Assembly (NCBI GenBank): GCA_964552535.1
Contig: CAZKHE010000001.1
Coordinates: 27,976-91,975 of the forward strand
Length of the DNA: 64,000 nt
Reading direction: 5' to 3'
Source: an uncultured Enterobacteriaceae bacterium
Lineage (GTDB): Bacteria > Pseudomonadota > Gammaproteobacteria > Burkholderiales > SG8-39
The notes beneath the pieces were generated by a model. The model made no database searches, had not been told where the DNA came from, and worked only from the letters and a program-made list of their open reading frames with translations. How positions within the stretch are numbered: position 1 is the stretch's first letter; every line of letters starts with the position of its first letter. The position numbers and the translations under genes are program-made. This document shows positions 1 through 64,000 of this stretch, piece after piece.

Positions 1-738
1 TACGCCGGCGCGGTGGCGCAGAAGTTCGGCCTCGCGATGGGCGTTGCGTGGACGCTCGCCGGCGTGCTCGCGCTGGTCTTCGCCGGCCTGCTCGGCTGGG
101 CGCTGCTGCGGCTGCGCGGCCACTACTTCGCCATCGCGAGCCTCGTCGTCGCCGAGGTGCTGCGCGAGCTGGTGAACTCCGCCACCGACCTCACCGGCGG
201 CGGCATGGGCCTGAACCTGCCGCTGCCGGCGATGAGCTCGGTCGATGCCCAGGCGCGCTTCTTCTACTACGCCATGCTCGGCCTCGCGGCGCTCACGTTC
301 CTCGCCATGCTGCTCGCGAGCTATTCGCGCCTCGGCTTCGGGCTGCGCTGCATCCAGCAGAACGAGTCGGCGGCGGACATGCTCGGCGTGAACGCCACCT
401 GGTTCAAGGTCGCGGCCTTCATGCTCTCCGCGGTGTTCGTCGGCGTCGCCGGCGCGGTGTACGCCTCGTGGGTGCACTACATCGAGCCGCCGGACGTGTT
501 CGACGTGCTCTACTCGGTGAAGGCGATCGTGATGGTGCTGCTCGGCGGCGCCGGCTCGATCTTCGGCCCGATCGTCGGCGCGGTGCTGTTCCTCTCGCTG
601 GAGGAGCTCGTCTGGCGCCGGTTCCTCGAACTGCACACCGGCGTGCTCGGGCTGTTGATCGTGCTGCTGGTGCTGTTCCTGCCCAAGGGCCTGCTCTCGC
701 TGTCGCAGCGCTTCGCGCGCCGGAGCCAGGCGACATGA
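1..738 (+). CDS. LIV-type (branched-chain amino acid family) ABC transporter permease, LivM-like; 5' end lies outside the window
   Basis: The frame is open from nt 1. The sequence is polytopic and hydrophobic, typical of the C-terminal half of LivM-type permeases. Its stop overlaps the next ABC ATPase start (ATGA at 735-738). Confidence 0.8.
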   Translation, partial: YAGAVAQKFGLAMGVAWTLAGVLALVFAGLLGWALLRLRGHYFAIASLVVAEVLRELVNSATDLTGGGMGLNLPLPAMSSVDAQARFFYYAMLGLAALTFLAMLLASYSRLGFGLRCIQQNESAADMLGVNATWFKVAAFMLSAVFVGVAGAVYASWVHYIEPPDVFDVLYSVKAIVMVLLGGAGSIFGPIVGAVLFLSLEELVWRRFLELHTGVLGLLIVLLVLFLPKGLLSLSQRFARRSQAT

Positions 739-1490
739 ACGCGCCGCTGCTCGAGCTCGCCGGCGTCACGCGCCGGTTCGGCGGCCTGAAGGCCGTCTCC
801 AACGTGACGCTCTCGGTGCCCGCCGGCGAGGTCATCGGCCTCATCGGCCCCAACGGCGCCGGCAAGACGACGCTCGTCAACGTCATCACCGGCGTGCATC
901 CCGCGAGCGAAGGGACCATCCGCTTCGCCGGCGAGGACATCACCCGGCTGAAGCCGTGGCAGGCCGCGCGCCGCGGCATCGCGCGCACCTTCCAGATCGT
1001 GCAGCCGTTCCCGGAAATGACCGTGCTGGAGAACGTGGCCGCCGCGGCGATGTTCGCCGGCGGCCGCCGCTACGGCCGCGAGGCCGAGCGCGAGGCGCGC
1101 GAGCACCTCGACTTCGTCGGCCTGGGCGCGCTGGCCGATCGCCGCGCGTCCGCCCTCACGCTCGCGATGCGCAAGCGCCTGGAGCTCGCCAAGGGCCTCG
1201 CGATGCGCCCGCGCCTGCTGCTGCTCGACGAGGTCAACGCCGGCCTGAACGCGACCGAGGTGGACCAGGCGCTCGCGCTGATCCGCGCCATCGCCGCGCG
1301 CGGCGTGACCATTCTCATCATCGAGCACCTCATGAAGGTCGTGCTGTCGCTGTGCACGCGCATCGTGGTGCTGCATCACGGCGAGCTGATCGCCGAGGGC
1401 ACGCCGGAAACCATCGTGCGCGATCCGCGCGTGGTGCAGGCCTACCTCGGCCGCCGCTACGCGGAAGGCGCGAAGGCGGCCCATGGCTGA
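735..1490 (+). CDS. ABC transporter ATP-binding protein, LivG-like
   Basis: Internal ATG at 735 of track ORF 48..1490; the upstream part is a shadow frame over the permease. Walker A GPNGAGKTT, signature and Walker B LLLLDE are present, plus the LivG-type C-terminal DPRVVQAYLG. Confidence 0.9.
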   Translation: MNAPLLELAGVTRRFGGLKAVSNVTLSVPAGEVIGLIGPNGAGKTTLVNVITGVHPASEGTIRFAGEDITRLKPWQAARRGIARTFQIVQPFPEMTVLENVAAAAMFAGGRRYGREAEREAREHLDFVGLGALADRRASALTLAMRKRLELAKGLAMRPRLLLLDEVNAGLNATEVDQALALIRAIAARGVTILIIEHLMKVVLSLCTRIVVLHHGELIAEGTPETIVRDPRVVQAYLGRRYAEGAKAAHG

Positions 1491-2202
1491 CGCGCTGCTC
1501 GAGGTCAGCGGGCTCGCCGCCGGCTACGGCGACGTGAAGGTCCTGTGGGGCGTGGACCTCGCGGTGCCGCGCGGCGAGATCGTCGGACTGGTCGGCTCCA
1601 ACGGCGCCGGCAAGACGACGCTGATGCGCGCGATCTCCGGCCTCATCGCCGCGCGCGCCGGATCGATCCGCTTCGACGGCCGGGACATCGCCAACGCGTC
1701 GCCCGAGCGCGTGCTGGGCGCCGGCGTCGCGCACGTGCCGGAGGGCCGACGGCTGTTCGCGGCGATGAGCGTGCGCGACAACCTGCTGATGGGCGCCTAC
1801 CTGCGCCACGACAAGGCGGCCATCGCCGAGGACCTCGAGCGCATTTTCGCCATGTTTCCCATCCTCAGGAAGCGCGAGCGCCAGGACGCCGGAACGCTTT
1901 CCGGCGGCGAGCAGCAGATGTGCGCCATCGCGCGCGGGCTGATGAGCCGCCCGCGCCTGCTCCTCATCGACGAGCTCTCGCTCGGGCTTGCGCCCGCGGT
2001 GGTGGATCAGCTCTGCGACGCGCTGCGCACCCTGAACCGCGAGGGACTCGCGATGCTGGTGGTCGAACAGGACGTCGCGACCGCGCTCGAGCTCGCGCAC
2101 CGCGCGTTCGTGATGGACACCGGACGCGTCACGCGCGCGGGTACGAGCGCCGAGCTGCGCGACGATCCCGCGATCCGCGAGGCGTATCTCGGGGCCATCT
2201 GA
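1483..2202 (+). CDS. ABC transporter ATP-binding protein, LivF-like
   Basis: Walker A GSNGAGKTT, signature LSGGEQQM, Walker B LLLIDE, C-terminal DPAIREAYLG. It overlaps the preceding gene by 8 nt. Confidence 0.9.
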   Translation: MADALLEVSGLAAGYGDVKVLWGVDLAVPRGEIVGLVGSNGAGKTTLMRAISGLIAARAGSIRFDGRDIANASPERVLGAGVAHVPEGRRLFAAMSVRDNLLMGAYLRHDKAAIAEDLERIFAMFPILRKRERQDAGTLSGGEQQMCAIARGLMSRPRLLLIDELSLGLAPAVVDQLCDALRTLNREGLAMLVVEQDVATALELAHRAFVMDTGRVTRAGTSAELRDDPAIREAYLGAI

Positions 2203-2214
2203 AGGGCGGACGCC

Positions 2215-3144
2215 ATGCAGCAGGTGAACGCGCGGGACGCTGCGCCCCCTCGCCCCGACTGGCTGGTGCCGCTGGTGTGCCTGCTCGTGACCGGGGCACT
2301 TCTGGGGTTCTCCACCACGCTCGCGAAGCTCGCCGCGCCCGTCGGGCTCGCGCCGCTGCCGTTCGTCGCATGGTCGGTCGCCGGCGCGGCGATCGTCCTG
2401 CTCGCGGTCAATGCGGCGCGGGGCATCGCTCCTCGGCTGGATGCGGCCAAGGTGCGCTACGCGCTGGTCACCGGCTTCATCACCATCGCGGCGCCGTACG
2501 TGCTCATGTTCGCCACCATCCCGCAGGTCGGGGCGGGCTTCGTGTCGCTCGCGATCGCGTTCCCGCCGCTCTTCACCTATCTCGGCGCACTCGCCCTCCG
2601 CCTCGAGCGCTTCGACCCGGCGCGCGCGCTCGGCGTACTGCTCGCACTCGGCGGCGCGGCGTGGATCGCGGCACTGAAGCTGGTGGCGCCCGATGCGTCG
2701 GTGGGCTGGATCGTCGCCGCGCTCGCGGTGCCGGTGATCCTCGCCACCGGCAATGTCTATCGCACGCTGCGCTGGCCGGCCGGCGCGCGGCCCGAGGAGC
2801 TCGCGCCGCCGATGATGACCGCGGCGGCGCTCATGCTGCTCGCGTGGGGCGCGGTGGTGCCGGGGGCTTCGCTCGCCATGCCCCTCGATCGACCGGAGCC
2901 GCTCGCGCTCGTCGTCGCGCAGACGGCGGTGTTCTCGATCCAGTATCTGCTCTACTTCGTGCTGCAGAAGCGCGGCGGCCCGGTCTATCTCAGCCTGCTC
3001 GGTTCGGTGGGCGCGGTGGTCGGCGTGCCGGCCGCGGTCGTGCTGCTCGGCGAGGCGCCTCCGCGCGGCCTCGCCGTCGGCGCGACGCTCATCGCGCTCG
3101 GCATCGGCCTGATGACGTGGGCGGCCGGGCGCGTGCGGAAGTAG
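2215..3144 (+). CDS. DMT (EamA-like) family membrane transporter
   Basis: 309 aa with about 10 hydrophobic segments in two similar halves. Gly/Ala-rich helices are typical of the EamA duplication. Confidence 0.65.
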   Translation: MQQVNARDAAPPRPDWLVPLVCLLVTGALLGFSTTLAKLAAPVGLAPLPFVAWSVAGAAIVLLAVNAARGIAPRLDAAKVRYALVTGFITIAAPYVLMFATIPQVGAGFVSLAIAFPPLFTYLGALALRLERFDPARALGVLLALGGAAWIAALKLVAPDASVGWIVAALAVPVILATGNVYRTLRWPAGARPEELAPPMMTAAALMLLAWGAVVPGASLAMPLDRPEPLALVVAQTAVFSIQYLLYFVLQKRGGPVYLSLLGSVGAVVGVPAAVVLLGEAPPRGLAVGATLIALGIGLMTWAAGRVRK

Positions 3145-3150
3145 CGCCCC

Positions 3151-3819
3151 TCACGGGCCGGCCGGCGGCTTTCCGGTCCAGTACGGCCGCGGCGCACAGC
3201 ACGCGCGGCCGGCGAGAAGATCCTCCCACTCCTCCATGCGAATGGCGGCAACGAGCTGCGCCCGGCCCTCCCGGGTGGGACGGAACACGAAGGTCTCGCT
3301 CTCGACGCTGTCGAAGTCGGTCGCCTGCCACAGCACGCCGCCGTGACCGAAGAGGAACGTGTTCGTGCCCGGCGCCGGCGGCGTGTTCAGCATGATGCGC
3401 AGCGCCGCGGCCTTCTCGTCGTTGCGATCCGGCGTGAGCGGCTCGGACAGCTCGTAGGCCGGCGCGAAATACGCGGCATGCTGCCACGCGCGGCAGTAAC
3501 GGCTCGCCACGATCCGCCCCATCGGGATGCCGAGGCGCTTCACGTACTCCGCCTGGCGCTGCGCCTGCTGCAGCCCCGCTTCGCTCAGATTGCGCTGCGT
3601 CTCGCACCGGGCCGGATCGAGCTGCCCCGAGGCGCGCATGCGGCCCTCGTGATCGTGCTCGCGCAGGGTCTGCGTGTGCCGGAAGTACACGACGAGGCCC
3701 CCCTGCCGAAGTTCGGCGAGGAGCGCGGCCGGATCCAGCTTCACCCCGGCGCCGGGCTGGGCGAGGGCGAACTCGGTCACGAGCGCAAGCAGGACCGTCA
3801 GGGCACGGGCGAGTGTCAT
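3151..3819 (-). CDS. Secreted histidine phosphatase superfamily protein
   Basis: N-terminal signal peptide (LLALVTEFALAQP). An RH motif (VVYFRHTQT) lies near the N-terminus and a later HGG motif (LFGHGGVL) follows, as in the phosphoglycerate-mutase-like fold. Confidence 0.55.
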   Translation of the reverse strand: MTLARALTVLLALVTEFALAQPGAGVKLDPAALLAELRQGGLVVYFRHTQTLREHDHEGRMRASGQLDPARCETQRNLSEAGLQQAQRQAEYVKRLGIPMGRIVASRYCRAWQHAAYFAPAYELSEPLTPDRNDEKAAALRIMLNTPPAPGTNTFLFGHGGVLWQATDFDSVESETFVFRPTREGRAQLVAAIRMEEWEDLLAGRACCAPRPYWTGKPPAGP

Positions 3820-3867
3820 GATCGCCCACTATAGCCGCCCCCCGCCTGCGCGGCTAAGCTCGCATGC

Positions 3868-4287
3868 ATGCGCCAGTTCACCACCATACTCGAGGTCGCC
3901 ACGCGCGGCCGGGGGCTTGCGGAAATCACCGGTGAGGTCGCCGCCTGGGTGCGCGGCACCGGTGTCACCGCGGGTCTGCTCACGCTCTTCATCCGCCACA
4001 CGTCGGCGAGCCTGATGATCCAGGAGAACGCCGACCCGGAGGTGCAGCGGGACCTCGAACGGTTCTTCGCGCGCCTCGTTCCCGACGGCGACGCCCTGTT
4101 CGAGCACGACGCGGAAGGTCCCGACGACATGCCGGCACACGTGCGCAGCGCGCTCACGCAGACGCATCTCGCCATCCCGGTGACGAACGGGCGGCCGGCG
4201 CTCGGCACGTGGCAGGGCCTCTACGTCTACGAGCATCGACGCCGCGCGCATCGGCGCGAGGTGGTGCTGCATCTGCTCGGCGAGTAA
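3868..4287 (+). CDS. YjbQ/UPF0047 family protein (secondary thiamine-phosphate synthase-like)
   Basis: 139 aa with characteristic motifs: FIRHTSASLMIQENADPEV, PAHVRSAL, and GTWQGLYVYEHR near the C-terminus. Confidence 0.85.
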   Translation: MRQFTTILEVATRGRGLAEITGEVAAWVRGTGVTAGLLTLFIRHTSASLMIQENADPEVQRDLERFFARLVPDGDALFEHDAEGPDDMPAHVRSALTQTHLAIPVTNGRPALGTWQGLYVYEHRRRAHRREVVLHLLGE

Positions 4288-4340
4288 ACGTCCACCGCCG
4301 GAACGATGTAGAACCGCGATGTAGGGCGTGCAAAAAGGCG

Positions 4341-4364
4341 AAGAGCCCGCGGACGGGCTCTTCG
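4341..4364 (-). terminator. Rho-independent terminator for the minus-strand gene 4396..5034
   Basis: Perfect 10-bp stem gaagagcccg / cgggctcttc with a 4-nt loop. On the minus strand it is followed by a T-run (plus-strand aaaaagg at 4333-4339). Confidence 0.6.
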
Positions 4365-4395
4365 CAGTCAGGACGCGGCCTCGGGCCGCCGAACC

Positions 4396-5034
4396 TTACT
4401 TGGAACCGCTCGCGCCGCCGGAGCCGCCGGTGCTCCCGCTCATGCCGCCCGATCCACCCGAGCCGCTGCTGCTCCCGCCCGTACCGCCGGATCCGCCGGA
4501 GCCGCTGCTGCTCCCGCCCGTGCCGCCCGAACCACCCGACGTGCCGGAGCCCATGCCCGACGAGCTCCCGCCGGCGGCGCCGCCCGCGCCCGAGGGCGAG
4601 GCACCCGTGTCGCCGCCGCTGGCCGGCAAGCCCAGCGAGGAGAGCGTCTGCCGATCCAGCTCGCCCGTGGCGTTCATGCCCTGCTTCTGCTGATACTCGC
4701 GCAGGGCCGCCTGGGTGTTCGGCCCCATGATGCCGTCGGCCTCGACGTCGTGACCCTTCTGCTTCAGTGCCTGCTGCACCTGGCGGATCGTCTGCTGGTC
4801 GTGCTGCTGGGACATCGTGGACGAGCCGCTCGCGCCGCTCGACATCCCGCTGCTGCCGCTGGATGCGCCGCTGCCGGCGGCCCCCGGCTGGTTGGCGCTC
4901 GAACCCGACGACGCACCCGACGACGAGGGCGACGAGGACCCGCTCGACCCGCTGCTCGAGCCCGTCTGGGCGAAGGCCGGAATGGACAGCACGAACGAGG
5001 CGGTGGTCGCAATCACGATCTGCTTCAGCTTCAT
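4396..5034 (-). CDS. Secreted Gly/Ser-rich protein with a central peptidoglycan-binding (PG_binding_1-like) domain
   Basis: Signal peptide (SIPAFAQT). The central region IRQVQQALKQKGHDVEADGIMGPNTQAALREYQQKQGMNATGELD matches the PG_binding_1 pattern. Both flanks are low-complexity G/S. Confidence 0.7.
   Translation of the reverse strand: MKLKQIVIATTASFVLSIPAFAQTGSSSGSSGSSSPSSSGASSGSSANQPGAAGSGASSGSSGMSSGASGSSTMSQQHDQQTIRQVQQALKQKGHDVEADGIMGPNTQAALREYQQKQGMNATGELDRQTLSSLGLPASGGDTGASPSGAGGAAGGSSSGMGSGTSGGSGGTGGSSSGSGGSGGTGGSSSGSGGSGGMSGSTGGSGGASGSK
4448..4525. repeat. Two tandem copies of a 39-bp coding repeat (35/39 identical) inside the Gly/Ser-rich tail
   Basis: 4448-4486 is cccgatccacccgagccgctgctgctcccgcccgtaccg and 4487-4525 is ccggatccgccggagccgctgctgctcccgcccgtgccg. 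On the minus strand they encode GGTGGSSSGSGGS units. Confidence 0.7.
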
Positions 5035-5217
5035 GTGGAGTCTCCTGGGAACTTCACGATCGATGACGCTCGTGCCGGTCGCCGCATCGCGGCATCGCCG
5101 GCGCGGGCTCCCTCATCGAGCGCCGCATGCCTCCCATGCAGCAGCTTCCGTGCCGCCGAGCGCGCGAATGCGACAATTCGCGCGTCATCGCGACGCTGCG
5201 CCGCATAGGAGAAAGGC

Positions 5218-5988
5218 ATGTCCGACGTTCCCGCAGTCCCCGTCTTCGCCCCCGGCGGCTACCGCTACGTCCGCGGGGGGTTCCAGTACTCGCTGGGCGT
5301 CGCCGCGGAGCCCGGCTTCGCCCTCGAGCGGGTGCGGTTCTTCCGGCCGCTGCCGCTCGCCGAAGCGTTCGCCGCGATCGAGGCGCATCTTGCCGGCATC
5401 GGCCGCCCCACCACCGCGTTCGCGCAATGCGAGTTGCGCTCACCCGCCCCCTTCACCGACCAGGGATTCCTCGACTTCAACAAGGCGTACGTCGAAACGC
5501 TTTCACGATGGGGCCTCTACCGTGAAGGCGACCCGCGCATGAATCCGGCGGCGCGCTCCAACGTCTGCCCGGTGTACGGCGGGCCGCAGGCGCCGTCGAT
5601 GCACGCGTTCTCCTACACGGTCCCGGCGCCGGACGCGCAGCGTGCGACGTTCGCGATCGCCGGCGGCGCCGACGCGCGCGCGGGATCGGCACCGTACAAG
5701 GAGCGCATCGTGCGCTACGGCGAGACGTCCGCCGGCGCACTGCGCGAGAAGGGCGAATTCGTGCTGGCTTCGATGGCGCAACGGATGGGCGCGCTCGGCG
5801 TCGGCTGGACCGACGCGACGCTCACCCAGCTCTATACCGTGCACGACGTGGGCGCGCTGGTCGGCGAGCTGATCGCCGCGCGCGGGGCAGCGCCCGCGGG
5901 TCTGCTCTGGCACTACGCGCGGCCGCCGGTGATCGGCCTCGAGTTCGAGATGGACGTGCTCGCGACCGCGCGCGAGATCGTGCGCTGA
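5218..5988 (+). CDS. Conserved hypothetical protein (possibly CnbZ / RutC-like deaminase family; weak recollection only)
   Basis: 256-aa ORF with balanced composition. A Shine-Dalgarno sequence (aggagaaagg) precedes the ATG at 5218. I could not identify any clear catalytic motif. Confidence 0.5.
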   Translation: MSDVPAVPVFAPGGYRYVRGGFQYSLGVAAEPGFALERVRFFRPLPLAEAFAAIEAHLAGIGRPTTAFAQCELRSPAPFTDQGFLDFNKAYVETLSRWGLYREGDPRMNPAARSNVCPVYGGPQAPSMHAFSYTVPAPDAQRATFAIAGGADARAGSAPYKERIVRYGETSAGALREKGEFVLASMAQRMGALGVGWTDATLTQLYTVHDVGALVGELIAARGAAPAGLLWHYARPPVIGLEFEMDVLATAREIVR

Positions 5989-6006
5989 GGCGGGCGCCTG
6001 GGCGCT

Positions 6007-6321
6007 CTAGGCCGCGTCGCGGATCTCGCGCGCCTTGTTGTCGACGATGACCGGCGTCGCGTAGTACGTGAACGTCGGCTCGGTTCCGAACGCCTCCATG
6101 ATGCGGCGCTTGAACGCCTCGCCGTGCCACTTCTGCGCATCGGCGATCGATCGCCACGTGTACGCGCCGCCGCCGTAGCCGCGCTCGGCGTCGAAGATGT
6201 AGTTCTTGCGGATGAGATCGGGATTGGCGCCCCAGGCCGGCGCCGACTCCTTCGCGCGCGCCGTGTATTGCTCGAGGGTCATGCCTTCCGGCAGCTTGAA
6301 CAGGACGATCTCGGTGATCAT
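6007..6321 (-). CDS. Small dimeric alpha/beta-barrel (YdhR/ABM-like) putative monooxygenase
   Basis: Internal ATG at 6321 of track ORF 6007..6654; the upstream 111 aa are Arg-rich shadow frame. The 104-aa sequence MITEIVLFKLPEG...GGGAYTWRSIADAQKW resembles YdhR-type proteins. Confidence 0.55.
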   Translation of the reverse strand: MITEIVLFKLPEGMTLEQYTARAKESAPAWGANPDLIRKNYIFDAERGYGGGAYTWRSIADAQKWHGEAFKRRIMEAFGTEPTFTYYATPVIVDNKAREIRDAA

Positions 6322-6407
6322 GGCGCCGCTCCTTCGGACGTGGAAGCGCGACTGTAGCACCGGCGCCGCGCGCGCAAGACGCGCGGCGGTGCGGCCATCG
6401 GCCGCGC

Positions 6408-6785
6408 TCAGGCGAGCGCCTTCGCCTTCAGCCGGGCGAACTCGTCCGCGTTGATGGTGCCGGCGTCGAGCAGGGTCTTCGCATCGGCGATCTGCTCCGC
6501 CGGCGACTTGCCCGCGGCCTCGCGGATGTAGGCGTCGGTCTGCGCCTTGGCGCGGCTCAGCGCGTCGCGCTGGCGCTGCGCCATGCCGGAGCCGCGCGCG
6601 ATGATGTAGACCAGCGACGTCAGGACCGGCACGAAGATCATGCCGATCACCCACAGCGCCTTGGCCAAACCGCCGAGCTCGGTGTCGCGGAAGAGATCGA
6701 TGACGATGTGGAAGAGGACGAAGAGGTACGCGACGAAGAAGAACGTCGATACGATCAGCCAGACCATGTCCCAGAAGTTGCTCAT
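6408..6785 (-). CDS. Membrane protein with PLD-nuclease-N-like (PLDc_N) TM domain and C-terminal SHOCT domain
   Basis: Two N-terminal TM helices (WLIVSTFFFVAYLFVLFHIVIDLF, ALWVIGMIFVPVLTSLVYII). The C-terminal LLDAGTINADEFARLKAKAL is the SHOCT short oligomerisation motif. Confidence 0.7.
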   Translation of the reverse strand: MSNFWDMVWLIVSTFFFVAYLFVLFHIVIDLFRDTELGGLAKALWVIGMIFVPVLTSLVYIIARGSGMAQRQRDALSRAKAQTDAYIREAAGKSPAEQIADAKTLLDAGTINADEFARLKAKALA

Positions 6786-6809
6786 GCTCGCTCCGTCAGG
6801 TTGCGGCCG

Positions 6810-7034
6810 CTAGGCCTTGCGCTCGGTGGCGCCGCGCACCCAGGTGCGCAGCAGGTTGACGACGAAGCCGCCGGTGAGCATGCCGAGCACGTACACGAGC
6901 AGGACCAGGACCGACACCGGCATCGTCGCGTTGAACGCGCCGAGCGCCACGGTCACGGTTTCCAGGTTGCGGATCTTGAAGGCAAGCACGACCGCCGTGA
7001 ACAGCACGATCAGTGCGATGTAGACGAATCTCAT
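6810..7034 (-). CDS. LapA-domain (DUF1049-like) small inner-membrane protein
   Basis: Internal ATG at 7034. The 74-aa product has two TM helices and a basic C-terminal tail, as in the lipopolysaccharide assembly protein A domain. Confidence 0.55.
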   Translation of the reverse strand: MRFVYIALIVLFTAVVLAFKIRNLETVTVALGAFNATMPVSVLVLLVYVLGMLTGGFVVNLLRTWVRGATERKA

Positions 7035-7310
7035 GACGCTCCCCCGAACGCTGTGACGGCCCGGGCTTACGCCATGCGGCATGCCCGGGCTCGTCGCCGG
7101 CGCAATCATACGGGATGCGCATCCCGAGAACGGCGGGCGCGCATTCCGGAACGGCGTAGGGGGGCGCGCTAAGGCTTGCGCGAACGCCGGTCGTCTTCGC
7201 GTTCGCGGCCGGTGGCGCGACGCACTGCCTCGACGTTAGCCAGCACTGGGGTGAGCACATGCTCACCCGCGCGGCACGGGGGGCACAGGCCGCCCGAATG
7301 CCGGCAGCCG

Positions 7311-7508
7311 CTACTTGTCGGCCTCGCGCAACCGCTCCTGCGCCTGATCCATCGCGCCGGCCGCGCGCGCGCCCGCCTGATCCATCGTCCTGCGCGCCTG
7401 CTCGGCTTCCTGCCTCTTCACGGCCGCGGCGGTTGCCGCCGTACTGGCGGTTTCCACGCCGCAGCCGGCGAGTGCGAGGGCAAGGCAAGCGAGGACGGTG
7501 CTGCGCAT
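7311..7508 (-). CDS. Small lipoprotein
   Basis: 65 aa with lipobox LALAGC after a basic N-terminus. The remainder is Ala/Gln/Glu-rich and helical. Confidence 0.5.
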   Translation of the reverse strand: MRSTVLACLALALAGCGVETASTAATAAAVKRQEAEQARRTMDQAGARAAGAMDQAQERLREADK

Positions 7509-7766
7509 GGTGACTCCCGCGCCGATGGGGGCAACCGGCTCGCCGGAACGGTAGCGCGGTGCGGCGCCGCGACGAAGGCCCGCGAGCGAGACGACGTGGC
7601 GTCCGTCACGCCGGCGTGGCCGTGCGTGCGTCGCCCCCGCTCGCGATTCGGCTGAATCCCCTGACGTAGTTCACGGGGGGCGGACGGGACCGGGCAGTCG
7701 TTCCTGGCGCCGCGCCGCCCCCCGCCGCTAACGTGCCCGCACGGAAGAGCGACCCGAGGGGGGACC

Positions 7767-9947
7767 ATGGCCACCGTGGAGCGAGGCAAGGGCAAGCGCA
7801 AGCAGGTCATCGCAATCGTGCGCCAGGGGAGCGTGCTCCGGCGCAACGAGACGGAGTCGGGCGACCCGCGCCTGACCGGATATCAGCGGTTCGCGACCGA
7901 GGCGGGCGCGGAGGCGGCGCTGCGGAGCGAGATCAAGGCCTGCCTCGCGGACCGCATGCTGCCGGCCGACGAGGAGGCGCGGGCGATCGCCGCGCAGATG
8001 CCCTCGGCGAAGTCCGGGACGGCGGCGCTGCCGGTGCGCACCGACCTCGGGATCGACAACGAAGCGAACGGCTTCGTGATCACCTCACGCAAGCTCGCCG
8101 GCCGGACCATGGAAGAGGGTTCGGCGGAGTGGATGAAGGCGGTGAAGCGCGGCGACATGCTGCCGCTCGAACTGGTGCAGGACGACCCGTTCGTCATCCG
8201 CGTCGTGGCGGGCGAGCCGCTCGACCAGCAGGAGGCCGAGGAATGGGTGGCCCGGGTCGACTGGCATCTCAACGTTCCGGACGGCAAGCTCTGCATCACC
8301 GGCGGCGCCCCGTTCACCACCGAAGGCTACGATGCCGACGACGCGGACGCCGAACGCTACGTCGGCGAGCTCGCGATCCCCAGGGGACGCTACCGGGCCA
8401 CGCTCTACACTTACCTCGACAGCGTCAACGGCGCGAGTGTCATGGACCACCTCGCCGGCGGCTACGGCAAGGGCGAGCCGGTCGAGCAGTGGCGCGCGCG
8501 CACGCGGCCCGATCCGGGCTCCGACGACGGCGACACCGGGGAGCGGGTGGACTTCCTCCTGCACCTCGATCCCGTCGAGGCTGCGCCGACCGCGGGATTG
8601 TCCGCGCTGCCCGAGGGCGGCTGGTTCGGTGCCACCGAGAACGCACACAAGCCCGAGCGCTGCCCGATGGGCCTCGCGGCCCGCGACGTCGTGCGCCCGC
8701 CGGATCCCGAATCCGGCGCGTGGACGTACGTCCACGAGGTGCACCCGATGCTGACGGCCCGGTGGAAGACCGACCCGGGCGCACTCGCGGGCGGCGGCCT
8801 GCTGTCGCTGCCCCTGGCGAGGCTCGGGGACGCCGGACGCATCGCCTGGTTCGCGTCGCGGCAGGTCGCGCACGAGCTGCGGCTGAAGCTCCCCGCGGGC
8901 ACGTCGGTCGATCTCGGCGCCCCCTGGGGCGAGGGCGTGGTGGCGGTCGAGGAGCATGGCGTGGTCCGCGTGCTCTTCTCCGCGGACCTGCACCCGAACG
9001 ACGTCTTCGCGCGTCTGGGTGAGGTGGCCCCGCGCCTCGCGTCGCTGCCGGAGGGCACGATGCTCGATCTGGTCGCCGCCCCGCTCGAGCCCGCGTCCGG
9101 AAGCGCCGAGCGCGCGGGGTGGCTGTGGCTCCGCGGAGCGGTCCGCGATGGAAACTGGCGGATCGCGCGCGCGCATCCGGCGGCCTCGCAGGCGGCGCTC
9201 GACGGGGCGCTTACGCTCGCCGCGGAGATGGCACCCGGCACCGCGATCCGCGTGCGCGACGAAGCCGAGGCACACCGCATCCTCGCGTGGATCGATCGCC
9301 GCTTCCCGGGTCAACTCGACGGCAACGCGGTCCGCGTGACGGGCGACGCGATCACGCTCGGCAAGGCCGGGCCGGCGATCAACATGCTGGGCATCGCCGC
9401 TTTCGCGCTCCGCTTCGAGGACACTTGGCCGGTGAGCGGGCCGGCCGGCGACGACGTGGACGTCGAGCGCGAGGGCGACGACCCCGACGACGACGGCATG
9501 TTCCCCACCTCGCCGATCCAGGGCGCGCTGATCCACACCGCGGCGAGCGGGCGCGCGTGGCATCAGACCATGGCGCTGCTCCTGTCCGAGAAGATCGCCG
9601 ACCGCATCGGGCAGGAACGCAAGGCGCTGAAGAGCGCGGGGTTCCGGGAGCTGGGCGACCTCATGTCGCCGCAGCAGCCCGAGGTCGCGTACCACGGCTT
9701 CATCCGCAAGGACGGATCGGCCTTCGCCTGGTTCCGCGTGTCCTACCCGGACAAGGTCCTGTGCGAACTCGCATCGCCCGCCGGCGGCGAGGTCCTCGTC
9801 ACCACGCAAGCGTCGGACGCCGGCGCCAGCGTCGCCGATCTCGTCGCCCGCCACGACGAGCGGCTGGCTGCACTCGGTGCCGAACCCGGCGCCGCGACGC
9901 TGCTCCGGTTCGCCGAGACGCTCGAACGGATCGCGGGCGGAGCCTAG
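7767..9947 (+). CDS. Large cytoplasmic hypothetical protein (726 aa), no recognised domain
   Basis: ATG at 7767 is preceded by gagggggg. Amino-acid composition is balanced and acidic, unlike the Arg-rich antisense ORF 8085..10535. No signal peptide or TM segment. Confidence 0.6.
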   Translation: MATVERGKGKRKQVIAIVRQGSVLRRNETESGDPRLTGYQRFATEAGAEAALRSEIKACLADRMLPADEEARAIAAQMPSAKSGTAALPVRTDLGIDNEANGFVITSRKLAGRTMEEGSAEWMKAVKRGDMLPLELVQDDPFVIRVVAGEPLDQQEAEEWVARVDWHLNVPDGKLCITGGAPFTTEGYDADDADAERYVGELAIPRGRYRATLYTYLDSVNGASVMDHLAGGYGKGEPVEQWRARTRPDPGSDDGDTGERVDFLLHLDPVEAAPTAGLSALPEGGWFGATENAHKPERCPMGLAARDVVRPPDPESGAWTYVHEVHPMLTARWKTDPGALAGGGLLSLPLARLGDAGRIAWFASRQVAHELRLKLPAGTSVDLGAPWGEGVVAVEEHGVVRVLFSADLHPNDVFARLGEVAPRLASLPEGTMLDLVAAPLEPASGSAERAGWLWLRGAVRDGNWRIARAHPAASQAALDGALTLAAEMAPGTAIRVRDEAEAHRILAWIDRRFPGQLDGNAVRVTGDAITLGKAGPAINMLGIAAFALRFEDTWPVSGPAGDDVDVEREGDDPDDDGMFPTSPIQGALIHTAASGRAWHQTMALLLSEKIADRIGQERKALKSAGFRELGDLMSPQQPEVAYHGFIRKDGSAFAWFRVSYPDKVLCELASPAGGEVLVTTQASDAGASVADLVARHDERLAALGAEPGAATLLRFAETLERIAGGA

Positions 9948-10519
9948 CCGGGGCGCGCCGGCGACGGCGAGTGATTGAACGTGTACTCGCCGAGCGGCGC
10001 GTCGCCGCGCTCGCTCACGTGGATGAGCTGCACGCGCATCGTGAAGGCCGGCATGGTCTTGAGCCACGCGGCCGAGGGAATCACCAGCACCTCGCCGGTC
10101 GCGGCGTCGAAGGGCACGTCGGTGATGCGCTGTCCTTCCGCGCCCTCGGCGTGCCGCCGGACGATGTCCAGCCGCTCCACGCCCGCCAGCGGTGCCCGAA
10201 GGCGCGAGACGACCGCATCGTCCTCGGGCGCAATGGTGCAGTTCACGCTGCCGCCGGGCGCCACGCGATATTCGCGCAAGCGCATGCCGGCCTGCCGCAT
10301 CGCGGCGACGAACCGCGCGGAGACGACCGCGGTCACCTGGCCGGCGTGCACCGCGGCGCGAACGCCCGCCGCGAGCGCCGCGATCTGCTCGAGCCGCGCG
10401 GTGCACCGCGCGCAGCCGAAGAGATGCTCCTCGAGCGCGGCTTCGCGCGCCGGGGCGACCTCGCGCAGCCAGTAGGCGACGAGCGTCTCGAAATCGATCG
10501 GATCGCGGCAGGCGTTCAC
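9944..10519 (-). CDS. Soluble zinc-binding anti-sigma factor (ZAS, zf-HC2 type)
   Basis: GTG start at 10519 overlaps the sigma-factor stop (GTGA). The N-terminal H-x3-C-x2-C motif (HLFGCARC) is present. No TM segment. The C-terminal ~130 aa are beta-rich. Confidence 0.7.
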   Translation of the reverse strand: MNACRDPIDFETLVAYWLREVAPAREAALEEHLFGCARCTARLEQIAALAAGVRAAVHAGQVTAVVSARFVAAMRQAGMRLREYRVAPGGSVNCTIAPEDDAVVSRLRAPLAGVERLDIVRRHAEGAEGQRITDVPFDAATGEVLVIPSAAWLKTMPAFTMRVQLIHVSERGDAPLGEYTFNHSPSPARPG

Positions 10520-11091
10520 GCGCCCTCCTCCACACCCATGCAGTCGCGCAGCCGGGCGAGCGCGCGATGGCGGATCACGCGCACGTTGCCGGCGCTCAGG
10601 GCGAGCTCCGCGCCCACCTCGTCGGCAGGCTGGTCGGAGAAGAAGCTCAGGATCACGACCGATCGCTCCCGTTCGGACAACGCTTCCAGGCATCCCACGA
10701 GGCGCTCCGGATGGAAGGCCAGCGGCTCCGGCCCCTCGAACGCCTCCTCCCCGCCGCCCCACTGCTCCAGCAGCGCCTCCCGCCGCCGGGTGCCGCGACG
10801 CATCTCGAGCACGGTCATGCGGCAGGCGCCGAGCACGAAGGAGGCGATGCGCTCGGGCTCGCGGATCTCGCCCGCGCGGAGGCGTTCGAGCGTCATGAGC
10901 AGCACCTGCTGCACGAGGTCCGCCGCCGCATGCGCATCGCGCAGGTGCCGCAGCCCATAGAGCCGTACGCGCCGCGCGAAGCGGCGGTAGAGCTCCGCCT
11001 CGGCCGCGGCGTCGGGCACGGCGCCGGCCGCCGCCACGCGGCGGGCGAGCGCACCATCGTCGAGTGCGGCAAGCGGGGTTTCATCGAGCAC
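10516..11091 (-). CDS. ECF (sigma-70 family group IV) RNA polymerase sigma factor
   Basis: Region 2 (ELYRRFARRVRLYGLRHLRDAHAAADLVQQVLL) and region 4 (LSERERSVVILSFFSDQPADEVGAELALSAGNVRVIRHRALARLR) are present. The start is uncertain: I prefer GTG at 11091 (191 aa) because the longer versions (11151/11160) would run through a perfect inverted repeat and into the divergent gene. Confidence 0.85.
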   Translation of the reverse strand: MLDETPLAALDDGALARRVAAAGAVPDAAAEAELYRRFARRVRLYGLRHLRDAHAAADLVQQVLLMTLERLRAGEIREPERIASFVLGACRMTVLEMRRGTRRREALLEQWGGGEEAFEGPEPLAFHPERLVGCLEALSERERSVVILSFFSDQPADEVGAELALSAGNVRVIRHRALARLRDCMGVEEGA

Positions 11092-11116
11092 GAAGCAAGC
11101 ATAACGGTCCCTTCGC

Positions 11117-11155
11117 GAGGATGTGTAACGACCGGCCGCCTCGTTACACATCCTC
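11117..11155. promoter_or_regulatory. Perfect 15-bp inverted repeat (candidate operator or leader hairpin) in the divergent sigma/ODP-like intergenic region
   Basis: gaggatgtgtaacga (11117-11131), then a 9-nt spacer ccggccgcc, then tcgttacacatcctc (11141-11155). It lies 37 bp upstream of the ATG at 11192. Confidence 0.4.
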
Positions 11156-11191
11156 GGCATGGCGCACGTCGCGCCCCAACCGGAGAGACCC

Positions 11192-11941
11192 ATGATCGCC
11201 AACCTGTCCAGCGGCACCAACGTGCACGAGATCGCCCCGCGCATCTACCGCATCAACACCCCGATCGCCATTCCCGGCGGTCCGGACTTCAACTTCAACC
11301 AGTATCTGATTCACGACGACGAGCCGCTGCTGTTCCACACCGGCCCGCGCCGCATGCTGCCGTTCGTGGCCGAGGCGATCGCGAAGGTGCTGCCGCTCGC
11401 GCGGCTTCGCTACATCGCGTTCTCGCACTTCGAGGCCGACGAGTGCGGCGCGCTGAACGAGCTGCTCGCCGCGGCGCCGCACAGTCTGCCGGTGTGCAGT
11501 CAGGTGGCGGCGATGGTCTCGGTGAACGACGTGGCGGTGCGCCCGCCACGCGCCCTCGCGGACGGCGAGGTCCTGCGCACCGGCCGGCTCGCCTTCAAGT
11601 GGCTCGACACGCCGCACGTCCCCCACGGCTGGGAGTGCGGCTTCATGATGGAGCTCACCACGCGCACGCTGCTGTGCGGGGATCTGTTCACCCAGGGAGG
11701 CAAGGGTGAAGTGGCGCTGACGGAAGGCGACATCCTCGGGCCGAGCGAGGCGTTCCGGCGTGCGATGGACTACTACGCCCACGCGCCGCACACCGCCGCG
11801 GCGCTCGAACGGCTGGCCCGCGAGGACCCGCGCACGCTCGCCTGCATGCACGGCAGCGCATGGCGCGGCGATGGCGCGGCGCTGCTGCGCGCGCTCGCGC
11901 GTTCGCTCTCCGCTCCGGCGGATCTCGCCATCGCGGCCTGA
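11192..11941 (+). CDS. MBL-fold di-iron protein (ODP / flavodiiron-core-like)
   Basis: ATG at 11192 with SD ggagag. The motif SHFEADECG corresponds to the H-x-E-x-D-x-x-G metal site of the flavodiiron/ODP beta-lactamase-like domain. Confidence 0.65.
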   Translation: MIANLSSGTNVHEIAPRIYRINTPIAIPGGPDFNFNQYLIHDDEPLLFHTGPRRMLPFVAEAIAKVLPLARLRYIAFSHFEADECGALNELLAAAPHSLPVCSQVAAMVSVNDVAVRPPRALADGEVLRTGRLAFKWLDTPHVPHGWECGFMMELTTRTLLCGDLFTQGGKGEVALTEGDILGPSEAFRRAMDYYAHAPHTAAALERLAREDPRTLACMHGSAWRGDGAALLRALARSLSAPADLAIAA

Positions 11942-12052
11942 GCGCGTGTGCATTCTCCCCGGGCCGGCTCGTTCCACCCATGAAAAGTTGCGCCCGCTTG
12001 TCACGGCGACAGGCGAGGCGCAACATGAACCGATCATACGGGAGGGGAGAAC

Positions 12053-13198
12053 ATGTCGTTGCTTCGAGTCGTGATCGCGGGGGGAGGCGTGGGCGGCATG
12101 GCCGCCGCCATCGCCCTCCAGCAGCAGGGCGCGTCGGTGCGCATCTTCGAGCAGGCACGCGCGTACGGCCGAATCGGCGCGGACGTGAACCTCACGCCGA
12201 ACGCCGTGCACGCCCTCGATCGGCTCGGCATCGGCGAGGCGCTGCGGCGGACCGCGGCACGCCCCGAGTTCCGCATCAGCCGCATGTGGGATACCGGCGC
12301 GGAGACGTCGCGCCTGCCGATGTCGGCCGCGGCCGAGGCGAAGTACGGTGCGCCGCAGCTCACCATCCACCGCGCGGACCTGCTTCGGTCGCTGGAGGAT
12401 GCGCTCGTGCCCGGCACCCTGCGCCTCGAGTCGAAGGTGCGCGGCATCGAGCAGGGCACTGACGGCGCGGCGCTGCTGCTCGAGAACGGCGAGCGGATCG
12501 ACGCCGACGTCGTCGTCGGCGCGGACGGCATCCACTCGGTGGTGCGCCACGCGCTCTTCGGCGCGGATCGTCCGCGGTTCACCGGCCTGGTCTCCTGGCG
12601 CGCGACCTGCCCGCGCGCCGCGGTGGCCGCGCTGCCCAACCTCGACAGCTTCACCAAGTGGTGGGGGCCCACCGCGGACCGGCAGATCGTGACGTTCCCC
12701 CTGAGCCGGGGCGAGGAGATCTTTGTTTTCGCCACGACGCCGCAGCAGGACTGGACCGAGGAAGGCTGGACGCTCGCCGGCGACATGAAGGAACTGCGCG
12801 CCGCCTACGCGGACTTCCACCCCGAGGCGCGCGCGCTGCTGGAGGCGTGCACCGAAGCCACCCGCTCGGCGCTGCACGTGCGCGAGCCGATGGCGCGCTG
12901 GTCGCAGGGGCGCGTCACCATCCTCGGCGATGCCGCGCATCCGATGGTCCCCTTCATGGCGCAGGGCGCGTGCATGGCGATCGAGGACGCAGTGGTGCTC
13001 GCGCGCGCGCTCGAGCACGCGCGTGGCGCCGACATTCCAGCCGCGCTGGAACGCTACGAGGGCGCCCGGCGCGAACGTACCGCGCGGGTGCAGCGCGGCT
13101 CGCTCGCCAACGACTGGCTCAAGGAAGGCGGCAACGCGGACTGGGTCTACGCCTACGACGCGTGGGCGGCGCCGCTCGGCAGCGTCGCCGCCGCCTGA
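12053..13198 (+). CDS. FAD-dependent aromatic monooxygenase (salicylate / 3-hydroxybenzoate hydroxylase-like)
   Basis: N-terminal dinucleotide fold VVIAGGGVGGMAAAIAL. DG motif ADVVVGADGIHSVVR. GD motif ILGDAAHPMVPFMAQGACMAIEDA. Confidence 0.85.
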   Translation: MSLLRVVIAGGGVGGMAAAIALQQQGASVRIFEQARAYGRIGADVNLTPNAVHALDRLGIGEALRRTAARPEFRISRMWDTGAETSRLPMSAAAEAKYGAPQLTIHRADLLRSLEDALVPGTLRLESKVRGIEQGTDGAALLLENGERIDADVVVGADGIHSVVRHALFGADRPRFTGLVSWRATCPRAAVAALPNLDSFTKWWGPTADRQIVTFPLSRGEEIFVFATTPQQDWTEEGWTLAGDMKELRAAYADFHPEARALLEACTEATRSALHVREPMARWSQGRVTILGDAAHPMVPFMAQGACMAIEDAVVLARALEHARGADIPAALERYEGARRERTARVQRGSLANDWLKEGGNADWVYAYDAWAAPLGSVAAA

Positions 13199-13255
13199 GT
13201 CGAGTCGGACAAGGGGCGAACGCCGCAAGCGGCGCGGCGCTCGCCCGCGCTTCCG

Positions 13256-13879
13256 CTACTGCGTGCCGCGGGTGCCCTGCCCGGTCGCGCCGCCCGTGCC
13301 GAGCGCCCGCTCGAACTCCTGCGGCGAGAGCCGGCCGTTGCGGTCCTGATCCGCTCGCTCGAAGCCATTCGAGATGCGCGGCTCGGCGGCGGCCTCCGAG
13401 AGCGACACTTCGCCGTCGTTGTTGCTGTCGAGGCTGCGGAAGCTCGGCGCGTCGGCCGCGGACGTCCGTGCGCCTGCGCCCGAGGGCGAGGCCCCTTGCG
13501 CGGCGGTGCCCGGCGTCGCGGCCCGATCGCTCCGCTGGCCGGTGAGCCCCAGCGCCTGCAGCGTCTCGGCGTTCAGCTGGCCGGTGGCCTGAAGGCCCTG
13601 GGACTGCTGGAATCGCCGCAAGCCCTGCTGCGTCTCCGGGCCCCAGACGCCGTCCACCGGCCCGGCGTTCACGTCTCGTGCACGCAGCCGCTCCTGCACG
13701 CTGCGCACCAGATCCTCGCTCACCGGCTGCGAGGCCATCGCGCCGGACTGCTGACCGCCGGCCCGGGCACTGCCCGAGGACGACCGGTCGCCGAACATCG
13801 TGCCGCAGCCGGCGAGCGCCGCCGCAGCGGCGCCGACCACGACGAAGTGAAGCGATTTCGATGCCTTCATGGATTTCAT
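13256..13879 (-). CDS. Lipoprotein with PG_binding_1-like domain and two C-terminal EF-hand-like calcium loops
   Basis: Internal ATG at 13879 of track ORF 13256..14785. Lipobox ALAGC. PG-binding-like VQERLRARDVNAGPVDGVWGPETQQGLRRFQQSQGLQATGQLN. Calcium loops DSNNDGEVSLSE and DQDRNGRLSPQE. Confidence 0.7.
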   Translation of the reverse strand: MKSMKASKSLHFVVVGAAAAALAGCGTMFGDRSSSGSARAGGQQSGAMASQPVSEDLVRSVQERLRARDVNAGPVDGVWGPETQQGLRRFQQSQGLQATGQLNAETLQALGLTGQRSDRAATPGTAAQGASPSGAGARTSAADAPSFRSLDSNNDGEVSLSEAAAEPRISNGFERADQDRNGRLSPQEFERALGTGGATGQGTRGTQ

Positions 13880-13987
13880 CGCACGAATCCTCCAAGTGGG
13901 AACACCCGGTGTCACGCAAGGCGCGTACCGGGGCAGCGCCATGGGCCTAGAATCGGCCGGACATCGCGTAGGCACCGGAGGACCGGC

Positions 13988-14425
13988 GTGGAAGTGCAAG
14001 AACTGCATCGGGGTCGGCTGATCGACCACATTCAGCTCGTGGTGAAGGACATCGAAGCGAGCCGCCGTTTCTACACCGCGGCGCTCGGCGCCCTCGGCAT
14101 CCCGATCGGCGGCGAAGCGGCCGACTACTTCTGGGCGGACGAGCTCTTCGTCTCGACCGCGGACAGCGCGGCCGCGCAGGGATCGCTCACCGGACGCGTC
14201 CACCTCGCCTTCCAAGCGGCGAGCCGCGAGATGGTCGAGCGGTTCCATCGGGCGGCGCTCGACGCCGGCGGCCGGGACCACGGTGCGCCCGGTCCGCGCC
14301 CGTATCATCCCGGCTACTACGCGGCATTCGTCCTCGACCCGGACGGCAACAACATCGAAGCGGTGCACCACGGACCGGCGGAGCGGTCGGCGGCCTCGGT
14401 GAAGATCACTTTCCCGAGCGAGTGA
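13988..14425 (+). CDS. VOC (glyoxalase/bleomycin-resistance/dioxygenase) family protein
   Basis: GTG start at 13988. IDHIQLVVKDIEASRRFYTAALG and YYAAFVLDPDGNNIEAV are typical of the paired beta-alpha-beta-beta-beta modules. Confidence 0.75.
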   Translation: MEVQELHRGRLIDHIQLVVKDIEASRRFYTAALGALGIPIGGEAADYFWADELFVSTADSAAAQGSLTGRVHLAFQAASREMVERFHRAALDAGGRDHGAPGPRPYHPGYYAAFVLDPDGNNIEAVHHGPAERSAASVKITFPSE

Positions 14426-14428
14426 CGC

Positions 14429-14773
14429 ATGACCGGAGCGAACGGATCCCCCCGCACCGAGGACAACGTGATGGTCACCGTGATCCTCCGGCACCACCCC
14501 GGCCTCGTGCTCGACCAGATCCAGGCGACGCTGAAGGCCGCCGACTGGTGGGAAGCGTTCCCGCCGCCCGGCGTGCGCATCGTCTCGTGGGTGGTGGCGA
14601 TGGGGTTCGGGCAGATCGCGACGTTCGAGCTGCCGCCGAAGCTCCTGCCGACGCTCAACGTCGAGCTCGAACGACGCGGCTGGGGCGTCTTCAAGACCGA
14701 GGTCTATCCCACCTACGACTTCGTGCCCGTGCGCGAACGCATCCGCGAGCGCGTCAGGCAAGGCGGTCAGTAG
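14429..14773 (+). CDS. Small conserved hypothetical protein (DUF3303-like guess)
   Basis: ORF lies directly after the VOC gene. An alternative start at ATG 14471 has a better SD (gagga) and would give about 100 aa. Confidence 0.45.
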   Translation: MTGANGSPRTEDNVMVTVILRHHPGLVLDQIQATLKAADWWEAFPPPGVRIVSWVVAMGFGQIATFELPPKLLPTLNVELERRGWGVFKTEVYPTYDFVPVRERIRERVRQGGQ

Positions 14774-14792
14774 CGCCGCCGCCACGCGTGCA

Positions 14793-15017
14793 TCAGGTCT
14801 TCCGCGACCGGCGCCAGAGCGAGTAGAGCCCGGTCAGCGCGAAGACCGGCCAGAGGCCGATGCACAGCATGACCCACGTCCCGCGGCCGTCGAGCGCGTC
14901 GCGCGCCTGCGTGCCGGTGTTGCGCGTCGTGCCCTCGCTGAAGAGGTGGCGCCGCGAGTAGGTGAGCAAGCCGAAGATGGCGCCCACCGCCAGAAACGAC
15001 ACGATCCACCAGTTCAT
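14793..15017 (-). CDS. Small two-TM membrane protein
   Basis: Internal ATG at 15017. 74 aa with two hydrophobic helices (WWIVSFLAVGAIFGLL, WVMLCIGLWPVFALTGLY). Confidence 0.4.
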   Translation of the reverse strand: MNWWIVSFLAVGAIFGLLTYSRRHLFSEGTTRNTGTQARDALDGRGTWVMLCIGLWPVFALTGLYSLWRRSRKT

Positions 15018-15121
15018 GGCCGCGCTCCCGTCCCGAACGGCCAGTGTAGCAAGGGGGCGGCCGGGCCTCTGGTAGATTGGCCGCCCGAGCGTTTGCCGAT
15101 CCCACCCCACGGAGAACGAGG

Positions 15122-16891
15122 ATGCCGCAGGCCCGCCCGCGCAAGACGACCGTCCGGAAAGCAACCGTCCGGAAAGCGACCGTCCGGACAACCGCCGTCC
15201 GTTCCAAGGTGAGCAGGCGCGGCGCGCCGGCCGCCGCGGCCGCGAAGGCGCGCAGGGCCGCCGTCCTGGCGAAATCGAAGTGGGCCGGCCTCGCCCCCGG
15301 CCCGCAGAACTACACGCCGCTCTCGCCGGTGGTGTTCCTGCGCCGCACGGCGGAGATCTATCCGGATCGCGTGGCGGTCATCCATGGCGACCGGCGGATC
15401 ACCTATGCGCAGCTCCAGGAGCGCGCGACGCGGCTCGCCTCCGCGCTCGCGCGCCGCGGCGTGAAGCGCGGCGACGTGGTGTCGGCGATGCTGCCCAACG
15501 TGCCGGCGATGATCGACGCGCACTACGGCGTGCCCATGCTCGGCGCCGTGCTGAACACGATCAACACCCGGCTCGATGCCGACACCGTCGCGTACATCCT
15601 CGAGCACGGCGAGGCGAAGGTCCTGATCACGGACCCGCAGTTCGCGGGCGTGGTCGGTCCGGCGCTGAAGAAGCTGCGCCGCAAGGTGTACGTGATCGAC
15701 GTCGCGGACGCGCTCTACACGGGGCCGGACGAACGCCTCGGCGCCATCGAGTACGAGGACTTCCTCGCCGCCGGCGACCCGGACTTCAAGTGGTCGCTGC
15801 CCGCGAACGAGTACGACCCGATCGCGCTCAACTACACCTCGGGCACCACCGGGCGGCCGAAAGGCGTCGTGTACCACCACCGCGGGACGTTCATCGAGGC
15901 GATGGGCCACATCGCGGCGTGGCCGGTGCCGATGCATCCGGTGTATCTCTGGACGCTCCCGCTCTTCCACTGCAACGGCTGGGCGTTCGCCTGGACCACC
16001 GTGGCGATGGCCGGCACGCAGGTGTGCCTGCGCGCCGTCGATCCGGCACTGATCTTTCCGCTGATCGTCGAGCACGGCGTGACCCACATGTGCGGCGCGC
16101 CGACCGTGCTCACCATGCTCACCGGCGCGCCCGAGTCGCAGCGGCGCAGCTTCCCGCAGACGGTGCACATCCAGACCGGCGGATCGCCGCCGCCGGCGAA
16201 GGTGATCCAGGCGATGGAGATGCTGGGCTTCAAGGTCATGCACATCTACGGCATGACCGAGCTGCAGGGGCCCTCGACGCTCGCCGCGCCCCAGCCGCAC
16301 TGGGCCGACCTGCCGCTCGAGGAACGCGCGAACCTCATGGCGCGCCAGGGGGTGCGCTATCAGGTGGTGGAGGGCCACATCGTCGGCGACCCGCGCACCT
16401 GCAAGCCGGTCCCGCAGGACGGCCAGACCATCGGCGAGATCCTCATCCAGGGCAACACCGTGATGCTCGGGTACCTCAAGGACGAGGCGGCGACGAAGGA
16501 GGCCTTCCACGGCGGGTGGATGCACACCGGCGACCTGGCGGTCTGGCACCCCGGCGGCTACATCGAGATCAAGGACCGCAAGAAGGACATCATCATCTCC
16601 GGCGGCGAGAACATCTCCAGCGTCGAGGTGGAGATCGCGCTCTACAAGCACCCGGCGACGCAACTCGCCGCCGTGGTCGCGCGGCCCGATGCGAAGTGGG
16701 GCGAGACACCGTGCGCGTTCGTGCAGCTCAAGCCCGGTGCGACGGCGACGGAGGCCGACTACATCGCGTGGTGCCGCGAGCACCTCGCCCGCTACAAGGT
16801 GCCGCGCACGGTCGTTTTCTGCCAGATCCCGACGACCGCGACGGGGAAGATCCAGAAGTTCGTGCTGCGGGAGACCGCGAAGACGCTGTAG
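15122..16891 (+). CDS. Acyl-CoA synthetase (AMP-forming, medium-chain type) with a basic repeat N-terminal extension
   Basis: ATG at 15122 with SD ggagaacgagg. AMP-binding motif YTSGTTGRPKGV. Also GWMHTGDL, DRKKDIIISGGENISS and a C-terminal GKIQKF. Confidence 0.85.
   Translation: MPQARPRKTTVRKATVRKATVRTTAVRSKVSRRGAPAAAAAKARRAAVLAKSKWAGLAPGPQNYTPLSPVVFLRRTAEIYPDRVAVIHGDRRITYAQLQERATRLASALARRGVKRGDVVSAMLPNVPAMIDAHYGVPMLGAVLNTINTRLDADTVAYILEHGEAKVLITDPQFAGVVGPALKKLRRKVYVIDVADALYTGPDERLGAIEYEDFLAAGDPDFKWSLPANEYDPIALNYTSGTTGRPKGVVYHHRGTFIEAMGHIAAWPVPMHPVYLWTLPLFHCNGWAFAWTTVAMAGTQVCLRAVDPALIFPLIVEHGVTHMCGAPTVLTMLTGAPESQRRSFPQTVHIQTGGSPPPAKVIQAMEMLGFKVMHIYGMTELQGPSTLAAPQPHWADLPLEERANLMARQGVRYQVVEGHIVGDPRTCKPVPQDGQTIGEILIQGNTVMLGYLKDEAATKEAFHGGWMHTGDLAVWHPGGYIEIKDRKKDIIISGGENISSVEVEIALYKHPATQLAAVVARPDAKWGETPCAFVQLKPGATATEADYIAWCREHLARYKVPRTVVFCQIPTTATGKIQKFVLRETAKTL
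15148..15207 (+). repeat. Four tandem, progressively degenerate 15-bp coding repeats (gaccgtccggaaagc units)
   Basis: 15148-15162 gaccgtccggaaagc; 15163-15177 aaccgtccggaaagc; 15178-15192 gaccgtccggacaac; 15193-15207 cgccgtccgttccaa. They encode TVRKA TVRKA TVRTT AVRSK. Confidence 0.8.
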
Positions 16892-16904
16892 CGCGGTCCG
16901 GCGC

Positions 16905-17120
16905 TCAGTAGAACACCTGCCCCACGTAGATCAGCAGCGCGCCGAACCCGGCGAAGGCGGCGAAGGGCAGCAGCCACACGAGCGCGCGCAGAACGGATGC
17001 CCGCGCGGGATCCTCGCGCACCTTCGCGATGGTGACGCGCACGAAGATCAGCCCGATCACGATGAACACCCAGCCGATCATGCCGAGCCAGAAGCCTTCG
17101 TCGAGCGCGCGCAGGTCCAC
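16905..17120 (-). CDS. Small two-TM membrane protein
   Basis: 71 aa, GTG start, two hydrophobic helices. It is tightly packed between the flanking genes. Confidence 0.4.
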   Translation of the reverse strand: MDLRALDEGFWLGMIGWVFIVIGLIFVRVTIAKVREDPARASVLRALVWLLPFAAFAGFGALLIYVGQVFY

Positions 17121-17135
17121 GGCGGGTCGCGCGCG

Positions 17136-18263
17136 TCAGGGACGCAGGAAGCCATCGCGCAGGCGCTGCAACTCGGCCTGCAGCGCCTGGACCTCGGCGG
17201 CGGAGGGCGGATCGCCGGCGCTGCACCTCGGCACGGCGCGGAACGCGTCCCAGCTGCGCGATCCGTCGGACCGTGAGGCGACATACCGCGCAAGCGTCCC
17301 GTCGTCGAGCCACTGGACCTCGACGGTCTCGCTCCGGTCGCTCGCATCGCCGCCGCAATCCCGCACCGTGTCCGAGCGCTGCGCGGCGACCAGCTTGCCG
17401 TCGCCGAAAAGTGCGTCGTAAGCCCGCGCGCGTCTACAGGCACCCGGGCCCGCCTGCTCCGCGTAGATCGAGAGCCGCTGCACCACGGCGCCGGCCACGT
17501 CGCGCTGAAGGAGGTGGTTGCGCGACAACGTCCAGCCGGCGAGCGGGTCGGGCAGCGGCTCGCGCAGGCGGAAGCTGCGCTGGCCGGCGATCGCTCGCGT
17601 CGGCGGATCGCTGCTCGCATCGGAGGCCATGGTCTGGAAGAGCCCGGCCAGGCGGTGCCGCGGGCGGAACAGGTATCGGCCTTCGCCGAGCGCGCGGATG
17701 TCCGGATGACACTCGAACGTCGCGATCCGCATGGACCCTTGCGCATCGCTCCAGCGGAGCCGCAGCCGCCAGCCGAGGTCGAAGGCGCCGTAGCTCGCGA
17801 AGGCGGCACTCTCGTGCGCGCCGGAGTCCGGCACCGGATCGACGAGCCGCACGCGCAGGTCCGGCTGCGGACGGCCGGGGCCGGACGGCATCGGCACCAG
17901 CAGTTCGAGCGCGACGAGCCGATAGGACGCGTGTGCGGGATGGTCGCCGGGGACGCGGAAACGCATCACGCGGCCCTGCCGTTCGATCTCCGCGCCCTGC
18001 AGCGTGCGCGTCTGCCCGATCTCGAACAGCCGGCTGCCGATGGGCATGGTCCGCTCGCGGCGCGCGGTCACGCCGTCGATCAGCCGCGTCGGTCGATACG
18101 ACGCCTCCACGACGAGGCGCGGATCGGCGAGCAGCGCGTCGAGGTCCGCGGGAGCGACGAGCCCGGCCACGTGCTGCACGTCCAGTTCCACCTCGAGCGT
18201 GCGCGCAAGCACCGGTGAGGCGGCGGCGCCCAGCACGATCAGCAGCGCGGCGAGCGCGCGCAT
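17136..18263 (-). CDS. Secreted hypothetical protein (375 aa)
   Basis: Signal peptide MRALAALLIVLGAAASPVLA. Composition is balanced compared with the overlapping Arg-rich frames. No recognised domain. Confidence 0.55.
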   Translation of the reverse strand: MRALAALLIVLGAAASPVLARTLEVELDVQHVAGLVAPADLDALLADPRLVVEASYRPTRLIDGVTARRERTMPIGSRLFEIGQTRTLQGAEIERQGRVMRFRVPGDHPAHASYRLVALELLVPMPSGPGRPQPDLRVRLVDPVPDSGAHESAAFASYGAFDLGWRLRLRWSDAQGSMRIATFECHPDIRALGEGRYLFRPRHRLAGLFQTMASDASSDPPTRAIAGQRSFRLREPLPDPLAGWTLSRNHLLQRDVAGAVVQRLSIYAEQAGPGACRRARAYDALFGDGKLVAAQRSDTVRDCGGDASDRSETVEVQWLDDGTLARYVASRSDGSRSWDAFRAVPRCSAGDPPSAAEVQALQAELQRLRDGFLRP

Positions 18264-18350
18264 CGGAGCGGTCCAATCATGCGCGGAATACTAGCGGCAG
18301 GATCGCGCCCGTGCAGAACCCGATCCACGCAGCGAGGCCGCCGCGCCCGA

Positions 18351-19274
18351 TCAACGCACCTGCAGCACCAGCTTCCCGCGCAGATGCCGGGCGTCGCTGA
18401 CCGCGTGCGCCGCACGCGCCTCGGGGAGGGGATAGGAGGTGATTTCGGGGAGGCGGATCGCGCCGTCGCGCACCAGCGCGACCAGCCGCTCCAGATGCGC
18501 ACGATCGCGCCCGACCATCGGGCGCAGCGAGCGCACATCCGCGCGAGGCGAAGGCGGCGCGTTGTTGCCCGACGCAATGAACGCCGCCCGTCCGCCGGGC
18601 CGCAGCACGGCGAAGGACCGCTGCGTCACGTCGCCGCCGACCGTGTCGAACACCGCGTCGAGCCCCGCGAGCTTCTGCGTGAAGTCCTCGGTGCGATAGT
18701 CGATCACTTCGTCGGCACCGAGTTGCCGGACGTAGTCGTGGTTCGGCGCGCTCGCGGTCGTGATCACCCGCGCGCCGAGGTGCCGGGCAATCTGGATCGC
18801 GAAGCCCGCCACGCCGCCCGCGCCGCCCTGGATGAGAACGCGCTCGCCCGGCGCGAGCGCGAGCGTGTCCTCGATCGAGATCAGCGCGGTGAGACCCGCC
18901 AGCGCCAGCGCCGCGCACTGCGCATGCGAGAGCTCGTCCGGCTTGCGCGCGACGATCGCGGCCTTGATCGCAAGCCGTTCCGCGTACGCGCCTTCCTGGC
19001 CGCGATCGCAGACGCCAAAGACGGCGTCCCCGACCTGCAGGCCCGTCACCCCATCGCCGAGCGCAGCCACCACGCCGGAGAAGTCGCGGCCGGGAACGCA
19101 GGGAAGCTGCGACACCGCGCCGTAGCCCCCGGCGCGCAGCTTGGTATCCGCCGCGTTGACGCTTGCCGCGTGCACGTCCACCAGCAGTTCGCCGCGGCCG
19201 GGCTGCGGATCGGACACATCGCCGTACTGGAGCACCTCGGGACCGCCGTGGCGCATGAAGAAGATTGCTTTCAC
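18351..19274 (-). CDS. NADPH:quinone oxidoreductase / zinc-type alcohol dehydrogenase superfamily (MDR) protein
   Basis: GTG start at 19274 (VKAIFFMRHGGPEVL). Nucleotide fold GERVLIQGGAGGVAGFAIQIA. C-terminal GKLVLQV, typical of Qor-like proteins. Confidence 0.85.
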   Translation of the reverse strand: MKAIFFMRHGGPEVLQYGDVSDPQPGRGELLVDVHAASVNAADTKLRAGGYGAVSQLPCVPGRDFSGVVAALGDGVTGLQVGDAVFGVCDRGQEGAYAERLAIKAAIVARKPDELSHAQCAALALAGLTALISIEDTLALAPGERVLIQGGAGGVAGFAIQIARHLGARVITTASAPNHDYVRQLGADEVIDYRTEDFTQKLAGLDAVFDTVGGDVTQRSFAVLRPGGRAAFIASGNNAPPSPRADVRSLRPMVGRDRAHLERLVALVRDGAIRLPEITSYPLPEARAAHAVSDARHLRGKLVLQVR

Positions 19275-19382
19275 CCGTTCGTCCTTGCGAGTCGTTCGGG
19301 ACGCAGGATAGCAGCGCTCGCGCGTGCCAAGCGCTTGATCCAGCTTAAGCTGGCGGGCGGGCGCCCGTCCTATCGTGACAAC

Positions 19383-19994
19383 ATGGGGTATTGTCGTTTG
19401 CCGCTGCTGCTCGCCGTGCTGGCTGCGACGCTTGGCGCGTGCGGCTCCGTGGCAGTCGCGCCGCCCGCGGACGAGGGGCCGCTCTTTCAACGCATCGACG
19501 CACGCGTGGGAACGTCGTACGCCTCCGCGGCCCGACTCGCCTACGTGACCAATCCGCTCATGCGGATCGACGTCGGCCAGTCGAGCGTTGCGCACTTCGA
19601 GAAGGCGTTCGGCGCGATGTTCCGGGAGACCGTGGCCCTGCCCGACTGGCCGCCCTGGCGTCACGAGACGCCGCCGGTGGATGGCGTGATCGAGCTGGAG
19701 CGTGGCGATGCCGAACTGGTCCTCGGCGACGACCTGAAGCGCCCCGACGTGGCGAGCGTGACGTATCGCGTATGCCTGTATGCCGCGGCCGGAACGGAAA
19801 TCCGGTGCTGGACCGCGAGCGGACGGAGCAGCCATCAGCGCCGCATCGGCGAGTGCCTTGACCTGCGTGCCTGTTTCGTGCCGCAGATGGAGATGGCGAT
19901 GCGAGAAGCGATCGCGCTGTTCCTGGTGGAAGCGGAGAAGGATGCCGCCGTCCGGCGATGGGCAGCGGGCCTTTCAGGAGAACGCCGGCCGTGA
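19383..19994 (+). CDS. Lipoprotein, function unknown
   Basis: ATG at 19383 inside shadow ORF 18279..19994. Lipobox TLGAC after a hydrophobic leader. Confidence 0.55.
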   Translation: MGYCRLPLLLAVLAATLGACGSVAVAPPADEGPLFQRIDARVGTSYASAARLAYVTNPLMRIDVGQSSVAHFEKAFGAMFRETVALPDWPPWRHETPPVDGVIELERGDAELVLGDDLKRPDVASVTYRVCLYAAAGTEIRCWTASGRSSHQRRIGECLDLRACFVPQMEMAMREAIALFLVEAEKDAAVRRWAAGLSGERRP

Positions 19995-20647
19995 GCGCAT
20001 GGAGGCGCATCCTCGCGCGGCTCGCGCTCGCGGTCGCAGGGCTGTTGGCGGCGCCTGCGCATGCGCAGTCCTCCGTCACGGTGGGCATCCTGGGCTGGCC
20101 GCTGGACCCAAGCGACACGCTGCATGCGCTGGTGAACGACGTCGAGCAGTGCCTCACGGCGCGCATCACCCAAACGGCGCCGGAAGTGCGCCTCCTGCCG
20201 CAGCGTGACGTGCGGAATGCGCTTTTCCCGCTGCTGGAACCAGCGACTCAGCCACGCGACGAGGCCGCCTTTGCAAGCATGCTGGCGCGGCCCGACGTGC
20301 GCGCCAGGCTACAGGGGCGCGGCGTGCGCTACCTCGTCGTGTTCGCCGGCGGCACGCGCAAGGCCGGCTGGGAGGGCGGCATTCTCTGCGGCGCCGGCAT
20401 GGGAGGCGGCGGTTGCCTCGGCTTCGCCTGGCAGAGCGAGCACACCATGCTCGACGCGGCACTCTGGTCCATCCACGGCGACGCGCCGCTGAGCAGGCAG
20501 GCGGCGAAGGTGGAAGGCACGTCGGTCATGCCCGCATTCGGCCTGCCGATTCCGATCATGGCGCGGACGCGTTCCGAGGCATGCGAGGAACTCGGCACGC
20601 GCCTCGCGAACGCGATTCGAGCCTCGGCAACCAAGCCGCGCGACTAG
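19991..20647 (+). CDS. Secreted hypothetical protein
   Basis: GTG at 19991 overlaps the upstream stop (GTGA). Signal peptide ...LAVAGLLAAPAHAQ. A Gly/Cys-rich segment GILCGAGMGGGGCLG is present. Confidence 0.5.
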   Translation: MSAWRRILARLALAVAGLLAAPAHAQSSVTVGILGWPLDPSDTLHALVNDVEQCLTARITQTAPEVRLLPQRDVRNALFPLLEPATQPRDEAAFASMLARPDVRARLQGRGVRYLVVFAGGTRKAGWEGGILCGAGMGGGGCLGFAWQSEHTMLDAALWSIHGDAPLSRQAAKVEGTSVMPAFGLPIPIMARTRSEACEELGTRLANAIRASATKPRD

Positions 20648-21210
20648 GGCTGTGCGAGCAGGTCGGTCAGCGTGCGCTCGATGTCCGCCGCGAGGCGCTT
20701 GAGGGCCTCGCTCGTCACGCGGGTGATGAGCTCCTCGCTCGGCCAGACGAACGTGCGGTCGGTCGCCGCGGCCGTCACGGCGCGATCGCGACCACCCACA
20801 CGCAGGACCAGCTCGATCTTCGCGTCGATGTCCCAGTAGATCGGCGTGGACGGCGTGGTGATGTCGAACACGCGGATGCCGCACAGGACGGTCTGCGGCT
20901 CGGTCGATCCGCGACGCGCGGCGACCTCGTCCGCCTTGGCCTGCACGATCGCACGAACGATCTCCGGCGCCGGCGGCTGCAGATCGATCTTCCCGAGCGA
21001 TGCCCCGAGCGCCGTCCGTTCCATCGCGGCTTCCCTGCGGATGTCGGTGACTTCGACTTTCACACGCCCCGGCACCGACGCGGCGGCGGGGCCGACGATC
21101 TGCGCGGCGTCGATCCTGATCGGAAGGCCTTCCGGGGGTGCGGTCGAGCAGCCGGCCACGAGGGCCGCGAGCAGGGCGATGACGAAGCGGCCGGCGGGTC
21201 GAGCGAGCAT
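20644..21210 (-). CDS. Lipoprotein (YajG-like guess)
   Basis: Lipobox LVAGC. 188 aa. The beta-rich body resembles the size and layout of the YajG family. Confidence 0.5.
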   Translation of the reverse strand: MLARPAGRFVIALLAALVAGCSTAPPEGLPIRIDAAQIVGPAAASVPGRVKVEVTDIRREAAMERTALGASLGKIDLQPPAPEIVRAIVQAKADEVAARRGSTEPQTVLCGIRVFDITTPSTPIYWDIDAKIELVLRVGGRDRAVTAAATDRTFVWPSEELITRVTSEALKRLAADIERTLTDLLAQP

Positions 21211-21274
21211 GTCGCGACGTAATGGCCAATCGAAAGGAAATCACACATCGGGAAGCATAACGCGGCGTGCGGCC

Positions 21275-22207
21275 TCAGTTCCTGCGGGCGTCAGCCTCCC
21301 AGGTCTCGCCTCCCACTCTCGAAACGAAGAACGAGATCCGGTCACCGGTGATGCGCCCCTCGTACTGATCAATCACGTCCACCCGGGTCTCCGGGTGGCC
21401 GGCCAGCGTCAGCATTGATCGCTTCGTCTTGAACGACACGCGGTCACCCTTGACGCGGCCATCGTAGATCGAGGACTGCCGCCTCAGCCAGTTGTCCATG
21501 ACCAAGTGCGGCGGGTAGTCGACTTCGGTTTCTCCCACGATCGTGTCATCGATCTGGTTGAGCCGGATGACGGTCCGGAAGGTCTTCGGACCCTCCTCGA
21601 TCAACCAGGTGCCGCTCACGACCGCTTGCACTGGTTTCGCTGCATCGACTTTGGGTCTAGCGTCCGGGCGTTGCTGCGAAACGTAGACAGAGGCGATCAC
21701 GACGACCAGCGCCGCAGTCAGTCCCGCGAGCACGGCGCCGATGCCTCGCGCTCCGCGGTCGGATCGAGCCATGTTGGAAGGCGCTGCGGTCCGGGTGGCG
21801 TCGTTCGACCCGCGGTCCATATCGACGAGGGCCTGGATGGCCGCGAACAGCGCCTGACACCCCGGATGTGCGGGATCGCCGTTCCAGTTCATCAGCGATG
21901 CTGCCTGAATGCGCCGGAACTCGAGGGGGAGCTTCACCTCTTCGAGCAAGGCCGGCGCGAGGATACCCCGTTCCGCGCCTGCGCCGGCTTCGTTCCGGAC
22001 CCACGCGGAGGAGACCGAGTGCCGCGACCAGAGAACGACCACGCATCTAGCGTCATCGATCGCTTGTTCGATCTCCCGATCGAACGATTGCCCGACGTGA
22101 ACTCGGCGATCCCACCAGACCGACCACCCGTGCTGCTCCAGCACGCGCGCAAGCGCGTCCGCAACCGCTACGTCCTCGCGCGCGTAGCTGATGAAGATGT
22201 CCGCCAC
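21275..22207 (-). CDS. TIR-domain protein with single TM helix and C-terminal extracytoplasmic beta-rich domain
   Basis: N-terminal bacterial TIR hallmarks: DIFISYAREDVAVA, VWWDRR, CVVVLWSRHSVSSAWVRNEAG (conserved Glu codon at 21989-21991). TM segment GIGAVLAGLTAALVVVIASVYV. The C-terminal domain has an internal duplicated motif Y(D/E)GR(V/I)xGDR(V/I)SF. GTG start. Confidence 0.8.
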   Translation of the reverse strand: MADIFISYAREDVAVADALARVLEQHGWSVWWDRRVHVGQSFDREIEQAIDDARCVVVLWSRHSVSSAWVRNEAGAGAERGILAPALLEEVKLPLEFRRIQAASLMNWNGDPAHPGCQALFAAIQALVDMDRGSNDATRTAAPSNMARSDRGARGIGAVLAGLTAALVVVIASVYVSQQRPDARPKVDAAKPVQAVVSGTWLIEEGPKTFRTVIRLNQIDDTIVGETEVDYPPHLVMDNWLRRQSSIYDGRVKGDRVSFKTKRSMLTLAGHPETRVDVIDQYEGRITGDRISFFVSRVGGETWEADARRN

Positions 22208-22467
22208 GTCCCGTCGCTCCGTCGTCGCCCGGGAGACCCCTGCTCGGGCCCTAGCGTAACTCGGCGCGCCGAGGAACGCAGGACGCGCGCCGAAGATCGG
22301 AATGTGTGTTAGCCTCCCGCTCGCATGATTCTCAAGCAGTGAGCAGTCCCTACCTTCTCCGCCGCAACCCGGCGGCGCCTGCAGTGACCGTCCTTCCTAC
22401 TTGATCATCCCGCCCGTCTGCGCGCCTCGGTCAGGCCGCACCATCGCAATCGAGCAAGGAACGACGA

Positions 22468-22671
22468 ATGTCTACAGGTACCGTGAAGTGGTTCAACGAC
22501 GACAAGGGCTTCGGATTCATCACGCCGGATGACGGCGGCAAGGATCTCTTCGCCCACCACACCGCCATCCAGATGGACGGTTTCAAGTCGCTGAAGGAAG
22601 CGCAGAAGGTCAGCTTCGATGTCGTGCAGGGCGCCAAGGGACCGGCGGCCGCGAACATCCGGGCGATCTGA
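22468..22671 (+). CDS. cspA: Cold-shock protein (CspA family)
   Basis: 67 aa with RNP1 KGFGFI and an RNP2-like motif DLFAHH. A long (~250 nt) upstream leader is typical of csp genes. Confidence 0.95.
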
Positions 22672-22703
22672 AGCCCCGCGCGGCGCACGCCGCGCCCGCA
22701 ACG

Positions 22704-22729
22704 AAAAAGCCCGGTCTCCCGGGCTTTTT
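22704..22729. terminator. Bidirectional rho-independent terminator between cspA and katG
   Basis: aaaaa-gcccgg-tctc-ccgggc-ttttt: a GC stem flanked by an A-run and a T-run, so it can serve both convergent genes. Confidence 0.75.
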
Positions 22730-22753
22730 CATTTTCGGCGCACGCTGTCGCGG

Positions 22754-24964
<2,211 letters not shown>

Positions 24965-25035
24965 TCAAAGAAACGCCGGAGACCGCAGTCTCCGGGCCTT
25001 GGACGCGCCCATCCAACGCGTTGTTCCGAAGAGCG

Positions 25036-25054
25036 CAATCGATTTTCTCGATTG
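25036..25054. promoter_or_regulatory. 7-5-7 inverted repeat (candidate metalloregulator/peroxide-regulator operator) in the katG / TonB-receptor divergent region
   Basis: caatcga-ttttc-tcgattg is a perfect 19-bp palindromic unit and is A/T-rich against a GC-rich background. Confidence 0.3.
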
Positions 25055-25268
25055 TGGAGCGTAAGGATGTCGTTTCCTCGAGCGCCGCCCCCGACCGGCG
25101 GGGGCACGTGCACCCGACCAGTTGAAACGCGAACGATTCTCAATTACTCTCCCACTGCATTCTGATCGACGCCCGCCCGGGCGGTGCGTCGGTCCGCCCG
25201 GATAGCCAGCCGTCGCCCTCGCGGGTCTCGCCAGCCAATCCCCGACGATCACATCCAGGGAGAGGTTG

Positions 25269-27488
25269 ATGGCGACCCGACAAACGCCTGCGCGCCGCCG
25301 TTGCGCATTCATGGCGGCCGCACTGTTCACGCATCTCGCGACCCACGCCACGCATTCGGCCGCCCAGGGCACGGCGTCTGCACCCGACGGGGCGGTCACG
25401 CTGCCCACGGTGCGCGTCGAGGCGAGCGCAGACGCCTCGGCCGAAGGCCTGTCGCCGGCATTCCCGGGCGGACAGGTCTCGCGCGGCGCGCGCGCCGGCA
25501 TTCTCGGCACCCGCGACAACATGGAAAGCCCGTTCTCCACGACCGGGTACACGAACGAGCTCATCCAGGACCGGCAGGCGCGCAGCGTCGGCGAGGTGCT
25601 GCTCAACGATCCGACGGTGCGCGTCGCGCGCGGCTTCGGCAACTTCCAGGAGTCCTACTTCATCCGCGGCTTCATCCTCAACTCGGATGACATCGCCTTC
25701 AACGGTCTGTACAGCCTCCTCCCGCGCCAGTACATCGCGACCGAACTCTTCGAGCGCGTCGAAGTGCTGCGCGGCCCGTCCGCGTTCCTGACCGGCATCA
25801 AGCCGGGCGGCAGCGGCATCGGCGGTGCGATCAACCTGCTGCCCAAGCGTGCGCCCAGCGAGCCGCTCAATCGCCTGACGGTCGGCACCGGCAGCGGCCC
25901 GTTCGGCAGCTTCGCGGCGGACCTGGCGCGCCGCTTCGGTCCGGACGGCTCGACCGGCCTGCGCGTGAACGCGGCCTATCGCGACGGCGGCACGGCCGTG
26001 GACAACGAGGAGAACACGCTCGCGCTCCTGGCTGTGGGGCTCGACTGGCGCGGCGACAAGGCGCGCCTCTCGGGCGACCTCGGCTGGCAGGACAACCGCC
26101 TGCGGGAGACGCGGCCCAACGTGACGCTTGGCGCCGGCGTGACCACCGTGCCCGAGGCGCCGCGCGGAAGGGCCAACTTCGCGCAGCCCTGGACCTACTC
26201 GAACGAGAAGGACCTCTTCGGCACGTTGCGCGGCGAAGTGGACCTCAACCTCGGCGTGACGCTCTATGGAGCCTACGGCCTCCGGCGCAGCGACGAGGCC
26301 AACTCGCTCGCGAACCTCACCGTCACCGACGGCGCGACCGGCGCGGCCACCAACAGCCGCTTCGACAACACGCGCGAGGACCGCGTCGACACCGGCGAGG
26401 CCGGCGTGCGCGGCCGCTTCCGTACCGGGCCGGTCGGTCACGAGTGGGTGGTGGCGGCCTCGTGGTTCCAGCTCGAGACCGACAACGCGTTCGCCTGGAA
26501 TTTCTTCACGCCGCAGGCGACCAATCTCTACAACCCGGTGCTCTCGTCGCAGCCCGCCTTCAGCGCCAATGCCCTGCGCGGCAACGGCCTCGATGCTCCG
26601 GCGCTGACCACGCGCACGCGCCTGTCGAGCACCGCGATCGGCGACACGCTCTCCTTCCTCGACGATCGCCTGCTGGTGACGCTCGGCGTGCGCTACCAGA
26701 AGCTCGACATCGCGAACTTCGCCTACGACACCGGCGCCCAGACCAGCCGCTACGTCGAGACGCGCGCGAGTCCGATGGTCGGCGCGGTGTACCGGGTCGC
26801 GAAGCCGCTCTCGGTCTATGCGAATTACATCGAAGGTCTGACGCAGGGCGAGACGGCGCCGAGCACCGCAGCCAACCGCGGCGAAGTGCTCGCCCCGTAC
26901 GTCTCCGAGCAGACGGAGGTCGGCCTGAAGTGGGACACGGGCCGGCTCGGGGGCGGACTCGCGCTCTTCTCTACCGAGCGCCCGCGCTCGCTGCTGACGC
27001 CGACCAACGTGTTCACCAGCAGTGGCGAGGACCGCCATCGCGGCGTCGAGCTCACCGCCTTCGGCGAGGCTACGCGGCACCTGCGCGTCCTCGGCGGCGT
27101 GACCTGGCTCGACGCGGAGCAGACATCCACCGGCGTGGCGGCGACCGAAGGCAAGCGCGTCATCGGCGTGCCGCGCTTCCAGGCGACCATCGGTGCCGAC
27201 TGGACCGTCCCCGGGGTGCCGCAGCTCGTGCTCGACGCGCGGGTGATCCACACCGGCAGCCGCTACGCGAACGCCGCCAACACGCTCGACGTGCCCGGGT
27301 GGACGCGACTCGACCTCGGCGTGCGCTACCTCGCCCAGCTGGGCGGCCGCGTGGTGACGCTGCGGGCCCGCGTCGACAACGTGACCGACGCGGACCACTG
27401 GTCCTCGGTCGGCGGATTCCCCGGGCAGGGGTATCTCGTGGCCGGGGCGCCGCGCACGTTCCTCTTTAGCGCCTCGGTCGACCTCTGA
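25269..27488 (+). CDS. TonB-dependent siderophore receptor
   Basis: ATG at 25269 (SD ggagagg). Signal peptide, plug-domain motifs (VEVLRGPSAFLTG), a long beta-barrel, and a terminal aromatic residue pattern ...FLFSASVDL. Confidence 0.9.
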   Translation: MATRQTPARRRCAFMAAALFTHLATHATHSAAQGTASAPDGAVTLPTVRVEASADASAEGLSPAFPGGQVSRGARAGILGTRDNMESPFSTTGYTNELIQDRQARSVGEVLLNDPTVRVARGFGNFQESYFIRGFILNSDDIAFNGLYSLLPRQYIATELFERVEVLRGPSAFLTGIKPGGSGIGGAINLLPKRAPSEPLNRLTVGTGSGPFGSFAADLARRFGPDGSTGLRVNAAYRDGGTAVDNEENTLALLAVGLDWRGDKARLSGDLGWQDNRLRETRPNVTLGAGVTTVPEAPRGRANFAQPWTYSNEKDLFGTLRGEVDLNLGVTLYGAYGLRRSDEANSLANLTVTDGATGAATNSRFDNTREDRVDTGEAGVRGRFRTGPVGHEWVVAASWFQLETDNAFAWNFFTPQATNLYNPVLSSQPAFSANALRGNGLDAPALTTRTRLSSTAIGDTLSFLDDRLLVTLGVRYQKLDIANFAYDTGAQTSRYVETRASPMVGAVYRVAKPLSVYANYIEGLTQGETAPSTAANRGEVLAPYVSEQTEVGLKWDTGRLGGGLALFSTERPRSLLTPTNVFTSSGEDRHRGVELTAFGEATRHLRVLGGVTWLDAEQTSTGVAATEGKRVIGVPRFQATIGADWTVPGVPQLVLDARVIHTGSRYANAANTLDVPGWTRLDLGVRYLAQLGGRVVTLRARVDNVTDADHWSSVGGFPGQGYLVAGAPRTFLFSASVDL

Positions 27489-27496
27489 GGCGCGCC

Positions 27497-28666
27497 ATGT
27501 CGCCGCTCGCCCTCCGCCGCTGGAGCTGGGTGCACCGCTGGACGAGCCTCGTCTGCACCGCGTTCCTGCTCATGCTCTGCATCACCGGGCTGCCGCTCAT
27601 CTTCCACGACGAGATCGACCGGCTCATGGAGGGCGACCCGACGCTGCCGCCGGTGGCGGCCGGGACGCGCGAACGGACGCTCGACGAGGTCGTCGCCGCC
27701 GCGGTCGCCGCCTACCCCGGCGAGCGTCCGCTCTTCATGAGTTTCGACGACGACCGTCCGGTGGCGAACGTCACCACCGGACCGTCCGTCACTGCGGAGC
27801 GCGAGCAGATGCACCTCACGGCGATCGATCGCCGCACCGGCGAGATCGTCGGCAGGATCGAGGAGGACGGGTTCATGCACGTGATCCTCCGCCTGCACGT
27901 GGACATGTTTGCCGGCCTGCCCGGCAAGCTGTTTCTCGGCTTCATGGGGGTGCTGTTCCTCGTCGCGACGGTGTCGGGGGTCGTGCTCTACGCGCCCTTC
28001 ACGCGCCGGCTCCGGTTCGGCACGGTGCGCGTCGCGCGCAGCCGGCGCACCACCTGGCTCGACTGGCACAACGTGCTCGGCATCGCGACGCTGATGTGGG
28101 TGTTCGTCGTGGGCCTGACCGGCGTCATCAACACCCTGTCGGAGCCGCTCGTGGCCCTCTGGCGCGCGGATCGGCTCGCCGCGCTCACCGCGCCGTACGC
28201 CGGCCAGCCCGTCCCCGGCGAGCTCGCGTCCCTCGACAAGGCGATGGCAGCGGCCCTGCAGGCCGCTCCGGGCATGACCCCGCAGTTCGTCGCCTTTCCG
28301 GGGGTCCGGTTCAGCAGCAACCATCACTATGCGATCTGGATGCGCGGGACCACGCCGGCGACCCGTCAGCTCTTCACGCCGGCGCTCGTGGATGCGCGCA
28401 CCGGCAAACTCACCGCCATCAGCCCCATGCCCTGGTACATGCTCGCGCTGCGGCTGTCCAAGCCGCTGCACTTCGGCGACTACGGGGGCCTGCCGCTCAA
28501 GGTGCTGTGGGCGGTCCTCACCGTCGCAAGCATCGTCATCCTGGCAAGCGGGCTCTACCTGTGGGCGGTGCGGCGGCGCTACGCCTCGGCGAGCGAGGAC
28601 GTCCCCGACGAGCCCGACGCGTCCGTCGCGACGCCGGGCCACGGGCTCCCGGAGGCGCCGCGTTGA
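27497..28666 (+). CDS. PepSY-domain membrane protein (PiuB-like, siderophore-associated)
   Basis: N-terminal WHRWTSLVCTAFLLMLCITG, repeated TM segments, and HFGDYGGLPLKVLWAVL are typical of the PepSY_TM family. It lies immediately downstream of the receptor. Confidence 0.8.
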   Translation: MSPLALRRWSWVHRWTSLVCTAFLLMLCITGLPLIFHDEIDRLMEGDPTLPPVAAGTRERTLDEVVAAAVAAYPGERPLFMSFDDDRPVANVTTGPSVTAEREQMHLTAIDRRTGEIVGRIEEDGFMHVILRLHVDMFAGLPGKLFLGFMGVLFLVATVSGVVLYAPFTRRLRFGTVRVARSRRTTWLDWHNVLGIATLMWVFVVGLTGVINTLSEPLVALWRADRLAALTAPYAGQPVPGELASLDKAMAAALQAAPGMTPQFVAFPGVRFSSNHHYAIWMRGTTPATRQLFTPALVDARTGKLTAISPMPWYMLALRLSKPLHFGDYGGLPLKVLWAVLTVASIVILASGLYLWAVRRRYASASEDVPDEPDASVATPGHGLPEAPR

Positions 28667-28857
28667 ACCGGACCCGCGAGCGCACGCTCGGCGAGATCTT
28701 CGCCATCCCGATCGTGCTGGCCCTCGCGAGCGCGGTCGGGCTCATCGCCGCGCTGGTGGGCGACGGCCTGTTCGACGTCGTCTCGTGGATTGCGCTCGGC
28801 ACCGTCGCGGGCGTGCCGGTGTGGGCGTACGTTCGTCCAACGACGACCCGTGTGTGA
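28663..28857 (+). CDS. Possible small two-TM membrane protein (tentative)
   Basis: TTG at 28663 overlaps the PepSY stop (TTGA). The 64-aa product has two hydrophobic segments. The coding call is weak. Confidence 0.3.
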   Translation: MNRTRERTLGEIFAIPIVLALASAVGLIAALVGDGLFDVVSWIALGTVAGVPVWAYVRPTTTRV

Positions 28858-28916
28858 CGCGGGGTCGCCCGCCGGGGTTGATTCTCCTTGGGCGGGGGCG
28901 GACTGCTTCCCGCAAG

Positions 28917-29819
28917 TCACCGCCTCGCGTACAGTGCCGCAACCCACTCGACGAACGCGTGCAGCCGCGCCGAGCGATCGCGCCGGCGCGGCCACATCGC
29001 GTAGATCGGCAGCGGCGGCACCTTCCAGTCCGGCAGCACGGCGCGCAATGCGCCGGCCTCGAGCATCGCGCGCACGTTGACGCTCAGCGGCAACTGCGCG
29101 AGGCCCAGGCCCGCGAGGGTGGCGGCGAGGAAAGTGTCCGCGTCGTTGCACGCCACGCTCGACTCGCCCAGCAGGCTCACCGACTCGCCGTCGCGTTCGA
29201 ACTCGTTCTCGAACGTGCGCCCGGTCTTCGCGGAAAAGAAGTTCACGAAGCGATGGCCGTCGAGCTCGCTCGCCGACGACGGCACGCCATGCCGCTCCAG
29301 GTACGCCGGCGCGGCGCAGGTCGCGACCGGCAGCTCGGTGAGCTTGCGCGCGACCAGGCTCTCGTCGTGCAGCAGGCCGCCGCGGATCACGCAGTCGACG
29401 CCTTCCATGAGCAGCTCCACTGGCCGGTCGGTGCTGCCCAGCTCCAGCCGGATGTCCGGATAGCGCGCGAAGAAGTCGGGCAGGGCCGGTGCGATGACGT
29501 GACGGCCCGCTGCGGCGGCCACATCCACGCGCAAGCGCCCGCGCGGCGTGCCGCGGGAGGCACCGACGTCGCTCTCGGCGTCGTCGAGATCGAGCAGCAG
29601 CCGGCTCGCCCGCTCGTAGAACGCGGCGCCCTCCGGCGTGAGCGTGACGCGGCGCGTGGTCCGGTGCAGCAGCGTGCATCCGAGGCGCGATTCGAGCGCC
29701 TGCATCGTCTGCGTGATGCTGGAGCGCGGCAGGTCGAGCGTGTCCGCGGCGCGGGTGAAGCTGCGCAGCTCGGCGACGCGCACGAAGACTTCGAGCATTC
29801 GAAAACGGTCCATGGCCAC
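28917..29819 (-). CDS. LysR-family transcriptional regulator
   Basis: N-terminal wHTH (MDRFRMLEVFVRVAELRSFTRAADTLDLPRSSITQTMQALE) plus a LysR substrate-binding domain. The start is either GTG 29819 or ATG 29813. Confidence 0.9.
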   Translation of the reverse strand: MAMDRFRMLEVFVRVAELRSFTRAADTLDLPRSSITQTMQALESRLGCTLLHRTTRRVTLTPEGAAFYERASRLLLDLDDAESDVGASRGTPRGRLRVDVAAAAGRHVIAPALPDFFARYPDIRLELGSTDRPVELLMEGVDCVIRGGLLHDESLVARKLTELPVATCAAPAYLERHGVPSSASELDGHRFVNFFSAKTGRTFENEFERDGESVSLLGESSVACNDADTFLAATLAGLGLAQLPLSVNVRAMLEAGALRAVLPDWKVPPLPIYAMWPRRRDRSARLHAFVEWVAALYARR

Positions 29820-29835
29820 CCCAATCCCGAGCCGC

Positions 29836-29860
29836 GATTATCCGGCGCACCGCCGGAATA
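29836..29860. promoter_or_regulatory. Candidate LysR-type binding site in the lysR / aldo-keto-reductase divergent region
   Basis: attatccggcg-cac-cgccggaatat: an imperfect dyad containing a T-N11-A arrangement, flanked by A/T. Confidence 0.4.
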
Positions 29861-29974
29861 TTGTTCGCCCGCCATGAACACTGCCGACGGCGGCGATGCA
29901 TCGATCGGGCGTCCGACTCTGCCTAAGGTGGCGGACATCGTGGCCGCGCCGGCCACTTCCTCCTGGAGCACGCG

Positions 29975-30976
<1,002 letters not shown>

Positions 30977-31000
30977 GCGCGCTCCCGCCGCCGTGTCGCG

Positions 31001-31453
31001 CTACCTCGCCGCGATCGCCGAGATCTCGATGGCCACGTCCCGCGGCAGCCGCGCGACCTGCACGGTGGCGCGCGCGGGCGGCTTGTCCTTGAAGTAGGTC
31101 GCGTAGACCGCGTTCATGCGCTGGAAGTCGTTCAGGTCCTTCAGGAACACGGAGGTCGAGACCACGTCGTCCATGGACATGCCCGCCGCCACCAGCACGG
31201 CCTTCAGGTTCTCGAGGACGAGCCTGGTCTGCTCCTCGATGGTGCCGGTGACGAGCTGGTTGGTGCGTGGATCGATGGGGATCTGTCCCGCGAGGTAGAG
31301 CGTGTTGCCGACCCGGATCGCCTGCGAGTACGGGCCGATCGCCGCCGGCGCGTCCTTGGTGGCGATCACCTCCTTGCCGGTCGTGGCACAACCCGCGAGG
31401 AACGCGGCGCACAGCGTTGCAAATGCGAGCTTGTATTGCGACGAACGCCTCAT
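31001..31453 (-). CDS. RidA/YjgF family protein with a lipoprotein signal peptide
   Basis: ATG at 31453 (SD ggaggga). Lipobox FLAGC. RidA core [24 protein letters not shown] ... [18 protein letters not shown]. Confidence 0.85.
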
Positions 31454-31499
31454 GACTCCCTCCTGAAAGTACTGCCGAGTGTGACCGTCGACGCCGTGC

Positions 31500-32024
31500 T
31501 CAGGACGGTCGATCCCGAGCGCCGCGCCGCGACGGTCCCGTGAACCGGAGCTGCACGGCGATTCCCGCAACGACCAGCGCGGCGTAGGCCAGGGCGCTCC
31601 AGAGCGGCTGGAGCCCGAGCACGGAGACGATGAGCGCTGCGCCGACGAGCGACGAAACCACCACGATCGCCGTGTCCATGAGCACCGCGGCGAGGATCGC
31701 GGCGATCAGGCCGCCGACCAGGAACGCGGCCACTTCGAACGATCCCGGCGCGAAGCGCTGCACGGCGACGAGCGCGAGATAGCCGCCCGCATAGAAGCCG
31801 GCGAGCGCGAAACCGACCCGCTGGAGGAGGATCGCGAGCACCGCGCCGATCACGCCGGCCCCGATGGCGAGCGCCCAGACCAGCCACGTCGGCTGGTCCG
31901 CGGCGAGCGTCCTCGCGAGCTCGATGCCGAGATAGAAGCCGGCGACGGCGACGAACAGCCAGAACAGCTTCCGGCCGAGCAGGAGGAGCAGGGCGCCTGC
32001 GACGAGGTCGATGATCGGCGGCAT
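31500..32024 (-). CDS. Polytopic membrane protein (DUF4203/TM7-like guess)
   Basis: 174 aa with 5-6 hydrophobic Gly/Ala-rich helices. Confidence 0.55.
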
Positions 32025-32102
32025 GGCCGCGTCAATCTACTGCATCTGGCCCACAATGGCTCGCCGACGGGCCACGTCCGATGGACCGGCGCCGGCGAGA
32101 AC

Positions 32103-32975
32103 ATGGAAACCGAGCACCGCTACCCGTCCGACGATCGCCCGGCCGTCGCCTACCGGCGCTTGCGCTGCCCGACGCCGACCGGCCGGCTGCCGCTCGTGCT
32201 GATCCACGGCGCGGCGAGCAACCTCACGCGCTGGTCGGAGTTCGTCGCCGACCCGCGGCTCGCCGCCGGACGCGACCTCCTGCGGCTCGACCTGCGCGGG
32301 CACGGCGGGTCGATCGATCGCGGGCCCGCCAGCCTCGAGATCTGGGCCGACGACATCGCCGGCATCCTCGACCAGGAAGGGATCGACCGCGCCGTGCTCC
32401 TCGGCCACTGCCTGGGCGCGAGCGTGGCGGTCACCTTCGCGGCCCGTCACCCCGCACGCAGCGGCGGGCTGATCCTGATCGAGCCGATGATGCACGCCGC
32501 GCTCACCGGCAAGCTCGGCCGGGTGCGGCGGTTCACGCCGATCCTGCGCGTCCTGATCGGCGGCATCCGGCTGCTGAACCGCCTCGGCCTGCACCGGCGC
32601 ACACTCGGCTCGCTCGATCTGCGCGCGCTGGACGAGGCCTACCGTGCGCGGCTCGCGGAGCCCGGCGGACGCGCCGCGCTCGAAGCGCGCTACGCATCGA
32701 TCCGCGAGGACCTGGACACGATGCCGATCGTCGCGTACCTGCAGGACCTGGTCGAGACGGTGCGGCCCGTACCGCTCGAACGCGTGCACGTCCCGGCGCT
32801 CGTGCTGCTGTCGCGGGCGCGCACCTTTGCCGACGCCGAGCGCACGCACGTCGAGCTGGGGCGCCTGCGGGGCGCGGAGATCCGGACCCTCGAGGCGGCG
32901 CACTGGATTCCTACCGAGCAGCCGCGCGAGATGCGCGAGGCGATCGAGGCGTGGCTCGCGCGGATCGGGCTGTAG
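32103..32975 (+). CDS. Alpha/beta hydrolase
   Basis: HG oxyanion motif (LVLIHGAASN), nucleophile elbow GHCLGA, and a C-terminal His (AHWIPTEQP). Confidence 0.8.
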   Translation: METEHRYPSDDRPAVAYRRLRCPTPTGRLPLVLIHGAASNLTRWSEFVADPRLAAGRDLLRLDLRGHGGSIDRGPASLEIWADDIAGILDQEGIDRAVLLGHCLGASVAVTFAARHPARSGGLILIEPMMHAALTGKLGRVRRFTPILRVLIGGIRLLNRLGLHRRTLGSLDLRALDEAYRARLAEPGGRAALEARYASIREDLDTMPIVAYLQDLVETVRPVPLERVHVPALVLLSRARTFADAERTHVELGRLRGAEIRTLEAAHWIPTEQPREMREAIEAWLARIGL

Positions 32976-33237
32976 TGCTCAATCCACCTTGATGCCCGCC
33001 TTCTTCACCAGCTTGCTCCGCTTCGCCGTCTCCGCCTTGACGTGCCCGTGCCCCCGCTCGTGTACGCGATGCTCCCCCTCGCGCGGTCGTTCGCGAAACG
33101 AGGGTACCGGAGGCGGGAGGAGGGTCCATCCATGGGACCGGTGCTCCCGCCGGTCACGCGGCTTTCCAGACAGGGAGCATGCGGCTGGCAGGCCCGCGCC
33201 TTGCTATCGCCCGCGCGACGCCACTCGACATCCCCCC

Positions 33238-34317
33238 GTGAAGCAGCTGCCGCTCCTCGCCCTCGCCGTGGCACTCGCCGCGTGCACCACCGCCTCGGGC
33301 CCCGTCACCGATCACTTCGACGGCACGCGCTTCCACAACCCCGGGTTCGTCAAGGAAAGCTCGGTCGCCGGCTACCTGCGGCTGCGGATGACGACCGCGC
33401 AGCCGGAGTGGCCCGCCCACGTCCCTGTCGCCGCCACGCCGCAGCTCGCGGCCCGCATCGAGGGGGACGAGATCCACGTCACGATGATCGGTCACGCCAC
33501 GCTGCTGCTGCAGACCCGCGGGATGAACGTGCTCACCGACCCGATCTGGTCGGAGCGTGCCTCGCCGCTATCCTTCGCGGGGCCCAAGCGGATCACGCCT
33601 CCGGCGGTCGCGCTCGAGAAGCTCCCGCCGATCGACCTCGTGCTGATCTCGCACAACCACTGGGACCATCTCGATCTGCCGACGCTGCGCGCGCTCGACG
33701 CCGCGTTCCGTCCGCGCGTCATCGTGCCGCTCGGCAACCGGGCGCTGGTGGCGGAGGCCATGCCGGGCTCGCTGGTGAGCGAGCACGACTGGGGCGACGT
33801 CGTGCCGGCGGGCGCGCTCCGCGTGCACGTGCTGCCGATGCTGCACGGGTCCGGGCGCACCCCCTTCGACCAGCAGCGCACGCTCTGGGCGGCATACCTC
33901 CTCGACAGCGGCGCCACGCGCGCCTACTTCGTCGGCGATGCCGGGTACGGACGCGGCGTGCACTTCAAGGCAGCCGCCGCAAAGCTGGGTCCGATCGACA
34001 TCGCGCTGCTGCCGATCGGCGCCTACGAGCCCGCATGGTTCATGGCCGACAGCCACATGCGGCCGACGGAAGCGGTCCAGGCCCTGCTCGATTCCGGTGC
34101 GCGACTTGGCGTCGCGCACCACTTCGATACTTTCCAGCTGGGGTTCGAGGCGTACGGCGCGGCCGCCGTCGAGATGGCGCGGGCGCTGTCCGACGCCGGA
34201 CAGCCCCGCGGCCGCATGGTGGCGCTGCGCGCAGGGGAGTCGCTGATCGTGCGGCCGGTGGAAACGCCGCACGGGAACGACGCGGGGCGAGGCCCGGCCG
34301 CACCCCCCGGTCGCTGA
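33238..34317 (+). CDS. Lipoprotein MBL-fold metallo-hydrolase (NAPE-PLD / Zn-hydrolase-like)
   Basis: GTG at 33238. Lipobox ALAAC. Metal motif ISHNHWDH, with later conserved His/Asp residues (GDAGY, GVAHH). Confidence 0.75.
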   Translation: MKQLPLLALAVALAACTTASGPVTDHFDGTRFHNPGFVKESSVAGYLRLRMTTAQPEWPAHVPVAATPQLAARIEGDEIHVTMIGHATLLLQTRGMNVLTDPIWSERASPLSFAGPKRITPPAVALEKLPPIDLVLISHNHWDHLDLPTLRALDAAFRPRVIVPLGNRALVAEAMPGSLVSEHDWGDVVPAGALRVHVLPMLHGSGRTPFDQQRTLWAAYLLDSGATRAYFVGDAGYGRGVHFKAAAAKLGPIDIALLPIGAYEPAWFMADSHMRPTEAVQALLDSGARLGVAHHFDTFQLGFEAYGAAAVEMARALSDAGQPRGRMVALRAGESLIVRPVETPHGNDAGRGPAAPPGR

Positions 34318-34327
34318 CACCGCAGGC

Positions 34328-35494
34328 TCACTTCATCGCGCATTCCTGCACGTACGCGTCGCCGTGGCTCGCGAACACGGTGCCGATCTTCTTGTTCACC
34401 AGCCGGCCCTGGCCATCCTTCGCGACCACGCGCAGGTAGTACGTCTGGATCGGATACTGGTTGCGGTTGAACTTGAAGTCGCCGCGCACGCTCTTGAAGT
34501 CCGCGGCGGCGAGCGCCTTGCGCAGCGCCTCCTTGTTGTCGAGATTGCCCTTCACCCGCCGGACGGCCGAGTCGATGAGCAGCGCCGTGTCGTAACCCTG
34601 GGCCGCGAAGACGGACGGCAGCCGGTTGTACTCCTTCTCGAACGCCGCGACGAACTTGCGGTTCGCGTCGTGGTCGAGATCGAGCGACCAGTGCGCGGTG
34701 TCGAAGAGGCCGAGCATCGGGTCGCCGACCGCGCGGATGATGTCCTGGTCGGCACCGAAGCCGGGGAGGATGAGCTGGATGTCCTTCGACAGCCCCGCCG
34801 CGACGAACTGCTTGATGAAGTTGATTCCCATGCCGCCGGGCAGGAAGATGTACATCGCCTCGGGCTTCGCCGCGCGCACGTGGGCGAGCTCCGCCGAGTA
34901 GTCGAGCTGGCCGAGCTTCGTGTACACCTCGTCGACCACCTTGCCCTTGAAGAAGCGCTTGAAGCCGGCGAGCGAGTCCTTGCCCGCCTGGTAGTTGGGC
35001 GCGAGCAGATAGACGTTCTTGTAGCCCTTGTCGGTGGCATGCTGCCCCGCGGCTTCGTGATAGGCGTCGTTCGGCCAGGAGGCGACGAAGAAGAACGGGC
35101 TGCACTGCTTGCCGGCCAGCGGCGAGGGCGCCGCGTTCGGGCTCACGTAGAACGTCTTCTGGTCGATCGCCGACGGCAGCACGGCGAGCATGATGTTGGA
35201 GAACACGATGCCGGTGAGGAAATCGACGCGATCGCGCTTCAGCATCCGGTCCGCGAGCTGCTTGCCGGCTTCGGGGTTGAACTGGTCGTCGCCGACCAGC
35301 ACTTCGGCAGGCAGGCCGCCGAGCTTCCCGCCGTTCATCTTCACCGCGAGGTTGAATCCGTCGCGGATGTCCAGGCCGAGCGCACTGCTCGGACCCGAGA
35401 GCGTGGAGATGAAGCCGACCTTGACGCTGTCCGCGGCGATCGCGGAGCAGGCCACAGACATGCCGAGGACGAGGGCCGCAAGCTGGCGTTTCAT
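34328..35494 (-). CDS. ABC transporter substrate-binding protein (LIV / amide-type, type I periplasmic binding fold)
   Basis: Signal peptide. KVGFISTLSGPSSALG is typical of LivK-like binding proteins. 388 aa. Confidence 0.9.
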   Translation of the reverse strand: MKRQLAALVLGMSVACSAIAADSVKVGFISTLSGPSSALGLDIRDGFNLAVKMNGGKLGGLPAEVLVGDDQFNPEAGKQLADRMLKRDRVDFLTGIVFSNIMLAVLPSAIDQKTFYVSPNAAPSPLAGKQCSPFFFVASWPNDAYHEAAGQHATDKGYKNVYLLAPNYQAGKDSLAGFKRFFKGKVVDEVYTKLGQLDYSAELAHVRAAKPEAMYIFLPGGMGINFIKQFVAAGLSKDIQLILPGFGADQDIIRAVGDPMLGLFDTAHWSLDLDHDANRKFVAAFEKEYNRLPSVFAAQGYDTALLIDSAVRRVKGNLDNKEALRKALAAADFKSVRGDFKFNRNQYPIQTYYLRVVAKDGQGRLVNKKIGTVFASHGDAYVQECAMK

Positions 35495-35646
35495 GCGCGT
35501 TCTCCTGTGAACAGAAACGATCGGGGTGTCCGCCGCCGGGGAGATGCGGTTCTTGTTCGAGGCCCTGCAGCGCCGGGAACGCCCATTCTAGGCCGGGATC
35601 CCGCCGGCAGCGGCGCGTGTCGCCGCGCGGATGAACCGCGGGCCGC

Positions 35647-35675
35647 TTGACTAAGCCGACCCCAGCCAAAAGAAT
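35647..35675 (+). promoter_or_regulatory. Candidate sigma-70 promoter for the GST-like gene
   Basis: TTGACT (35647-35652), a 17-nt spacer, then AAGAAT (35670-35675), about 36 nt upstream of the ATG at 35712. Confidence 0.3.
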
Positions 35676-35711
35676 GCCTCTCGTTCGCATCGCGATGACG
35701 AGGGGAAACGG

Positions 35712-36410
35712 ATGCCTGCTGAAATCGAGCTCCACGAGCTCGGCGGACGGGAGGGCAAGCGCTACAGCCTGTTCTCGTGGCGCACGCGCCTGGCGCTCGC
35801 GCACAAGGGGCTCGCGTTCGAAAGCCGCCCGGTCAAGGTCACCGACAAGGCCGCGATCGCGTTCAGCGGCCAGAAGCGCGTCCCCATCATCCGCCACGGC
35901 GACGAGGTCGTCTTCGACTCGTGGCGCATTGCCGAGTATCTCGAGGCGACGTTCCCGGACCGCCCGACGCTCTTCGCCGGCGCGGGCGGTCAGGCGGTCT
36001 CGCGCTTCGTGAACCACTGGGCCGACCGAACGATGATTCCCGCGCTCGCGCCCTGCGTGGCCCCGTACGTCGGCGAATGCCTCGAGCCCGACGACGCCGC
36101 GCACATCCGCGCCGGCATGGAGAAGGGCTTCGGGCGGACGCTCGAAGAGATGGCCGCGGCACGCGAGACGGGCGTGAAGCGCTTCCAGCAGACGATCGAG
36201 CCGTTGCGTGCGCAGGTGAAGAGCCAGCCGTTCATCGGCGGCGAGACGCCGCTCTACGCCGACTACGTCGCGGCGAGCCCGCTGCAATGGGCACGCGTCA
36301 CCTGCGCGCTGCCGGTGCTTGCGCCCGACGATCCGGTGGCCGCCTGGTTCGAGCGCGTGCTGGACCTGCACGGCGGCTTCGCCCGCGCCGAGCCGGCCCG
36401 GGCGGCATGA
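35712..36410 (+). CDS. Glutathione S-transferase-like protein
   Basis: Thioredoxin-like N-domain (YSLFSWRTRLALAHKGLAFE, VPIIRHGDEVVFDSWRIAEYLE) followed by a helical C-domain. Confidence 0.75.
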   Translation: MPAEIELHELGGREGKRYSLFSWRTRLALAHKGLAFESRPVKVTDKAAIAFSGQKRVPIIRHGDEVVFDSWRIAEYLEATFPDRPTLFAGAGGQAVSRFVNHWADRTMIPALAPCVAPYVGECLEPDDAAHIRAGMEKGFGRTLEEMAAARETGVKRFQQTIEPLRAQVKSQPFIGGETPLYADYVAASPLQWARVTCALPVLAPDDPVAAWFERVLDLHGGFARAEPARAA

Positions 36411-36426
36411 CGCACGCGGGCCCGCG

Positions 36427-38046
36427 ATGATCCGCATCGACTTCGACACCGGGCACGTTGCGCGCTATCGCGCCGCGGGATTCTGGCAGGACGCGACGCT
36501 CGCCGACTGGCTCGCCGCCCGCGCGCAGCAGGCCGGCGGGCGCGAGGCGCTGCGCCAGGGCGACCGCCGCGTGACGTGGGCCGAGCTCGCGCGGCTCGTG
36601 CGGGCGCTGGCGCGCTCGCTCGACCGCCTCGGCGTCGCAAAGGGCGAGGTCGTCGCGGTGCAGCTCCCGAACATCGTGGAGTTCGTGGTCGCCTATCTCG
36701 CCATCACCTCGCGCGGCGCGGTGATGCAGACGCTGCACATGCCCTACCGGGCGGCCGAGCTCTCGACGCTGCTCGCGCACAGCGGGGCGGTGTGCGCGAT
36801 CGTCATGGCGCAGGCGAAGGACTACGCCGCCGCGCAGGTCGTGAACGCGCTCCAGCCGCGCCTCCCGGCCCTGCGGCACGTGATCGCGGTCGGCCCCGGT
36901 GCGCTGCCCGCGGATGCGATGCCGTTCGACGGCCTCGTCGCCGATGCCCACACGAACGACGCCGAACCCGCGCCGGTCGCGCGCTCCGGCAGCGATCCGT
37001 TCCTCCTGCTCTACACGTCGGGCACGACTTCCGCGCCGAAGGGCGTGCCGCACGCCTACCAGAACTTCCTGTCGAACTCGCGCCTCTCGGCCGCCGAGCT
37101 GTCGGTCGGCGTGGACGACGTCCTGCTCTCCGCCGCACCGTTCACGCATCTCTACGGCCTTTTCACCTTCAACATGGCGCTGGCGACCGGCGCGACGACG
37201 CTGCTCCTGCCGGCGTTCTCGCCGCCCGATCTCGCGCGCCTCATGCATGAAGCGCGGCCGACGCTCGCCTTCACCGCGCCGGCGCACATCGCCGCGTGCA
37301 TGGGGCAGAAGCTCTTCGACGGCCGCGACCTCGCGTCGCTGCGCTACGTGCAGATCTCCGGCAGCACCGTGCCGCCGGCGCTCGCGCGTGCCTTCGAGCC
37401 GCTGCTCGCGAACGGCAAGGTGATGCAGCTCTGGGGCATGACGGAGCTGCAGGCGGGCGCGTTCACGCGCCTCGCCGACCCCGAGGCGGTGCGCGTCGAG
37501 ACCACCGGGCGGCCGAGCCCGGGCACGGAGCTCCGCGTCGTGCGCGAGGACGGTACGCCCTGTGCGATCGGCGAGATCGGCGAGCTGCAGGTCCGCGGCC
37601 CGTCGCTCTTCGCCGGCTACCTGAACGACCCGGCGGCGACGCGTGCGGCGTTCACCGACGACGGCTTCTTCCGCACCGGGGACCTCGCGCGCGTGGACGC
37701 GGCGGGGAACACGACCCTGTGCGGCCGCTCGAAGGAGCTCATCAACCGCGGCGGCGTGAAGTTCAATCCGGTGGACGTCGAGATCCGCATCGCGCAGCAT
37801 CCCGCGGTCGAGATGTGCGCGATCGTGCCGATGCCCGACCCGGTGCTCGGCGAGCGCGCGTGCTGCTTCGCGACGCTCAGGCCGGGCCAGGCGCTTGCGC
37901 TCGCCGACCTCCAGCGGTGGCTCGAGGAAGCGGGGATCAGCAAGCTCAAGTGGCCCGAGCGGCTCGAGGTCCTCGACGCGCTGCCGATGACGCCGACGCG
38001 CAAGGTGATGAGGGGCGAGCTGGCGAAGCGGCTGGCCGCGCCCTGA
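36427..38046 (+). CDS. AMP-dependent synthetase/ligase (aromatic or alicyclic acid-CoA ligase-like)
   Basis: ATG at 36427. LLYTSGTTSAPKGVPH, GMTELQ, FRTGDLARVD, and GRSKELINRGGVKFNPVDVE are all present. Confidence 0.85.
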   Translation: MIRIDFDTGHVARYRAAGFWQDATLADWLAARAQQAGGREALRQGDRRVTWAELARLVRALARSLDRLGVAKGEVVAVQLPNIVEFVVAYLAITSRGAVMQTLHMPYRAAELSTLLAHSGAVCAIVMAQAKDYAAAQVVNALQPRLPALRHVIAVGPGALPADAMPFDGLVADAHTNDAEPAPVARSGSDPFLLLYTSGTTSAPKGVPHAYQNFLSNSRLSAAELSVGVDDVLLSAAPFTHLYGLFTFNMALATGATTLLLPAFSPPDLARLMHEARPTLAFTAPAHIAACMGQKLFDGRDLASLRYVQISGSTVPPALARAFEPLLANGKVMQLWGMTELQAGAFTRLADPEAVRVETTGRPSPGTELRVVREDGTPCAIGEIGELQVRGPSLFAGYLNDPAATRAAFTDDGFFRTGDLARVDAAGNTTLCGRSKELINRGGVKFNPVDVEIRIAQHPAVEMCAIVPMPDPVLGERACCFATLRPGQALALADLQRWLEEAGISKLKWPERLEVLDALPMTPTRKVMRGELAKRLAAP

Positions 38047-38077
38047 GCGACCGGGCGCTCGACCCGCCGCCGACCGG

Positions 38078-39073
38078 TCAGGCTGCGGCGAAGTCGAATG
38101 CGCGGCCCACCGCCGACGGCGTCACGCGCGCTTCGCCGAAGCGCGACACCAGCGCGTGCACCGCGCGCCAGCCGCTGCAGTGCGCGGGCACGATGCGCTC
38201 GAGATCGAAGCGCGCCATGTCCTCGACCGTCGGCTGGATGATGGGCTCGATCTTCGCCCCCGACAGATGCAGTCCGCCCATGACGGCGTGGAGCGGCACC
38301 TCGCCGAACACCCGCCGGGCGTCCTCGAGCACGTTGATCACGCCCGCGTGCGAGCAGGCGGTGAACACCACGACGCCCTTCCCGGCGACACGTGCGGCGA
38401 GGTAGCGCTCGTCGAGCAGCAGGGGATCCGGCTCCCACTGCCCGTCGGCCGACTTGCGCAGATGCCCCGGATAGCCCCGCTCGTAGGACGTGACGCGCGG
38501 AATCTCGCCGCTGAGATAGAAGTGGTTGCCGAGGAGCAGGCGCGGCTCGGGCGTGCTCACCACGTCGGCGCCGGCGGCGGTGAGCGCCTCGATGCCGGGC
38601 AGCTCCTCGAAGGGCAGCACGCCGCCATCGGCCAGCGAGGTGGCGCGCTCCACCAGCATGCCCTCGTGCAGGTGGCAGGGCACGGCCGAGCCGCGCGCGG
38701 CGGAGATCAGCCGAACCGCCTCGAGCAGGCCGCCGCCATGGTCCCAGTGACCGTGCGACAGGGCGATGGCGCCGACCTCGCCGAGCGGCAGTCCGAGGCG
38801 CTCCGCGTTGCGTCCGAACGTGTACCCCTCGGGCCCCGCATCGAACAGCAGTGTCGCGGTTCCGTCCCCGCTCTCCGCGCGCAGCAGCAGCGACAGCCCG
38901 TGGTGCGCGCAGCACTTCGCGCCGCCGGACATCCGGCGCATGCCGTAACGCCGCAGGACGTCATTCTCGTTGGTGACCCCCTGGAGAACCGAGGACAGGC
39001 TGTCGGTGACGTTGTCGACCACGACCTGCACGTGCAGTGCGGTAAGGGGGCGGAGGTCTGCAGCGAGCGTCAT
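38078..39073 (-). CDS. MBL-fold metallo-hydrolase
   Basis: ATG at 39073 inside shadow ORF 38078..40294. Metal motif LSHGHWDHGGG, with a later ACSHAG and HCSG. Confidence 0.75.
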   Translation of the reverse strand: MTLAADLRPLTALHVQVVVDNVTDSLSSVLQGVTNENDVLRRYGMRRMSGGAKCCAHHGLSLLLRAESGDGTATLLFDAGPEGYTFGRNAERLGLPLGEVGAIALSHGHWDHGGGLLEAVRLISAARGSAVPCHLHEGMLVERATSLADGGVLPFEELPGIEALTAAGADVVSTPEPRLLLGNHFYLSGEIPRVTSYERGYPGHLRKSADGQWEPDPLLLDERYLAARVAGKGVVVFTACSHAGVINVLEDARRVFGEVPLHAVMGGLHLSGAKIEPIIQPTVEDMARFDLERIVPAHCSGWRAVHALVSRFGEARVTPSAVGRAFDFAAA

Positions 39074-39364
39074 GTCGAGTCTTCCGATCTGGCATCCGCC
39101 TGGCGGACGGGCATCGGAATATACCTGCGTCCCCGGTCGGTCAGGCGGTGCGCGCCGGGTACACGCTTCGTCGATACCCCCGTCATGCCGTCCGGCGCTC
39201 CGCGGCGTCGCGCCGGCACATCTTGCCGGTACGCCGGCAAGGCGAGTCGCAGCACCGGCACGGCGCACCACAGCGCCGGTGACCGGGCTCGCGCGGGCGA
39301 ACGGCGCCCGGTGCCGGTATGCATCCTGCAATGCATCGCCTGCCCTCTCGGACCTGGAGCGATC

Positions 39365-40387
39365 ATGGCTCGTGCCCATCGACCACCCCTCGCCGTCGTG
39401 ACCGGCGCCAGCGCCGGCATCGGCCGCGCGGCGGTGCGCGCCTTCGCCGCCGCCGGCTACGACCTCGGCCTCATCGCCCGCGGCCGCGACGGGCTCCGTG
39501 CGGCCGCGGACGAGGTCGCGCGGGCCGGCGGGCGCGCGTCGGTGCACGCGCTCGACGTCGGCGACGCCGAGGCGGTCGAGGCCGCCGCGGCCGCTATCGA
39601 ATCCGAGCTGGGGCCCATCGACGTGTGGGTCAACGACGCGATGGTGACGGTCGTCGCGCCCGTCAAGGCGCTCGAGCCGGAGGAAGTGCGCCGCGTGACG
39701 GAAACGACCTACCTTGGCGCGGTCCACGGCACGATGGCCGCGCTGAAGCGCATGCTGCCGCGCGATCGCGGCACCATCGTGCAGGTGGGCTCGGCGCTCG
39801 CCTACCGCTCGATTCCCCTGCAGGCGCCCTACTGCGGCGCCAAGGCGGCGATCCGCGGCTTCACCGATTCGCTGCGCAGCGAGCTGATGCACGATCGCAC
39901 CGGCGTGCGCGTCACGATGGTCCACATGCCGGCCGTCAACACGCCGCAGTTCGATTGGTGCCGCACGCACATGCACCGGCGGCCGCAGCCGGTGCCGCCC
40001 ATCTATGCGCCCGAGGTCGCGGCGGCCGCGATCGTGTGGGCCGCCCGGCACGCGCCGCGCGAGCTGAACGTGGGCGGGTCGACGCTGCGCGCGGTGTGGG
40101 CGAACAAGCTCGTTCCCGGCCTGCTCGACCGCTATCTCGCGTACCGCGGCTACGAGTCGCAGCAGACCGACGAACCGGTGCAGGCCGACCGGCGCGACAA
40201 CCTGTTCGGACCGCTGCCCGGCGACTACGGCGCCGAGGGACGGTTCGTTTCCCGGTCGCGTCGATCCAGCGGGGAACTGTGGCTGCGCACGCACGCGCCC
40301 GCCATCGCCCTGGGCGTCGCTGCATTGGGCCTGGGCGTGCTCGCGGCCGGTCTGGGCGCGGTCCGTTCGTTGCCGAAGCGCGCCTGA
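39365..40387 (+). CDS. Short-chain dehydrogenase/reductase with C-terminal membrane anchor
   Basis: TGASAGIG cofactor motif, catalytic YCGAKAA, and a C-terminal hydrophobic segment AIALGVAALGLGVLAAGLGAV. Confidence 0.85.
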   Translation: MARAHRPPLAVVTGASAGIGRAAVRAFAAAGYDLGLIARGRDGLRAAADEVARAGGRASVHALDVGDAEAVEAAAAAIESELGPIDVWVNDAMVTVVAPVKALEPEEVRRVTETTYLGAVHGTMAALKRMLPRDRGTIVQVGSALAYRSIPLQAPYCGAKAAIRGFTDSLRSELMHDRTGVRVTMVHMPAVNTPQFDWCRTHMHRRPQPVPPIYAPEVAAAAIVWAARHAPRELNVGGSTLRAVWANKLVPGLLDRYLAYRGYESQQTDEPVQADRRDNLFGPLPGDYGAEGRFVSRSRRSSGELWLRTHAPAIALGVAALGLGVLAAGLGAVRSLPKRA

Positions 40388-40412
40388 GCCCGACCGGCTC
40401 GGGGCACGCGGC

Positions 40413-42227
40413 TCAGGGCTCGGGCGGACGCTCCCCGCGCGCCCCGCTGCGGTGCTCGCTCGGGCCCCCGGGAAACGAGAGGCCGCGCGCGGTGTTCACG
40501 AGCGCGAGGTGCGACAGCGCCTGCGGGAAGTTGCCGAGCATGCGCCTGCCCGCGACGTCGTACTCCTCGGAGAGCAGTCCGACGTCGTTGCGCAGCGCGA
40601 GCAGGCGCTCGAACACCGCCACCGCCTCGTCGTGCCGCCCGGCGAGCGCCAGGTTGTCGGCATACCAGAAGGTGCACGGCAGGAACACGCCTTCGCCCGG
40701 GGGCAGCCCCTCCACGTCGGGTCGCGTGCGATAGCGCTGCACGAAGCCGTCGACCAGCAACTCGCGCTCGATCGCCGCAAGCGTGCCGAGGAGACGCGGA
40801 TCGCGGGCGGGCAGGAAGCCGACGATGGCCATGAGCAGCAGGCTCGCGTCGGGCTCCCGCCCGCCGTAGTACCAGACGAAGGTGTTGCGCTCGGCGTCGA
40901 AGGCCTCGCGGCACACCTCGGCATGGATCTTCGCGGCGAGCGCGCGCCAGCGCGCCGCATCGCCCGGCTGGGCGTGGCACTCGATCGCCTTCACCGCGCG
41001 GTCCGCCGCGACCCACGCCATGACCTTCGAATGGGTGAAGTGGCGCTCCGGCCCGCGCACCTCCCAGATGCCGCTGTCCGGACGCGACCAGTTGGACTCG
41101 AGAAAGTCCATCAGCACGGTCTGGAACTTCCAGGCGTCGACGTCCGCCGCGAGCCCGGCGCCGCGGGCGACGTGCAGCGAATCCATCACCTCGCCGTAGA
41201 CGTCGAGCTGGAACTGCACGGCCGCGTGGTTGCCGATGCGCACCGGCGCCGCGCCCTCGTAACCGGGCAGCCAGGACGCGACCCATTCCGGCATGTTCCG
41301 CTCGCCGCGGATGCCGTAGAGCGGCTGCAGATCGTGCGGACTGCCGGCCGCCGCGCGCAGCAGCCATTCGCGCCATGCGTCGGCCTCCTCGCGGTAGCCG
41401 GCGAGCAGCAGGGCGTAGAGCGTGAACGTCGCATCGCGCAGCCAGCACATGCGGTAGTCCCAGTTGCGCACGCCGCCGGGCTGCTCCGGCAGCGACGTCG
41501 TCGGGGCCGCCAGGATGCCGCCGGTCGGTTCGAACGTGAGGGCCTTGAGCGTGATGAGCGAGCGCTCCACCGCCTCGCGCCAGCGGCCCCGGTAGCGGCC
41601 GCGCGCGGTCCACTCGGACCACCAGGCGTCGGTGCGCGCGAGCGCCGCCTCGGGATTCATCGGCACCGGTCCGGCCTCGTGCGAGGGCGAGTGCGTCAGC
41701 ACGAACGACACGCGCTGCCCCGCCGACACGGTGAAGCGGCTCTGCGGCGCGAGATCGGGATCGAGCACGTCGGCGCTGGGATGCAGTTCGAGCGTATGCG
41801 GACCCGCGACGGCGACGCGCGCGCCGTCGATCCGCCGCACCCACGGCACGTGCGAGCCGTAGTCGAAGCGCACGAGCAGGTCCATCTCCAGCTCGACCGT
41901 CCCCGACACGCCCTGCACGATGCGCACGAGGTCGGTGCGCCCGGGCCAGACGCCCATGAAATCGACCAAGCGGACGCAGCCGTCCGCGGTCGCGAACTCG
42001 GTTTCGAGCACGAGCGTGCCGTCGCGATAGCGCCGCGTGACGCGTTGCGGCGCCGCACGCGGCGCGATGCGCCAGCGGCCGTGATCGCGCGTTCCGAGCA
42101 GCGCGGCGAAGCACGCTCCGGAATCGAAGTGGGGCATGCACAACCAGTCGATGGCGCCATCCCGCGAGACCAGGGCCGCGGTCTCCAGGTCGCCGATCAG
42201 CGCGTAGTCCTCGATGCGTGCGGGCAT
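40413..42227 (-). CDS. Glycoside hydrolase family 15 (glucoamylase / trehalase-like)
   Basis: ATG at 42227. IEDYALIGDLETAALVSRDGAIDWLCMPHFDS, GGILAAPTTSLPE, NWDYRMCWLRDA, and FPQALSHLALVN are typical of bacterial GH15. Confidence 0.9.
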   Translation of the reverse strand: MPARIEDYALIGDLETAALVSRDGAIDWLCMPHFDSGACFAALLGTRDHGRWRIAPRAAPQRVTRRYRDGTLVLETEFATADGCVRLVDFMGVWPGRTDLVRIVQGVSGTVELEMDLLVRFDYGSHVPWVRRIDGARVAVAGPHTLELHPSADVLDPDLAPQSRFTVSAGQRVSFVLTHSPSHEAGPVPMNPEAALARTDAWWSEWTARGRYRGRWREAVERSLITLKALTFEPTGGILAAPTTSLPEQPGGVRNWDYRMCWLRDATFTLYALLLAGYREEADAWREWLLRAAAGSPHDLQPLYGIRGERNMPEWVASWLPGYEGAAPVRIGNHAAVQFQLDVYGEVMDSLHVARGAGLAADVDAWKFQTVLMDFLESNWSRPDSGIWEVRGPERHFTHSKVMAWVAADRAVKAIECHAQPGDAARWRALAAKIHAEVCREAFDAERNTFVWYYGGREPDASLLLMAIVGFLPARDPRLLGTLAAIERELLVDGFVQRYRTRPDVEGLPPGEGVFLPCTFWYADNLALAGRHDEAVAVFERLLALRNDVGLLSEEYDVAGRRMLGNFPQALSHLALVNTARGLSFPGGPSEHRSGARGERPPEP

Positions 42228-42407
42228 GGTGGCAGTCGGGAAAGCGCCGCACGCGGACCTCGGTCCGTGCAGCGAAGGCTCGATCCGGGCACCGCCCGCA
42301 CGATCCGTGCCGCCGCGGGCGCTGCCGGACCGGTGGCAGGTGCGGGCACGGCTGATGCTCGCGGCCGAATCGAGAGCCCGACGCGCGTCGACACAGGAGA
42401 TCGTCCG

Positions 42408-43019
42408 ATGGCAGACAGTCACGCCACGCCGACCGACGCTCGGCGTCGATCGGGCATTCCCGGCATGGCGGCGGGCGCGCTGGCAGTCGTCGTGCTGCTC
42501 GGCATCGCGGGCCTGACCGTCGTCTACAGCGGCGCCTACAACGTGGCGGCGACGGAGAACCACGCCGCATTCGTCCGGTGGGCGTTCGACACGACGTTCC
42601 ACAAATCGGTGGAGCGCCGCGCGCCCGAGCCTCCCGACCGCGCGGCGCTCAGTCAGCCGGCGCTCGCGGCCGCCGCGAGCGCCTACAAGTCGACCTGCGA
42701 ACACTGCCACGCAGGCCCGGGCGCGAAGCGCGCCGAGTGGGCGAGCGGCATGCGGCCGCGGCCGCCGCACCTTGCCGAGGCGGCCGCGCGCTGGGAACTG
42801 CGCGAAGTGTTCTGGATCGCGAAGCACGGCGTCAAGATGACCGGCATGCCGGCGTTCGGCCCGACTCACGACGACCGCACGTTGTGGAACATCGCCGCAT
42901 TCGTGAAGCAGCTGCCGGCGATGACGGCCGAGGAGTACGCGGCGCTGGGCGGTGCCGCTCGGCACGGCGGCTCCGCCAACGCGGCGGGCGCGCGCACTGA
43001 ACACGAGGGGCGTCCCTGA
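42408..43019 (+). CDS. Membrane-anchored c-type cytochrome
   Basis: N-terminal TM anchor, haem-binding CEHCH, and a distal Met region KHGVKMTGMPAFG. Confidence 0.7.
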   Translation: MADSHATPTDARRRSGIPGMAAGALAVVVLLGIAGLTVVYSGAYNVAATENHAAFVRWAFDTTFHKSVERRAPEPPDRAALSQPALAAAASAYKSTCEHCHAGPGAKRAEWASGMRPRPPHLAEAAARWELREVFWIAKHGVKMTGMPAFGPTHDDRTLWNIAAFVKQLPAMTAEEYAALGGAARHGGSANAAGARTEHEGRP

Positions 43020-43020
43020 C

Positions 43021-43470
43021 ATGTCGTACTGGCGCTTCGCGGCGATGATCGCGACCTCGACCATCGTCATGTACGGGCTGATGTACCTGAACACCTACGC
43101 CTGGGAGCACGTGTTCTGGAGCGAGACCCGCGCGTGGATGGCGCTCGTCATGGGCGCGACGATGTCGGTGATCATGCTGGGCTACATGCTTGGCATGTAC
43201 CCGAAGAAATCCCTGAACCTGGCGATCTTCGCCGGCTCGATCGCCGTTTTCGCGCTCACGCTCTGGCTCGTGCGGAGCCAGGCCACCGTCAACGATGTCG
43301 ACTACCTGCGCGCGATGATTCCGCACCACTCGATCGCCATCCTCACCAGCGAGCGGGCCCAGATCTCGGACCCGCGGGTGCGCAAGCTGGCCGACGAGGT
43401 CATCGAGGCGCAGGAGCGCGAGATCGCCGAGATGCGCTATCTCGTGCGCGACCTGGAGGCGAGGGACTGA
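43021..43470 (+). CDS. DUF305-family membrane protein (metal-stress associated family)
   Basis: Three TM helices, then MIPHHSIAI and AQEREIAEM, which are typical of the DUF305 four-helix domain. Confidence 0.7.
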   Translation: MSYWRFAAMIATSTIVMYGLMYLNTYAWEHVFWSETRAWMALVMGATMSVIMLGYMLGMYPKKSLNLAIFAGSIAVFALTLWLVRSQATVNDVDYLRAMIPHHSIAILTSERAQISDPRVRKLADEVIEAQEREIAEMRYLVRDLEARD

Positions 43471-44024
43471 TGCGCTGGCGACTTCTCCTGGTGGCCGGAC
43501 TGCTCGCCGGGTGCACCGGAGACGATGCGCCCGACGACGACCTGACCGCCGTCCATCCGCCTGAGATCGCGCGCGCCACCAGCGCCAGGCAGGCGCTCAC
43601 CGGCGCGAACCTCCCGATGCTCGACCCGGCGACGCTCAACGACGCCGAGATCGCGAGATCCCTTGCCGAAGGGCCCCGGTGCGACTTCCGCTACACCATT
43701 GCGGGCGCGCCGGTGCTCGCGGTGCGCATGGAGCCGACCGGCGTGGCGCGCGCTGCCGTCGTCAAGCTGAACGGCCATCTCGTGCCGCTCGAGCCGGCGC
43801 CGGCGGAAGCCGGCGCCGAAGCGGGGGCGCGCCTCCGCATCGTCGCCGACCCGATCCGCCTGTACGTCGAAGCCGCTTCCCTCGCCCCCCGCGCCGGGGA
43901 CCGCGATAGCCGGCGGCAGGAGGCGAACATGATCTTCGAGGTCGGGGACCGGCTGCGCGCGGGCTATCGCGGCTTCCTGGACTGCGCGCTCGAGCCGCGC
44001 ACGCAGGCGCTCGGCCACCGGTGA
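43470..44024 (+). CDS. Lipoprotein, function unknown
   Basis: ATG overlaps the upstream stop (TGATG). Lipobox LLAGC. Confidence 0.5.
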   Translation: MRWRLLLVAGLLAGCTGDDAPDDDLTAVHPPEIARATSARQALTGANLPMLDPATLNDAEIARSLAEGPRCDFRYTIAGAPVLAVRMEPTGVARAAVVKLNGHLVPLEPAPAEAGAEAGARLRIVADPIRLYVEAASLAPRAGDRDSRRQEANMIFEVGDRLRAGYRGFLDCALEPRTQALGHR

Positions 44025-44072
44025 ATCCGGCGATCGTTGCTGCTGCGACGCCGCGGCGGCGGTCCGGAGCGG

Positions 44073-44540
44073 CTACTCGAAGCTCGCGTCCGCCTGCCAT
44101 CGGCGCAGCGTCTTGCGCTGCTCCGGCGTCAGGACCGACTCGAGCTTCTCGTGCGCCTCGAGCGTGTTCTCGATGCGCGCCTGACGCAGTTCGCCCAGCC
44201 GCTTGTAGGCGGCCGACACGGCGGCGCGGTCGAATTTCTCGGCGGCATACAGGTCCCGCAGACGCGCGGCCTCGTCCTGCGTCTTGCCGAGGATGTCCCA
44301 GTTCTTGCGCCGCAGTTCGTCCTGGATCCGGTTGACCTGCGTGCGCTGGTCGTCGTTGAGGTCGAGCTGGCGCAGGCCCATCATGCCGGGCCCGTAGCCG
44401 CCCATCATGCCGCGGCCCATGCCGTAGCCCGGGGTCTCGCCGGGCTGCCGCGCGACCTGCGACGACGCCACGCCCGCGATCAGCGCGAAGGCAGGCGCCC
44501 CGCGGCCCCCAGAGGAGGCGCCCGAGAGGCGAAACGGCAA
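44073..44540 (-). CDS. Periplasmic Spy/CpxP-family (LTxxQ-type) protein
   Basis: Gly/Met-rich segment GYGMGRGMMGGYGPGMM. Helical body with LNDDQRTQV and the C-terminal LTPEQRKTL motif. Confidence 0.65.
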   Translation of the reverse strand: MPFRLSGASSGGRGAPAFALIAGVASSQVARQPGETPGYGMGRGMMGGYGPGMMGLRQLDLNDDQRTQVNRIQDELRRKNWDILGKTQDEAARLRDLYAAEKFDRAAVSAAYKRLGELRQARIENTLEAHEKLESVLTPEQRKTLRRWQADASFE

Positions 44541-44623
44541 GCACGAACGCCGAATGACTTATTGCAAACGCGGCCGCGAAGGCTTCTGCTAGAGCGTCTC
44601 GCACAAGCGAAAGGAGGGGAACC

Positions 44624-45364
44624 GTGGCGACCTACGTATTGGTACACGGGGCCTGGCAAGGTGCGTCGACATGGGCTTTCGTCGAAGAGGGCCTGCGCCG
44701 GGCCGGGCACACCGTTCACACTCCCACCATGTCCGGAGCGGGGATCAGGCGATACGAGTTGAATCCGGCAATCACGCTGGACACACACGTGCAGGACGTG
44801 CTCGGAGTGCTCGAGTTCGAGAACCTCCGGGACGTGATCCTCGTCGGCCACAGTTATGGCGGGATGATCATCACCACCGTAGCCGAGCACGCATCCGCTC
44901 GTCTCTCGATGCTCGTTTATGTTGACGCGTTCGTACCGCACGACGGGCAATCCGCCTTCGAGTTCTTCCCTCCGTGGTTGGCAGATACGCTGAATCAGCA
45001 GGCGGCGGAACTCGGCCAAGGCTGGCTTCTCCCGGGTCTCGAAGCCCGCCTCGATCTCTGGGCACTGAAGCATGGCCCCGCCCGGGACTTCGTCCGCACG
45101 AAGCTGACCGACTTCTCGATCTCATGCTTCAAGAGCCAGGCGCGCCTTCCGAAGCAGGCCGCCTCCAAACTCCCCCGTGCATACATCGCCTGCAATGCCG
45201 AGGGCTACCGGCTCGGCGAGGTCTTCGCGCCGTTCGCCGCCCAAGCACGGCGAGAGGGCTGGCCCAGCATCGAGCTCGCCACGGGGCACGACTGCCACGT
45301 CGAGGCGCCGGAGGAGTGCATCGCCTTCCTGGACGGCCTGGCACGGCGCCGCCCCGGCGTTTGA
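44624..45364 (+). CDS. Alpha/beta hydrolase (plant-type esterase / methylesterase-like)
   Basis: YVLVHGAWQGASTW, nucleophile elbow GHSYGG, and a C-terminal GHDCHVEAPEE. By eye it is more A/T-rich than its flanks. Confidence 0.8.
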   Translation: MATYVLVHGAWQGASTWAFVEEGLRRAGHTVHTPTMSGAGIRRYELNPAITLDTHVQDVLGVLEFENLRDVILVGHSYGGMIITTVAEHASARLSMLVYVDAFVPHDGQSAFEFFPPWLADTLNQQAAELGQGWLLPGLEARLDLWALKHGPARDFVRTKLTDFSISCFKSQARLPKQAASKLPRAYIACNAEGYRLGEVFAPFAAQARREGWPSIELATGHDCHVEAPEECIAFLDGLARRRPGV

Positions 45365-45454
45365 CCGCTCTTTCCTCCGCGGCAAGCACGGGGAGGAGCA
45401 CGCCGCCGCGCACGGCTTCGGCGTCGCGACTCGCGTGCCGGCGGCTGGTCGGCG

Positions 45455-47104
45455 CTATGCACGACGCGGCTGCTCTTCCGGACCGCTCCGGAACCATCGG
45501 AAGTCGTAGGGCTCGAGCTCGAGCCGGTGCGTCTGGTCCGCGGCGACGCTGTCGTTCCGCGCGAGGAGGTCCTCCAGCACGGGGCTGCCCGCCTGCGCCA
45601 CGGAGAGCGCGAGCCTGCGCCGCTCGCCGGCGAAGTTGTGGACCGTGACCAGCGTGCTGCCGCGCCAGTCGCAGCGCATCACGAGGACGCCCGGCGCCAT
45701 CCCGTCCAGCACCTGCCAGTCGCCCCAGCTGATCTCGGGACAGCCCTTGCGCGCCCGCAGCGTGCGCGCGATCCAGGAGAGCAGCGAGTCCTCGTCGCGC
45801 TGCTGGGCGCGCACGTTCACCTGCCGGTAACCGAACGGCCCGGTCTCGATCACCGGCCGGTAGAGCCGGTCGGCGGTCGAGAACCCGCCATGCTTCGCAT
45901 CGGACCACTGCATCGGCGTGCGGGCGGCTTCGCGTCCCGGCAGCGAGAGGTCGTCGCCCATGCCGATCTCGTCGCCGTAACCGAGCATGGGCGTGCCGGG
46001 CAGCGACAGGAGCAGGCTGTGCGCGAGCCGCAGGCGGCGGGCGTCGTTGTCGAGCATCGGCGCGAGGCGACGGCGGATGCCGCGGTGGAAGAGCTGCATG
46101 TCGGGCTCCGGGCCGAACGCAGCGAATACCGCTTCCCGCTGCTGCGGCTCGAGGCGGCCGAGGTCGAGCTCGTCGTGGCTGCGCAGAAAATTCACCCACT
46201 GCGCGTGCAGCGGGGGCTTCGCGGTGGCCCGCACGGACTCGACCAAGGGCGCTAGATCCGCCGTCGCCAGCGCGTAGAAGAGCGCCTGGTTGACCGGGAA
46301 GTTGAGCATCATGTGCAGGCGGTCGCCCCGAGGCCCGAAGTACTTGCCGCTCGCCTCCGCAGGAACGTTCGCCTCGGCGAGCAGCACCGCATCGCCCCGC
46401 CGCCACTGCAAGAACTCGCGCATCTCCTCGAGCAGGGTGAAGTCCTCCTGCTCCTCCGGCCCCGTGGAGCCGTGGGCGCGCTGGATCAGGAAGGGCACCG
46501 CGTCCAGCCGGAATCCCGACACGCCGAGCGCCAGCCAGAATCCCATGATGCGCATGATCTCGTCGCGCACCTGGGGGTTGGCGGTGTTGAGGTCCGGCTG
46601 GAAGCAGTAGAAGCGATGGAAGTAGTACGCGCCGGCCTGCTCGTCGAACGTCCAGGTCGTGTCCTGCTCGGGCGGAAACACCACGCCCTTCCCGGCGTCC
46701 TCGGGCCGCTCGTCGCGCCACAGATACCAGTCCCGCCGCGGTGCGTCGCGGCCGGCGCGCGCCTCCTGGAACCACGGGTGCTGCGCCGACGTGTGATTCA
46801 CCACGAGGTCCACGAGGACGCGCAGTCCCAGTTGCCGCGCGTGGTTCATGAACTCCACGAGCTCGCCGAGCGTTCCGTGCGAGGCATCGACGCCGTAGTA
46901 GTCCGCGACGTCGTAGCCGTTGTCCTGGTTGGGACTGGGATAGAACGGCAGGAGCCACACGCACGTCACGCCGAGGCCCGCCAGGTAGTCGAGCCGCCGC
47001 GTCAGTCCCGCGAAGTCGCCCATCCCGTCGCCGTTGCCGTCGGCGAACGAGCTCAGGTCGAGGCAGTAGATGACGGCGTTGCGGTACCAGAGATCGTCGA
47101 TCAC
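45455..47104 (-). CDS. GH13 alpha-amylase family protein, trehalose synthase (TreS)-like
   Basis: WYRNAVIYCL, GDFAGLTRRLDYLAGLGVTCVWLLPFYPSP, DLVVNHTS, GFRLDAVPFL, and FLRSHDELDL are present. GTG start. Confidence 0.88.
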   Translation of the reverse strand: MIDDLWYRNAVIYCLDLSSFADGNGDGMGDFAGLTRRLDYLAGLGVTCVWLLPFYPSPNQDNGYDVADYYGVDASHGTLGELVEFMNHARQLGLRVLVDLVVNHTSAQHPWFQEARAGRDAPRRDWYLWRDERPEDAGKGVVFPPEQDTTWTFDEQAGAYYFHRFYCFQPDLNTANPQVRDEIMRIMGFWLALGVSGFRLDAVPFLIQRAHGSTGPEEQEDFTLLEEMREFLQWRRGDAVLLAEANVPAEASGKYFGPRGDRLHMMLNFPVNQALFYALATADLAPLVESVRATAKPPLHAQWVNFLRSHDELDLGRLEPQQREAVFAAFGPEPDMQLFHRGIRRRLAPMLDNDARRLRLAHSLLLSLPGTPMLGYGDEIGMGDDLSLPGREAARTPMQWSDAKHGGFSTADRLYRPVIETGPFGYRQVNVRAQQRDEDSLLSWIARTLRARKGCPEISWGDWQVLDGMAPGVLVMRCDWRGSTLVTVHNFAGERRRLALSVAQAGSPVLEDLLARNDSVAADQTHRLELEPYDFRWFRSGPEEQPRRA

Positions 47105-47174
47105 CGGAGCCGTGGACGCAGGCTTCGTGCCCGTCGGACGCGATCGGTCCCGGCAGACCGACCGCGCCGTCTGC

Positions 47175-48065
47175 TCAGCGCGCCTGCACCCGGCCGTTCT
47201 CGTCGGAGATCACGATCTCCACGCGGCGATTCTGCTGACGCCCGACCGCGGTGTCGTTGCTCGCGACCGGATATGCCTCGCCGTGGGGCTGGACGTCGAT
47301 GCGATCGACCGCGACGCCGCGGTTGAGCAGCGCGCCGCGCACCGCGGACGCGCGCCGCTCGGAAAGGCGGTAGTTCATGTCCTCGCCGCCGGTGCTGTCG
47401 GTGAACCCCTCGATCAGCACCTGCCGCTGCGGATTGTCCTTCAGGAACGCGGCGAGCCGGTCGATCTGCCGCATCGCGCCGGCGCGCAGTTCGGCCTCGC
47501 CCGTGTCGAACAGGACGTCGCCGAGCGTCACCACCATGCCGCGCGGGGTCTGCTGCGCCTGCATCTCCTTCAACTGCTGCTGCAGCCGTTCGTTCGCGCG
47601 TGCCTGCTCCTCGAACGCCTGGCTCGCGGTCTGCGCGCGCTGCTGCGCGACGTCGGCGGTCTGCCGCGCGGCCTCGGCGCGCTGCCGTGCGAGATCCGCC
47701 TCGCGGGTGCGTGCCTGCAGCAGGACCCGCTCGCGCGCCTCGCCGAGCGCGCGCGCCTGCTCGTCGGCGGTCCGCAGCCGGGCCACGTCCTGCGCGAGCA
47801 ATGCGCGCTCGCGCGCGAGGTACGCGTAGTGATTGACGTCGGCAGTGTCCTCACCGTCGCGCCACAGGGCGGTGGCGCGGTCGAGCGCCTCCTCGGCGCC
47901 GCGCAGCTCGGTGCCTGCGGCGCGCGACACGGCGGCGTCCGCGCGCGCTGCGGCGACGGCGCTGCGCGCCTCGTCGAGCGTGGCGTTGCGCATCGGCGTG
48001 GTGGTGCAGGCGGCGAGCGTCAGCGTCGCGAGCGCGGTCGCGACGACGGTCTTCATGGGCTTCAT
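47175..48065 (-). CDS. OmpA-family lipoprotein with N-terminal DUF4398-like helical region and coiled coil
   Basis: ATG at 48065. Lipobox LAAC. The C-terminal OmpA_C motif is FDTGEAELRAGAMRQIDRLAAFLKDNP...LIEGFTDSTGGEDMNYRLSERRASAV. Confidence 0.85.
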   Translation of the reverse strand: MKPMKTVVATALATLTLAACTTTPMRNATLDEARSAVAAARADAAVSRAAGTELRGAEEALDRATALWRDGEDTADVNHYAYLARERALLAQDVARLRTADEQARALGEARERVLLQARTREADLARQRAEAARQTADVAQQRAQTASQAFEEQARANERLQQQLKEMQAQQTPRGMVVTLGDVLFDTGEAELRAGAMRQIDRLAAFLKDNPQRQVLIEGFTDSTGGEDMNYRLSERRASAVRGALLNRGVAVDRIDVQPHGEAYPVASNDTAVGRQQNRRVEIVISDENGRVQAR

Positions 48066-48108
48066 CGTCGTCTCCTCGTGGGTTGCGGTCAAAGGGCGAT
48101 CGGGCCGG

Positions 48109-48507
48109 TCATCGGGCGGCCGGTGGCCGCGCCGCCTCCTGCTCGAGCGCGCGGATGCTCTCGCGCAGTTCGGCGAGCGCCTTGTCGGCCCGGTCCGCGT
48201 TGGCCTTGGCCGCCGCGCGACGCGCGTCGACCTCGGCCTCCTCGAGCAGCCGCCGGGCACGGGCGTTGTCCTCGTCCTTGATCGCGGCCCGCGCCTCGCT
48301 GATCTTCGCGCGCGCCCGCTCCAGTTCCACGCTCGCCGTCGTGGCGGCGCCGGTGCTCTGCGCGTTGCGAAACTCCGTCTCGGTCACCGCAAGCTGCTCC
48401 TTGGGCGGTGGCACCGAGGCGCATGCGGCGAGCAGTGCGGTGCTGGCGGCGAGGCCAGCGAGTCCAACGGAACGGATGGCACGTCGATTAGAAAAGTTCC
48501 AATGCAT
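48109..48507 (-). CDS. DUF4398-like lipoprotein
   Basis: ATG at 48507. Lipobox LLAAC. Helical Ala/Arg/Glu-rich body paralogous to the N-terminus of the adjacent OmpA-family gene. Confidence 0.6.
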   Translation of the reverse strand: MHWNFSNRRAIRSVGLAGLAASTALLAACASVPPPKEQLAVTETEFRNAQSTGAATTASVELERARAKISEARAAIKDEDNARARRLLEEAEVDARRAAAKANADRADKALAELRESIRALEQEAARPPAAR

Positions 48508-48827
48508 GGCGAACCTTTCCTGCTGGTCAATGGGTTTCGGCCGCGGCCGGCGGGGCCGCAGAAGGGACGCAGCCGAGGGGGGAGACGCCGCCCGGCTTCT
48601 GCAGCAGAAAAAGCAAGATCGACGCCCGTCACTGCGATCGTGCGGACGCGACCCTGCATTCACGTGTGCAAAGGCCCCGCTACCGCAAACGACCGTTGGT
48701 ACCTTGAGTTCAGGACAACCGGAAGGAGGTCGCTATCGAGCGGATCGCCCGTCCGGAGGGTCGTCGGCGCGGGCCAGGGTGGGCTCTTCCTGCGCACCGC
48801 GTATGTGGCGTCGTCGCCGGCGTAACG

Positions 48828-49235
48828 TTGGTAGCGCCTCGCCGGGTTGAAGCTGACCGCCTGGAACCAGCGTCCCCACTTGTGCGAGCCGGGGAGGTGT
48901 CGCTCATCTTCGACGATCGCGCGATCATGGCGGACCGCATCCAGCGCCTGCGCCATCCCAAACTGTACGCGCAGATCCCCGCATCCAGGACTGTGCGACA
49001 GGTCTCCAACTTCGAACTGTTGCAGGCGGAGGGAGCCGGGGGCGAGCTCGAGGTCGGTTCGGTGTTCTTCATGTACCAGTACCGGGCTACGCTGGCCGTG
49101 CCCATCGAGCGGACTTTCGCCGGCCGCTACCGGCATCGGTTGCGGAGCGAAGGCGACGGCTTCCGGATCGTCTGGAAGAAGGCAATCCTGGCCAACTGTG
49201 ATGCGACCTTTGAACCCCTGTTTCTCTACTTCTGA
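48828..49235 (+). pseudogene. Orphan, probably N-terminally truncated ring-hydroxylating dioxygenase beta-subunit-like (SnoaL-fold) ORF
   Basis: The only start is a TTG. The sequence LIFDDRAIMADRIQRL...SRTVRQVSNFELL...FAGRYRHRLRSEGDGFRIVWKKAILAN matches the C-terminal three quarters of RHD beta subunits. The in-frame upstream sequence does not look like the missing N-terminus. No alpha subunit lies nearby. Confidence 0.4.
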
Positions 49236-49501
49236 GCGGGCAGGTCCCCGTCGTCACCGCATCCGATCAGGGAAGCCGCCGCCGCGCCGGCTGCGGGAAC
49301 GGATCGACGGGCTCGTCCCAAGCGGAGCGCTCCCGGCTTGACGAGCCGCCACTCGCCTCGGCCATCTGGCCGACCACGCCCGCTGCTGCGTTGCGTTACG
49401 TTTGCGGAGTTGCGGAGTACGCTGTATACGCGCGACCGGCCATGTCGGTCGCGCCGCTCAGGAAGGACCCGGCTCTCGCCGCACAGCAAGGGAGGCGTCA
49501 G

Positions 49502-51592
49502 ATGTCGAGCGGCAAACCGTTGCCCGGATTCGAGGACCGCGCCCCGCCCGACCGGTATTGCGACCTCATCCTGACCGGAGGCGTCACCAGCGCCATCGCC
49601 TACCCGGGCGCCATCTTCGCGCTCGCCACCGCGTATCGCTTCAACAGCATCGGCGGATCGTCCTCGGGCGCCGGGACCGCCGCGCTCGCCGCCGCCGCGG
49701 AGTACCGCCGCCGTCACGGCTCGCCGGAGGGCTTCCGTCTCCTCCTGGAGCGGACCGCCGAGGTGGCCGACGTGAAGGAGGACGGGAAGACCCTGCTCGA
49801 GTGGCTGTTCCAGCCGGCCGCGGACTGTGGGCGGCTGTTCGCTGCACTGGTGCCCGGCTTCGCCTCGCCGGTCAACAAGGGCAAATTGGTCTCGATGCAC
49901 GTGGCGAAGGTTTACGGCTCACGAGGCCTCGTACTCGCCATTGGCGCTACCGCGACTGCGGGGGCGCTTGCCCACGCCGTTCACGCCCTGCTCGGATGGC
50001 CTGCACCGACGCCAGGGGTACTGACCGGAGCCGCGTTCATGATCGCTTGGGCGCTGTTCGCCCTGTGGCTCGTGTACGTCGACGTGCGGCGCATGGTGAA
50101 CCGCGACTACGGTCTCTGCACCGGATACGAGCGCTCGCCGGGCGCCGCGCAGCCGCCGCTGACCGAGTGGCTGCACGCGCTCATCCAGGAGATCGCCGGA
50201 CGCCGCCCCGACCAAGCGCCCCTGACCTTTCACGACCTCGCCACGGCCCCGGGCTCGCCGCGGGACACGCTGGGCGATGCCAGCCCGCCGGGTGCGGTGT
50301 CGATCAACCTTCAGATGTACACCGCAAACCTGACCCACGGACGGCCGTACGTCTTTCCGCAGGAGCGAACGGGCTCCGCCGGCGCGCACGCGAACGCGCC
50401 GCCGGAGGCGGAGGCGGACGCGCTGTACTTCCGTCCGTGGGAGCTGCGGCGGCTGTTCCCCGCCGACGTGATCGAGCACATGAAGACCGATCCGGTCACC
50501 GGCGCGTCCAATCGCTATGTCGGCAGCGTCGTGCCCGACGAGCCGCGCCGCGAGCGCGCCTTCTGGGAGCACTGGTGGCCATCGTCATCGCCGCGCACCG
50601 CCGACGACGAAGCGGACAACACGCTGTGGCGCCTGCCGCGCGAGCACCTGCCGATCCTGGTCGCAGCGCGCATGAGCATCAGCTTCCCGGTGCTGTTCTC
50701 CGGGGTGCCGCTGTGGGCGATGGAACGAAAGAACCAGAGCCTCGACGCCGATGACGGCCAGCACAACAGGGTCTTCCGGCGTTGCGTCTTCTCCGACGGC
50801 AGCCTCTGCTCCAACTTTCCCATCCATCTCTTCGACAGCTGGCTGCCCGCGTGGCCGACCTTTGGCATCTCCCTGCAGGAGCGCGTCCCGGACCCCGCGA
50901 ATCCCCCGCCTCGTCAACGCCTCTGGAAACGGGCCGCGACGCGGGACGTGACCGTGACCCTGCCCGATGACCATCGCGCCGGCCGGCACAACCGCTGGAA
51001 CAATTTCGACTACGAGCCCGGTGCGAGCGCGCGCCTGTTCTCGTTCGTGAACGCCATGCTCTCGACCACGATGAACTGGAGCGACGCGACGCTCGCGCGC
51101 CTGCCCGGCGTGCGCGACCGTGTCGCGGAGGTCACCCTGGAGCCCGGGATCGGCGGCCTCAACATCCGCATGACGCCCGGGCAAATCCGGAAGCTTGCCG
51201 ACGGTGGCGCCGACGCCGGGGTGGAGCTGCTGAAGCGCTTCGCCGGGCGCGGCCGCACAAGGGCGGGCGAACTCGCCGACGGCTGGAACGAGCACCGCTG
51301 GGTGCGGTTCAACGTGCTGCGCGACAGCCTCACTGCCGGGCTCGCGGGTCTGACGTGGTCGGCCTCGCAGCGGCGTTACGCCAAGCCCATCCGCGAGCTC
51401 ATCCGCGAGGCGACGCGCGAGCCGCCCCTCGCCGGCGACGCCACATCGCAGATTCATGCTGCCCAGGCGGCGGCACTCGAGGCGGTGCTGAACGCACTGA
51501 TGCAGGCGGAGCGCGCGCTCACCCGTCCGACGGTGACCCAGCCGTATGCGCCATCGCCGCGGCCGGCGATGCGCGTGCGGCCGCCACTGTAG
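49502..51592 (+). CDS. Patatin-like phospholipase family protein (long form with hydrophobic insertion and large C-terminal extension)
   Basis: Preferred start is ATG 49502 (SD gggagg); alternatives are ATG 49442 and the track start 49391. Oxyanion region DLILTGGVTSAIAYPG. Nucleophile elbow GGSSSG (Ser codon 49661-49663). Catalytic Asp in FSDGSL (50795-50797). Confidence 0.8.
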   Translation: MSSGKPLPGFEDRAPPDRYCDLILTGGVTSAIAYPGAIFALATAYRFNSIGGSSSGAGTAALAAAAEYRRRHGSPEGFRLLLERTAEVADVKEDGKTLLEWLFQPAADCGRLFAALVPGFASPVNKGKLVSMHVAKVYGSRGLVLAIGATATAGALAHAVHALLGWPAPTPGVLTGAAFMIAWALFALWLVYVDVRRMVNRDYGLCTGYERSPGAAQPPLTEWLHALIQEIAGRRPDQAPLTFHDLATAPGSPRDTLGDASPPGAVSINLQMYTANLTHGRPYVFPQERTGSAGAHANAPPEAEADALYFRPWELRRLFPADVIEHMKTDPVTGASNRYVGSVVPDEPRRERAFWEHWWPSSSPRTADDEADNTLWRLPREHLPILVAARMSISFPVLFSGVPLWAMERKNQSLDADDGQHNRVFRRCVFSDGSLCSNFPIHLFDSWLPAWPTFGISLQERVPDPANPPPRQRLWKRAATRDVTVTLPDDHRAGRHNRWNNFDYEPGASARLFSFVNAMLSTTMNWSDATLARLPGVRDRVAEVTLEPGIGGLNIRMTPGQIRKLADGGADAGVELLKRFAGRGRTRAGELADGWNEHRWVRFNVLRDSLTAGLAGLTWSASQRRYAKPIRELIREATREPPLAGDATSQIHAAQAAALEAVLNALMQAERALTRPTVTQPYAPSPRPAMRVRPPL

Positions 51593-51622
51593 CGAACGTC
51601 GTCCTCCTCGAGGGAGACAGCC

Positions 51623-54600
51623 ATGCAGTTCGAGCTCCAGAACAAGTCGCGCAGCCTGCTCGGCGTGACGGACCTCACCCTGGCCGCCCCCATCAAGCGC
51701 GGACTCATCCCCGCGCTCGACTCGCGCAGCTATGAAAGCCGGCTGCGCGTGCTGCTCAGGACGCTCAGCACGCTGCGCGTGTCCTCGCTGGAAGCCGAGC
51801 CGACGCCGCTGATCGCCGACGCCGTCGACCGCATCCGCGCCATCCACTCGTTCCGCCTGGCCATCGTCGGCGAGGATCAGCGCCAGCTCCTGCTCGCGGT
51901 CGCCTTCGACGGCGGCTGGGAGCCCTACATGCGGCGCATCTGGCGCGATCTCGGGCCGCTGCTCGACGTCATCTTCTGCAACTGCGAGGGCTACCTCATC
52001 TCCCGCGAGCACGTGTTCGCCGAGTACGCGGGATGGGTGCGCCGCGCGCAGGTAGCCACGGAGTTCTTCTACAACGCGAGCCCGCTCACGGTGAGCGACC
52101 TGCATTACCTGCGCGAAGCGGAGCGTCGGCGTCGCGACTGCGGCGCGCCGCCCGCGGCGGTCGGGGACAAGGTCGAGCAGGCAATGCCGGCGCTGACCGC
52201 GCTCTATCGTCTGACGGATCTCTATCCGCCCGCGAGCGCCGGTATCGCGAGCCTGAGCGGTCCGGGTGACGGCGCGTGTCTGCTGCGTGCCGCGCATCAT
52301 CTCCTCCACGATGTCGCCGACGACCTGCGACGTACGGAACCGGCGTCGCGCAACGCACCGGCCGAGCGTGCGGCGCTCGCGTGGTTCAGGCAATCCGACG
52401 CGCAGCCGCCGAGGGAACCGTCCGCCGCCGTGAGCTGGGACCCCAGCCGCGCGCAGGGCGGCATCGTCGAGCCGTACGCCGGGGTGTCGCATGCCTGCCT
52501 GCTGCTCATCGAGTTCGCCGACGAGAAGGGCGCTGCGGCGTTCGTCGGCGACCACACGTCGGGCGTGCTGGGGGCCCTTGGAGCGGCCGACGGCACCGCC
52601 GCCAAGCCGTTCGTCAACGTCGGCTTCACCGCGCAAGGGCTGAAGGTCGCGGGCGTCCCGGCCGGCACGCTGGAGCAGTTTCCCTTCGAGTTCCGCGAGG
52701 GCATGGCCGCGCGGGCGAGCATCCTCGGCGACCTGCACTACAACCATCCGACGCGCTGGACGCTCCCTGAACGCAACTGGCCCGAACGCCCGAGCGACCC
52801 TGCGTCCCGGGTCGAGATGACCTGCGTCCACGCGATCGTGCAGCTCTCGTGCCGCAGCAAGCTCTCCCTCGATTGGGACGACTTCGCCGGCAACGACCGG
52901 CATCCGCTCCGCGCGTTCATCCGGAAGTTCCACGATGACCTGCACAAGGCGGGCGTCCGCATCCTCTCCGTGCAGGCCATGCAGCGCTTCTCAGAGGGGC
53001 CGGAGACCACGCCGCGCGGACACTTCGGCTTTCTCGACGGCATCAGCCAGCCGAGCCTCGAGGGGGGCACCGGCGCGCCGTGGGACCGGTTCAAGGTCGG
53101 CGATCTCTTTCTCGGCCACGAGAATTCGGTCGGCGATGAGCCGGTCACGGGACGGCTCTGGGACGACAGCACGTTCCTCGTCGTGCGCAAGCTCCGGCAG
53201 GACGTGGCCGCGCTCGACGACGCGGTCGCGGGGCTGGGCAGCGAGGCCGCGAAGCTCGCGAAGGCGAAGATGATGGGGCGCCGGCTGGACGGCGAAAATC
53301 TGGTGGATGGCCGCGCGGGCAACGACTTCGACTTCTCGCAGGATCCCGACGGCGGCAAGTGCCCGCTGCAATCCCACATCCGGCGCGCGAATCCGCGCGC
53401 GCTGCGCGACGACCTCGCGACGGTGCCGCGCATCGTCCGGCGCGGCATGTCGTACGGGCCGCGCCGGGTCGAGCCGGGCCAGGCGAGCGAGCGCGGCGTC
53501 GTCTTCATGGCCTACTGCGCCTCCATCGCCGAGCAGTTCGAAGTCATCCAGGCCTGGCTCAGCGGCGGCAACAGCACCGGGGACGGCAGCTACTCCGGGC
53601 TGCGCGACCCGTTCATCGGCGTGCCGCAGCCCGGCGACCCGCACACCTTCGTCTATCGCGACGACAGGGGCAGGGAGGTGCGCCTCCCGCTCGATCCCGA
53701 CCGGCCCTTCGTCAAGCTGGAGTGGGGAGCGTATCTCTTCGTGCCCTCGATCCGCGCGCTGGAGGAGCTGAAGGCGATTGCGAGCGAAGCACCCGGCGAG
53801 GCGTCGGACGGGCGGAGGCAGGGCCAGGCGACGGACAAGCGCGAGAAGGCGCGCGAGCGCGAACGCACCGCGCAGGCGATGAAGGGCGCGGCGGTGATCG
53901 GCCGCCTGCAACTGCTGGAGCAGTTGCAGGGTCCCGAGGCGGCACGCACGCAATGGAAGATCGCTCTGGAGGACGTGAGCGCGCGCATCAGCGGCATGAG
54001 CCAGTTCATCTGGACCGCGATCCGCGAGCACTACGGCGGGACGCTGCGCACACCCTACGGCGTGCTGGTCGGCAGCCGTGCGCTGGTGATGCAAGTCTTC
54101 GACAACCGGGGCGATCTCTACTCGGTGCAGGGCTATGCCGACCGCATGAAGCAGTCGTTCGGCGAGATCTACCTCGGCATGGATCGCCTCGCGTACGCGC
54201 GCAGCGTGGCCGGCAACGTGAACGAAGCCCTCATGGCGGTCACGGAGCACGAGGCCTTCGAGTCCGCCCGGCACGTGACCGGCGACGTCGTGCGGCGCCT
54301 CGTGCCCGCCGGCGACGAGGCGACCATCGAGGTGAAGGACCTGGTCGACGAGGTGCTGGCAGCCCTCAGCGCGAAATGGTTCGGAATCCCCGATCCCGGA
54401 GGATCGTACGTCGTCTCCGGCGGCTGGCACTGGAGGGGCCCCAATGAGCTTCCCACGTGCCCCGGCCACTTCCACTCCCCGTCGCGCTACATGTTCCAGC
54501 CCGATCCCGGCACCGAGGCCAGCGAGGCCGGGCAGCGTCACGGCCAGGCGCTGTACGCAAGCGTGAGGGCGTTTGTCGACGCGCATCGCGGCGCGCGTAC

Positions 54601-55180
54601 GAGGCCGCAGGCCCCGCTCGGCAAGGCGCTGTTCGAGGCCATTCCCGGCGACTCGCCCGACGAGCGAAGCCTCCTCGCCAGCACGCTGATCGGCGTGATG
54701 ATGGGCTTCCTGCCGACGGTGGACGGCAACCTGCGCGGGCTCTTCTACGAGTGGATGAACGACCGCTCGCTGTGGGACCACGAGGGTGCGTATCTCGCGG
54801 CGGACGGCCACGGCGCCCATGCGCGCGCCCACCGCGCCCTGCTGGGGCCCCTGCGCCGGACGCTGCAGCTGCGGCCGGTGCCCGAGGTCGTCTGGCGCAT
54901 CGCGCTGAAGCAGCACCGGCTCGGGACGGTGACCATCGAGGAAGGCGAGACGGTCGTGGTCGGCATCGTGTCGGCGATGCAGGAGGCGCGCCTCGACGAC
55001 GTCGACGACGTGTATCCGGTGTTCGGCGGCAACCGCGGCGCGAAGCCGCATCCGCTGCACGCCTGCCCGGGCTACGCGATGGCGATGGGCGTCATGCTCG
55101 GGGTGGTGGCGGGACTGCTGGAGGCGGCACGGCCGCGGCCCACGCTGTCGCCGTTCGCGTTGCGGATGGCGCGCCGCTAG
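51623..55180 (+). CDS. 1185-aa multidomain haem protein: unknown N-terminal domain + DyP-type peroxidase + P450-like (Cys-ligated) C-terminal domain
   Basis: SD gggaga precedes the ATG. DyP motifs: QGGIVEPY, GHFGFLDGISQP (Asp codon 53036-53038), VVRKLRQDV, CPLQSHIRRANPR (proximal His codon 53375-53377), RIVRRGMSYG, VVFMAYCASIAEQFEVIQ. The C-terminal ~390 aa show a P450-like K-helix/meander (LRRTLQLRPVPEVVWRIALKQHRLG..IEEGETVVV) and a Cys-pocket FGGNRGAKPHPLHACPGYAMAMG (Cys codon 55064-55066). Confidence 0.75.
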   Translation: MQFELQNKSRSLLGVTDLTLAAPIKRGLIPALDSRSYESRLRVLLRTLSTLRVSSLEAEPTPLIADAVDRIRAIHSFRLAIVGEDQRQLLLAVAFDGGWEPYMRRIWRDLGPLLDVIFCNCEGYLISREHVFAEYAGWVRRAQVATEFFYNASPLTVSDLHYLREAERRRRDCGAPPAAVGDKVEQAMPALTALYRLTDLYPPASAGIASLSGPGDGACLLRAAHHLLHDVADDLRRTEPASRNAPAERAALAWFRQSDAQPPREPSAAVSWDPSRAQGGIVEPYAGVSHACLLLIEFADEKGAAAFVGDHTSGVLGALGAADGTAAKPFVNVGFTAQGLKVAGVPAGTLEQFPFEFREGMAARASILGDLHYNHPTRWTLPERNWPERPSDPASRVEMTCVHAIVQLSCRSKLSLDWDDFAGNDRHPLRAFIRKFHDDLHKAGVRILSVQAMQRFSEGPETTPRGHFGFLDGISQPSLEGGTGAPWDRFKVGDLFLGHENSVGDEPVTGRLWDDSTFLVVRKLRQDVAALDDAVAGLGSEAAKLAKAKMMGRRLDGENLVDGRAGNDFDFSQDPDGGKCPLQSHIRRANPRALRDDLATVPRIVRRGMSYGPRRVEPGQASERGVVFMAYCASIAEQFEVIQAWLSGGNSTGDGSYSGLRDPFIGVPQPGDPHTFVYRDDRGREVRLPLDPDRPFVKLEWGAYLFVPSIRALEELKAIASEAPGEASDGRRQGQATDKREKARERERTAQAMKGAAVIGRLQLLEQLQGPEAARTQWKIALEDVSARISGMSQFIWTAIREHYGGTLRTPYGVLVGSRALVMQVFDNRGDLYSVQGYADRMKQSFGEIYLGMDRLAYARSVAGNVNEALMAVTEHEAFESARHVTGDVVRRLVPAGDEATIEVKDLVDEVLAALSAKWFGIPDPGGSYVVSGGWHWRGPNELPTCPGHFHSPSRYMFQPDPGTEASEAGQRHGQALYASVRAFVDAHRGARTRPQAPLGKALFEAIPGDSPDERSLLASTLIGVMMGFLPTVDGNLRGLFYEWMNDRSLWDHEGAYLAADGHGAHARAHRALLGPLRRTLQLRPVPEVVWRIALKQHRLGTVTIEEGETVVVGIVSAMQEARLDDVDDVYPVFGGNRGAKPHPLHACPGYAMAMGVMLGVVAGLLEAARPRPTLSPFALRMARR

Positions 55181-58100
55181 CGCGGCTGGAACTGCGCGCG
55201 CAACCGCGCGGCCTGCGCCAGGTGCCAGTGCATGCGCATCGACTCGAACGCCGCGCTCGCGCGTTCGACACCTGCCGCCGCGCCGTCGCGGTCGCCGCGC
55301 GCCAGCGCAATCTCCGCCGCGGCGAGATCGTTGCACGCCGTCTCGTGCGGCGAGCTGCGCGTGCGCGCGACCCGCTCGGCCCGTCGCAGGTGACGCTCGG
55401 CGGCGCGCCAGTCGCCCGCCGCCGCCTGCAGCCGCGCCATCGCGCGGCACGCCATGGCGCCGCCGAACCAGTCGCGCTTGCGCACGCGGCGCAGCGCCCG
55501 CGCCGCCTGGCGCCGCGCCTCGGCGGGTTGCCCGGCGGTCGCCAGCGCCTCGGCCAGCCAGCCGTGCACGAGGGACACGAACAGATTCTTGTCGCGCGAC
55601 TCGAGCCACGTCGCGGCCTCGGCCATGTCCTGCAGCAGCCGCGGATCGCGCGTGCCGTGCCACGCGGCGTAGGCGCCGAGGCCGCGGCTCATCGCGAACA
55701 GGTAGAGGCTGCGCACGCGCTCGGCGATCGCCTGCGCCGCGGCCGAGTCCTGGCGCGCCGCCTCCCAGCGGCCCTGCCAGAGGTTCACGCCGCTGCGCCA
55801 GCACAGCACCGACCCCTCGACCTCGTGCCCGCGCCACGGCAGGCACGCGAGCGCGTCGTCGAAGCAGGCCATCGCCTCGGGGAAGCGCCCGAGGTCGCCG
55901 AGCACGCTCGCCTTGCACGCGAGCGCATAGGCGAGGCCCGGCGAGGGGCGCGTCTCGGTCTCGCGGTCGCGGCGCAGGCGCGTGGTGTCGTCGAGCAGCG
56001 CGAGCGCGCCGCCGTAGTCGGCGGCCGCCGCCAGCGCCTGGCCCAGTGTCGCGCGCGCCTGCGCGGCGAGCCGCTGGTCGCCCAGCACGGTCGCCGCACG
56101 CACCGCCAGCTCGCAGTGCTCCACCGCGGCGCGCGACTCGCCGAGCGCGTAGTTCACGTACGCGAGCCAGTACTCCGCATACGCTTCGCCGGCGGCATCG
56201 CCGTGCTCGCGCGCCCGCGCCACCGCCCGATGGAAGATCGCGAGCTCCGCGCGCGACGGATCGAACACGGTGGCGAGGCCGAGGCGGCGAACGATCGAGC
56301 GCCACGCCTGATAGCGCTCGGCGGAGGCGGCCAGGCGGTCGAGCATGCCGAGCGCGGCGCCGTACTGCGCCTTGGCGGCGTCGATCGACGAGGCGGCCAT
56401 CGCCTTGTCGCCGGCGGTCGCCGCGTACCGCGTGGCCTCGGCGTACTCGCCCGCGCCGGCGAAGTGATAGGCGAGCGCCTCGCACGCATCCGCCTCGTCG
56501 CCGGCGCGCGCGTCCGCCTGGATCAGCTTCGCGATCTCGCGATGCATCGCGCGGCGCTTCTGCAGGCCCACCGCGCCGTACACCACGTCGCGCGTGATGC
56601 CGTGCTTGAAGCGCAGCGTCCCGTTCGCCTCGCCGGCGAACACCAGATCCTGCGCCGCCAGCGCGCGCACCCACAGGTGATCCTCGCCGCAGCCGGTGAG
56701 CCGCTCGAGCAGCCACGTGGGCACGACGTTGCCGATGACGGCCGCGGCGCTCAGCACGTGCGCCTGATCGCGCGGCAGCCGCGCGACGCGCGACTCGATC
56801 AGCGTCTCCAGCCACGCCGGCCCGCCGCGCACCGGGTCCAGGCCCGCGCTGGGACCGGCGCGCGCCACGGCGTGGCACAGCTCCTCGATGAACAGCGGAT
56901 TGCCGCCCGAGTAGCGGCGGATCTCGCCGGCCACGAAGGGATCGGCGGCGGGAAGCAGTTCCCCGATGGTGGCGTCCGCCTCGGCGGCGGAGAACGGCGC
57001 GAGCGCGAGATGGTCGGCGCCGGTGAGCTCGACGTCCCCGAGCTCCGGCGGACGCGTCGCCACCAGCAGCAGGACCGGGACGTTGCCGAGATCGCGGATC
57101 GCGTACACCACCTGCCGCGTGGCGTCGTCGGCCCAGTGCCAGTCGTCGATGAACAGCACCTGCGGCCGCAGCCGCGCCAGCGCCGCGAACACCTCGCGCA
57201 CCGCCGCGAGCGTCTGTTCCGGGGCGCTGCGGCGCGGCTCGGCCGTCCCTGGCGCTTCCGGATGCACGGAGAGCGCCGTCATCAGCTCGGTGCGGTAAGC
57301 GAGCAGCCCGGCGTCGATCTCCCCCAGCCCCGCCTCGATGGCCTGCGCGGCCGCGGCCGGGCTCATGCCGGGCACCAGCCCGAAGCGCGCGCGCAGCATC
57401 TGCAGGAAGGGCTGCAGCGGCTCGGCGCTCAGGTCGCCGCCGCAGTAGCCGCGCGACACCGTGCAAACCGGGGCGGCGAAGCGCTGCAGGAACTCCTCGG
57501 CGAGGCGGGTCTTGCCCACGCCCGGCGGTGCGGACACGGCAACGAAGCGCGCCCGCCCCGCGATCGCCCCGTCGAGCGCGCGCTGCAGCCACGCGAGCTC
57601 CTCGTGCCGGCCCACGAAGGGCACCAGCCCGCGCCGCGCGTGCGCCTCGAAGCGGGTGCGCAGCGGCATGCGCCCGAGAATGCGGTGGATGGCGAGCGGC
57701 TCGGCGCGGCCCTTCAGCGTCACGAAGCGGCGCTGCGCGGTCTCGAAGAGGTGGCTGCCCGGCCCGAGCGTCTCCTCGCTGACAAGGATCTCGTCGGCCT
57801 CCGCGACGTCGCTCAGGTGCTTGGCGATGCCGGGACCCGGCCCGAAGATCTCGACGCGGCCGGCCACGTTGTCGCCCTCGCGCGCGAGGACCACGCCGGA
57901 GTGGATGCCGGAGTGGACGCTGAGGTCGGGCGCGCCCTGCTGCGCATAGCGGATGCGCAGCAGGCGCACGGCGGCGTGGACGGCGAGCGCCGCCTCGACG
58001 GCACGGCGGCCGTCGTGCTCGGTCGCGTGCGGAAAGCCGAACACGGCCTGCAGGCCGTCGCCCTGGAACTGGTTGATCGCGCCGCCATGCCTGGCGACTG

Positions 58101-58266
58101 CGTCGCGGAACGCGGTGCGCACCTCGTTCAGCATCTCCGCGTACGTCTCGGCCTCCATCGCCCCCGAGAGGTGGGTGGAGTCCGAGAGGTCGGTGAACAG
58201 GATGGTCAGGTGACGGCGCTGCTCGGCATCGAACAGCTCGTCTTTCGGATCCGGATGGGCGGGCAT
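55177..58266 (-). CDS. Class-III nucleotide-cyclase-like domain + AAA/STAND P-loop ATPase + TPR-repeat protein
   Basis: ATG at 58266. Cyclase-like N-domain (LTILFTDLSDST, FQGDGLQAVFG, GIHSGVV). Walker A SAPPGVGKT, Walker B VLFIDDWHWAD. The long C-terminal region is Ala/Leu-rich TPR-like repeats. No HTH was recognised. Confidence 0.85.
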   Translation of the reverse strand: MPAHPDPKDELFDAEQRRHLTILFTDLSDSTHLSGAMEAETYAEMLNEVRTAFRDAVARHGGAINQFQGDGLQAVFGFPHATEHDGRRAVEAALAVHAAVRLLRIRYAQQGAPDLSVHSGIHSGVVLAREGDNVAGRVEIFGPGPGIAKHLSDVAEADEILVSEETLGPGSHLFETAQRRFVTLKGRAEPLAIHRILGRMPLRTRFEAHARRGLVPFVGRHEELAWLQRALDGAIAGRARFVAVSAPPGVGKTRLAEEFLQRFAAPVCTVSRGYCGGDLSAEPLQPFLQMLRARFGLVPGMSPAAAAQAIEAGLGEIDAGLLAYRTELMTALSVHPEAPGTAEPRRSAPEQTLAAVREVFAALARLRPQVLFIDDWHWADDATRQVVYAIRDLGNVPVLLLVATRPPELGDVELTGADHLALAPFSAAEADATIGELLPAADPFVAGEIRRYSGGNPLFIEELCHAVARAGPSAGLDPVRGGPAWLETLIESRVARLPRDQAHVLSAAAVIGNVVPTWLLERLTGCGEDHLWVRALAAQDLVFAGEANGTLRFKHGITRDVVYGAVGLQKRRAMHREIAKLIQADARAGDEADACEALAYHFAGAGEYAEATRYAATAGDKAMAASSIDAAKAQYGAALGMLDRLAASAERYQAWRSIVRRLGLATVFDPSRAELAIFHRAVARAREHGDAAGEAYAEYWLAYVNYALGESRAAVEHCELAVRAATVLGDQRLAAQARATLGQALAAAADYGGALALLDDTTRLRRDRETETRPSPGLAYALACKASVLGDLGRFPEAMACFDDALACLPWRGHEVEGSVLCWRSGVNLWQGRWEAARQDSAAAQAIAERVRSLYLFAMSRGLGAYAAWHGTRDPRLLQDMAEAATWLESRDKNLFVSLVHGWLAEALATAGQPAEARRQAARALRRVRKRDWFGGAMACRAMARLQAAAGDWRAAERHLRRAERVARTRSSPHETACNDLAAAEIALARGDRDGAAAGVERASAAFESMRMHWHLAQAARLRAQFQPR

Positions 58267-58403
58267 CGGTCGATCCACCTGAGGGGCGCGGGGAGATTGT
58301 GTGCCCCTCCCGGGGGCTGCGCAACAGCCGGGGACGGCCCGCCGGTGGAACGCCGGTGCGGGACTTGCTGCACCATCACCCTCTCCGCGACCCACGGAGC
58401 ACC

Positions 58404-59261
58404 ATGAAGCCCACCCGCAATCCCGACTCCGCTCCCGGCGACTGGTATGTCGACACGGCCTGCATCGATTGCGGCGCCGCCCGGCACGTCGCGCCCGATC
58501 TGATCGTCTGGCAGGGCGGCAAGAGCGTGTTCGCGCGGCAGCCCGCCACCGAGGAGGAGCGCATCGCGGCGTGGCGCGCCGTGCTGGTCTGCCCGACGGC
58601 GTCGGTGCGCAGCGAGATCAAGCAGGCGCGGCCGCCCGGCACGATCTTCCCGCAGCCGCTGACCGAGAACGTCTGGCGGTGCGGCTACAACGCCCGGTCG
58701 TCGTTCGGCGCGCACTCGTACTTCGTCGCGCGCCCGGGCAGCAACCTGCTCGTGGATTCGCCGCGCCATGCCGCGGACCTCGTGCACTGGTTCGAGTCGC
58801 GGGGCGGGATCGCGCACATCCTCCTGTCCCACCAGGACGACGTCGCCGACGCGGGCAAGTACGCGCAGCACTTCGGCGCGCGGGTCTGGATCCATCGCGA
58901 CGACAGCGCGGCTGCGGCCTACGCCACCGACGTCCTCGAAGGTACGTCCGCGCGTGCCGTCGCGGACGGCGTCATCGCCATTCCGCTGCCGGGACACACC
59001 CGCGGCAGCGTCGCCTACCTGTTCGACGACCGCGTGCTGTTCACCGGTGATTCACTCGCGTGGAGCGCGCGCGAGCAGGACCTCGTGGCGTTCCGCGATG
59101 CGTGCTGGTACTCGTGGACGACGCTGACCGCCTCGCTCGGGAAGCTTCTGGACTATCGGTTCGAATGGGTGCTGCCGGGCCACGGCTGGCCGGTGCAGCT
59201 GCCGGCGGCGGAGATGCATGCGCGGCTGCGGGCGCTGGTCGAGCGGATGGCGCGCGATTAG
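58404..59261 (+). CDS. Ferredoxin-like N-terminal module fused to an MBL-fold metallo-hydrolase
   Basis: ATG at 58404. The N-terminal WYVDTACIDCGAARHVAPDL ... VLVCPTASV resembles a single-cluster ferredoxin. MBL motif LLSHQDDVAD, later LPGHTRGS and LPGHG. Confidence 0.7.
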   Translation: MKPTRNPDSAPGDWYVDTACIDCGAARHVAPDLIVWQGGKSVFARQPATEEERIAAWRAVLVCPTASVRSEIKQARPPGTIFPQPLTENVWRCGYNARSSFGAHSYFVARPGSNLLVDSPRHAADLVHWFESRGGIAHILLSHQDDVADAGKYAQHFGARVWIHRDDSAAAAYATDVLEGTSARAVADGVIAIPLPGHTRGSVAYLFDDRVLFTGDSLAWSAREQDLVAFRDACWYSWTTLTASLGKLLDYRFEWVLPGHGWPVQLPAAEMHARLRALVERMARD

Positions 59262-59325
59262 CAGGTGCGCGGCGGACGCGCCGGCGCAGGGCATTCGGAA
59301 TCGTCGGCCGCGCGGGCGGCGCGCT

Positions 59326-60753
59326 TCACGCCGAGCCGGCGGACGGAATCCGCAACCGCGCCGCCGGATCCCCGAACACCATGTAGTTGAGCGCGTCGGT
59401 GCGCCACAGCCAGTGGTCGACCAGCTTGCGCTGCGTCAGCGCATCCCAGGCGAGGCGGCCGCGGCGCTCGCGATCGAAGTAGCTCGCCAGGAGCTGATTG
59501 CCGACGCGCAGCCGGCGCCGCATGTCCTCCATCGCAAGCCCGGCGGGCTGCACGCCGAGGAGCTGGTTCACCGCGTGCACGAACGGCTGCAGCCGCTCAT
59601 GCCAGCGGCCGGCGATCAGCGCATCGGGCTGGTCGGCGAATCCGTGCAGGAATGCGGTATCCAGATGCCCCACGTACGCGATCGGTCCGCGCGGATGGGC
59701 AAGCAGCGCGCGCGGCAGCGCGGCCACGAAGTCCCCCTCGGCGCAGCGCTTCGGCATGCCTTCGAGCCAGTGCGCGAAGTCGCTCTCCGCCGGGGTGCCG
59801 TAGCCGAAGCAGGCGAACTGGAAGAACACCGCGCCGTCGAGGAACGGCGCGTCGGCCGGCACGTCGTCCGCCGAGAACAGCGTGTCGAGCGCGCGCGGGC
59901 GATAGTCGGTGCAGCAGATGGCGCCGTTGTAGCGCGCCTGGCGTACCGGGTCCGCGGCCGGCGCGCATACGCCGTGGCTCGCCGTGTACACGAGCGCCGG
60001 CCGGCCGCCGTGCAGCGCCTCCACCAGCGCGTCCTTCCCGGCATCGTCGCCGGCGAGCAGCGTCGTGGCGAATCCCAGCGTGCCGCGCGCGTGCTGCGCC
60101 AGCGGCTCGATCATGTGATGCCGGCTGTACCAGGTCGCGTCGGTCCAGACGCCGGTGTCGGGTCCGAACAGCACGACGCGCCGCTCGACGGCCGGCTCCG
60201 GCGCGGACTCCAGGCGCACCACCTTCCGCGCGTAGGTCTCGTACGCTGCGATCTCGTCGAACGCGACGCGCCCGACGCTCGCCACGGACGCCAGCATCGA
60301 CTGCAGGCGGAACGGCAGGTGCGCCGGTTCGCCCGCGAGCAGCAGGTATTGCGGCACCTGCTTGCCATCGAGCTCGCGCGCGAAGTACTCGTCCTGCAGC
60401 CAGTCGGCCCACGCGTCCTCGGCGGCGCCGTCGATGGTCAGCACGGCGTCGTCAGCCGATGCGCCGCGCTGACGCATCAGCGGCGCCAGCGCCTCGACGA
60501 TCTCCTCGCGACGCGGATCGTCGCGCGCCACGACGAGCGCCCAGCCCACCGCGTGCGGATCGCCGACATCCGCCACCCGGCGCGCGACCTCGCCGCGGAA
60601 GACGATCCCGCGCTCGGCGGCATCGGTCTGCGCGCGGACGGACCCGGCGGCGCCGCGCATGGCCGCGAGCACCGTGCGCGCGGTCGCGGCTTCGTCGATC
60701 CGCGCGTAAGCCGGTTCGCCGTCGAGCGTGCGGCCCAGCGGGTAGAGCGTCAT
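59326..60753 (-). CDS. Cytoplasmic clan-CD cysteine peptidase, gingipain (C25)-like caspase fold
   Basis: ATG at 60753 overlaps the upstream stop (ATGA). QYLLLAGEPAHLPF is typical of the C25 N-terminal subdomain. His-Gly (ALVYTASHG, His codon 59974-59976) and Cys (FFQFACFGYG, Cys codon 59809-59811) lie in caspase-like order and spacing. No signal peptide. Confidence 0.6.
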   Translation of the reverse strand: MTLYPLGRTLDGEPAYARIDEAATARTVLAAMRGAAGSVRAQTDAAERGIVFRGEVARRVADVGDPHAVGWALVVARDDPRREEIVEALAPLMRQRGASADDAVLTIDGAAEDAWADWLQDEYFARELDGKQVPQYLLLAGEPAHLPFRLQSMLASVASVGRVAFDEIAAYETYARKVVRLESAPEPAVERRVVLFGPDTGVWTDATWYSRHHMIEPLAQHARGTLGFATTLLAGDDAGKDALVEALHGGRPALVYTASHGVCAPAADPVRQARYNGAICCTDYRPRALDTLFSADDVPADAPFLDGAVFFQFACFGYGTPAESDFAHWLEGMPKRCAEGDFVAALPRALLAHPRGPIAYVGHLDTAFLHGFADQPDALIAGRWHERLQPFVHAVNQLLGVQPAGLAMEDMRRRLRVGNQLLASYFDRERRGRLAWDALTQRKLVDHWLWRTDALNYMVFGDPAARLRIPSAGSA

Positions 60754-63700
60754 GCGCCGGCGGGCGAATCGGCGGGGGCCACGCCCAGACGCCAACGTTC
60801 GAGCTCGTCGGGCGGGCGGTTCGCGACCGTGCCGAACCCCGGTTCGAGATACGCGGCATAGCGGCTCTCGTTGTCGCGATCCAGCGCCCAGTACAGGTCC
60901 TTCAGGGCCTTCTCGTCGTCCTCGCTGCACTCGACCGCGGAGAAGGTGTTTCTCTGCACGATGACGCCGCACACGAACGCCGTGCAGCCCGCGAGCGCCT
61001 CGGGATGCTGCGCGGCCACCGCCTCCACCCTCGGGAGCAGATCCGCCCGCAGCGCATCCATCGCCGTCGGCAGGTAGTCGCGATACGTCGCCCACGGCTG
61101 GGCGCGGACGTCCGCTACCGTGGCATCGACCCGATCGGGCACGTCCGCGACGAGCGGGAACCACGGCTGGGCATCCGGCGGCGACCAGCGGGCGCGGAGG
61201 TCCTCCAGCATCGCGAGCACCGCGCCGGTCTGTCCCGCGGCGAAATCCGGCGCAAGATAGCTGGCGTTCTGCCGGTCCCACAGATGGCGCAGCAGCCCGG
61301 CCATCATGGGGACCGCGAACGGCACCGCCGCGGCGTGCAGCTCGGCGCGGTGCACGAGCTTGCGCACCACGATCTCGGCGTAGCGCGTCGTCTCGATCAT
61401 GTCGGAGATGCGGTTGGGGTGCCCCGCGACCACGGCGTTCCAGGCGACGTCCTCGACGGACGCCTCCTCGTCGCGCAGCGTGGCGCGGCCGTACGTGTCC
61501 GCGGCCGCCTGCTGCGCGCCCATGATCGCCTGCATCAGGGCAGCCATGGAGCCGTCGTCCTGCCGGCCCTCCGGCATGCGGACCCGCATCGTCACGCCGC
61601 GCAGCGCCGACTCCTGCGCAGCCAGGTGCTCGCGGGCGGCCTGCAGGTAGCCGTTCCATGCAGCATTGCCGTCGCCGGCGGCCGCGTTGATGTGGCGGAT
61701 CGTGTCGGTCAGCAGCGCCACCAGGCCCTCGCCGGTCTCACGCCCGGCGCGGTGGTTCGCCCGCACGAAGTGCAGGAGCGCGCGCGTGCCGGGATGACGC
61801 AGGCGATCGGCCAGCGCGATCGCGCGGTCCAGCGCGGCGGCATCCGCGGGTTCATCCGGGTCGCGGCAGGCGGACATGAGCTCGATCACGCCGAACGCAG
61901 CGTCGAGACGCGGATGCTCGCCCTGACGGGCGACCGCCACCGCCGCGCGCCACGCCTCGTCGGCGGACGCCTCGGTCCGGTCCGGCGCGAAGATGCCGTC
62001 GAGCAGGTCGGCAGCGGCATCGTCGCGCAGGGGCGCATCGCCGGGCACGAGCCGGTGATCCGGATCGCCGAGCAGGATCGCCGTCGCCCACACCGCGGCG
62101 CGCGTGCCGCTCTCCGCGACCGCGCGGCGTGCACAGCGCAGCGCTTCGCCGACGGGCCCCGCGCCCGCCTCGTCGTAGAACGCGATCGCCAGCTCCACCG
62201 CCGCGCGATCGGGCACCGGCGTCGCATGCGCCACGACCGCGGGCGCGCCGAGCTCGGCGAACGCGTGCGCGAGCCCGCGGCTCAGGCCAGCGCCGAGATA
62301 GCGCGTCTGACCGAGATTGCAGGTGTTCAGGTACACGAACGGATAGCTGCGCTGCGGGCTCGCCTCCAGGTCGTTCACCACCAGCCGGCGTCCGCCGGGC
62401 AGGACGAGCCACTCGGTGCCCGCGCCCGCCTCCCCGTGCGCGGAGACGTGCAGCACGTCGACGTACGACAGGCGATCGGTGAAGAACGATGCGGCGAGAC
62501 GAGGCGGGTCGATCGGCGGTGCATCGAAGCCCGCACGCGCGAGCGTGGCGCCGATCTCCTCCTGCTCGAACGCGGCGAGGTCGAGCGGATCGTAGCCTTC
62601 CGCGACAGGCGCGGCGACCACCAGCGCGCGTTGCATCCGCGGCACCGCGGCGCGCGTGTCGAGCGCGGCGGCCAGCTGCGCCAGCGACGTGAAGCGCGCG
62701 ATGACGCGCGTGACGCCGAGCCAGCCGCCGTGACCGTCGCCGCGCAGCAGCTCGTAGGGCACGGTGTCGAGCCGCGAGCGCGAGTCGGGGGCGAGCAGCA
62801 GCGTGTCGTGCGCGTCGATCGCCTGCCGCACGGAAGCGGGCAACGCCTCGAACGCGGCCCGGCCGGCCTGCTCGAGTGCGGCGTCGGCGCGCAGGCGATC
62901 GCGTGCCGGGGCGCGCAACGCGGCGCCCGCGGCCTCCTCGAGCGCGCGCAGGGCATCGAGCGCCGCGGCTGGCGCCCGTTCGACGCCCACTGCGCCGTCG
63001 CCGCCGAGGACCGTGATGATCGCCAACTCGTCGCCCAGGCCCTGCAGGACCACGGCGACGGCATCGGGCCGCTCCGTCATCGCACGGCGCAGCCGGCCGA
63101 GCGAGTCGGCGGCGAACACCTCGGGATCGACCGCTTCGTCGCCGCTCCTGGCCGGCAGGATCGCCTGCGGCGGCGGCAGCACCGCGCTGCGCAGCAGATC
63201 GATCAACGCGCTGACGCGCACACGCGCGCGCGGATCCTCCCAGTCCGGGCCCTGGGTGAGCAGGAGCCGGATCGCCGACTCGATCGAACGATCGAGTAGC
63301 GCGCGCGAGCGCGGCTCGGCGAGCCACGCTGGATCCGCGGCGAGCGTGCCCCCGAGCAGCACGTCGAACATCTCCAGGAAGCGTACGGCGTCCGCGGCGT
63401 CGCGGGCGGCGGCAATCTCGAGCAGCGCCCCCATGGCGACGAGCTGGATGCTCGCCGCGCGCGCGGCCATCGCGTCGCGCACCGCCTGCATGGCCACCCG
63501 TTCCGCGGCGTCGAGGTCGCCCGCAGCGTGACGCGCGTAGGCCACGCCGATGCGCGCCGCGACCGGGAACAGGGGCGCGAACGCCGCGAGATGCTCCGAC
63601 TGCCGGCGCAGCCCGGCGCGCACCACCTCCACGGCGCGCGGAGCGGTCAGCCCTGCGGGCACCTCGCCCTCCGCCACGGCACGCCGATTGCGCTCCACGG

Positions 63701-64000
63701 CCGCGACGAGCGCCTCCGCCTGCTGCATGGCCTCCTCCGGCGGCAGCATCGCGACGATGGGGACGAAGTCGTAAGGGGAGAGATCGGCGGGCGGGCCGAT
63801 CTGCGCGATCGCCTCCACGGCCGTGCGCGCTGCCGCCCCGCGCTGCGCCGGCGCGGCCCCGGCGGCCGCGGTGCGCGCGAACCCGATCGCGGACGCCGCC
63901 AGCAGCGCATGCGCTTCCAGCACGGCGAGGCTGGCTTCCACGCTGCCGTCGGCCGCACCCGGCCCGGACCTGGCGAGCGGATCGCGCAGCACGGCGCTCC
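60750..64000 (-). CDS. CHAT-domain protein (caspase-fold peptidase) with helical-repeat N- and C-terminal regions; 5' end probably outside the window
   Basis: The frame is still open at nt 64000. The CHAT core spans about 62058-63065 and carries VLHVSAHGE (His codon 62436-62438) and FVYLNTCNLG (Cys codon 62319-62321), followed by PAVVAHATPVPD. The flanks are Ala/Leu-rich helical (TPR-like). Confidence 0.8.
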   Translation of the reverse strand, partial: SAVLRDPLARSGPGAADGSVEASLAVLEAHALLAASAIGFARTAAAGAAPAQRGAAARTAVEAIAQIGPPADLSPYDFVPIVAMLPPEEAMQQAEALVAAVERNRRAVAEGEVPAGLTAPRAVEVVRAGLRRQSEHLAAFAPLFPVAARIGVAYARHAAGDLDAAERVAMQAVRDAMAARAASIQLVAMGALLEIAAARDAADAVRFLEMFDVLLGGTLAADPAWLAEPRSRALLDRSIESAIRLLLTQGPDWEDPRARVRVSALIDLLRSAVLPPPQAILPARSGDEAVDPEVFAADSLGRLRRAMTERPDAVAVVLQGLGDELAIITVLGGDGAVGVERAPAAALDALRALEEAAGAALRAPARDRLRADAALEQAGRAAFEALPASVRQAIDAHDTLLLAPDSRSRLDTVPYELLRGDGHGGWLGVTRVIARFTSLAQLAAALDTRAAVPRMQRALVVAAPVAEGYDPLDLAAFEQEEIGATLARAGFDAPPIDPPRLAASFFTDRLSYVDVLHVSAHGEAGAGTEWLVLPGGRRLVVNDLEASPQRSYPFVYLNTCNLGQTRYLGAGLSRGLAHAFAELGAPAVVAHATPVPDRAAVELAIAFYDEAGAGPVGEALRCARRAVAESGTRAAVWATAILLGDPDHRLVPGDAPLRDDAAADLLDGIFAPDRTEASADEAWRAAVAVARQGEHPRLDAAFGVIELMSACRDPDEPADAAALDRAIALADRLRHPGTRALLHFVRANHRAGRETGEGLVALLTDTIRHINAAAGDGNAAWNGYLQAAREHLAAQESALRGVTMRVRMPEGRQDDGSMAALMQAIMGAQQAAADTYGRATLRDEEASVEDVAWNAVVAGHPNRISDMIETTRYAEIVVRKLVHRAELHAAAVPFAVPMMAGLLRHLWDRQNASYLAPDFAAGQTGAVLAMLEDLRARWSPPDAQPWFPLVADVPDRVDATVADVRAQPWATYRDYLPTAMDALRADLLPRVEAVAAQHPEALAGCTAFVCGVIVQRNTFSAVECSEDDEKALKDLYWALDRDNESRYAAYLEPGFGTVANRPPDELERWRLGVAPADSPAGA

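Follow-up and report, generated by a model that had tools for sequence, protein, structure and literature searches.

The 64-kb window analysed here (the whole stretch of 64,000 nucleotides) contains a gene for a TIR-domain protein, and raises the question of what a protein with a transmembrane (TM) helix and a further domain behind its TIR domain does for the bacterium that carries it: does it couple an event outside the cell to NAD+ cleavage inside, or does it serve in some other way?

An Intact Gene, Probably Acquired Horizontally

The gene is intact, and its limits and start were placed as follows.

21275-22207, reverse strand: complete coding sequence of 310 amino acids, from the open reading frame list, stop codon (21275-21277) included.
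22205-22207, reverse strand: GTG start codon, read from the sequence, giving an N-terminus co-linear with the family N-termini MAD[IV]FISYA.
22217-22220, reverse strand: putative Shine-Dalgarno sequence GGAG, 9 nt upstream of the GTG, from sequence reading only.

The GTG start had been proposed in the first-pass annotation of this DNA, and it is backed by the position of the GGAG and by the N-terminus of the protein, MADIFISYA, which agrees with that of the family. The identical protein was found once in NCBI-derived data (as P0001), its 90% cluster has one member only, and with 310 residues it is among the shortest members of the TIR-TM family described below.

The composition of the gene sets it apart from its surroundings. 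Its GC content is 0.647, the mean of the window being 0.713 (z = -2.8), its GC3 is 0.797 against 0.914 ± 0.027 in 29 genes of the window, and its CAI-like codon-adaptation index lies at z = -3.7; moreover, no 933-nt stretch of the window is lower in GC than the one that starts at 21199. The A/T-richer islet noticed in the first-pass annotation is thus real for the TIR gene, but the low-GC stretch (approximately 21200-22800) also takes in cspA and intergenic DNA, and within it aberrant codon usage is confined to the TIR gene. The codon-usage check suggested there, in which GC3 and the CAI-like index were compared, came out against normal usage.

Among the annotated neighbours are genes for lipoproteins, cspA, katG, a TonB receptor, PepSY_TM, LysR, a quinone oxidoreductase and an acyl-CoA synthetase, i.e., a housekeeping neighbourhood and not a defence island. 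None of these neighbours is a ThsA, Ago, STING or SAVED-type partner, and the earlier statement that no partner gene is adjacent stands, both by the annotated neighbours and by curated models. No tRNA is found in the 64-kb window, and neither an integrase nor meaningful flanking direct or inverted repeats were found; the DNA that separates the TIR gene from the lipoprotein gene shows no consensus for a promoter or a terminator.

The distribution of the gene was followed through the neighbouring lipoprotein, which is conserved. Five related metagenomic loci (L019, L020, L023, L026 and L027) lack the TIR gene at the syntenic position upstream of the lipoprotein gene, which is the outcome, for these loci, of the presence/absence comparison that had been proposed. 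Contig L018 also carries the lipoprotein, but was left out, since its DNA is 100% identical and it therefore represents the same organism, with no presence/absence information. KatG is 82-85% identical to hundreds of proteins, the named ones alphaproteobacterial, and its contexts are unrelated; it is too conserved to be of use in finding syntenic genomes. Overall, the outlying GC3 and CAI, the lowest-GC stretch, the single-member 90% cluster and the absence from five syntenic loci indicate that the TIR gene is an accessory one and was probably acquired horizontally.

A TIR Domain with a Catalytic-Type Glutamate

The N-terminal part of the protein matches known TIR domains over most of its length.

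21833-22207, reverse strand: TIR domain, residues 1 to ~125 (Pfam TIR_2 match at residues 4-109).
21989-21991, reverse strand: codon of Glu73 in the motif W-V-R-N-E, predicted catalytic glutamate by alignment with PdTIR (WPQKE), BtTIR and AbTIR (W..YE).

The match to Pfam TIR_2 (PF13676) spans residues 4-109 with a score of 86 bits (cut-off 28, E = 3.6e-24), and Pfam PF01582 (TIR) is also above its cut-off (28.7 versus 21.3). Glu73 aligns with the glutamate of PdTIR, BtpA, BtTIR, AbTIR and SARM1, and is invariant in the family alignment A4, so that a bacterial TIR domain with its conserved glutamate at 21989-21991, as first annotated, is confirmed. The family TIR profile matches AbTIR, BtTIR, PdTIR, BtpA, TIR-STING, RUN1 and SARM1. 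The query protein shares 53-62% identity with family members over the TIR domain, has the family signature GWSVWWDR...VVVLWS...S.WV..EA...PLEFRR.Q...L..W, and carries the family residue at 48 of the 49 TIR positions conserved at >=90%, which points to strong purifying selection on the domain. For the protein as a whole, an AF2 model from the single sequence reached a pLDDT of 44 and is not usable for the TIR part. By alignment, we assign the domain as a bona fide TIR with a catalytic-type glutamate, and it would be expected to be enzymatically active.

The closest solved relatives are the NAD+-cleaving bacterial proteins AbTIR (of Acinetobacter baumannii), BtTIR and PdTIR (PDB 7uxu/8g83, 7uxr and 3h16; profile E-values of 2e-10 to 2.5e-9), with which the query has in common the βA box D-x-F-I-S-[HY]-A-x-x-D, the glycine of the BB-loop and the glutamate of W-x-x-x-E, in an alignment of low identity that extends no further than about residues 3-82 of the query. 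These proteins differ from the query in being soluble, in having their TIR domain at the C-terminus, behind a coiled coil or other region, and in lacking both a TM helix and an ectodomain. The family profile aligns with SARM1, the animal NAD+ hydrolase, over the whole domain (positions 3-121, catalytic glutamate included), but with an E-value of only ~1e-4, and in SARM1 regulation falls to ARM and SAM domains, not to a transmembrane ectodomain. The activation of SARM1 by induced TIR-TIR assembly provides a mechanistic template.

We also compared the protein with known TIR-based defence systems. Thoeris, CBASS, SPARTA and retron-TIR were rejected, because the matches are confined to the TIR core and far below cut-offs, and partner genes are absent. 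In the case of Thoeris, the NCBIfam ThcB4 model gives 36.5 bits against a cut-off of 220, the PADLOC ThsB models match the TIR core only (E = 1e-6 or worse), and no ThsA-type gene (SIR2, Macro, SLOG) is adjacent; Pfam ThsB_TIR reaches 24.7 bits (cut-off 21.2). As for CBASS/Pycsar, PADLOC SAVED_TIR is covered only at profile positions 14-87 of 404, its TIR part, the C-terminal domain is predicted to be a calycin-like barrel and not SAVED, STING or CNB, and there is no adjacent CD-NTase. The SPARTA model Aga_TIR (PADLOC) is matched in its TIR core alone (positions 5-80 of 430), and no Ago gene was found.

These comparisons bear on the possibility that the protein belongs to a split system, in which the product of the TIR domain is, as in Thoeris, a cADPR isomer or an ADPR conjugate, and the effector is encoded elsewhere in the genome; the TIR gene would then be the sensor half. 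AbTIR and BtTIR, the closest solved relatives, do produce cADPR isomers, and the weak matches to ThsB-type TIRs (PADLOC ThsB and Pfam ThsB_TIR) point in the same direction. However, the ThcB4 score is far below its cut-off, and a ThsA-like gene is absent both from the 64 kb inspected around the query and from six contexts of family members, and we regard a split system as unlikely.

Membrane Topology

Behind the TIR domain, a linker, one hydrophobic segment and a short spacer were delimited.

21746-21832, reverse strand: cytoplasmic linker between TIR domain and TM helix, residues 126-154, whose length, though not its sequence, is conserved.
21677-21745, reverse strand: single TM helix, residues ~155-177, GIGAVLAGLTAALVVVIASVYVS, by Kyte-Doolittle hydropathy.
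21632-21676, reverse strand: short spacer 3' of the TM helix, residues 178-192, QQRPDARPKVDAAKP, unaligned in the family.

The 19-residue Kyte-Doolittle maximum of the TM segment is 2.53, and no other segment exceeds 1.4, in agreement with the one TM helix placed earlier at about 21680-21745. The helix begins 87 residues after W69, the family median being 84 (interquartile range 82-88). A TM helix is present in 108 of the 120 nearest relatives, and in 96 of these 108 it lies at a median of 84 residues (interquartile range 82-88) past the WxxxE motif. In these 96 proteins, lysines plus arginines around the TM helix amount to 3.65 on the N-terminal side versus 1.77 on the C-terminal side; the N-terminal side is the richer one in 84, both sides are equal in 10 and the order is reversed in 2, as the positive-inside rule would have it for a cytoplasmic TIR domain. 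Among barrel-bearing proteins, the N-terminal side is richer in 16 of 18.

The query's own flanks are neutral (3 versus 3) and thus uninformative, so the topology rests on these family statistics and on the general rule that a 150-residue N-terminal domain lacking a signal peptide stays cytoplasmic. In addition, two distant copies of the barrel (P0142 and P0157) have signal peptides. The orientation given in the first-pass annotation, with the TIR domain in the cytoplasm and the C-terminal domain outside it (type II, N-in/C-out), is therefore well supported. In P0148 and P0159, the TIR domain is joined straight to the barrel with no hydrophobic segment between them, so the barrel is apparently also able to work in the cytoplasm.

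A Predicted Calycin-Like β-Barrel

The C-terminal domain had been described as a repeat domain of ~130 residues, and proved shorter (~118 residues).

21278-21631, reverse strand: predicted calycin-like up-and-down β-barrel module (AF2 and Foldseek), residues 193-310, predicted extracytoplasmic.
21431-21466, reverse strand: β-hairpin motif 1, YDGRVKGDRVSF, residues 248-259, from the repeat score, with a G-D turn between two barrel strands.
21329-21364, reverse strand: β-hairpin motif 2, YEGRITGDRISF, residues 282-293, from the repeat score, the counterpart of motif 1 in the second half of the barrel.

An AF2 model of the module, built from a 26-sequence alignment, reached a pLDDT of 95.2 and a pTM of 0.85, with lower pLDDT in its first block. 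Foldseek searches against the PDB gave SAHS/FABP/CRBP proteins, a lipocalin and avidins as best matches (best TM-scores 0.59-0.62), with probabilities of ~1.0 but E-values of 8e-3 or worse and rmsd of 4.5-12 Å. As modelled, the module would resemble calycins (avidins, lipocalins, FABP/CRBP, SAHS) in being a small up-and-down antiparallel β-barrel, and it differs from them in belonging to none of their sequence families. Its first strand carries an invariant G-x-W (alignment A2), which we take to recall the SCR1 motif of lipocalins. The C-terminal domain is, by this model, one calycin-like (avidin/lipocalin/FABP-type) up-and-down β-barrel.

The ungapped BLOSUM62 score of the motif pair YDGRVKGDRVSF / YEGRITGDRISF is 52, against 25 ± 3.3 (maximum 40) in 500 shuffles, none of which reached it. 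In the AF2 model, motif 1 corresponds to strands 56-65 and 68-78 and motif 2 to strands 87-99 and 102-109 (module numbering), and the two copies are predicted to be two equivalent β-hairpins of the barrel. In alignment A2, F259, T261 and G284 are invariant and Y282 nearly so, and the query keeps all invariant barrel positions. Hence the duplication of the motif holds, but the repeat array gives way to a single predicted barrel.

Sequence searches placed the barrel in no known family. Neither Pfam nor NCBIfam, lipocalin, avidin and FABP models included, matched the barrel of the query, no family of these collections was common to more than one of the 26 barrel relatives at E <= 10, and a profile search of the PDB gave nothing below E = 0.15. 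When the C-terminal domain alone was used in a word-index homology search, no match came up; the relatives came from an exhaustive HMMER search, by which the barrel is rare (35 representative clusters among 1.84 billion proteins). An NCBIfam anti-sigma factor model (NF052375) spanning the TM helix and part of the barrel was rejected, as it scores 17.6 bits against a cut-off of 100 and is absent from all 26 barrel sequences. The models and searches suggest that the barrel is a compact new β-barrel fold family, previously undescribed.

The barrel usually lies between the TM helix and a WD40 propeller, which follows it in approximately 20 of the 28 barrel-bearing proteins examined; in one relative (P0134), a trypsin-like peptidase takes the place of the TIR domain. 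This mostly membrane-proximal position means that the barrel may be an adaptor or oligomerisation element rather than a sensor, and in the query, which lacks the more obvious sensor that the propeller would be, it may be only a stalk or oligomerisation module. The protein would then be anchored and oligomerised constitutively, with the membrane pre-concentrating the enzyme and the TIR domain triggered from the cytoplasm, e.g., by a phage protein or by the state of the membrane. Avidin-like barrels form dimers and tetramers, and the best matches of the barrel by TM-score are the oligomeric avidins shwanavidin, wilavidin and zebavidin (0.57-0.62); the variants P0148 and P0159, without a TM helix, likewise suit this alternative, as does the report that TIR defence systems of E. 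coli interact with components of the phage (PMC11350192). Nevertheless, we consider it rather unlikely, because barrel-only architectures occur independently, both in proteins ending with the barrel (the query P0001, P0126 and P0128) and in TM-barrel proteins (P0135, P0137, P0147, P0150 and P0155), and because a part outside that had no specificity would make it difficult to account for ectodomains so hypervariable on a TIR-TM unit that stays constant.

It could also be argued that the query is left over from a TIR-TM-barrel-WD40 receptor by decay or truncation and has no current function. Its nearest full-length homologue (P0002, 43% identity) runs on into WD40 repeats, and the query ends as soon as its last barrel strand is complete, with 64 bp left to the next gene. 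Such decay is very improbable, given the intact reading frame, the conserved TIR and barrel positions that it retains, and the recurrence of the barrel-only architecture in unrelated metagenomes (P0126 and P0128).

A Large Family with Variable C-Terminal Domains

The TIR-TM family to which the query belongs has at least several hundred members (704 matches among 8,000 scored candidates) and combines a constant TIR-linker-TM unit with highly variable C-terminal domains: WD40, TPR, Sel1, FGE-sulfatase, MORN, PG_binding and DUF4263, in addition to many without a Pfam match. In the literature consulted, no bacterial TIR-TM-ectodomain family was found described, nor biochemistry of any TIR-TM member. 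Judged from its sequence, the query is a member of a large uncharacterised bacterial family with a layout like that of an inverted Toll-like receptor.

The likeness to Toll-like and IL-1 receptors lies in the logic of a protein that crosses the membrane once, where ligands are bound outside and the TIR domain lies inside, and in the use of repeat ectodomains (WD40, TPR, Sel1) by the wider bacterial family. In contrast to these receptors, the query has its TIR domain at the N-terminus and is of type II instead of type I, with a calycin-like barrel in place of LRR or Ig domains; moreover, its TIR domain has the enzymatic-type glutamate, whereas TIR domains of Toll-like receptors classically act as scaffolds. 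There is no evidence for common descent of the two architectures.

A precedent is found in E. coli, where single-protein TIR systems (TIR-V, -VI, -IX and others; Nat Commun 2024) protect against phages by abortive infection and depend on the catalytic residue, one new system having TM segments (PMC11350192). Compared by description only, they are stand-alone and without a conserved partner, like the query, but none is described with a folded periplasmic domain, and the same survey remarked that TM and ectodomain features of the Toll-like type are seemingly absent from bacterial TIR systems (PMC11350192). In addition, conflict-system proteins with an N-terminal effector (TIR, caspase or trypsin) and a highly variable, possibly extracellular, TM-bearing C-terminal region have been described (Kaur, Burroughs, Iyer & Aravind, eLife 2020/2021; PMC8195603), a pattern that matches the constant effector and variable C-terminus of the present family. 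Those systems are centred on NTPases (STAND, MoxR-vWA) and encoded by several genes, while the query has no linked NTPase or adaptor.

Six genomic contexts of family members were sampled, and no conserved neighbour gene was found across them. Three are rich in conflict genes, the first with SLATT, patatin and TIR-iSTAND genes, the second with a type III-A CRISPR system and a Schlafen-like gene, and the third with CHAT, caspase-TIR, Fic and IS66 genes. The other three consist of housekeeping or two-component genes, and in one of the relatives (L032) the TIR gene overlaps a response-regulator gene by 8 nt. Together with the surroundings of the query itself, the latter contexts could indicate a housekeeping or physiological role, e.g., envelope-linked turnover of NAD+ or NAD-capped RNA, or stress signalling; bacterial TIR proteins are reported to be able to decap NAD-RNA (PMC10937652). 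We hold such a role to be quite improbable, since the distribution of the gene is patchy, its codon usage is foreign and it is missing from syntenic loci, and since the ectodomains are hypervariable and CHAT, caspase, SLATT and CRISPR genes lie alongside in other genomes.

A Possible One-Component Sensor-Effector

Altogether, the preferred reading is that of a stand-alone, one-component transmembrane sensor-effector of the conflict or abortive-infection type, to which, as regards activity, cue and defence role, we give roughly even chances. There is good support for the architecture and topology of an inner-membrane protein with a cytoplasmic enzymatic-type TIR domain, a linker of ~30 residues, one TM helix and a small, predicted periplasmic calycin-like β-barrel. 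An extracytoplasmic event may alter the oligomeric state of the ectodomain; as a consequence, the cytoplasmic TIR domains would gather and complete their composite active sites, and NAD+ cleavage dependent on Glu73 could lead to growth arrest or cell death. Besides the propeller that most relatives have behind the barrel, the housekeeping surroundings of the query and of three of the six family contexts speak against this sensor-effector, as do the phage and plasmid collections, in which there were no relatives among 50,697 phage records and one weak plasmid match (a 1.8-Mb replicon of Novosphingobium).

More tentatively, we can imagine that the family as a whole represents a widespread, uncharacterised class of bacterial "Toll-like" single-pass receptors, with an enzymatic TIR domain inside and a quickly swapped periplasmic sensor (WD40, TPR, Sel1, FGE-sulfatase or, here, a calycin-like barrel) that would trigger NAD+ depletion upon attack on the envelope. 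Possible cues are phage adsorption or ejection machinery, periplasmic predators, and damage by bacteriocins or the T6SS, and the depletion would come before, or be independent of, cytoplasmic sensing. The barrel might then serve this signalling alone, as a new domain for ligand binding or clustering.

To our knowledge, the bacterial TIR immune proteins known so far sense a cytoplasmic event or receive a nucleotide signal. The query protein is short and its barrel compact, so that topology mapping, NADase assays and the search for ligands could conveniently begin with it. Should this reading of the family hold, bacteria would also link extracytoplasmic recognition to TIR signalling, and its members would provide small, single-gene and readily testable models of that link.

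Domain organization and topology of the TIR protein

The TIR gene comprises the following features:
21275-22207, (-), open reading frame of 310 codons with a GTG start
9 nt upstream of that GTG, (-), GGAG sequence
21989-21991, (-), codon of Glu73, within a W-V-R-N-E motif

The reading frame and its GTG start are present exactly as called in the first-pass annotation, and the start is taken as correct because the N-terminus, MADIFISYA, is co-linear with the MAD[IV]FISYA of dozens of homologues. The proposed bacterial TIR domain with its conserved glutamate was recovered as a Pfam TIR_2 match on residues 4-109 (86 bits against a cut-off of 28, E=3.6e-24), and both pairwise and profile PDB searches aligned Glu73 with the glutamate of PdTIR, BtpA/TcpB, BtTIR and AbTIR; in the profile search, SARM1 could also be aligned across the full domain. 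Moreover, a single hydrophobic segment was found at residues ~155-177 (19-residue Kyte-Doolittle maximum 2.53), with no other segment above 1.4 over the whole protein in the same window size, as expected from the one TM helix claimed.

A search of 5.8 billion clusters, in which 8,000 candidates were scored, returned 704 hits, hereafter the TIR-TM family. At least one TM helix is present in 108 of the 120 best matches, and in 96 of these 120 the distance from WxxxE to the helix is nearly constant (median 84 residues, IQR 82-88). Across MAGs of Proteobacteria, Bacteroidota, Acidobacteriota and Gemmatimonadota, 49 TIR positions are at least 90% identical, and our protein retains 48 of them; judged by its sequence, it is an enzymatic-type TIR under strong constraint. 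That it could be a decaying remnant seems very improbable. The region following the helix is highly variable in the family (WD40, TPR, Sel1, FGE-sulfatase, MORN, PG-binding and DUF4263 domains were found), most of these C-terminal regions having no Pfam match at all.

To place the two halves relative to the membrane, Lys and Arg were counted over the 15 residues flanking the TM helix. The family mean is 3.65 on the TIR side versus 1.77 on the C-terminal side, with an excess on the TIR side in 84 proteins, equal counts in 10 and the reverse in 2 (n=96), which by the positive-inside rule indicates a cytoplasmic TIR domain and a variable domain outside. Additionally, a 150-residue N-terminal domain lacking a signal peptide is expected to remain inside the cell. 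Since the flanks of our protein are themselves neutral (3 versus 3), we assign its topology from the family and from this general rule; we regard the architecture and the orientation originally assigned, with the TIR inside and the C-terminal domain outside, as very probably right.

The C-terminal domain as a predicted calycin-like barrel

The first-pass annotation described the C-terminal region as a repeat domain. The duplication stood: the 12-mers YDGRVKGDRVSF (residues 248-259) and YEGRITGDRISF (282-293) have an ungapped BLOSUM62 score of 52, attained in 0/500 shuffles (25±3.3, maximum 40). The AlphaFold2 model of residues 193-310, built from a 26-sequence alignment and very confident (pLDDT 95.2, pTM 0.85), contains eight β-strands and one short helix, and the two motifs correspond in it to equivalent hairpins of strand, G-D turn and strand (model strands 56-65/68-78 and 87-99/102-109), so that the supposed repeat domain appears to be a single barrel with internal pseudo-symmetry. 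The top Foldseek matches in the PDB were all calycins, namely tardigrade SAHS, FABP/CRBP, the bacterial lipocalin HP1028 and avidins, with probabilities of ~1.0; because E-values are modest (at least 8e-3) and TM-scores reach only 0.62, the modelled barrel is called calycin-like at the fold level only. Its first strand carries an invariant G-x-W, which resembles the lipocalin SCR1 motif. No Pfam or NCBIfam model matched the barrel, and a PDB profile search gave nothing under E=0.15. Just 35 proteins containing it emerged (E<=1e-3) when 1.84 billion representatives were searched exhaustively with HMMER, from which we infer a rare, undescribed domain family.

Architectures that include the barrel
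TIR-TM-barrel: the present protein, P0126, P0128
TIR-TM-barrel-WD40 propeller: P0002 (nearest full-length relative of the present protein), P0127, P0129-P0132, P0141
The same layout with a second, AbTIR/PdTIR-like TIR type: P0131, P0136, P0139, P0140, P0158
TM-barrel ± WD40: P0135, P0137, P0143, P0144, P0146, P0147, P0150, P0152, P0155
Trypsin-like peptidase-barrel-WD40: P0134
Distant signal-peptide proteins with tandem barrel copies: P0142, P0157
TIR-barrel without any hydrophobic segment: P0148, P0159

Among 18 proteins with a clear TM helix ahead of the barrel, 16 have more Lys and Arg on the N-terminal side, which normally puts the barrel outside the cytoplasm and close to the membrane. 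It usually precedes the propeller, and the joining of a barrel-WD40 cassette to two TIR types and one peptidase reads, from these sequences, as typical effector swapping. The prevalence of WD40 downstream of the barrel in relatives, together with its avidin-like structural matches, favors the main alternative to a sensory role, in which the barrel would be merely a stalk or oligomerization module and the trigger would lie elsewhere; we consider this unlikely. From the 'IGQLLPPAP' junction onwards, P0148 matches the TM-anchored P0144 almost exactly, suggesting either a recent exchange of TM anchor for TIR domain or a chimeric assembly.

The TIR gene is an accessory insertion

As the first-pass annotation had noticed by eye, the gene is less GC-rich than its surroundings (64.7% versus 71.3% for the window), and no 933-nt stretch anywhere in the 64 kb has a lower GC content than the one beginning at 21199. 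Codon usage departs likewise: GC3 is 0.797, versus 0.914±0.027 (minimum 0.857) in 29 window genes called with confidence, and a codon-adaptation index trained on them places the TIR gene at z=-3.7. The low-GC stretch runs to ~22800 and includes cspA, whose codon usage is ordinary for the genome (0.664 versus 0.727±0.062); thus, only the TIR gene looks foreign within it. The protein is the only member of its 90% cluster, and its nearest full-length relative is just 43% identical.

Three envelope proteins without Pfam match adjoin the gene (~19380-21210):
~19.4-20.0 kb, (+), lipoprotein
19958-20647, (+), secreted 229-aa protein
20644-21210, (-), 188-aa lipoprotein

The 188-aa lipoprotein gene lies directly downstream of the TIR gene, on the same strand and after a 64 bp gap. 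The lipoprotein has a match in 11/11 metagenomic loci, and in 7/11 it belongs, with two other envelope proteins, to a block kept at 63-75% identity. Its convergent pairing with the secreted protein is retained at 63-75% identity in L019-L025, and the first lipoprotein has counterparts in L019 and L023. In none of the five loci reaching far enough (L019, L020, L023, L026, L027) does a TIR gene stand upstream of the 188-aa lipoprotein, and the genes found there vary, which marks the TIR gene as accessory DNA inserted where synteny breaks. Aberrant codons and absence from these five loci are the opposite of what would be seen if the gene were part of the conserved core and used codons normally. 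No tRNA, integrase or flanking repeat was found as a vehicle.

Genomic surroundings

No ThsA, SIR2, Macro, SLOG, Ago, STING, SAVED or cyclase partner was found near the TIR gene, in line with the earlier reading, and no neighbor is conserved across six family members on long contigs. Three of these lie among conflict genes: SLATT, patatin, TIR-iSTAND and other TIRs (L012); type III-A CRISPR-Cas and a Schlafen-like ATPase (L015/L016); and CHAT, caspase, caspase-TIR, Fic and IS66 (L034). The other three (L013, L032, L033) lie amid housekeeping or two-component genes. The family is therefore 'stand-alone', with an apparent, partial association with conflict loci. A split, Thoeris-like signaling system is quite unlikely, and a physiological role outside conflict is more doubtful still. 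TIR-TM relatives are nearly absent from plasmids, and none occurred in 50,697 phage records.

In L032 (6421-8293), the family gene encoding P0034 comes after a PAS-histidine kinase gene and shares 8 nt with the end of a response-regulator gene, which hints that some members are wired to two-component systems.

Further observations concern the window itself. An Rfam cspA thermoregulator match (RF01766, 22377-22733, (+), 73.7 bits, just below the gathering score of 78, E=1e-17) covers the 5' UTR and coding sequence (22468-22671) of the cold-shock gene, so the region upstream of the TIR gene (22208-~22376) is divergently common to cspA. Between convergent cspA and katG, a 23-nt inverted repeat at 22692-22741 (GCGCCCGCAACGAAAAAGCCCGG / CCGGGCTTTTTCATTTTCGGCGC, 83% complementary, 4-nt loop) is probably a bidirectional terminator, unflagged by a simple terminator scan. 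A mechanical 494-aa reading frame at 18351-19835 (-) has its ADH_N and ADH_zinc_N matches within residues 213-491; the real product is probably a quinone oxidoreductase of ~325 aa initiated from an internal ATG. On the other strand, the conserved lipoprotein gene overlaps the 5' part of this frame. The 726-aa frame at 7767-9947 (+) has a typical coding GC3 of 0.92 and no Pfam match at E<=1e-5. Large conflict- or signaling-type genes run through 49391-63992, 27-40 kb from the TIR gene:
49391-51592, (+), patatin-like protein, 733 aa
51623-55180, (+), 1185-aa protein with a Dyp-peroxidase C-terminal domain
55177-58395, (-), adenylate/guanylate cyclase-AAA_16 (STAND-like)-TPR protein, 1072 aa
60750-63992, (-), CHAT (caspase-like) protein, 1080 aa

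Proposed working and relation to known systems

TIR NADase sites are completed through TIR-TIR assembly, as in SARM1, plant TNLs, AbTIR, TIR-SAVED and TIR-STING. In our protein, an extracytoplasmic event would change how the barrel oligomerizes, the TIR domains would then come together on the cytoplasmic side of the membrane, and the assembled domains would cleave NAD+. We hold the chances of this full sensor-effector and defence reading to be evenly balanced. Single-protein TIR systems mediate abortive-infection defence in E. coli and need the catalytic residue, one new system having TM segments (PMC11350192); by analogy, these would be closest to the predicted working of our protein.

The original observation stands, and its interpretation is supported in part. 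The protein belongs to the TIR_2 family and, as far as in silico tests go, has the hallmarks of an enzymatic TIR. Thoeris, CBASS, SPARTA and retron-TIR were rejected, as their defining features were tested and not found in it. Its layout resembles a Toll-like receptor in inverted form. In prokaryotic conflict systems, effectors joined to a variable sensor region that is sometimes extracellular have been described as a general concept (PMC8195603). Our literature search, incomplete in its coverage, returned no account of the TIR-TM-ectodomain family or of the barrel. We read the protein as a putative TIR effector whose membrane topology class and ectodomain family are both new. Overall, the gene is one small orphan, yet it gives entry to a large family that bears on the question of whether sensing outside the cytoplasm is linked to TIR signaling in bacteria.

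Follow-up and report, generated by a model that had tools for sequence, protein, structure and literature searches.

The six genes at 49.4–64 kb of the 64-kb window (that is, the whole stretch of DNA analysed) are best explained by the side-by-side placement of two conserved modules that are unrelated to each other and are separated by a further unrelated gene, G4, an explanation that, taken whole and including the roles proposed for the modules, we consider to have an even chance of being correct. Module A (49.5–58.3 kb) comprises a patatin-like acyl hydrolase (G1), a DyP/P450-fold fusion protein (G2) and a cyclase–P-loop–TPR protein (G3), and on our best reading is probably an undescribed, cNMP-controlled lipid-oxidation pathway; a literature search found no paper describing it. 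Module C (59.3 kb to beyond 64 kb) consists of the protease pair G5–G6 and is plausibly, by gene association only, a proteolytic conflict module.

Two modules and a bystander gene

GC3 frame analysis (the sequence is 70–75% GC) supports exactly six real genes in 49.4–64 kb and, together with Pfam and TIGR profiles, recovers all six that the sequence-only reading had listed, each with intact catalytic motifs. These fall into four transcription units (G1–G2, G3, G4 and G6–G5) rather than the three that had been counted. Immediately 5′ of module A, within ~1 kb of weak coding signal (GC3 rises above 0.75 in no frame at 48.5–49.4 kb), lies a ring-hydroxylating dioxygenase beta-subunit remnant (48828–49232, plus strand; Ring_hydroxyl_B, E = 1.3e-18), which is real and, as described earlier, N-terminally truncated (profile positions 41–140 of 144 are matched). 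The A/T-richer stretch reported ahead of the cluster is also present (GC falls to 0.666 at 48.5–49.5 kb), the window is indeed free of tRNA genes, and no Rfam family was found in 47.5–64 kb.

It had been proposed that the six genes together make up a single conflict or programmed-death system, with the STAND/TPR protein as sensor, the proteases and lipase as executors and the oxidase as maker or destroyer of a lipid signal. The genes are contiguous, none is a housekeeping gene, their catalytic motifs are intact and every domain type is established as recurrent in known defence systems, yet the genes are not co-localised elsewhere: G4, G5 and G6 occur in none of the 81 other genomes with a G2 homologue (tblastn, 1e-5; flanks of up to 10 kb), and G1–G4 in none of 83 loci with a G5 homologue. 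In the closest relative contig (L166), 83% nucleotide identity extends across window positions 59336–64000, including G6–G5, and stops precisely at the G5 3′ terminus (59336), beyond which GST and TctC genes stand in place of G4, G3, G2 and G1. Given also the mixed orientation of the four transcription units, a single six-gene system is refuted on the available sampling, and we leave it only a very slim chance.

What does travel together is two subsets of these genes. Of the 63 loci with 4.5 kb or more of downstream sequence, 62 have G3 no further than 1.5 kb from G2 (convergent in 59, co-directional in 3), which bears out the suggested tie between the STAND/TPR-cyclase and the lipase and haem oxidase, and the sequence identities of G2 and G3 co-vary (Spearman 0.85). 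Similarly, a CHAT gene neighbours the G5 homologue in 56 of 83 loci, which, with the gene overlap seen in the window (below), agrees with the view that the two caspase-fold peptidases belong together. The idea of co-travelling genes thus survives for G2–G3 and G5–CHAT and fails for the full set. G4 (58404–59261, plus strand; 285 aa), which fuses a ferredoxin-like 4Fe-4S domain to a metallo-beta-lactamase-fold domain (Pfam Fer4_13, E = 1.1e-10, and Lactamase_B, E = 2.3e-8), is missing from all 81 other G2 loci, all 83 G5 loci and L166; it is a bystander that is part of neither module.

Components and distribution of module A

G2 (51623–55180, plus strand; 1185 aa; Dyp_perox_C, E = 2.3e-8; TIGR01413, E = 1.8e-28) is a three-domain, putative two-haem protein, in which an N-terminal alpha/beta domain (residues 1–275; 51623–52447) precedes a DyP-type peroxidase (residues ~276–715; 52448–53767) and a divergent P450-fold domain with an invariant cysteine loop (residues ~735–1185; 53825–55177). 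The DyP residues D472 (GxxDG), H585 and R603/R606/R607, and the FGGxR...HACPG loop containing C1148, are invariant in 24 homologues. The P450 half, which gives no Pfam signal, is borne out by structure: the AF2 model of the C-terminal domain (pLDDT 84.6) has 1647 PDB matches at E ≤ 1e-3 in Foldseek, P450s make up all 50 of those listed, and the best are enzymes such as BM3, CYP51 and CYP204A3. As this domain has no Pfam p450 match, no ExxR motif and an unusually long cysteine loop, haem binding by it is only putative. The model of the N-terminal domain (pLDDT 62.5) has no significant fold match. G2 carries no secretion signal and matches no PADLOC model, and no P450 redox-partner gene is conserved with it across the family loci.

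G3 (55177–58260, minus strand) is a 1027-aa STAND-type protein that combines a class III nucleotidyl-cyclase domain (~57700–58227; Guanylate_cyc, E = 7e-16), an AAA_16 P-loop NTPase (~57073–57621; E = 1.2e-21) and a C-terminal TPR array (~55180–56460; TPR_12). It is convergent with G2, and the two stop codons, as read from the sequence, overlap in CTAG at 55177–55180. Of 55 orthologues, 54–55 keep the metal-binding Asp pair and the Walker A and B motifs, and 47 have Gln in place of the substrate Lys. The catalytic transition-state Asn and Arg are present in 46/55 and 29/55 orthologues, respectively, and are replaced by Gly and His in the window G3, a loss that is a trait of its clade (8/55); cyclase activity in the window copy may accordingly be poor or atypical.

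G1 (49502–51592, plus strand; Patatin, E = 2.3e-9) is a patatin-like acyl hydrolase of ~696 aa with an alternative TTG start at 49391; conservation among its orthologues starts at ATG 49502. The patatin domain is interrupted by a hydrophobic hairpin and followed by a ~330-aa C-terminal region without an assigned fold, and the GGxxS oxyanion motif, GxSxG serine and DG aspartate are invariant in 14/14 orthologues. We detected neither a PADLOC (CapV) match nor, by Pfam, a cNMP-sensing domain in G1. A patatin gene of this type immediately precedes G2 in 12 of the 65 loci with enough upstream DNA, all from the clade nearest the window. Across the family, an acyl hydrolase joins G2–G3 in three non-homologous forms: the patatin gene; an SGNH/GDSL-like protein, encoded by a ~300-aa gene between G2 and G3 (33 loci) or fused to the C terminus of the G2 protein (55 of 256 family proteins), an assignment that is weak but consistent; and a canonical Patatin domain fused at the N terminus of a G2-family protein (P0356).

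Protein searches with G2 returned 218 relatives at E ≤ 1e-5 (each of the best 120 matches listed aligns over 71% or more of the query), and 246 relatives were found among 185,579 GTDB species-representative genomes, a patchy distribution that marks module A as accessory. Its loci belong to Alpha-, Beta- and Gammaproteobacteria and one Vicinamibacterales genome, with soil and rhizosphere bacteria (for example, Bradyrhizobium, Variovorax, Rhizobacter, Xylophilus and Sphingomonas) as hosts. The 145 genes that most closely flank module A in 80 genomes have housekeeping or metabolic functions and give few PADLOC matches, of a generic kind, and the flanks are kept within genera such as Bradyrhizobium and Rhodoblastus. 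Module A can nevertheless occur in a defence-island-like setting: in Bradyrhizobium sp. 170 it adjoins HEPN_AbiU2, CAP12-PCTIR TIR and Rap1a genes and a group II intron.

Genes for Crp-type proteins (domains cNMP_binding and HTH_Crp_2) stand beside module A in 32 loci, and the phosphate-binding cassette FGE...R[ST]A of these proteins is intact in 27 of 28. In 14 of 79 loci, where ~0.4 would be expected, a match of at least 9/10 to the Crp box TGTGA-N6-TCACA lies 83–125 bp upstream of the operon start; the whole 1.57 Mb of locus DNA contains just 27 sites of this quality. Because the 64-kb window encodes no Crp or LuxR homologue, no Crp box precedes the window G1 and the betaproteobacterial clade yielded no conserved operator, the regulatory step proposed below is extrapolated from other members of the family.

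Proposed role of module A

Alongside the gene linkage, domain identities, conserved catalytic residues, hydrolase fusions, Crp genes and Crp boxes that we observe, we infer a substrate class, chemistry, ligand and direction of regulation as follows. The membrane-associated patatin hydrolase G1 would release an acyl chain from a lipid, and the cytoplasmic two-haem G2 (that is, DyP plus a partner-less, divergent P450 fold) would oxidise and rearrange the freed chain. G3 may serve as a dedicated sensor-regulator, the TPR/STAND part of which would recognise a ligand, possibly the lipid that the pathway consumes or makes; NTP-dependent oligomerisation could then join its class III cyclase domains and generate a cyclic nucleotide, in response to which a Crp-family cNMP-binding factor would turn on the G1–G2 operon. 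The Crp factor of this scheme is encoded beside the module in many genomes, not within this window. To our knowledge, proteobacterial membranes are without polyunsaturated acyl chains, and an oxylipin-type substrate is for this reason not obvious.

Two other roles can be envisioned for module A. In anti-phage signalling of the Pycsar/CBASS type, G3 would sense a phage component through its STAND/TPR part and the resulting cyclic nucleotide would activate the patatin and oxidase, leading to membrane damage and aborted infection. The G3 cyclase domain matches ten PADLOC PycC models (best E = 1.3e-13), patatins are an established CapV-type effector class, STAND plus TPR is the established Avs architecture, and both the patchy distribution and the Bradyrhizobium sp. 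170 locus would suit such a role. However, PADLOC detects no system-level match and none for G1 or G2, no cNMP sensor is found by Pfam in G1 and the ~300-aa SGNH-like alternative is too short to hold one, the neighbouring cNMP receptor is a Crp-type transcription factor with boxes at the operon promoter, and the closest neighbours are housekeeping rather than defence genes, in flanks that are kept within genera. The defence reading offered earlier for the lipase–oxidase–cyclase module is accordingly not upheld, and we regard it as quite improbable. Module A might instead be a catabolic or detoxifying unit that makes no signal, in which an esterase/lipase de-esterifies an exogenous compound (for example, an ester from plants or soil, a lignin-derived aromatic or a lipid hydroperoxide) that the DyP/P450 protein then degrades, with G3 as a substrate-sensing regulator. 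Dyes and lignin-type aromatics are the best-known substrates of DyP peroxidases, and hydroxylation is the best-known reaction of P450s, the soil and rhizosphere hosts are in keeping with such substrates, and the Crp boxes and neighbouring Crp/LuxR genes suit inducible catabolism equally well; yet the module has no conserved association with a transporter, a P450 redox partner or another enzyme of catabolism, and the lack of a secretion signal in G2 together with the hydrophobic hairpin of G1 suggests that the cell's own membrane is the target. We therefore view catabolism as rather unlikely and favour the cNMP-controlled lipid-oxidation pathway.

The G5–G6 protease pair

G5 (59326–60753, minus strand; 475 aa; identical to P0121) is a clan-CD (gingipain/caspase-like) cysteine peptidase with a sub-threshold Peptidase_C25 match (E = 0.008–0.009), assigned to the caspase fold because its dyad motifs, SHG (H260) and FQFACxGYGTP (C315), are invariant in 17 diverse homologues (mean column identity 68%). 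Its family has more than 700 members of ~470 aa, spread patchily over very distant lineages. G6 (60750 to beyond 64000, minus strand; CHAT, E = 2.7e-21) is a CHAT-domain peptidase with helical regions on both sides; its full length is 1274 aa (P0377; CHAT at residues 570–837), the first 192 aa of which lie beyond the window end. The G5 ATG overlaps the G6 TGA (ATGA, 60750–60753, read from the sequence), by which the two genes are predicted to be a translationally coupled pair, and full-length G6 homologues adjoin G5 homologues in five loci (L089, L091, L135, L146 and L166).

G6 and G5 most likely run, as judged by association only, a two-step proteolytic activation cascade as in bacterial conflict or cell-death systems. 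They might also be a housekeeping or developmental pair for protein maturation or turnover, comparable to the cyanobacterial HetF-type CHAT proteins: CHAT proteins are known to include non-defence members such as HetF, no known PADLOC defence model matches G5 or G6, and ordinary genes are the neighbours both in the window and in L166. The patchy distribution over very distant lineages argues against this, as do the recurrent neighbours of G5 homologues elsewhere (subtilase, C14 caspase, TIR-WD40, trypsin-nSTAND1-WD40, Trypco1 and TCAD7-CHAT), which are typical of the NTP-dependent conflict systems of Kaur et al. 2020, as cited in PMC8195603. We consider a housekeeping role possible, if doubtful, and prefer the conflict module; of the earlier defence reading, the part concerning the protease pair thus stays plausible, by association, and that concerning module A falls.

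Comparison with known systems

The fungal Ppo and linoleate diol synthase (LDS) peroxidase–P450 fusions make oxylipins. Like G2, PpoA and 7,8-LDS place a haem peroxidase-type domain N-terminal to a P450 fold in one polypeptide and have no reductase partner, and the likeness extends to the proposed substrate (a lipase-freed fatty acid) and the use of the oxidised lipid product as a signal. However, their peroxidase-type domain has the animal-peroxidase/cyclooxygenase fold whereas the one in G2 is a DyP dimeric alpha/beta-barrel, and G2 differs further in its additional 275-aa N-terminal domain, in a P450 part without ExxR or a Pfam p450 match, and in being a bacterial protein of predicted activity linked to a STAND cyclase. 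Among bacterial pathways, the oleate diol synthase of P. aeruginosa (PA2077/PA2078) likewise employs two haem enzymes, which convert a free monounsaturated fatty acid to oxylipins of the hydroperoxy and dihydroxy kinds, and a dedicated regulator senses these compounds; the enzymes are of the periplasmic di-haem cytochrome c peroxidase family with a LysR sensor, and have no homology to G2 or G3.

In domain order (class III cyclase, AAA_16 P-loop, helical repeats), G3 resembles cyclase–AAA_16–TPR/HTH STAND proteins, namely the M. tuberculosis Rv0386 type, the TIGR03903 TOMM kinase/cyclase fusion and MalT-like regulators. Rv0386 is reported to have Gln at the substrate-defining Lys position, as does G3. 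Unlike these proteins, G3 has no HTH or kinase domain and has a dedicated DyP/P450 partner; its match to TIGR03903 is partial (209 bits, far under the 706-bit cut-off), and the window copy is without the catalytic Asn and Arg. Module A shares with Pycsar and CBASS-CapV a nucleotide cyclase gene beside a patatin lipase, and weak PycC matches, but its cyclase lies within a STAND/TPR protein, its lipase has no detectable nucleotide sensor or CapV match, its receptor is a Crp-type transcription factor and its flanks are housekeeping.

For module C, the ~470-aa clan-CD peptidase has no description that we found in the literature. It is the constant partner of G6, a large CHAT protease with helical repeats like TPR-CHAT (Csx29) of the type III-E CRISPR Craspase; unlike in Csx29, the CHAT domain of G6 is central rather than C-terminal, and no Cas7-11/gRAMP or other cas gene lies beside G6 in the window or L166. 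G5 homologues, in keeping company with TIR, STAND, trypsin and caspase genes, resemble the CHAT/caspase conflict modules of Kaur et al. 2020, as these are cited in PMC8195603.

Gene content of the 49.4–64 kb region

Given a GC content of 70–75%, long open reading frames are plentiful in every frame of the window, and real genes were told from spurious ones by the GC content of third codon positions (GC3). Six real genes emerge between 49.4 and 64 kb, that is, a patatin gene (G1; 49502, or TTG at 49391, to 51592, plus strand), a DyP peroxidase gene that continues into a P450-fold domain (G2; 51623–55180, plus), a gene combining Guanylate_cyc, AAA_16 and TPR domains (G3; 55177–58260, minus), a gene with Fer4_13 and metallo-beta-lactamase domains (G4; 58404–59261, plus), a clan-CD peptidase gene that matches Peptidase_C25 at sub-threshold level only (G5; 59326–60753, minus) and a CHAT peptidase gene (G6; 60750 to beyond 64000, minus). 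G6 is truncated by the window end; the complete protein (P0377) has 1274 aa. G2 and G3 are convergent, with stop codons that overlap in the palindrome CTAG (55177–55180). Profile searches bore out the domains named for these genes in the sequence-only reading, which had arranged the genes in three transcription units; we find four.

That reading had also described a truncated dioxygenase remnant and an A/T-richer stretch ahead of the cluster, and had seen no tRNA boundary, and in these points it was right. The remnant is an orphan, N-terminally truncated Ring_hydroxyl_B fragment (48828–49232, plus; E = 1.3e-18; profile positions 41–140 of 144), the stretch ahead of G1 is the GC minimum of the neighbourhood (0.666), and there is neither a tRNA in the window nor any Rfam family in 47.5–64 kb. 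About 1 kb within 48.4–49.5 kb, around the dioxygenase fragment, has no clear coding frame, and mobile-element domains are absent from the scanned window genes of 36–49 kb. The fragment resembles the decayed remains of a gene at a point of rearrangement directly upstream of G1–G2–G3. Two neighbouring genes at 47178–48663 (minus) carry DUF4398, one fused to OmpA (47178–48080) and the other stand-alone (48112–48663); upstream of these lie a GH15 glucoamylase/trehalase-like gene (40416–43094) and an alpha-amylase-family gene (45458–47209), both of which belong to ordinary carbohydrate metabolism.

Distribution of the six genes among relatives

To the sequence-only reading, all six genes were candidates for a single conflict or programmed-death system. 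A profile scan with G2 over one genome per GTDB species yielded 246 relatives, and the loci of 80 of these were read up to 10 kb either side, together with that of Bradyrhizobium sp. 170 (L001). By tblastn, G4, G5 and G6 are absent from all 80 G2 loci and from Bradyrhizobium sp. 170; conversely, G1–G4 are absent from all 83 loci of G5 homologues. The closest relative for the protease genes, metagenomic contig L166, shares 83% nucleotide identity with window positions 59336–64000, which is exactly G5 plus G6, and the similarity ends at the 3′ end of G5, where GST and TctC genes come next. G4 (ferredoxin–metallo-beta-lactamase) lies outside this similarity block and was found with neither group of genes in any locus examined; it is a bystander. 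As the sequence-only reading had itself named a lack of co-localisation in other genomes as its refutation, joint action of all six genes is refuted on this sampling. In spirit the proposal holds for two subsets, that is, G1–G2–G3 (module A, with G2 and G3 as its core pair) and the protease pair G6–G5 (module C). The region very probably decomposes into separate modules, and the contiguity of ‘exotic’ genes here is not evidence for a shared system.

Linkage of G2 and G3 and recruitment of acyl hydrolases

In 62 of the 63 loci that extend 4.5 kb or more downstream of G2, a full-length G3 orthologue lies no further than 1.5 kb from it (59 convergent, 3 co-directional), and the identities of G2 and G3 to their window copies co-vary (Spearman 0.85). 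Such loci occur in Alpha-, Beta- and Gammaproteobacteria and in one Vicinamibacterales genome.

A hydrolase accompanies the core pair in three unrelated forms. Of the 65 loci whose upstream DNA reaches far enough, 12 have a G1-type patatin gene ahead of G2, and all 12 belong to the clade closest to the window. On the basis of its Patatin score (38.2 bits; cut-off 27.7) and of the oxyanion motif, GxSxG serine and DG aspartate, which all 14 of 14 orthologues share, G1 is predicted to be a member of the patatin-like phospholipase family. In 33 loci, G2 and G3 are separated by a gene for a protein of about 300 aa in which GDS, GxND and H motif blocks are conserved; its GDSL Pfam matches are sub-threshold, and its four profile matches in the PDB comprise three GDSL-family enzymes (E = 0.005–0.35) and LAE5 (E = 1.4), a weak but consistent indication that the protein may be SGNH-like. 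Of 256 family proteins, 55 carry this SGNH-like domain as a C-terminal extension of the DyP/P450 protein, among them P0274, P0251, P0260 and 51 others, and in P0356 (1529 aa) a canonical Patatin domain forms the N terminus of a DyP/P450 protein. P0356 and the SGNH-like fusions are Rosetta-stone fusions.

A protein with DyP and P450-fold domains

G2 is a three-domain protein. Residues ~276–715 are predicted to form a DyP-type peroxidase, given that D472 (in GxxDG), H585 and R603/R606/R607 are invariant among 24 homologues of 42–63% identity, that Dyp_perox_C scores 34.4 bits (cut-off 20) and that TIGR01413 scores 99.8 bits, marginally below its cut-off of 100.5. For the C-terminal ~450 residues, a P450 assignment at the level of sequence failed: PF00067 (Pfam p450) gives no match, a profile search against PDB sequences returns weak matches only (E = 0.07–2), nearly all of them P450s, and the ExxR motif is absent, with R..Q at those positions in the PDB-profile alignment. 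Structure alone settled the question. At E ≤ 1e-3, Foldseek finds 1647 PDB chains that resemble the AF2 model of this part (pLDDT 84.6, pTM 0.85), of which the best 50 are all P450s (TM-scores 0.53–0.61), including BM3, CYP51 and CYP204A3; the model thus predicts a P450 fold for residues ~735–1185. C1148, the putative axial cysteine, is invariant, with H1146 at −2 and G1150 at +2. The cysteine loop (FGGxR...H-A-C-P-G) is also invariant but elongated, with the conserved Phe 14 residues ahead of the Cys instead of 7. At E ≤ 1e-3, this P450-fold domain family comprises 926 representative clusters; in its 150 best matches, the domain sits chiefly in DyP-containing architectures. For the first 275 residues of G2, the model (residues 1–290) is of low confidence (pLDDT 62.5), and Foldseek against the PDB gave nothing better than E = 0.35 for it. 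Beside G2, we found no conserved redox-partner gene.

A predicted STAND cyclase and its association with Crp genes

G3 is predicted to be a STAND NTPase on the basis of its P-loop, its Walker motifs (Walker A GxGKT and Walker B DD, invariant in 55 of 55 orthologues) and a repeat-type sensor region (Pfam AAA_16, E = 1.2e-21; TPR_12 matches). The FTD and GD motifs of its cyclase domain align with those of Pseudomonas aeruginosa CyaB (3r5g), and the two metal-binding aspartates are both present, kept in 54 and 55 of the 55 orthologues. The window copy departs from the transition-state Asn/Arg and substrate Lys of class III cyclases: in the VNxAxR motif it has Gly for the Asn and His for the Arg, and the substrate-defining Lys is replaced by Gln, at positions where the orthologues have Asn (46/55), Arg (29/55) and Gln (47/55). 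Gly/His is a trait of the patatin-linked betaproteobacterial clade (the domain at 57700–58227 in the window; loci L004 and L008–L013). We considered that these substitutions might go with loss of an adjacent Crp gene and rejected the idea, as the gene is kept in 5 of 8 loci with the variant, which also retain LuxR genes next to the module. We therefore refrain from calling the cyclase inactive.

A Crp-type gene (cNMP_binding plus HTH_Crp_2) adjoins G2–G3 in 32 loci, with the phosphate-binding cassette intact in 27 of 28 of the proteins, and a LuxR/GerE gene does so in 17. In 14 of 79 loci, a sequence that fits the Crp consensus (TGTGA-N6-TCACA) at 9/10 positions or better lies 83–125 bp ahead of the operon; all 1.57 Mb of locus DNA holds 27 such sites, and about 0.4 would be expected at operon starts by chance. 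These near-perfect boxes precede the lipase/oxidase operon in L001 (7763), L005 (7748), L006 (7740), L032 (1042), L039 (1694), L041 (3885), L044 and L049 (9881), L051 (9900), L052 (4334), L053 (9877), L056 (9892), L057 (9894) and L080 (9889). Extra boxes occur close to the start of G3 or crp (L020, L048 and L072) and downstream of crp (L080). The window itself holds no Crp or LuxR homologue. Neither here nor in the betaproteobacterial clade did we find a Crp box or another conserved palindrome upstream of G1.

The surroundings of module A are mostly unremarkable. The 145 nearest non-module genes are ordinary (for example, SAICAR synthetase, glutamate-cysteine ligase, aldolase, phosphofructokinase, DctP and thioredoxin), their PADLOC matches are few and generic, and a PADLOC check for a known defence system returned no system-level match for the six proteins and these 145 flanking proteins. 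Among 81 other loci, a defence-island-like setting was seen only in L001 (CP064703.1; 2779–5852 and 23108–23534), in which module A, with its patatin, DyP–P450 and cyclase genes co-directional, lies by HEPN_AbiU2, CAP12-PCTIR TIR and Rap1a genes and beside a group II intron reverse transcriptase.

Proposed hypothetical model for module A

We propose a mechanism in which the acyl hydrolase would release an acyl chain, as suggested by the recruitment and fusion of hydrolases and the intact patatin site. The DyP domain and then the partner-less P450-fold domain would act in turn on this chain; here the observed basis is an intact DyP site, a P450 fold with a conserved cysteine and the lack of a conserved redox partner. 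One option is that a hydroperoxide is formed and then rearranged, for which fungal Ppo/linoleate diol synthases and CYP74- or CYP8-type P450s provide precedent. G3, tied to G2 by linkage and with an intact P-loop site, could be a STAND switch similar to MalT, with a cyclic nucleotide as its output rather than an HTH domain: a ligand on the TPR part would trigger NTP-dependent oligomerisation and thereby cyclase dimerisation and cNMP synthesis, and the Crp protein, as its neighbouring genes and boxes suggest, would then turn on the operon. G3 is itself part of this operon in the three Bradyrhizobium loci where the pair is co-directional, which would create positive feedback.

The hydrolase, haem, cyclase and Crp steps taken as a whole remain tentative, and we place the chance of the full mechanism somewhat below even. 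The Crp step in particular must be read for the window with the caveat that it has no Crp or LuxR homologue, no Crp box and a cyclase without the canonical Asn/Arg. The more specific idea that module A is a hitherto unrecognised bacterial lipid-mediator circuit, in which the lipase and the DyP–P450 fusion turn a membrane acyl chain into an oxidised lipid and the STAND cyclase senses that lipid directly and relays it as cNMP to a Crp-type regulator, we regard as unlikely; if true, more than 240 soil and rhizosphere species would have a bacterial equivalent of the oxylipin/eicosanoid-to-cAMP signalling of eukaryotes.

The lipase/DyP–P450/STAND-cyclase module appears to be undescribed in the literature, and our search on a natural DyP–P450 fusion, or on its pairing with a cyclase or STAND protein, returned nothing relevant. 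Comparative evidence defines module A well enough for direct testing. If our reading is true, G2 represents a new enzyme family, natural two-haem fusions of DyP and P450-fold domains, with relatives in 246 species genomes, accompanied by a dedicated second-messenger regulator and with a substrate hypothesis built in through an acyl hydrolase linked in three independent ways; oxylipin-like chemistry in bacteria, and the choice of ligand by the STAND cyclase, would then be testable in tractable organisms such as Bradyrhizobium and Variovorax. A reductase-free P450-fold domain fused to a peroxidase could also interest biocatalysis.

A clan-CD peptidase paired with CHAT proteases

The SHG (H260) and FQFACxGYG (C315) motifs of G5 are invariant in 17 homologues, and on this dyad we assign it as a putative C25/caspase-like cysteine peptidase of clan CD. 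Membership of family C25 (gingipain) proper is not indicated by its score of 15.7–15.9 bits (cut-off 23), which covers profile positions 289–374 of 374 only, and G5 should best be treated as a separate clan-CD family, with more than 700 members of ~470 aa and a mean column identity of 68%. G6 scores 76.7 bits against CHAT (cut-off 24; E = 2.7e-21), and the domain spans residues 570–837 of full-length P0377. G6 and G5 are translationally coupled, with the G5 start codon overlapping the G6 stop as ATGA (60750–60753).

A CHAT-domain gene, with variable N-terminal parts (TPR, CHASE2 or CpXC), adjoins the G5 homologue in 56 of 83 loci, and full-length relatives of G6 adjoin relatives of G5 in L089, L091, L135, L146 and L166. 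Also found repeatedly beside G5 homologues are genes for subtilase, C14 caspase, TIR-WD40, metallophosphatase, trypsin-nSTAND1-WD40 with Trypco1, and TCAD7-CHAT. Components of this kind make up the NTP-dependent conflict systems in the catalogue of Kaur et al. 2020 (cited in PMC8195603). By association only, a two-protease activation cascade, in which G6 and G5 would act together, is the natural model for module C. No PADLOC model matches G5 or G6, and a literature search on the G5/CHAT pair returned nothing relevant.

A frameshift, a pseudogene or an assembly error could explain why gene calling splits the G6 homologue of L166 (917–4749) into two overlapping open reading frames of 584 and 698 aa. 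In one set of metagenomic G5 loci (L106, L110, L113, L114, L116, L121–L123 and L127), the peptidase gene is often tandemly duplicated; a gene for an S8 subtilase of ~760 aa precedes it, and several of the loci have more conserved genes upstream. This arrangement suggests a larger multi-protease cassette. The G5 family represents widespread uncharacterised clan-CD peptidases that are a constant partner of CHAT proteases, a partnership that bears on how caspase-like cascades are wired in prokaryotes.

Comparison with known systems

None of the known defence systems compared here accommodates these genes. For CBASS, CD-NTase and CapV models match none of the six proteins, and the G3 cyclase is of class III; for Pycsar (PycC with a cNMP-binding TM/TIR effector), there are only weak PycC matches to the G3 cyclase (best 1.3e-13), and PADLOC gives no effector match for G1, G2, G4, G5 or G6; for Avs/AVAST, no PADLOC model matches G3, whose N terminus is a cyclase. 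There is no sign of a type III-E CRISPR Craspase (TPR-CHAT/Csx29) either: no cas gene occurs among the called genes of 58–64 kb or of L166, and PADLOC gives no match for G6. In architecture, G3 resembles Rv0386-type and TIGR03903-type cyclase–AAA–repeat proteins, with a score far below the TIGR03903 cut-off.

In function, module A is closest to the fungal peroxidase–P450 fusion oxygenases and, among bacteria, to Pseudomonas oleate diol synthase signalling. Fungal Ppo/linoleate diol synthases join an N-terminal animal haem peroxidase (cyclooxygenase-like) to a P450, whereas the peroxidase of G2 is DyP rather than An_peroxidase, and G2 is therefore an analogue and not a member of that family. 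Module A as a whole belongs to neither system, because its peroxidase is of the DyP type and its P450 part fails sequence-level membership. We rate it as a variant on haem-fusion fatty-acid oxygenases and cNMP–Crp circuits rather than as something categorically new.

Follow-up and report, generated by a model that had tools for sequence, protein, structure and literature searches.

The CHAT and C25-like genes

The window, by which we mean the whole stretch of 64,000 nucleotides of DNA analysed here, ends in two adjoining genes on the minus strand. The upstream one, a CHAT-domain protease gene, is represented by its 3' 85% at 60750..64000 (-) and was identified from its translation, a 100% match to the protein P0121 and the Pfam CHAT profile. 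The downstream one, at 59326..60753 (-), encodes a C25-like protein of 475 aa ("C25L"), identified from its translation, an AF2 model, Foldseek matches and conservation. Both genes meet in a stop/start overlap at 60750..60753 (-), where the plus strand reads TCAT and the minus strand consequently ATGA, so that the TGA stop codon of the CHAT gene (60750-60752) overlaps the ATG of C25L, as the first-pass annotation of this DNA had noticed. The overlap is consistent with translational coupling of the CHAT and C25L genes, and each of the loci closest to this one (L056, L002 and L055) keeps a 4-nt overlap as well (ATGA or GTGA).

The 5' end of the CHAT gene lies beyond the window, which holds 1082 of its codons. 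The full CHAT protein, P0121, has 1274 aa and is 100% identical to the fragment; the window covers its residues 193-1274, so that 192 N-terminal residues are absent. At the other end, a convergent gene at 58299..59261 (+) encodes a ferredoxin (4Fe-4S) fused to a metallo-beta-lactamase fold (Pfam Fer4_13 and Lactamase_B). It delimits the two-gene operon on the 3' side and stands outside the module, being encoded on the opposite strand and having no counterpart adjoining C25L at other loci. A scan of the 3' end of the operon detected neither a terminator nor a promoter.

The CHAT (caspase-fold) catalytic domain is encoded at 62064..62867 (-) and corresponds to residues 378-645 of the fragment (Pfam PF12770, 76.7 bits against a cut-off of 24, E=2.7e-21). 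Its catalytic His codon at 62436-62438 (-) lies in the motif VSAHGE and its catalytic Cys codon at 62319-62321 (-), for C752 in full-length numbering, in LNTCNLG, while C25L has its His260 codon at 59974-59976 (-), in TASHGV, and its Cys315 codon at 59809-59811 (-), in QFACFGY. All codons were checked, and the four motifs quoted in the annotation are present. The His...Cys dyad is also kept in 29/29 aligned partner CHAT domains from other loci.

Large regions of ~569 aa on the N-terminal side (in full-length numbering) and ~437 aa on the C-terminal side flank the CHAT core. The annotation had described more than 300 aa of helical repeats on each side. The helical character is faintly suggested by a poor AF2 model (pLDDT 40.8, pTM 0.30, 3 aligned sequences), in which the flanks are mostly helical, and repeats are not apparent, as Pfam detected neither TPR nor other repeats in the flanks. 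No domain besides CHAT was recognised in the window CHAT protein by Pfam, NCBIfam or PADLOC, and PDB sequences gave no detectable match. A word-indexed homologue search, in which Ala-rich words probably saturate the candidate list, returned 3 proteins, and the resulting 3-sequence profile recovers the query alone. Just one distant relative sharing the CHAT architecture of the window was found, P0123 (33% identity), and it has no C25L neighbour. In a Kyte-Doolittle scan (hydropathy only) the N-terminus of neither window protein is hydrophobic, and no segment of either looks transmembrane, in agreement with the earlier statement that both lack a signal peptide.

Fold and active site of C25L

The AF2 model of C25L (pLDDT 86, pTM 0.90) has a caspase/gingipain fold, as the annotation had anticipated for the second ORF. 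The top four Foldseek matches in the PDB are the gingipains RgpB/Kgp (4ief_D, 6i9a_A, 1cvr and 4rbm; E 1e-7 to 2e-6, probability 1.0, TM-score 0.44-0.52), followed by separase. The likeness extends over ~435 aligned columns and includes both the N-terminal and the catalytic subdomains. One predicted strand (252-258) leads to H260-G261 and the next (309-313) to A314-C315; the dyad is placed at the ends of consecutive strands of the central sheet, His first and then Cys, just as clan-CD enzymes are arranged according to what is described for RgpB. In contrast to the gingipains, C25L is cytoplasmic and lacks a signal peptide, the ~200-aa prodomain, the Ig-like domain and the type IX secretion C-terminal domain, and the sequence identity amounts to 12-14%. 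It differs further by an extra N-terminal strand with a long helix (residues 1-60) and by a C-terminal helical bundle (380-456). According to the model the 475-aa chain stops right after this bundle and one strand.

The Pfam Peptidase_C25 profile reaches 15.7 bits on the window C25L against a cut-off of 23, and matches its C-terminal part only. Of the two families named in the annotation, profile searches accordingly recover CHAT and not Peptidase_C25. A PF01364 match is precomputed for many C25L homologues, however, and fused relatives score up to 91 bits. A C25L profile found nothing among PDB sequences, and a C25-rich relative likewise yielded nothing useful there. Because the score of the window protein itself is below the Pfam threshold, the C25 label rests on fold and homologues, and we assign the protein to a separate cytoplasmic branch ("C25L") rather than to the gingipains. 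The description as "cytoplasmic gingipain-like" is supported by the model at the level of the fold only.

His260 and Cys315 are invariant among 46 close C25L homologues, a stand-alone clade to which the window protein belongs, and the same holds for Gly261, Y318, G319, T320, P321, H363 and D365. In a whole-family sample of 287 domains His is found in 265 and Cys in 254 (the conservation is also given as about 92-96%), so that the dyad persists in homologues, a check that the annotation had proposed. D199 and D365 are candidate S1 acidic residues, and D199 would occupy the position expected for a basic-residue S1 pocket, comparable to Asp163 of RgpB. Judged only from the positions of conserved D199/D365 relative to published S1 residues, C25L probably cleaves after Arg or Lys.

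The locus is in our view best explained as a module of two genes, self-contained and coupled in translation, for two cytoplasmic caspase-fold cysteine proteases. Fold, dyads and the recurrence of the pairing support the view, already taken in the annotation, that two different clan-CD peptidases share one coupled operon.

Partners of C25L in other genomes

The pairing that had been noted at this single locus recurs widely, so that none of the three conditions which the annotation had named as refuting its idea (another fold of the second ORF, unconserved His/Cys residues, no pairing in other genomes) applies. Among 51 genome loci with C25L, nine are cut too short to judge, and 33 of the remaining 42 informative loci (79%) contain a gene for a caspase-fold protease (CHAT or C14) within 4 kb of C25L; 27 of these have CHAT and 6 only C14. 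Nine informative loci have no caspase-fold partner within this distance. The neighbouring C14 and alpha/beta-hydrolase genes were told apart with separate home-made profiles, and locus L031 was classed accordingly. The distance matrices of C25L and its partner CHAT are correlated (Spearman 0.34), a value reached by 6/5000 permutations. C25L is the more conserved of the two, with a mean pairwise distance of 0.58 versus 0.76 for the CHAT domain. We found no description of a pairing of CHAT with a C25/gingipain-like protein in the literature.

The architecture of the partner varies and comprises a TPR-CHAT form of ~860 aa, a NACHT/AAA_16-CHAT-HEAT form of ~1174 aa and the 1274-aa form of the window. 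Fusions are likewise observed: P0155 joins CHAT to C25L with the dyad intact, P0256 has the order CHAT-nSTAND1-C25L, and in P0186 and P0192 nSTAND1 is joined to C25L copies. The 860-aa TPR-CHAT protein has 49 close relatives in our set; in 15 of them C25L lies directly upstream, and in 16 a lipase-like alpha/beta-hydrolase with a GHSMG motif, without C25L, directly downstream. Both partners are mutually exclusive among these 49 relatives. The evidence for a swapping of partners is thus drawn from the 860-aa TPR-CHAT subfamily rather than from the 1274-aa subfamily of the window.

Several other candidates were considered as partners. One supposed C14 neighbour was rejected as C14, since it matched lipases in the PDB. 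Neighbours of unclear nature (of 435, 470, 429 and 229 aa, and others) gave no signal as divergent caspase-fold proteins and were likewise rejected. A gasdermin partner was also considered, and the small downstream genes of Chloroflexi loci are without Pfam or PADLOC match.

Proposed activation and role, and alternative readings

Caspase cascades were long regarded as a eukaryotic invention. To our knowledge, a single bacterial caspase-type cascade has been described, leading from SAVED-CHAT to PCaspase and tied to CRISPR signalling, and we know the gingipain protease family so far from secreted virulence factors only. In the SAVED-CHAT system, which is associated with type III-B CRISPR, the promiscuous executioner PCaspase becomes active on being cleaved by the activated CHAT protease (bioRxiv 10.1101/2023.06.23.546230). 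We propose, with a probability of about one half, that the pair described here may function in an analogous manner, with a trigger-gated CHAT initiator activating a conserved C25L executioner. In this scheme the CHAT protein, which is variable and carries repeats or an NTPase, would be a gated, site-specific initiator that answers a trigger and activates the highly conserved C25L zymogen, either by limited proteolysis or by pairing. C25L would then act as a broad executioner, probably cutting at Arg/Lys, and degrade cellular proteins, so that cells might stop growing or die, in the manner of abortive infection or some other conflict response. Comparative support for the initiator/executioner step comes from the fusions, the partner swapping and the analogy; we infer the direction of activation, as well as cleavage, substrate specificity and the defence or other biological role of the pair.

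The analogy is based on the presence of two different cytoplasmic caspase-fold proteases in one cluster. In the SAVED-CHAT system a CHAT initiator activates a promiscuous protease with an abortive phenotype, and here a CHAT protein with putative regulatory extensions has a conserved second clan-CD protease as its linked neighbour. The window differs from that system by the lack of a SAVED domain and of CRISPR-Cas or cyclic-oligonucleotide genes, by a second protease of gingipain (C25-like) instead of C14 fold, and by the direct ATGA coupling without sigma factor, inhibitor or kinase genes in between. A further possible parallel is Craspase (the TPR-CHAT protein Csx29 of type III-E CRISPR-Cas), a gated site-specific CHAT protease whose helical/TPR regulatory region may have its counterpart here. 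In particular, a profile of the 860-aa TPR-CHAT partners from other loci weakly matches Csx29 CHAT regions (E 0.005-0.09). The window CHAT protein, by contrast, has an added C-terminal region of ~437 aa and no PDB sequence match, and gRAMP/Cas7-11, Csx30, Csx31 and RpoE are lacking. The executioner role proposed for C25L resembles that of the caspase of type IV Thoeris, which is promiscuous and Arg-specific and carries out abortive infection (Rousset et al., bioRxiv 10.1101/2024.10.24.620036). That enzyme, however, belongs to another protease family, and what activates it is a TIR-made nucleotide instead of a second protease. The window pair is not adjoined by a TIR gene, and its downstream neighbour is the convergent ferredoxin/MBL gene; the sole TIR gene in the window (21278-22207) is located ~37 kb away.

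It is quite possible, and tentatively our wider reading, that C25L represents a family of cytoplasmic executioners with gingipain fold that had so far escaped recognition in bacteria and archaea, switched on by a CHAT, STAND-CHAT or C14 initiator in a protease cascade without CRISPR or nucleotide signalling, and that TPR-CHAT proteins have interchangeable effectors, either C25L or the lipase-like hydrolase. If true, two-tier caspase-fold cascades would be a widespread and free-standing design in bacteria and archaea, and a conserved family that is now without annotation would gain a function. It would also suggest a general rule in which CHAT proteases activate interchangeable effector zymogens (protease or lipase), in compact two-gene cassettes that are open to testing.

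Initiator caspases are activated by dimerisation. More broadly, both dimerisation and proteolysis are known to activate clan-CD enzymes (review PMC4357240). The same two components might follow a different logic, either as an obligate heterocomplex activated by pairing or with C25L upstream, trimming the helical flanks of CHAT to release it. Such an arrangement would agree with the CHAT-C25L fusions, which hold both domains in one chain, and with the 4-nt overlap, which favours joint synthesis. Tandem C25L proteins, which usually comprise one intact and one catalytically dead copy (P0186, P0191, P0206, P0212 and P0220), likewise suggest that pairing of caspase folds is part of the biology of the family. 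We nevertheless consider this logic unlikely. C25L is also found alone or with C14 instead of CHAT, and the exchange of C25L for an unrelated lipase-like hydrolase beside TPR-CHAT fits a protease with interchangeable effectors better than a dedicated heterodimer. In addition, the known CHAT enzymes (Csx29 and SAVED-CHAT) are specific upstream proteases, the position that CHAT would hold as an initiator.

The distribution of the family bears on the biological role of the pair. C25L comprises ~1,500 clusters (E<=1e-30, representatives at 50% identity) in bacteria and archaea, and sequences from various bacterial phyla, Nitrososphaerales, Bathyarchaeota and Promethearchaeota (Asgard) share 40-55% identity. 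Many of the hosts belong to lineages of soil and sediment whose lifestyles are complex. The CHAT/C25L systems are apparently a large, patchy and horizontally mobile family. At L057 the pair is located between a phage-type integrase and IS21, at L001 it is surrounded by transposases, and at L023 C25L directly adjoins Septu (PtuA E 3.5e-223, PtuB 3.5e-78) and a TIR-PASTA gene.

The surroundings in the window itself are mostly metabolic and comprise no recognisable defence island, and the GC3 of the pair (0.92 and 0.90) does not differ from that of the rest of the window, which gives no sign of recent acquisition. The annotated neighbours in the window, which stops within the CHAT gene, include no cas genes. 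Neither protein matched a system model of PADLOC-DB v2 at E<=1, nor did a typical TPR-CHAT partner from L057 match in PADLOC. Viral relatives were found neither in IMG/VR (two peptide patterns) nor, as structural matches, in BFVD. These observations, together with the lifestyles of many hosts, are in line with a regulated intracellular proteolysis or programmed cell death in the physiology of the host (stress, development or protein turnover) rather than in defence. We judge this improbable as an account of the pair, as the patchy bacterial and archaeal spread despite 40-55% identity, the integrase, IS elements or transposases flanking some loci, the fusions of C25L to STAND NTPases, the locus adjoining Septu and TIR genes and the swapping of the partner gene between loci are typical of conflict systems rather than of core physiology. 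Caspase-like peptidases combined with STAND NTPases, TPR/HEAT repeats, TIR and alpha/beta-hydrolases are known from mobile conflict systems (Kaur et al., eLife 2020 and 2021), and neither gingipain nor C25 nor the pairing of CHAT with a C25-like protein turned up in a text search of both papers. The nSTAND1 fusions of C25L relatives and the NACHT/AAA_16 of one CHAT partner type resemble these systems, whereas the window pair has no NTPase.

Dead C25L copies, in which Cys is replaced by Ser, Glu, Gly or Asp, occur among STAND-fused and tandem relatives, and STAND-fused copies often lack the Cys, which implies that the domain can also fill non-catalytic roles. Considering in addition its score below the Pfam threshold, the window C25L could be inactive as well and serve as decoy, substrate or regulatory pseudo-protease of the CHAT enzyme. 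This is very improbable, given that H260, G261, C315 and many surrounding residues are invariant in the stand-alone clade and that the dyad is kept in most of the 287 domains, a conservation unexpected in a pseudo-enzyme. The annotation had offered a protease with a pseudo-protease regulator as one of its two readings, and this is disfavoured for the window pair because both catalytic dyads are conserved. That the adjacency is fortuitous and the functions are unrelated, as some solitary C25L genes and the related CHAT gene without C25L neighbour might indicate, can practically be dismissed in view of the comparative data, namely the caspase-fold partner within 4 kb in 33/42 informative loci, the conserved 4-nt overlap, the fusion proteins and the reverse search from TPR-CHAT, which finds C25L beside 15/49 relatives.

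Two caspase-fold proteases in one operon

Both protease genes lie on the minus strand of the window, which has a G+C content of 71%, and their third-position G+C (0.90 and 0.92) equals that of the remaining sequence. By translation, gene 1, which encodes the CHAT-domain protease, begins past the window end and terminates at 60750-60752, and gene 2, which encodes the C25-like protease (family C25L), extends from an ATG at 60753-60751 to a stop at 59326. The stop of the former and the start of the latter have the bases ATGA in common (TCAT on the plus strand, 60750-60753). We recovered what the first-pass annotation had described here, namely both genes, the shared bases and both intact dyads. 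A ferredoxin/metallo-beta-lactamase gene (58299-59261, plus strand) is convergent and downstream of gene 2, and therefore the operon in the window consists of genes 1 and 2. Because the database protein P0121 (1274 aa) is 100% identical to the CHAT fragment of the window, the first 192 residues of the CHAT protein lie outside it.

The gene 1 product belongs to the CHAT family. The Pfam CHAT match (E=2.7e-21) spans residues 378-645 of the fragment, and the catalytic His (in VSAHGE) and Cys (in LNTCNLG) are both present in the sequence. The proposed dyad likewise holds beyond the window, with both columns kept in 29 of 29 aligned partner CHAT domains from other loci. The flanks of the domain (~569 aa N-terminal, ~437 aa C-terminal) have no match in Pfam, NCBIfam or PADLOC, and the AF2 model of the protein, built from three sequences only, is unusable (pLDDT 41). 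Of the "helical repeats" claimed for these flanks, a helical character is suggested by that one model, and the repeats found no counterpart in the profile databases.

The gene 2 product belongs to clan CD, with a fold nearest to family C25. Its structure model (46 homologues) reached pLDDT 86 and pTM 0.90; RgpB and Kgp occupy the first four places among the PDB matches in Foldseek (E 1e-7 to 2e-6, probability 1.0, ~435 aligned columns at 12-14% identity), and the next is separase, a clan CD enzyme, which bears out the caspase-like fold expected of the second reading frame. Strand 252-258 is followed by His260 and strand 309-313 by Cys315, an order that agrees with the clan CD arrangement reported for RgpB. 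Neither residue varies in the alignment of 46 sequences, and the same holds for G261, Y318, G319, T320, P321, H363, D365 and others; in a wider set of 287 domains, 265 retain the His and 254 the Cys, with Ser instead of Cys in 12, so that the conservation presumed for this dyad extends across the family. In agreement with the first reading, hydropathy indicates neither a signal peptide nor a membrane segment. The protein is devoid of a long prodomain, an Ig-like domain and a secretion domain, and carries in addition a strand and long helix at its N-terminus (residues 1-60) and a bundle of helices at its C-terminus. The match to Pfam Peptidase_C25 scores 15.7 bits against a cut-off of 23, and NCBIfam and PADLOC gave none. 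Because it falls below the Pfam threshold and is without every feature of the secreted gingipains, we do not file C25L as a gingipain: it is a cytoplasmic gingipain-fold protease, and the designation "gingipain/C25-like" applies to its fold and not to the family profile. Two conserved acidic positions, D199 after the first core strand (Asp in 179 of 287 domains) and D365 after the fifth (Asp in 231, Glu in 30), are candidates for an Arg- or Lys-binding pocket when set against the S1 residues described for RgpB, namely Asp163, behind the first strand, and the L5 loop.

The C25L profile yielded 3,092 matches at E<=1e-3 and 1,546 at E<=1e-30 among 1.84 billion representatives. Members that are 40-55% identical are spread over many bacterial (Gemmatimonadota, Chloroflexota, Acidobacteriota, Actinomycetota, Verrucomicrobiota, Nitrospirota, Bacteroidota, Planctomycetota, Thermodesulfobacteriota) and archaeal (Nitrososphaerales, Nitrosopumilus, Bathyarchaeota, Promethearchaeota) lineages. 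Two or three paralogues stand side by side in L026, L027, L042 and L044, mostly archaeal loci (Nitrosotenuis, Bathyarchaeota, Nitrosopumilus and one Acidobacteriota locus); on the short Nitrosopumilus contigs no CHAT gene lies near them.

Conserved linkage with caspase-fold partners

We scanned 51 genome loci gathered from C25L with purpose-built profiles and checked representatives against Pfam. A CHAT gene lies within 4 kb of C25L in 27 loci and Peptidase_C14 caspase genes alone in six; nine further loci are uninformative, with a contig end less than 2 kb away, and nine have no caspase-fold partner within 4 kb. Pairing in other genomes, on which the earlier proposal depended, is thereby found in 33 of the 42 informative loci (79%). 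The linkage of two caspase-fold proteases is conserved, at times as a fusion: P0155 carries CHAT and then C25L with intact dyad in one chain, and P0256 has the order CHAT-nSTAND1-C25L. The nine loci with C25L alone notwithstanding, chance adjacency of the window pair is unlikely.

The architecture of the linked CHAT protein is variable, whereas C25L is conserved. CHAT precedes C25L with a 4-nt overlap in the window, L056, L002 and L055. C25L is followed after 13-97 nt by an 850-880-aa TPR-CHAT protein in L003, L008, L012 (Promethearchaeota), L013, L014, L016, L036 and L057, and after 29 nt by one of 1100 aa in L035. The two genes are convergent in L030, L032 and L040; in three Bryobacterales loci a NACHT/AAA_16-CHAT-HEAT gene, an uncharacterised 435-aa gene and C25L stand in this order; and in Chloroflexota loci two or three C14 genes lie directly upstream of C25L. 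The C14 partner in L034 matches the PADLOC "caspase" model (6e-40). Distances of C25L and of the partner CHAT domain correlate (Spearman 0.34; 6 of 5000 permutations), and their means (0.58 versus 0.76) show that C25L is the more conserved.

Additional proteins accompany some of these loci. A conserved 435-450-aa protein without Pfam or PADLOC match, directly upstream of C25L (L047:6492-7793, L048, L050, L036:6615-7961), is the one placed between NACHT-CHAT-HEAT and C25L in the three Bryobacterales loci, and is found in one Verrucomicrobiota locus as well; it may be a third component. In L028 (9412-13074, minus strand) and L042 (9290-12661, minus strand) a FecR-TPR-PASTA(x7) protein of ~1200 aa sits between C25L and a protein of 842 aa whose CHAT domain is N-terminal; PASTA repeats are unusual in what is apparently a conflict-system context.

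Proposed interchangeable effectors and order of action

The reverse search from an 860-aa TPR-CHAT partner gave 72 metagenome loci, 49 of them close relatives (36-52% identity). C25L lies directly upstream of TPR-CHAT in 15 of the 49 (gap 4-294 nt), and in 16 its place is taken by a ~460-aa protein directly downstream (L076, L081-L089, L091-L093, L095, L101, L104; e.g., L086:5251-6624); the two do not co-occur in any of the 49. This protein contains GHSMG, a lipase motif, and its PDB matches are LCAT/PLA2-XV and bacterial lipases, which rule out a C14 caspase. TPR-CHAT and the lipase-like alpha/beta-hydrolase form a second CHAT-plus-effector pair, apparently undescribed, and CHAT can swap C25L for another hydrolase. 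One conserved protease with alternative enzymes beside it is what would be expected of a sensor or activator that serves interchangeable effectors, and it is mainly for this reason that we place CHAT upstream of C25L in the pathway. A conserved 210-250-aa protein of no assigned function also accompanies TPR-CHAT in at least 13 loci (L008:7318-8001, L013:12097-12840, L014:8943-9641 and at least 10 metagenome loci, e.g., L071:1497-2126), three of which have C25L as well; L002, the full locus closest to that of the window, lacks it.

In the proposed mechanism the CHAT protein would act as a gated, site-specific initiator and C25L as a zymogen executioner that degrades cellular proteins. Precedents are the SAVED-CHAT to PCaspase cascade (bioRxiv 10.1101/2023.06.23.546230) and, for the role of C25L, type IV Thoeris, whose executioner caspase is Arg-specific (bioRxiv 10.1101/2024.10.24.620036). 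Candidate regions for regulation or cleavage are the low-confidence loops around the active site in the C25L model (residues 311-340 and 361-380) and its clade-specific first 60 residues.

One main alternative to this cascade is that the two proteins are activated by forming a heterodimer, or that they act in the reverse order. Tandem C25L proteins typically combine one intact copy and one dead copy (Cys to Ser, Glu, Gly or Asp), which is reminiscent of active caspase domains paired with pseudo-caspase domains and suggests a pseudo-protease or pairing role; P0186 and P0192 are nSTAND1 NTPases with two copies each, and in the nSTAND1 fusions P0192 and P0256 the Cys is missing in every copy detected. 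Large proteins with two C25L copies are P0186, P0191, P0206, P0212, P0220, P0192 and P0256. For C25L of the window pair, a pseudo-protease role is unlikely.

Relation to known systems and genomic surroundings

By analogy, the pair would work like the SAVED-CHAT/PCaspase cascade, yet it lies outside that system: a SAVED domain and a CRISPR context are both absent, and its second protease belongs to another family. No PADLOC v2 model covers the CHAT/C25L combination, and neither full-text literature searches nor targeted reading of two Aravind-group surveys and a 2026 STAND survey turned up a mention of it. With a function that we infer, the pair falls among the caspase-fold protease modules of prokaryotic conflict systems and is not categorically new; it is of clear interest for work on prokaryotic immunity and on how caspase cascades arose.

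The other main alternative is a physiological rather than defensive role. The surroundings in the window are mostly metabolic and include KatG, a TonB-dependent receptor and glycoside hydrolases, and searches of viral contigs and viral structure predictions gave no relatives. Elsewhere, the L057 pair is bordered by a phage-type integrase and IS21 and comes immediately after tig-clpP-clpX-lon, and transposase genes of four kinds surround the L001 pair. On a 4.5-Mb Rhodothermales contig (L023:7791-13936) Septu (PtuA, E 3.5e-223; PtuB, 3.5e-78) comes directly after a solo C25L and is followed by a TIR-PASTA protein matching PD-T4-6 models; here C25L stands in a defence-island context and has no CHAT partner.

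Also around the window pair are a patatin-like protein, a large DyP-related protein and a cyclase-AAA_16-TPR regulator. The first two, a 733-aa patatin-like phospholipase and a 1185-aa protein, are encoded by adjacent genes (49391-55177, plus strand) without PADLOC match; the sole Pfam match of the latter is a DyP-type peroxidase C-terminal domain (residues 514-652). One gene from the pair lies the STAND-like adenylate/guanylate cyclase-AAA_16-TPR protein (1072 aa; 55180-58395, minus strand), whose cyclase domain weakly matches PADLOC PycC (best 1e-13), probably by generic cyclase similarity. About 37 kb from the pair, a 310-aa protein (21278-22207, minus strand) has an N-terminal Pfam TIR_2 domain (E=3.6e-24) and weak PADLOC matches to SAVED-TIR, ThsB and other TIR models.
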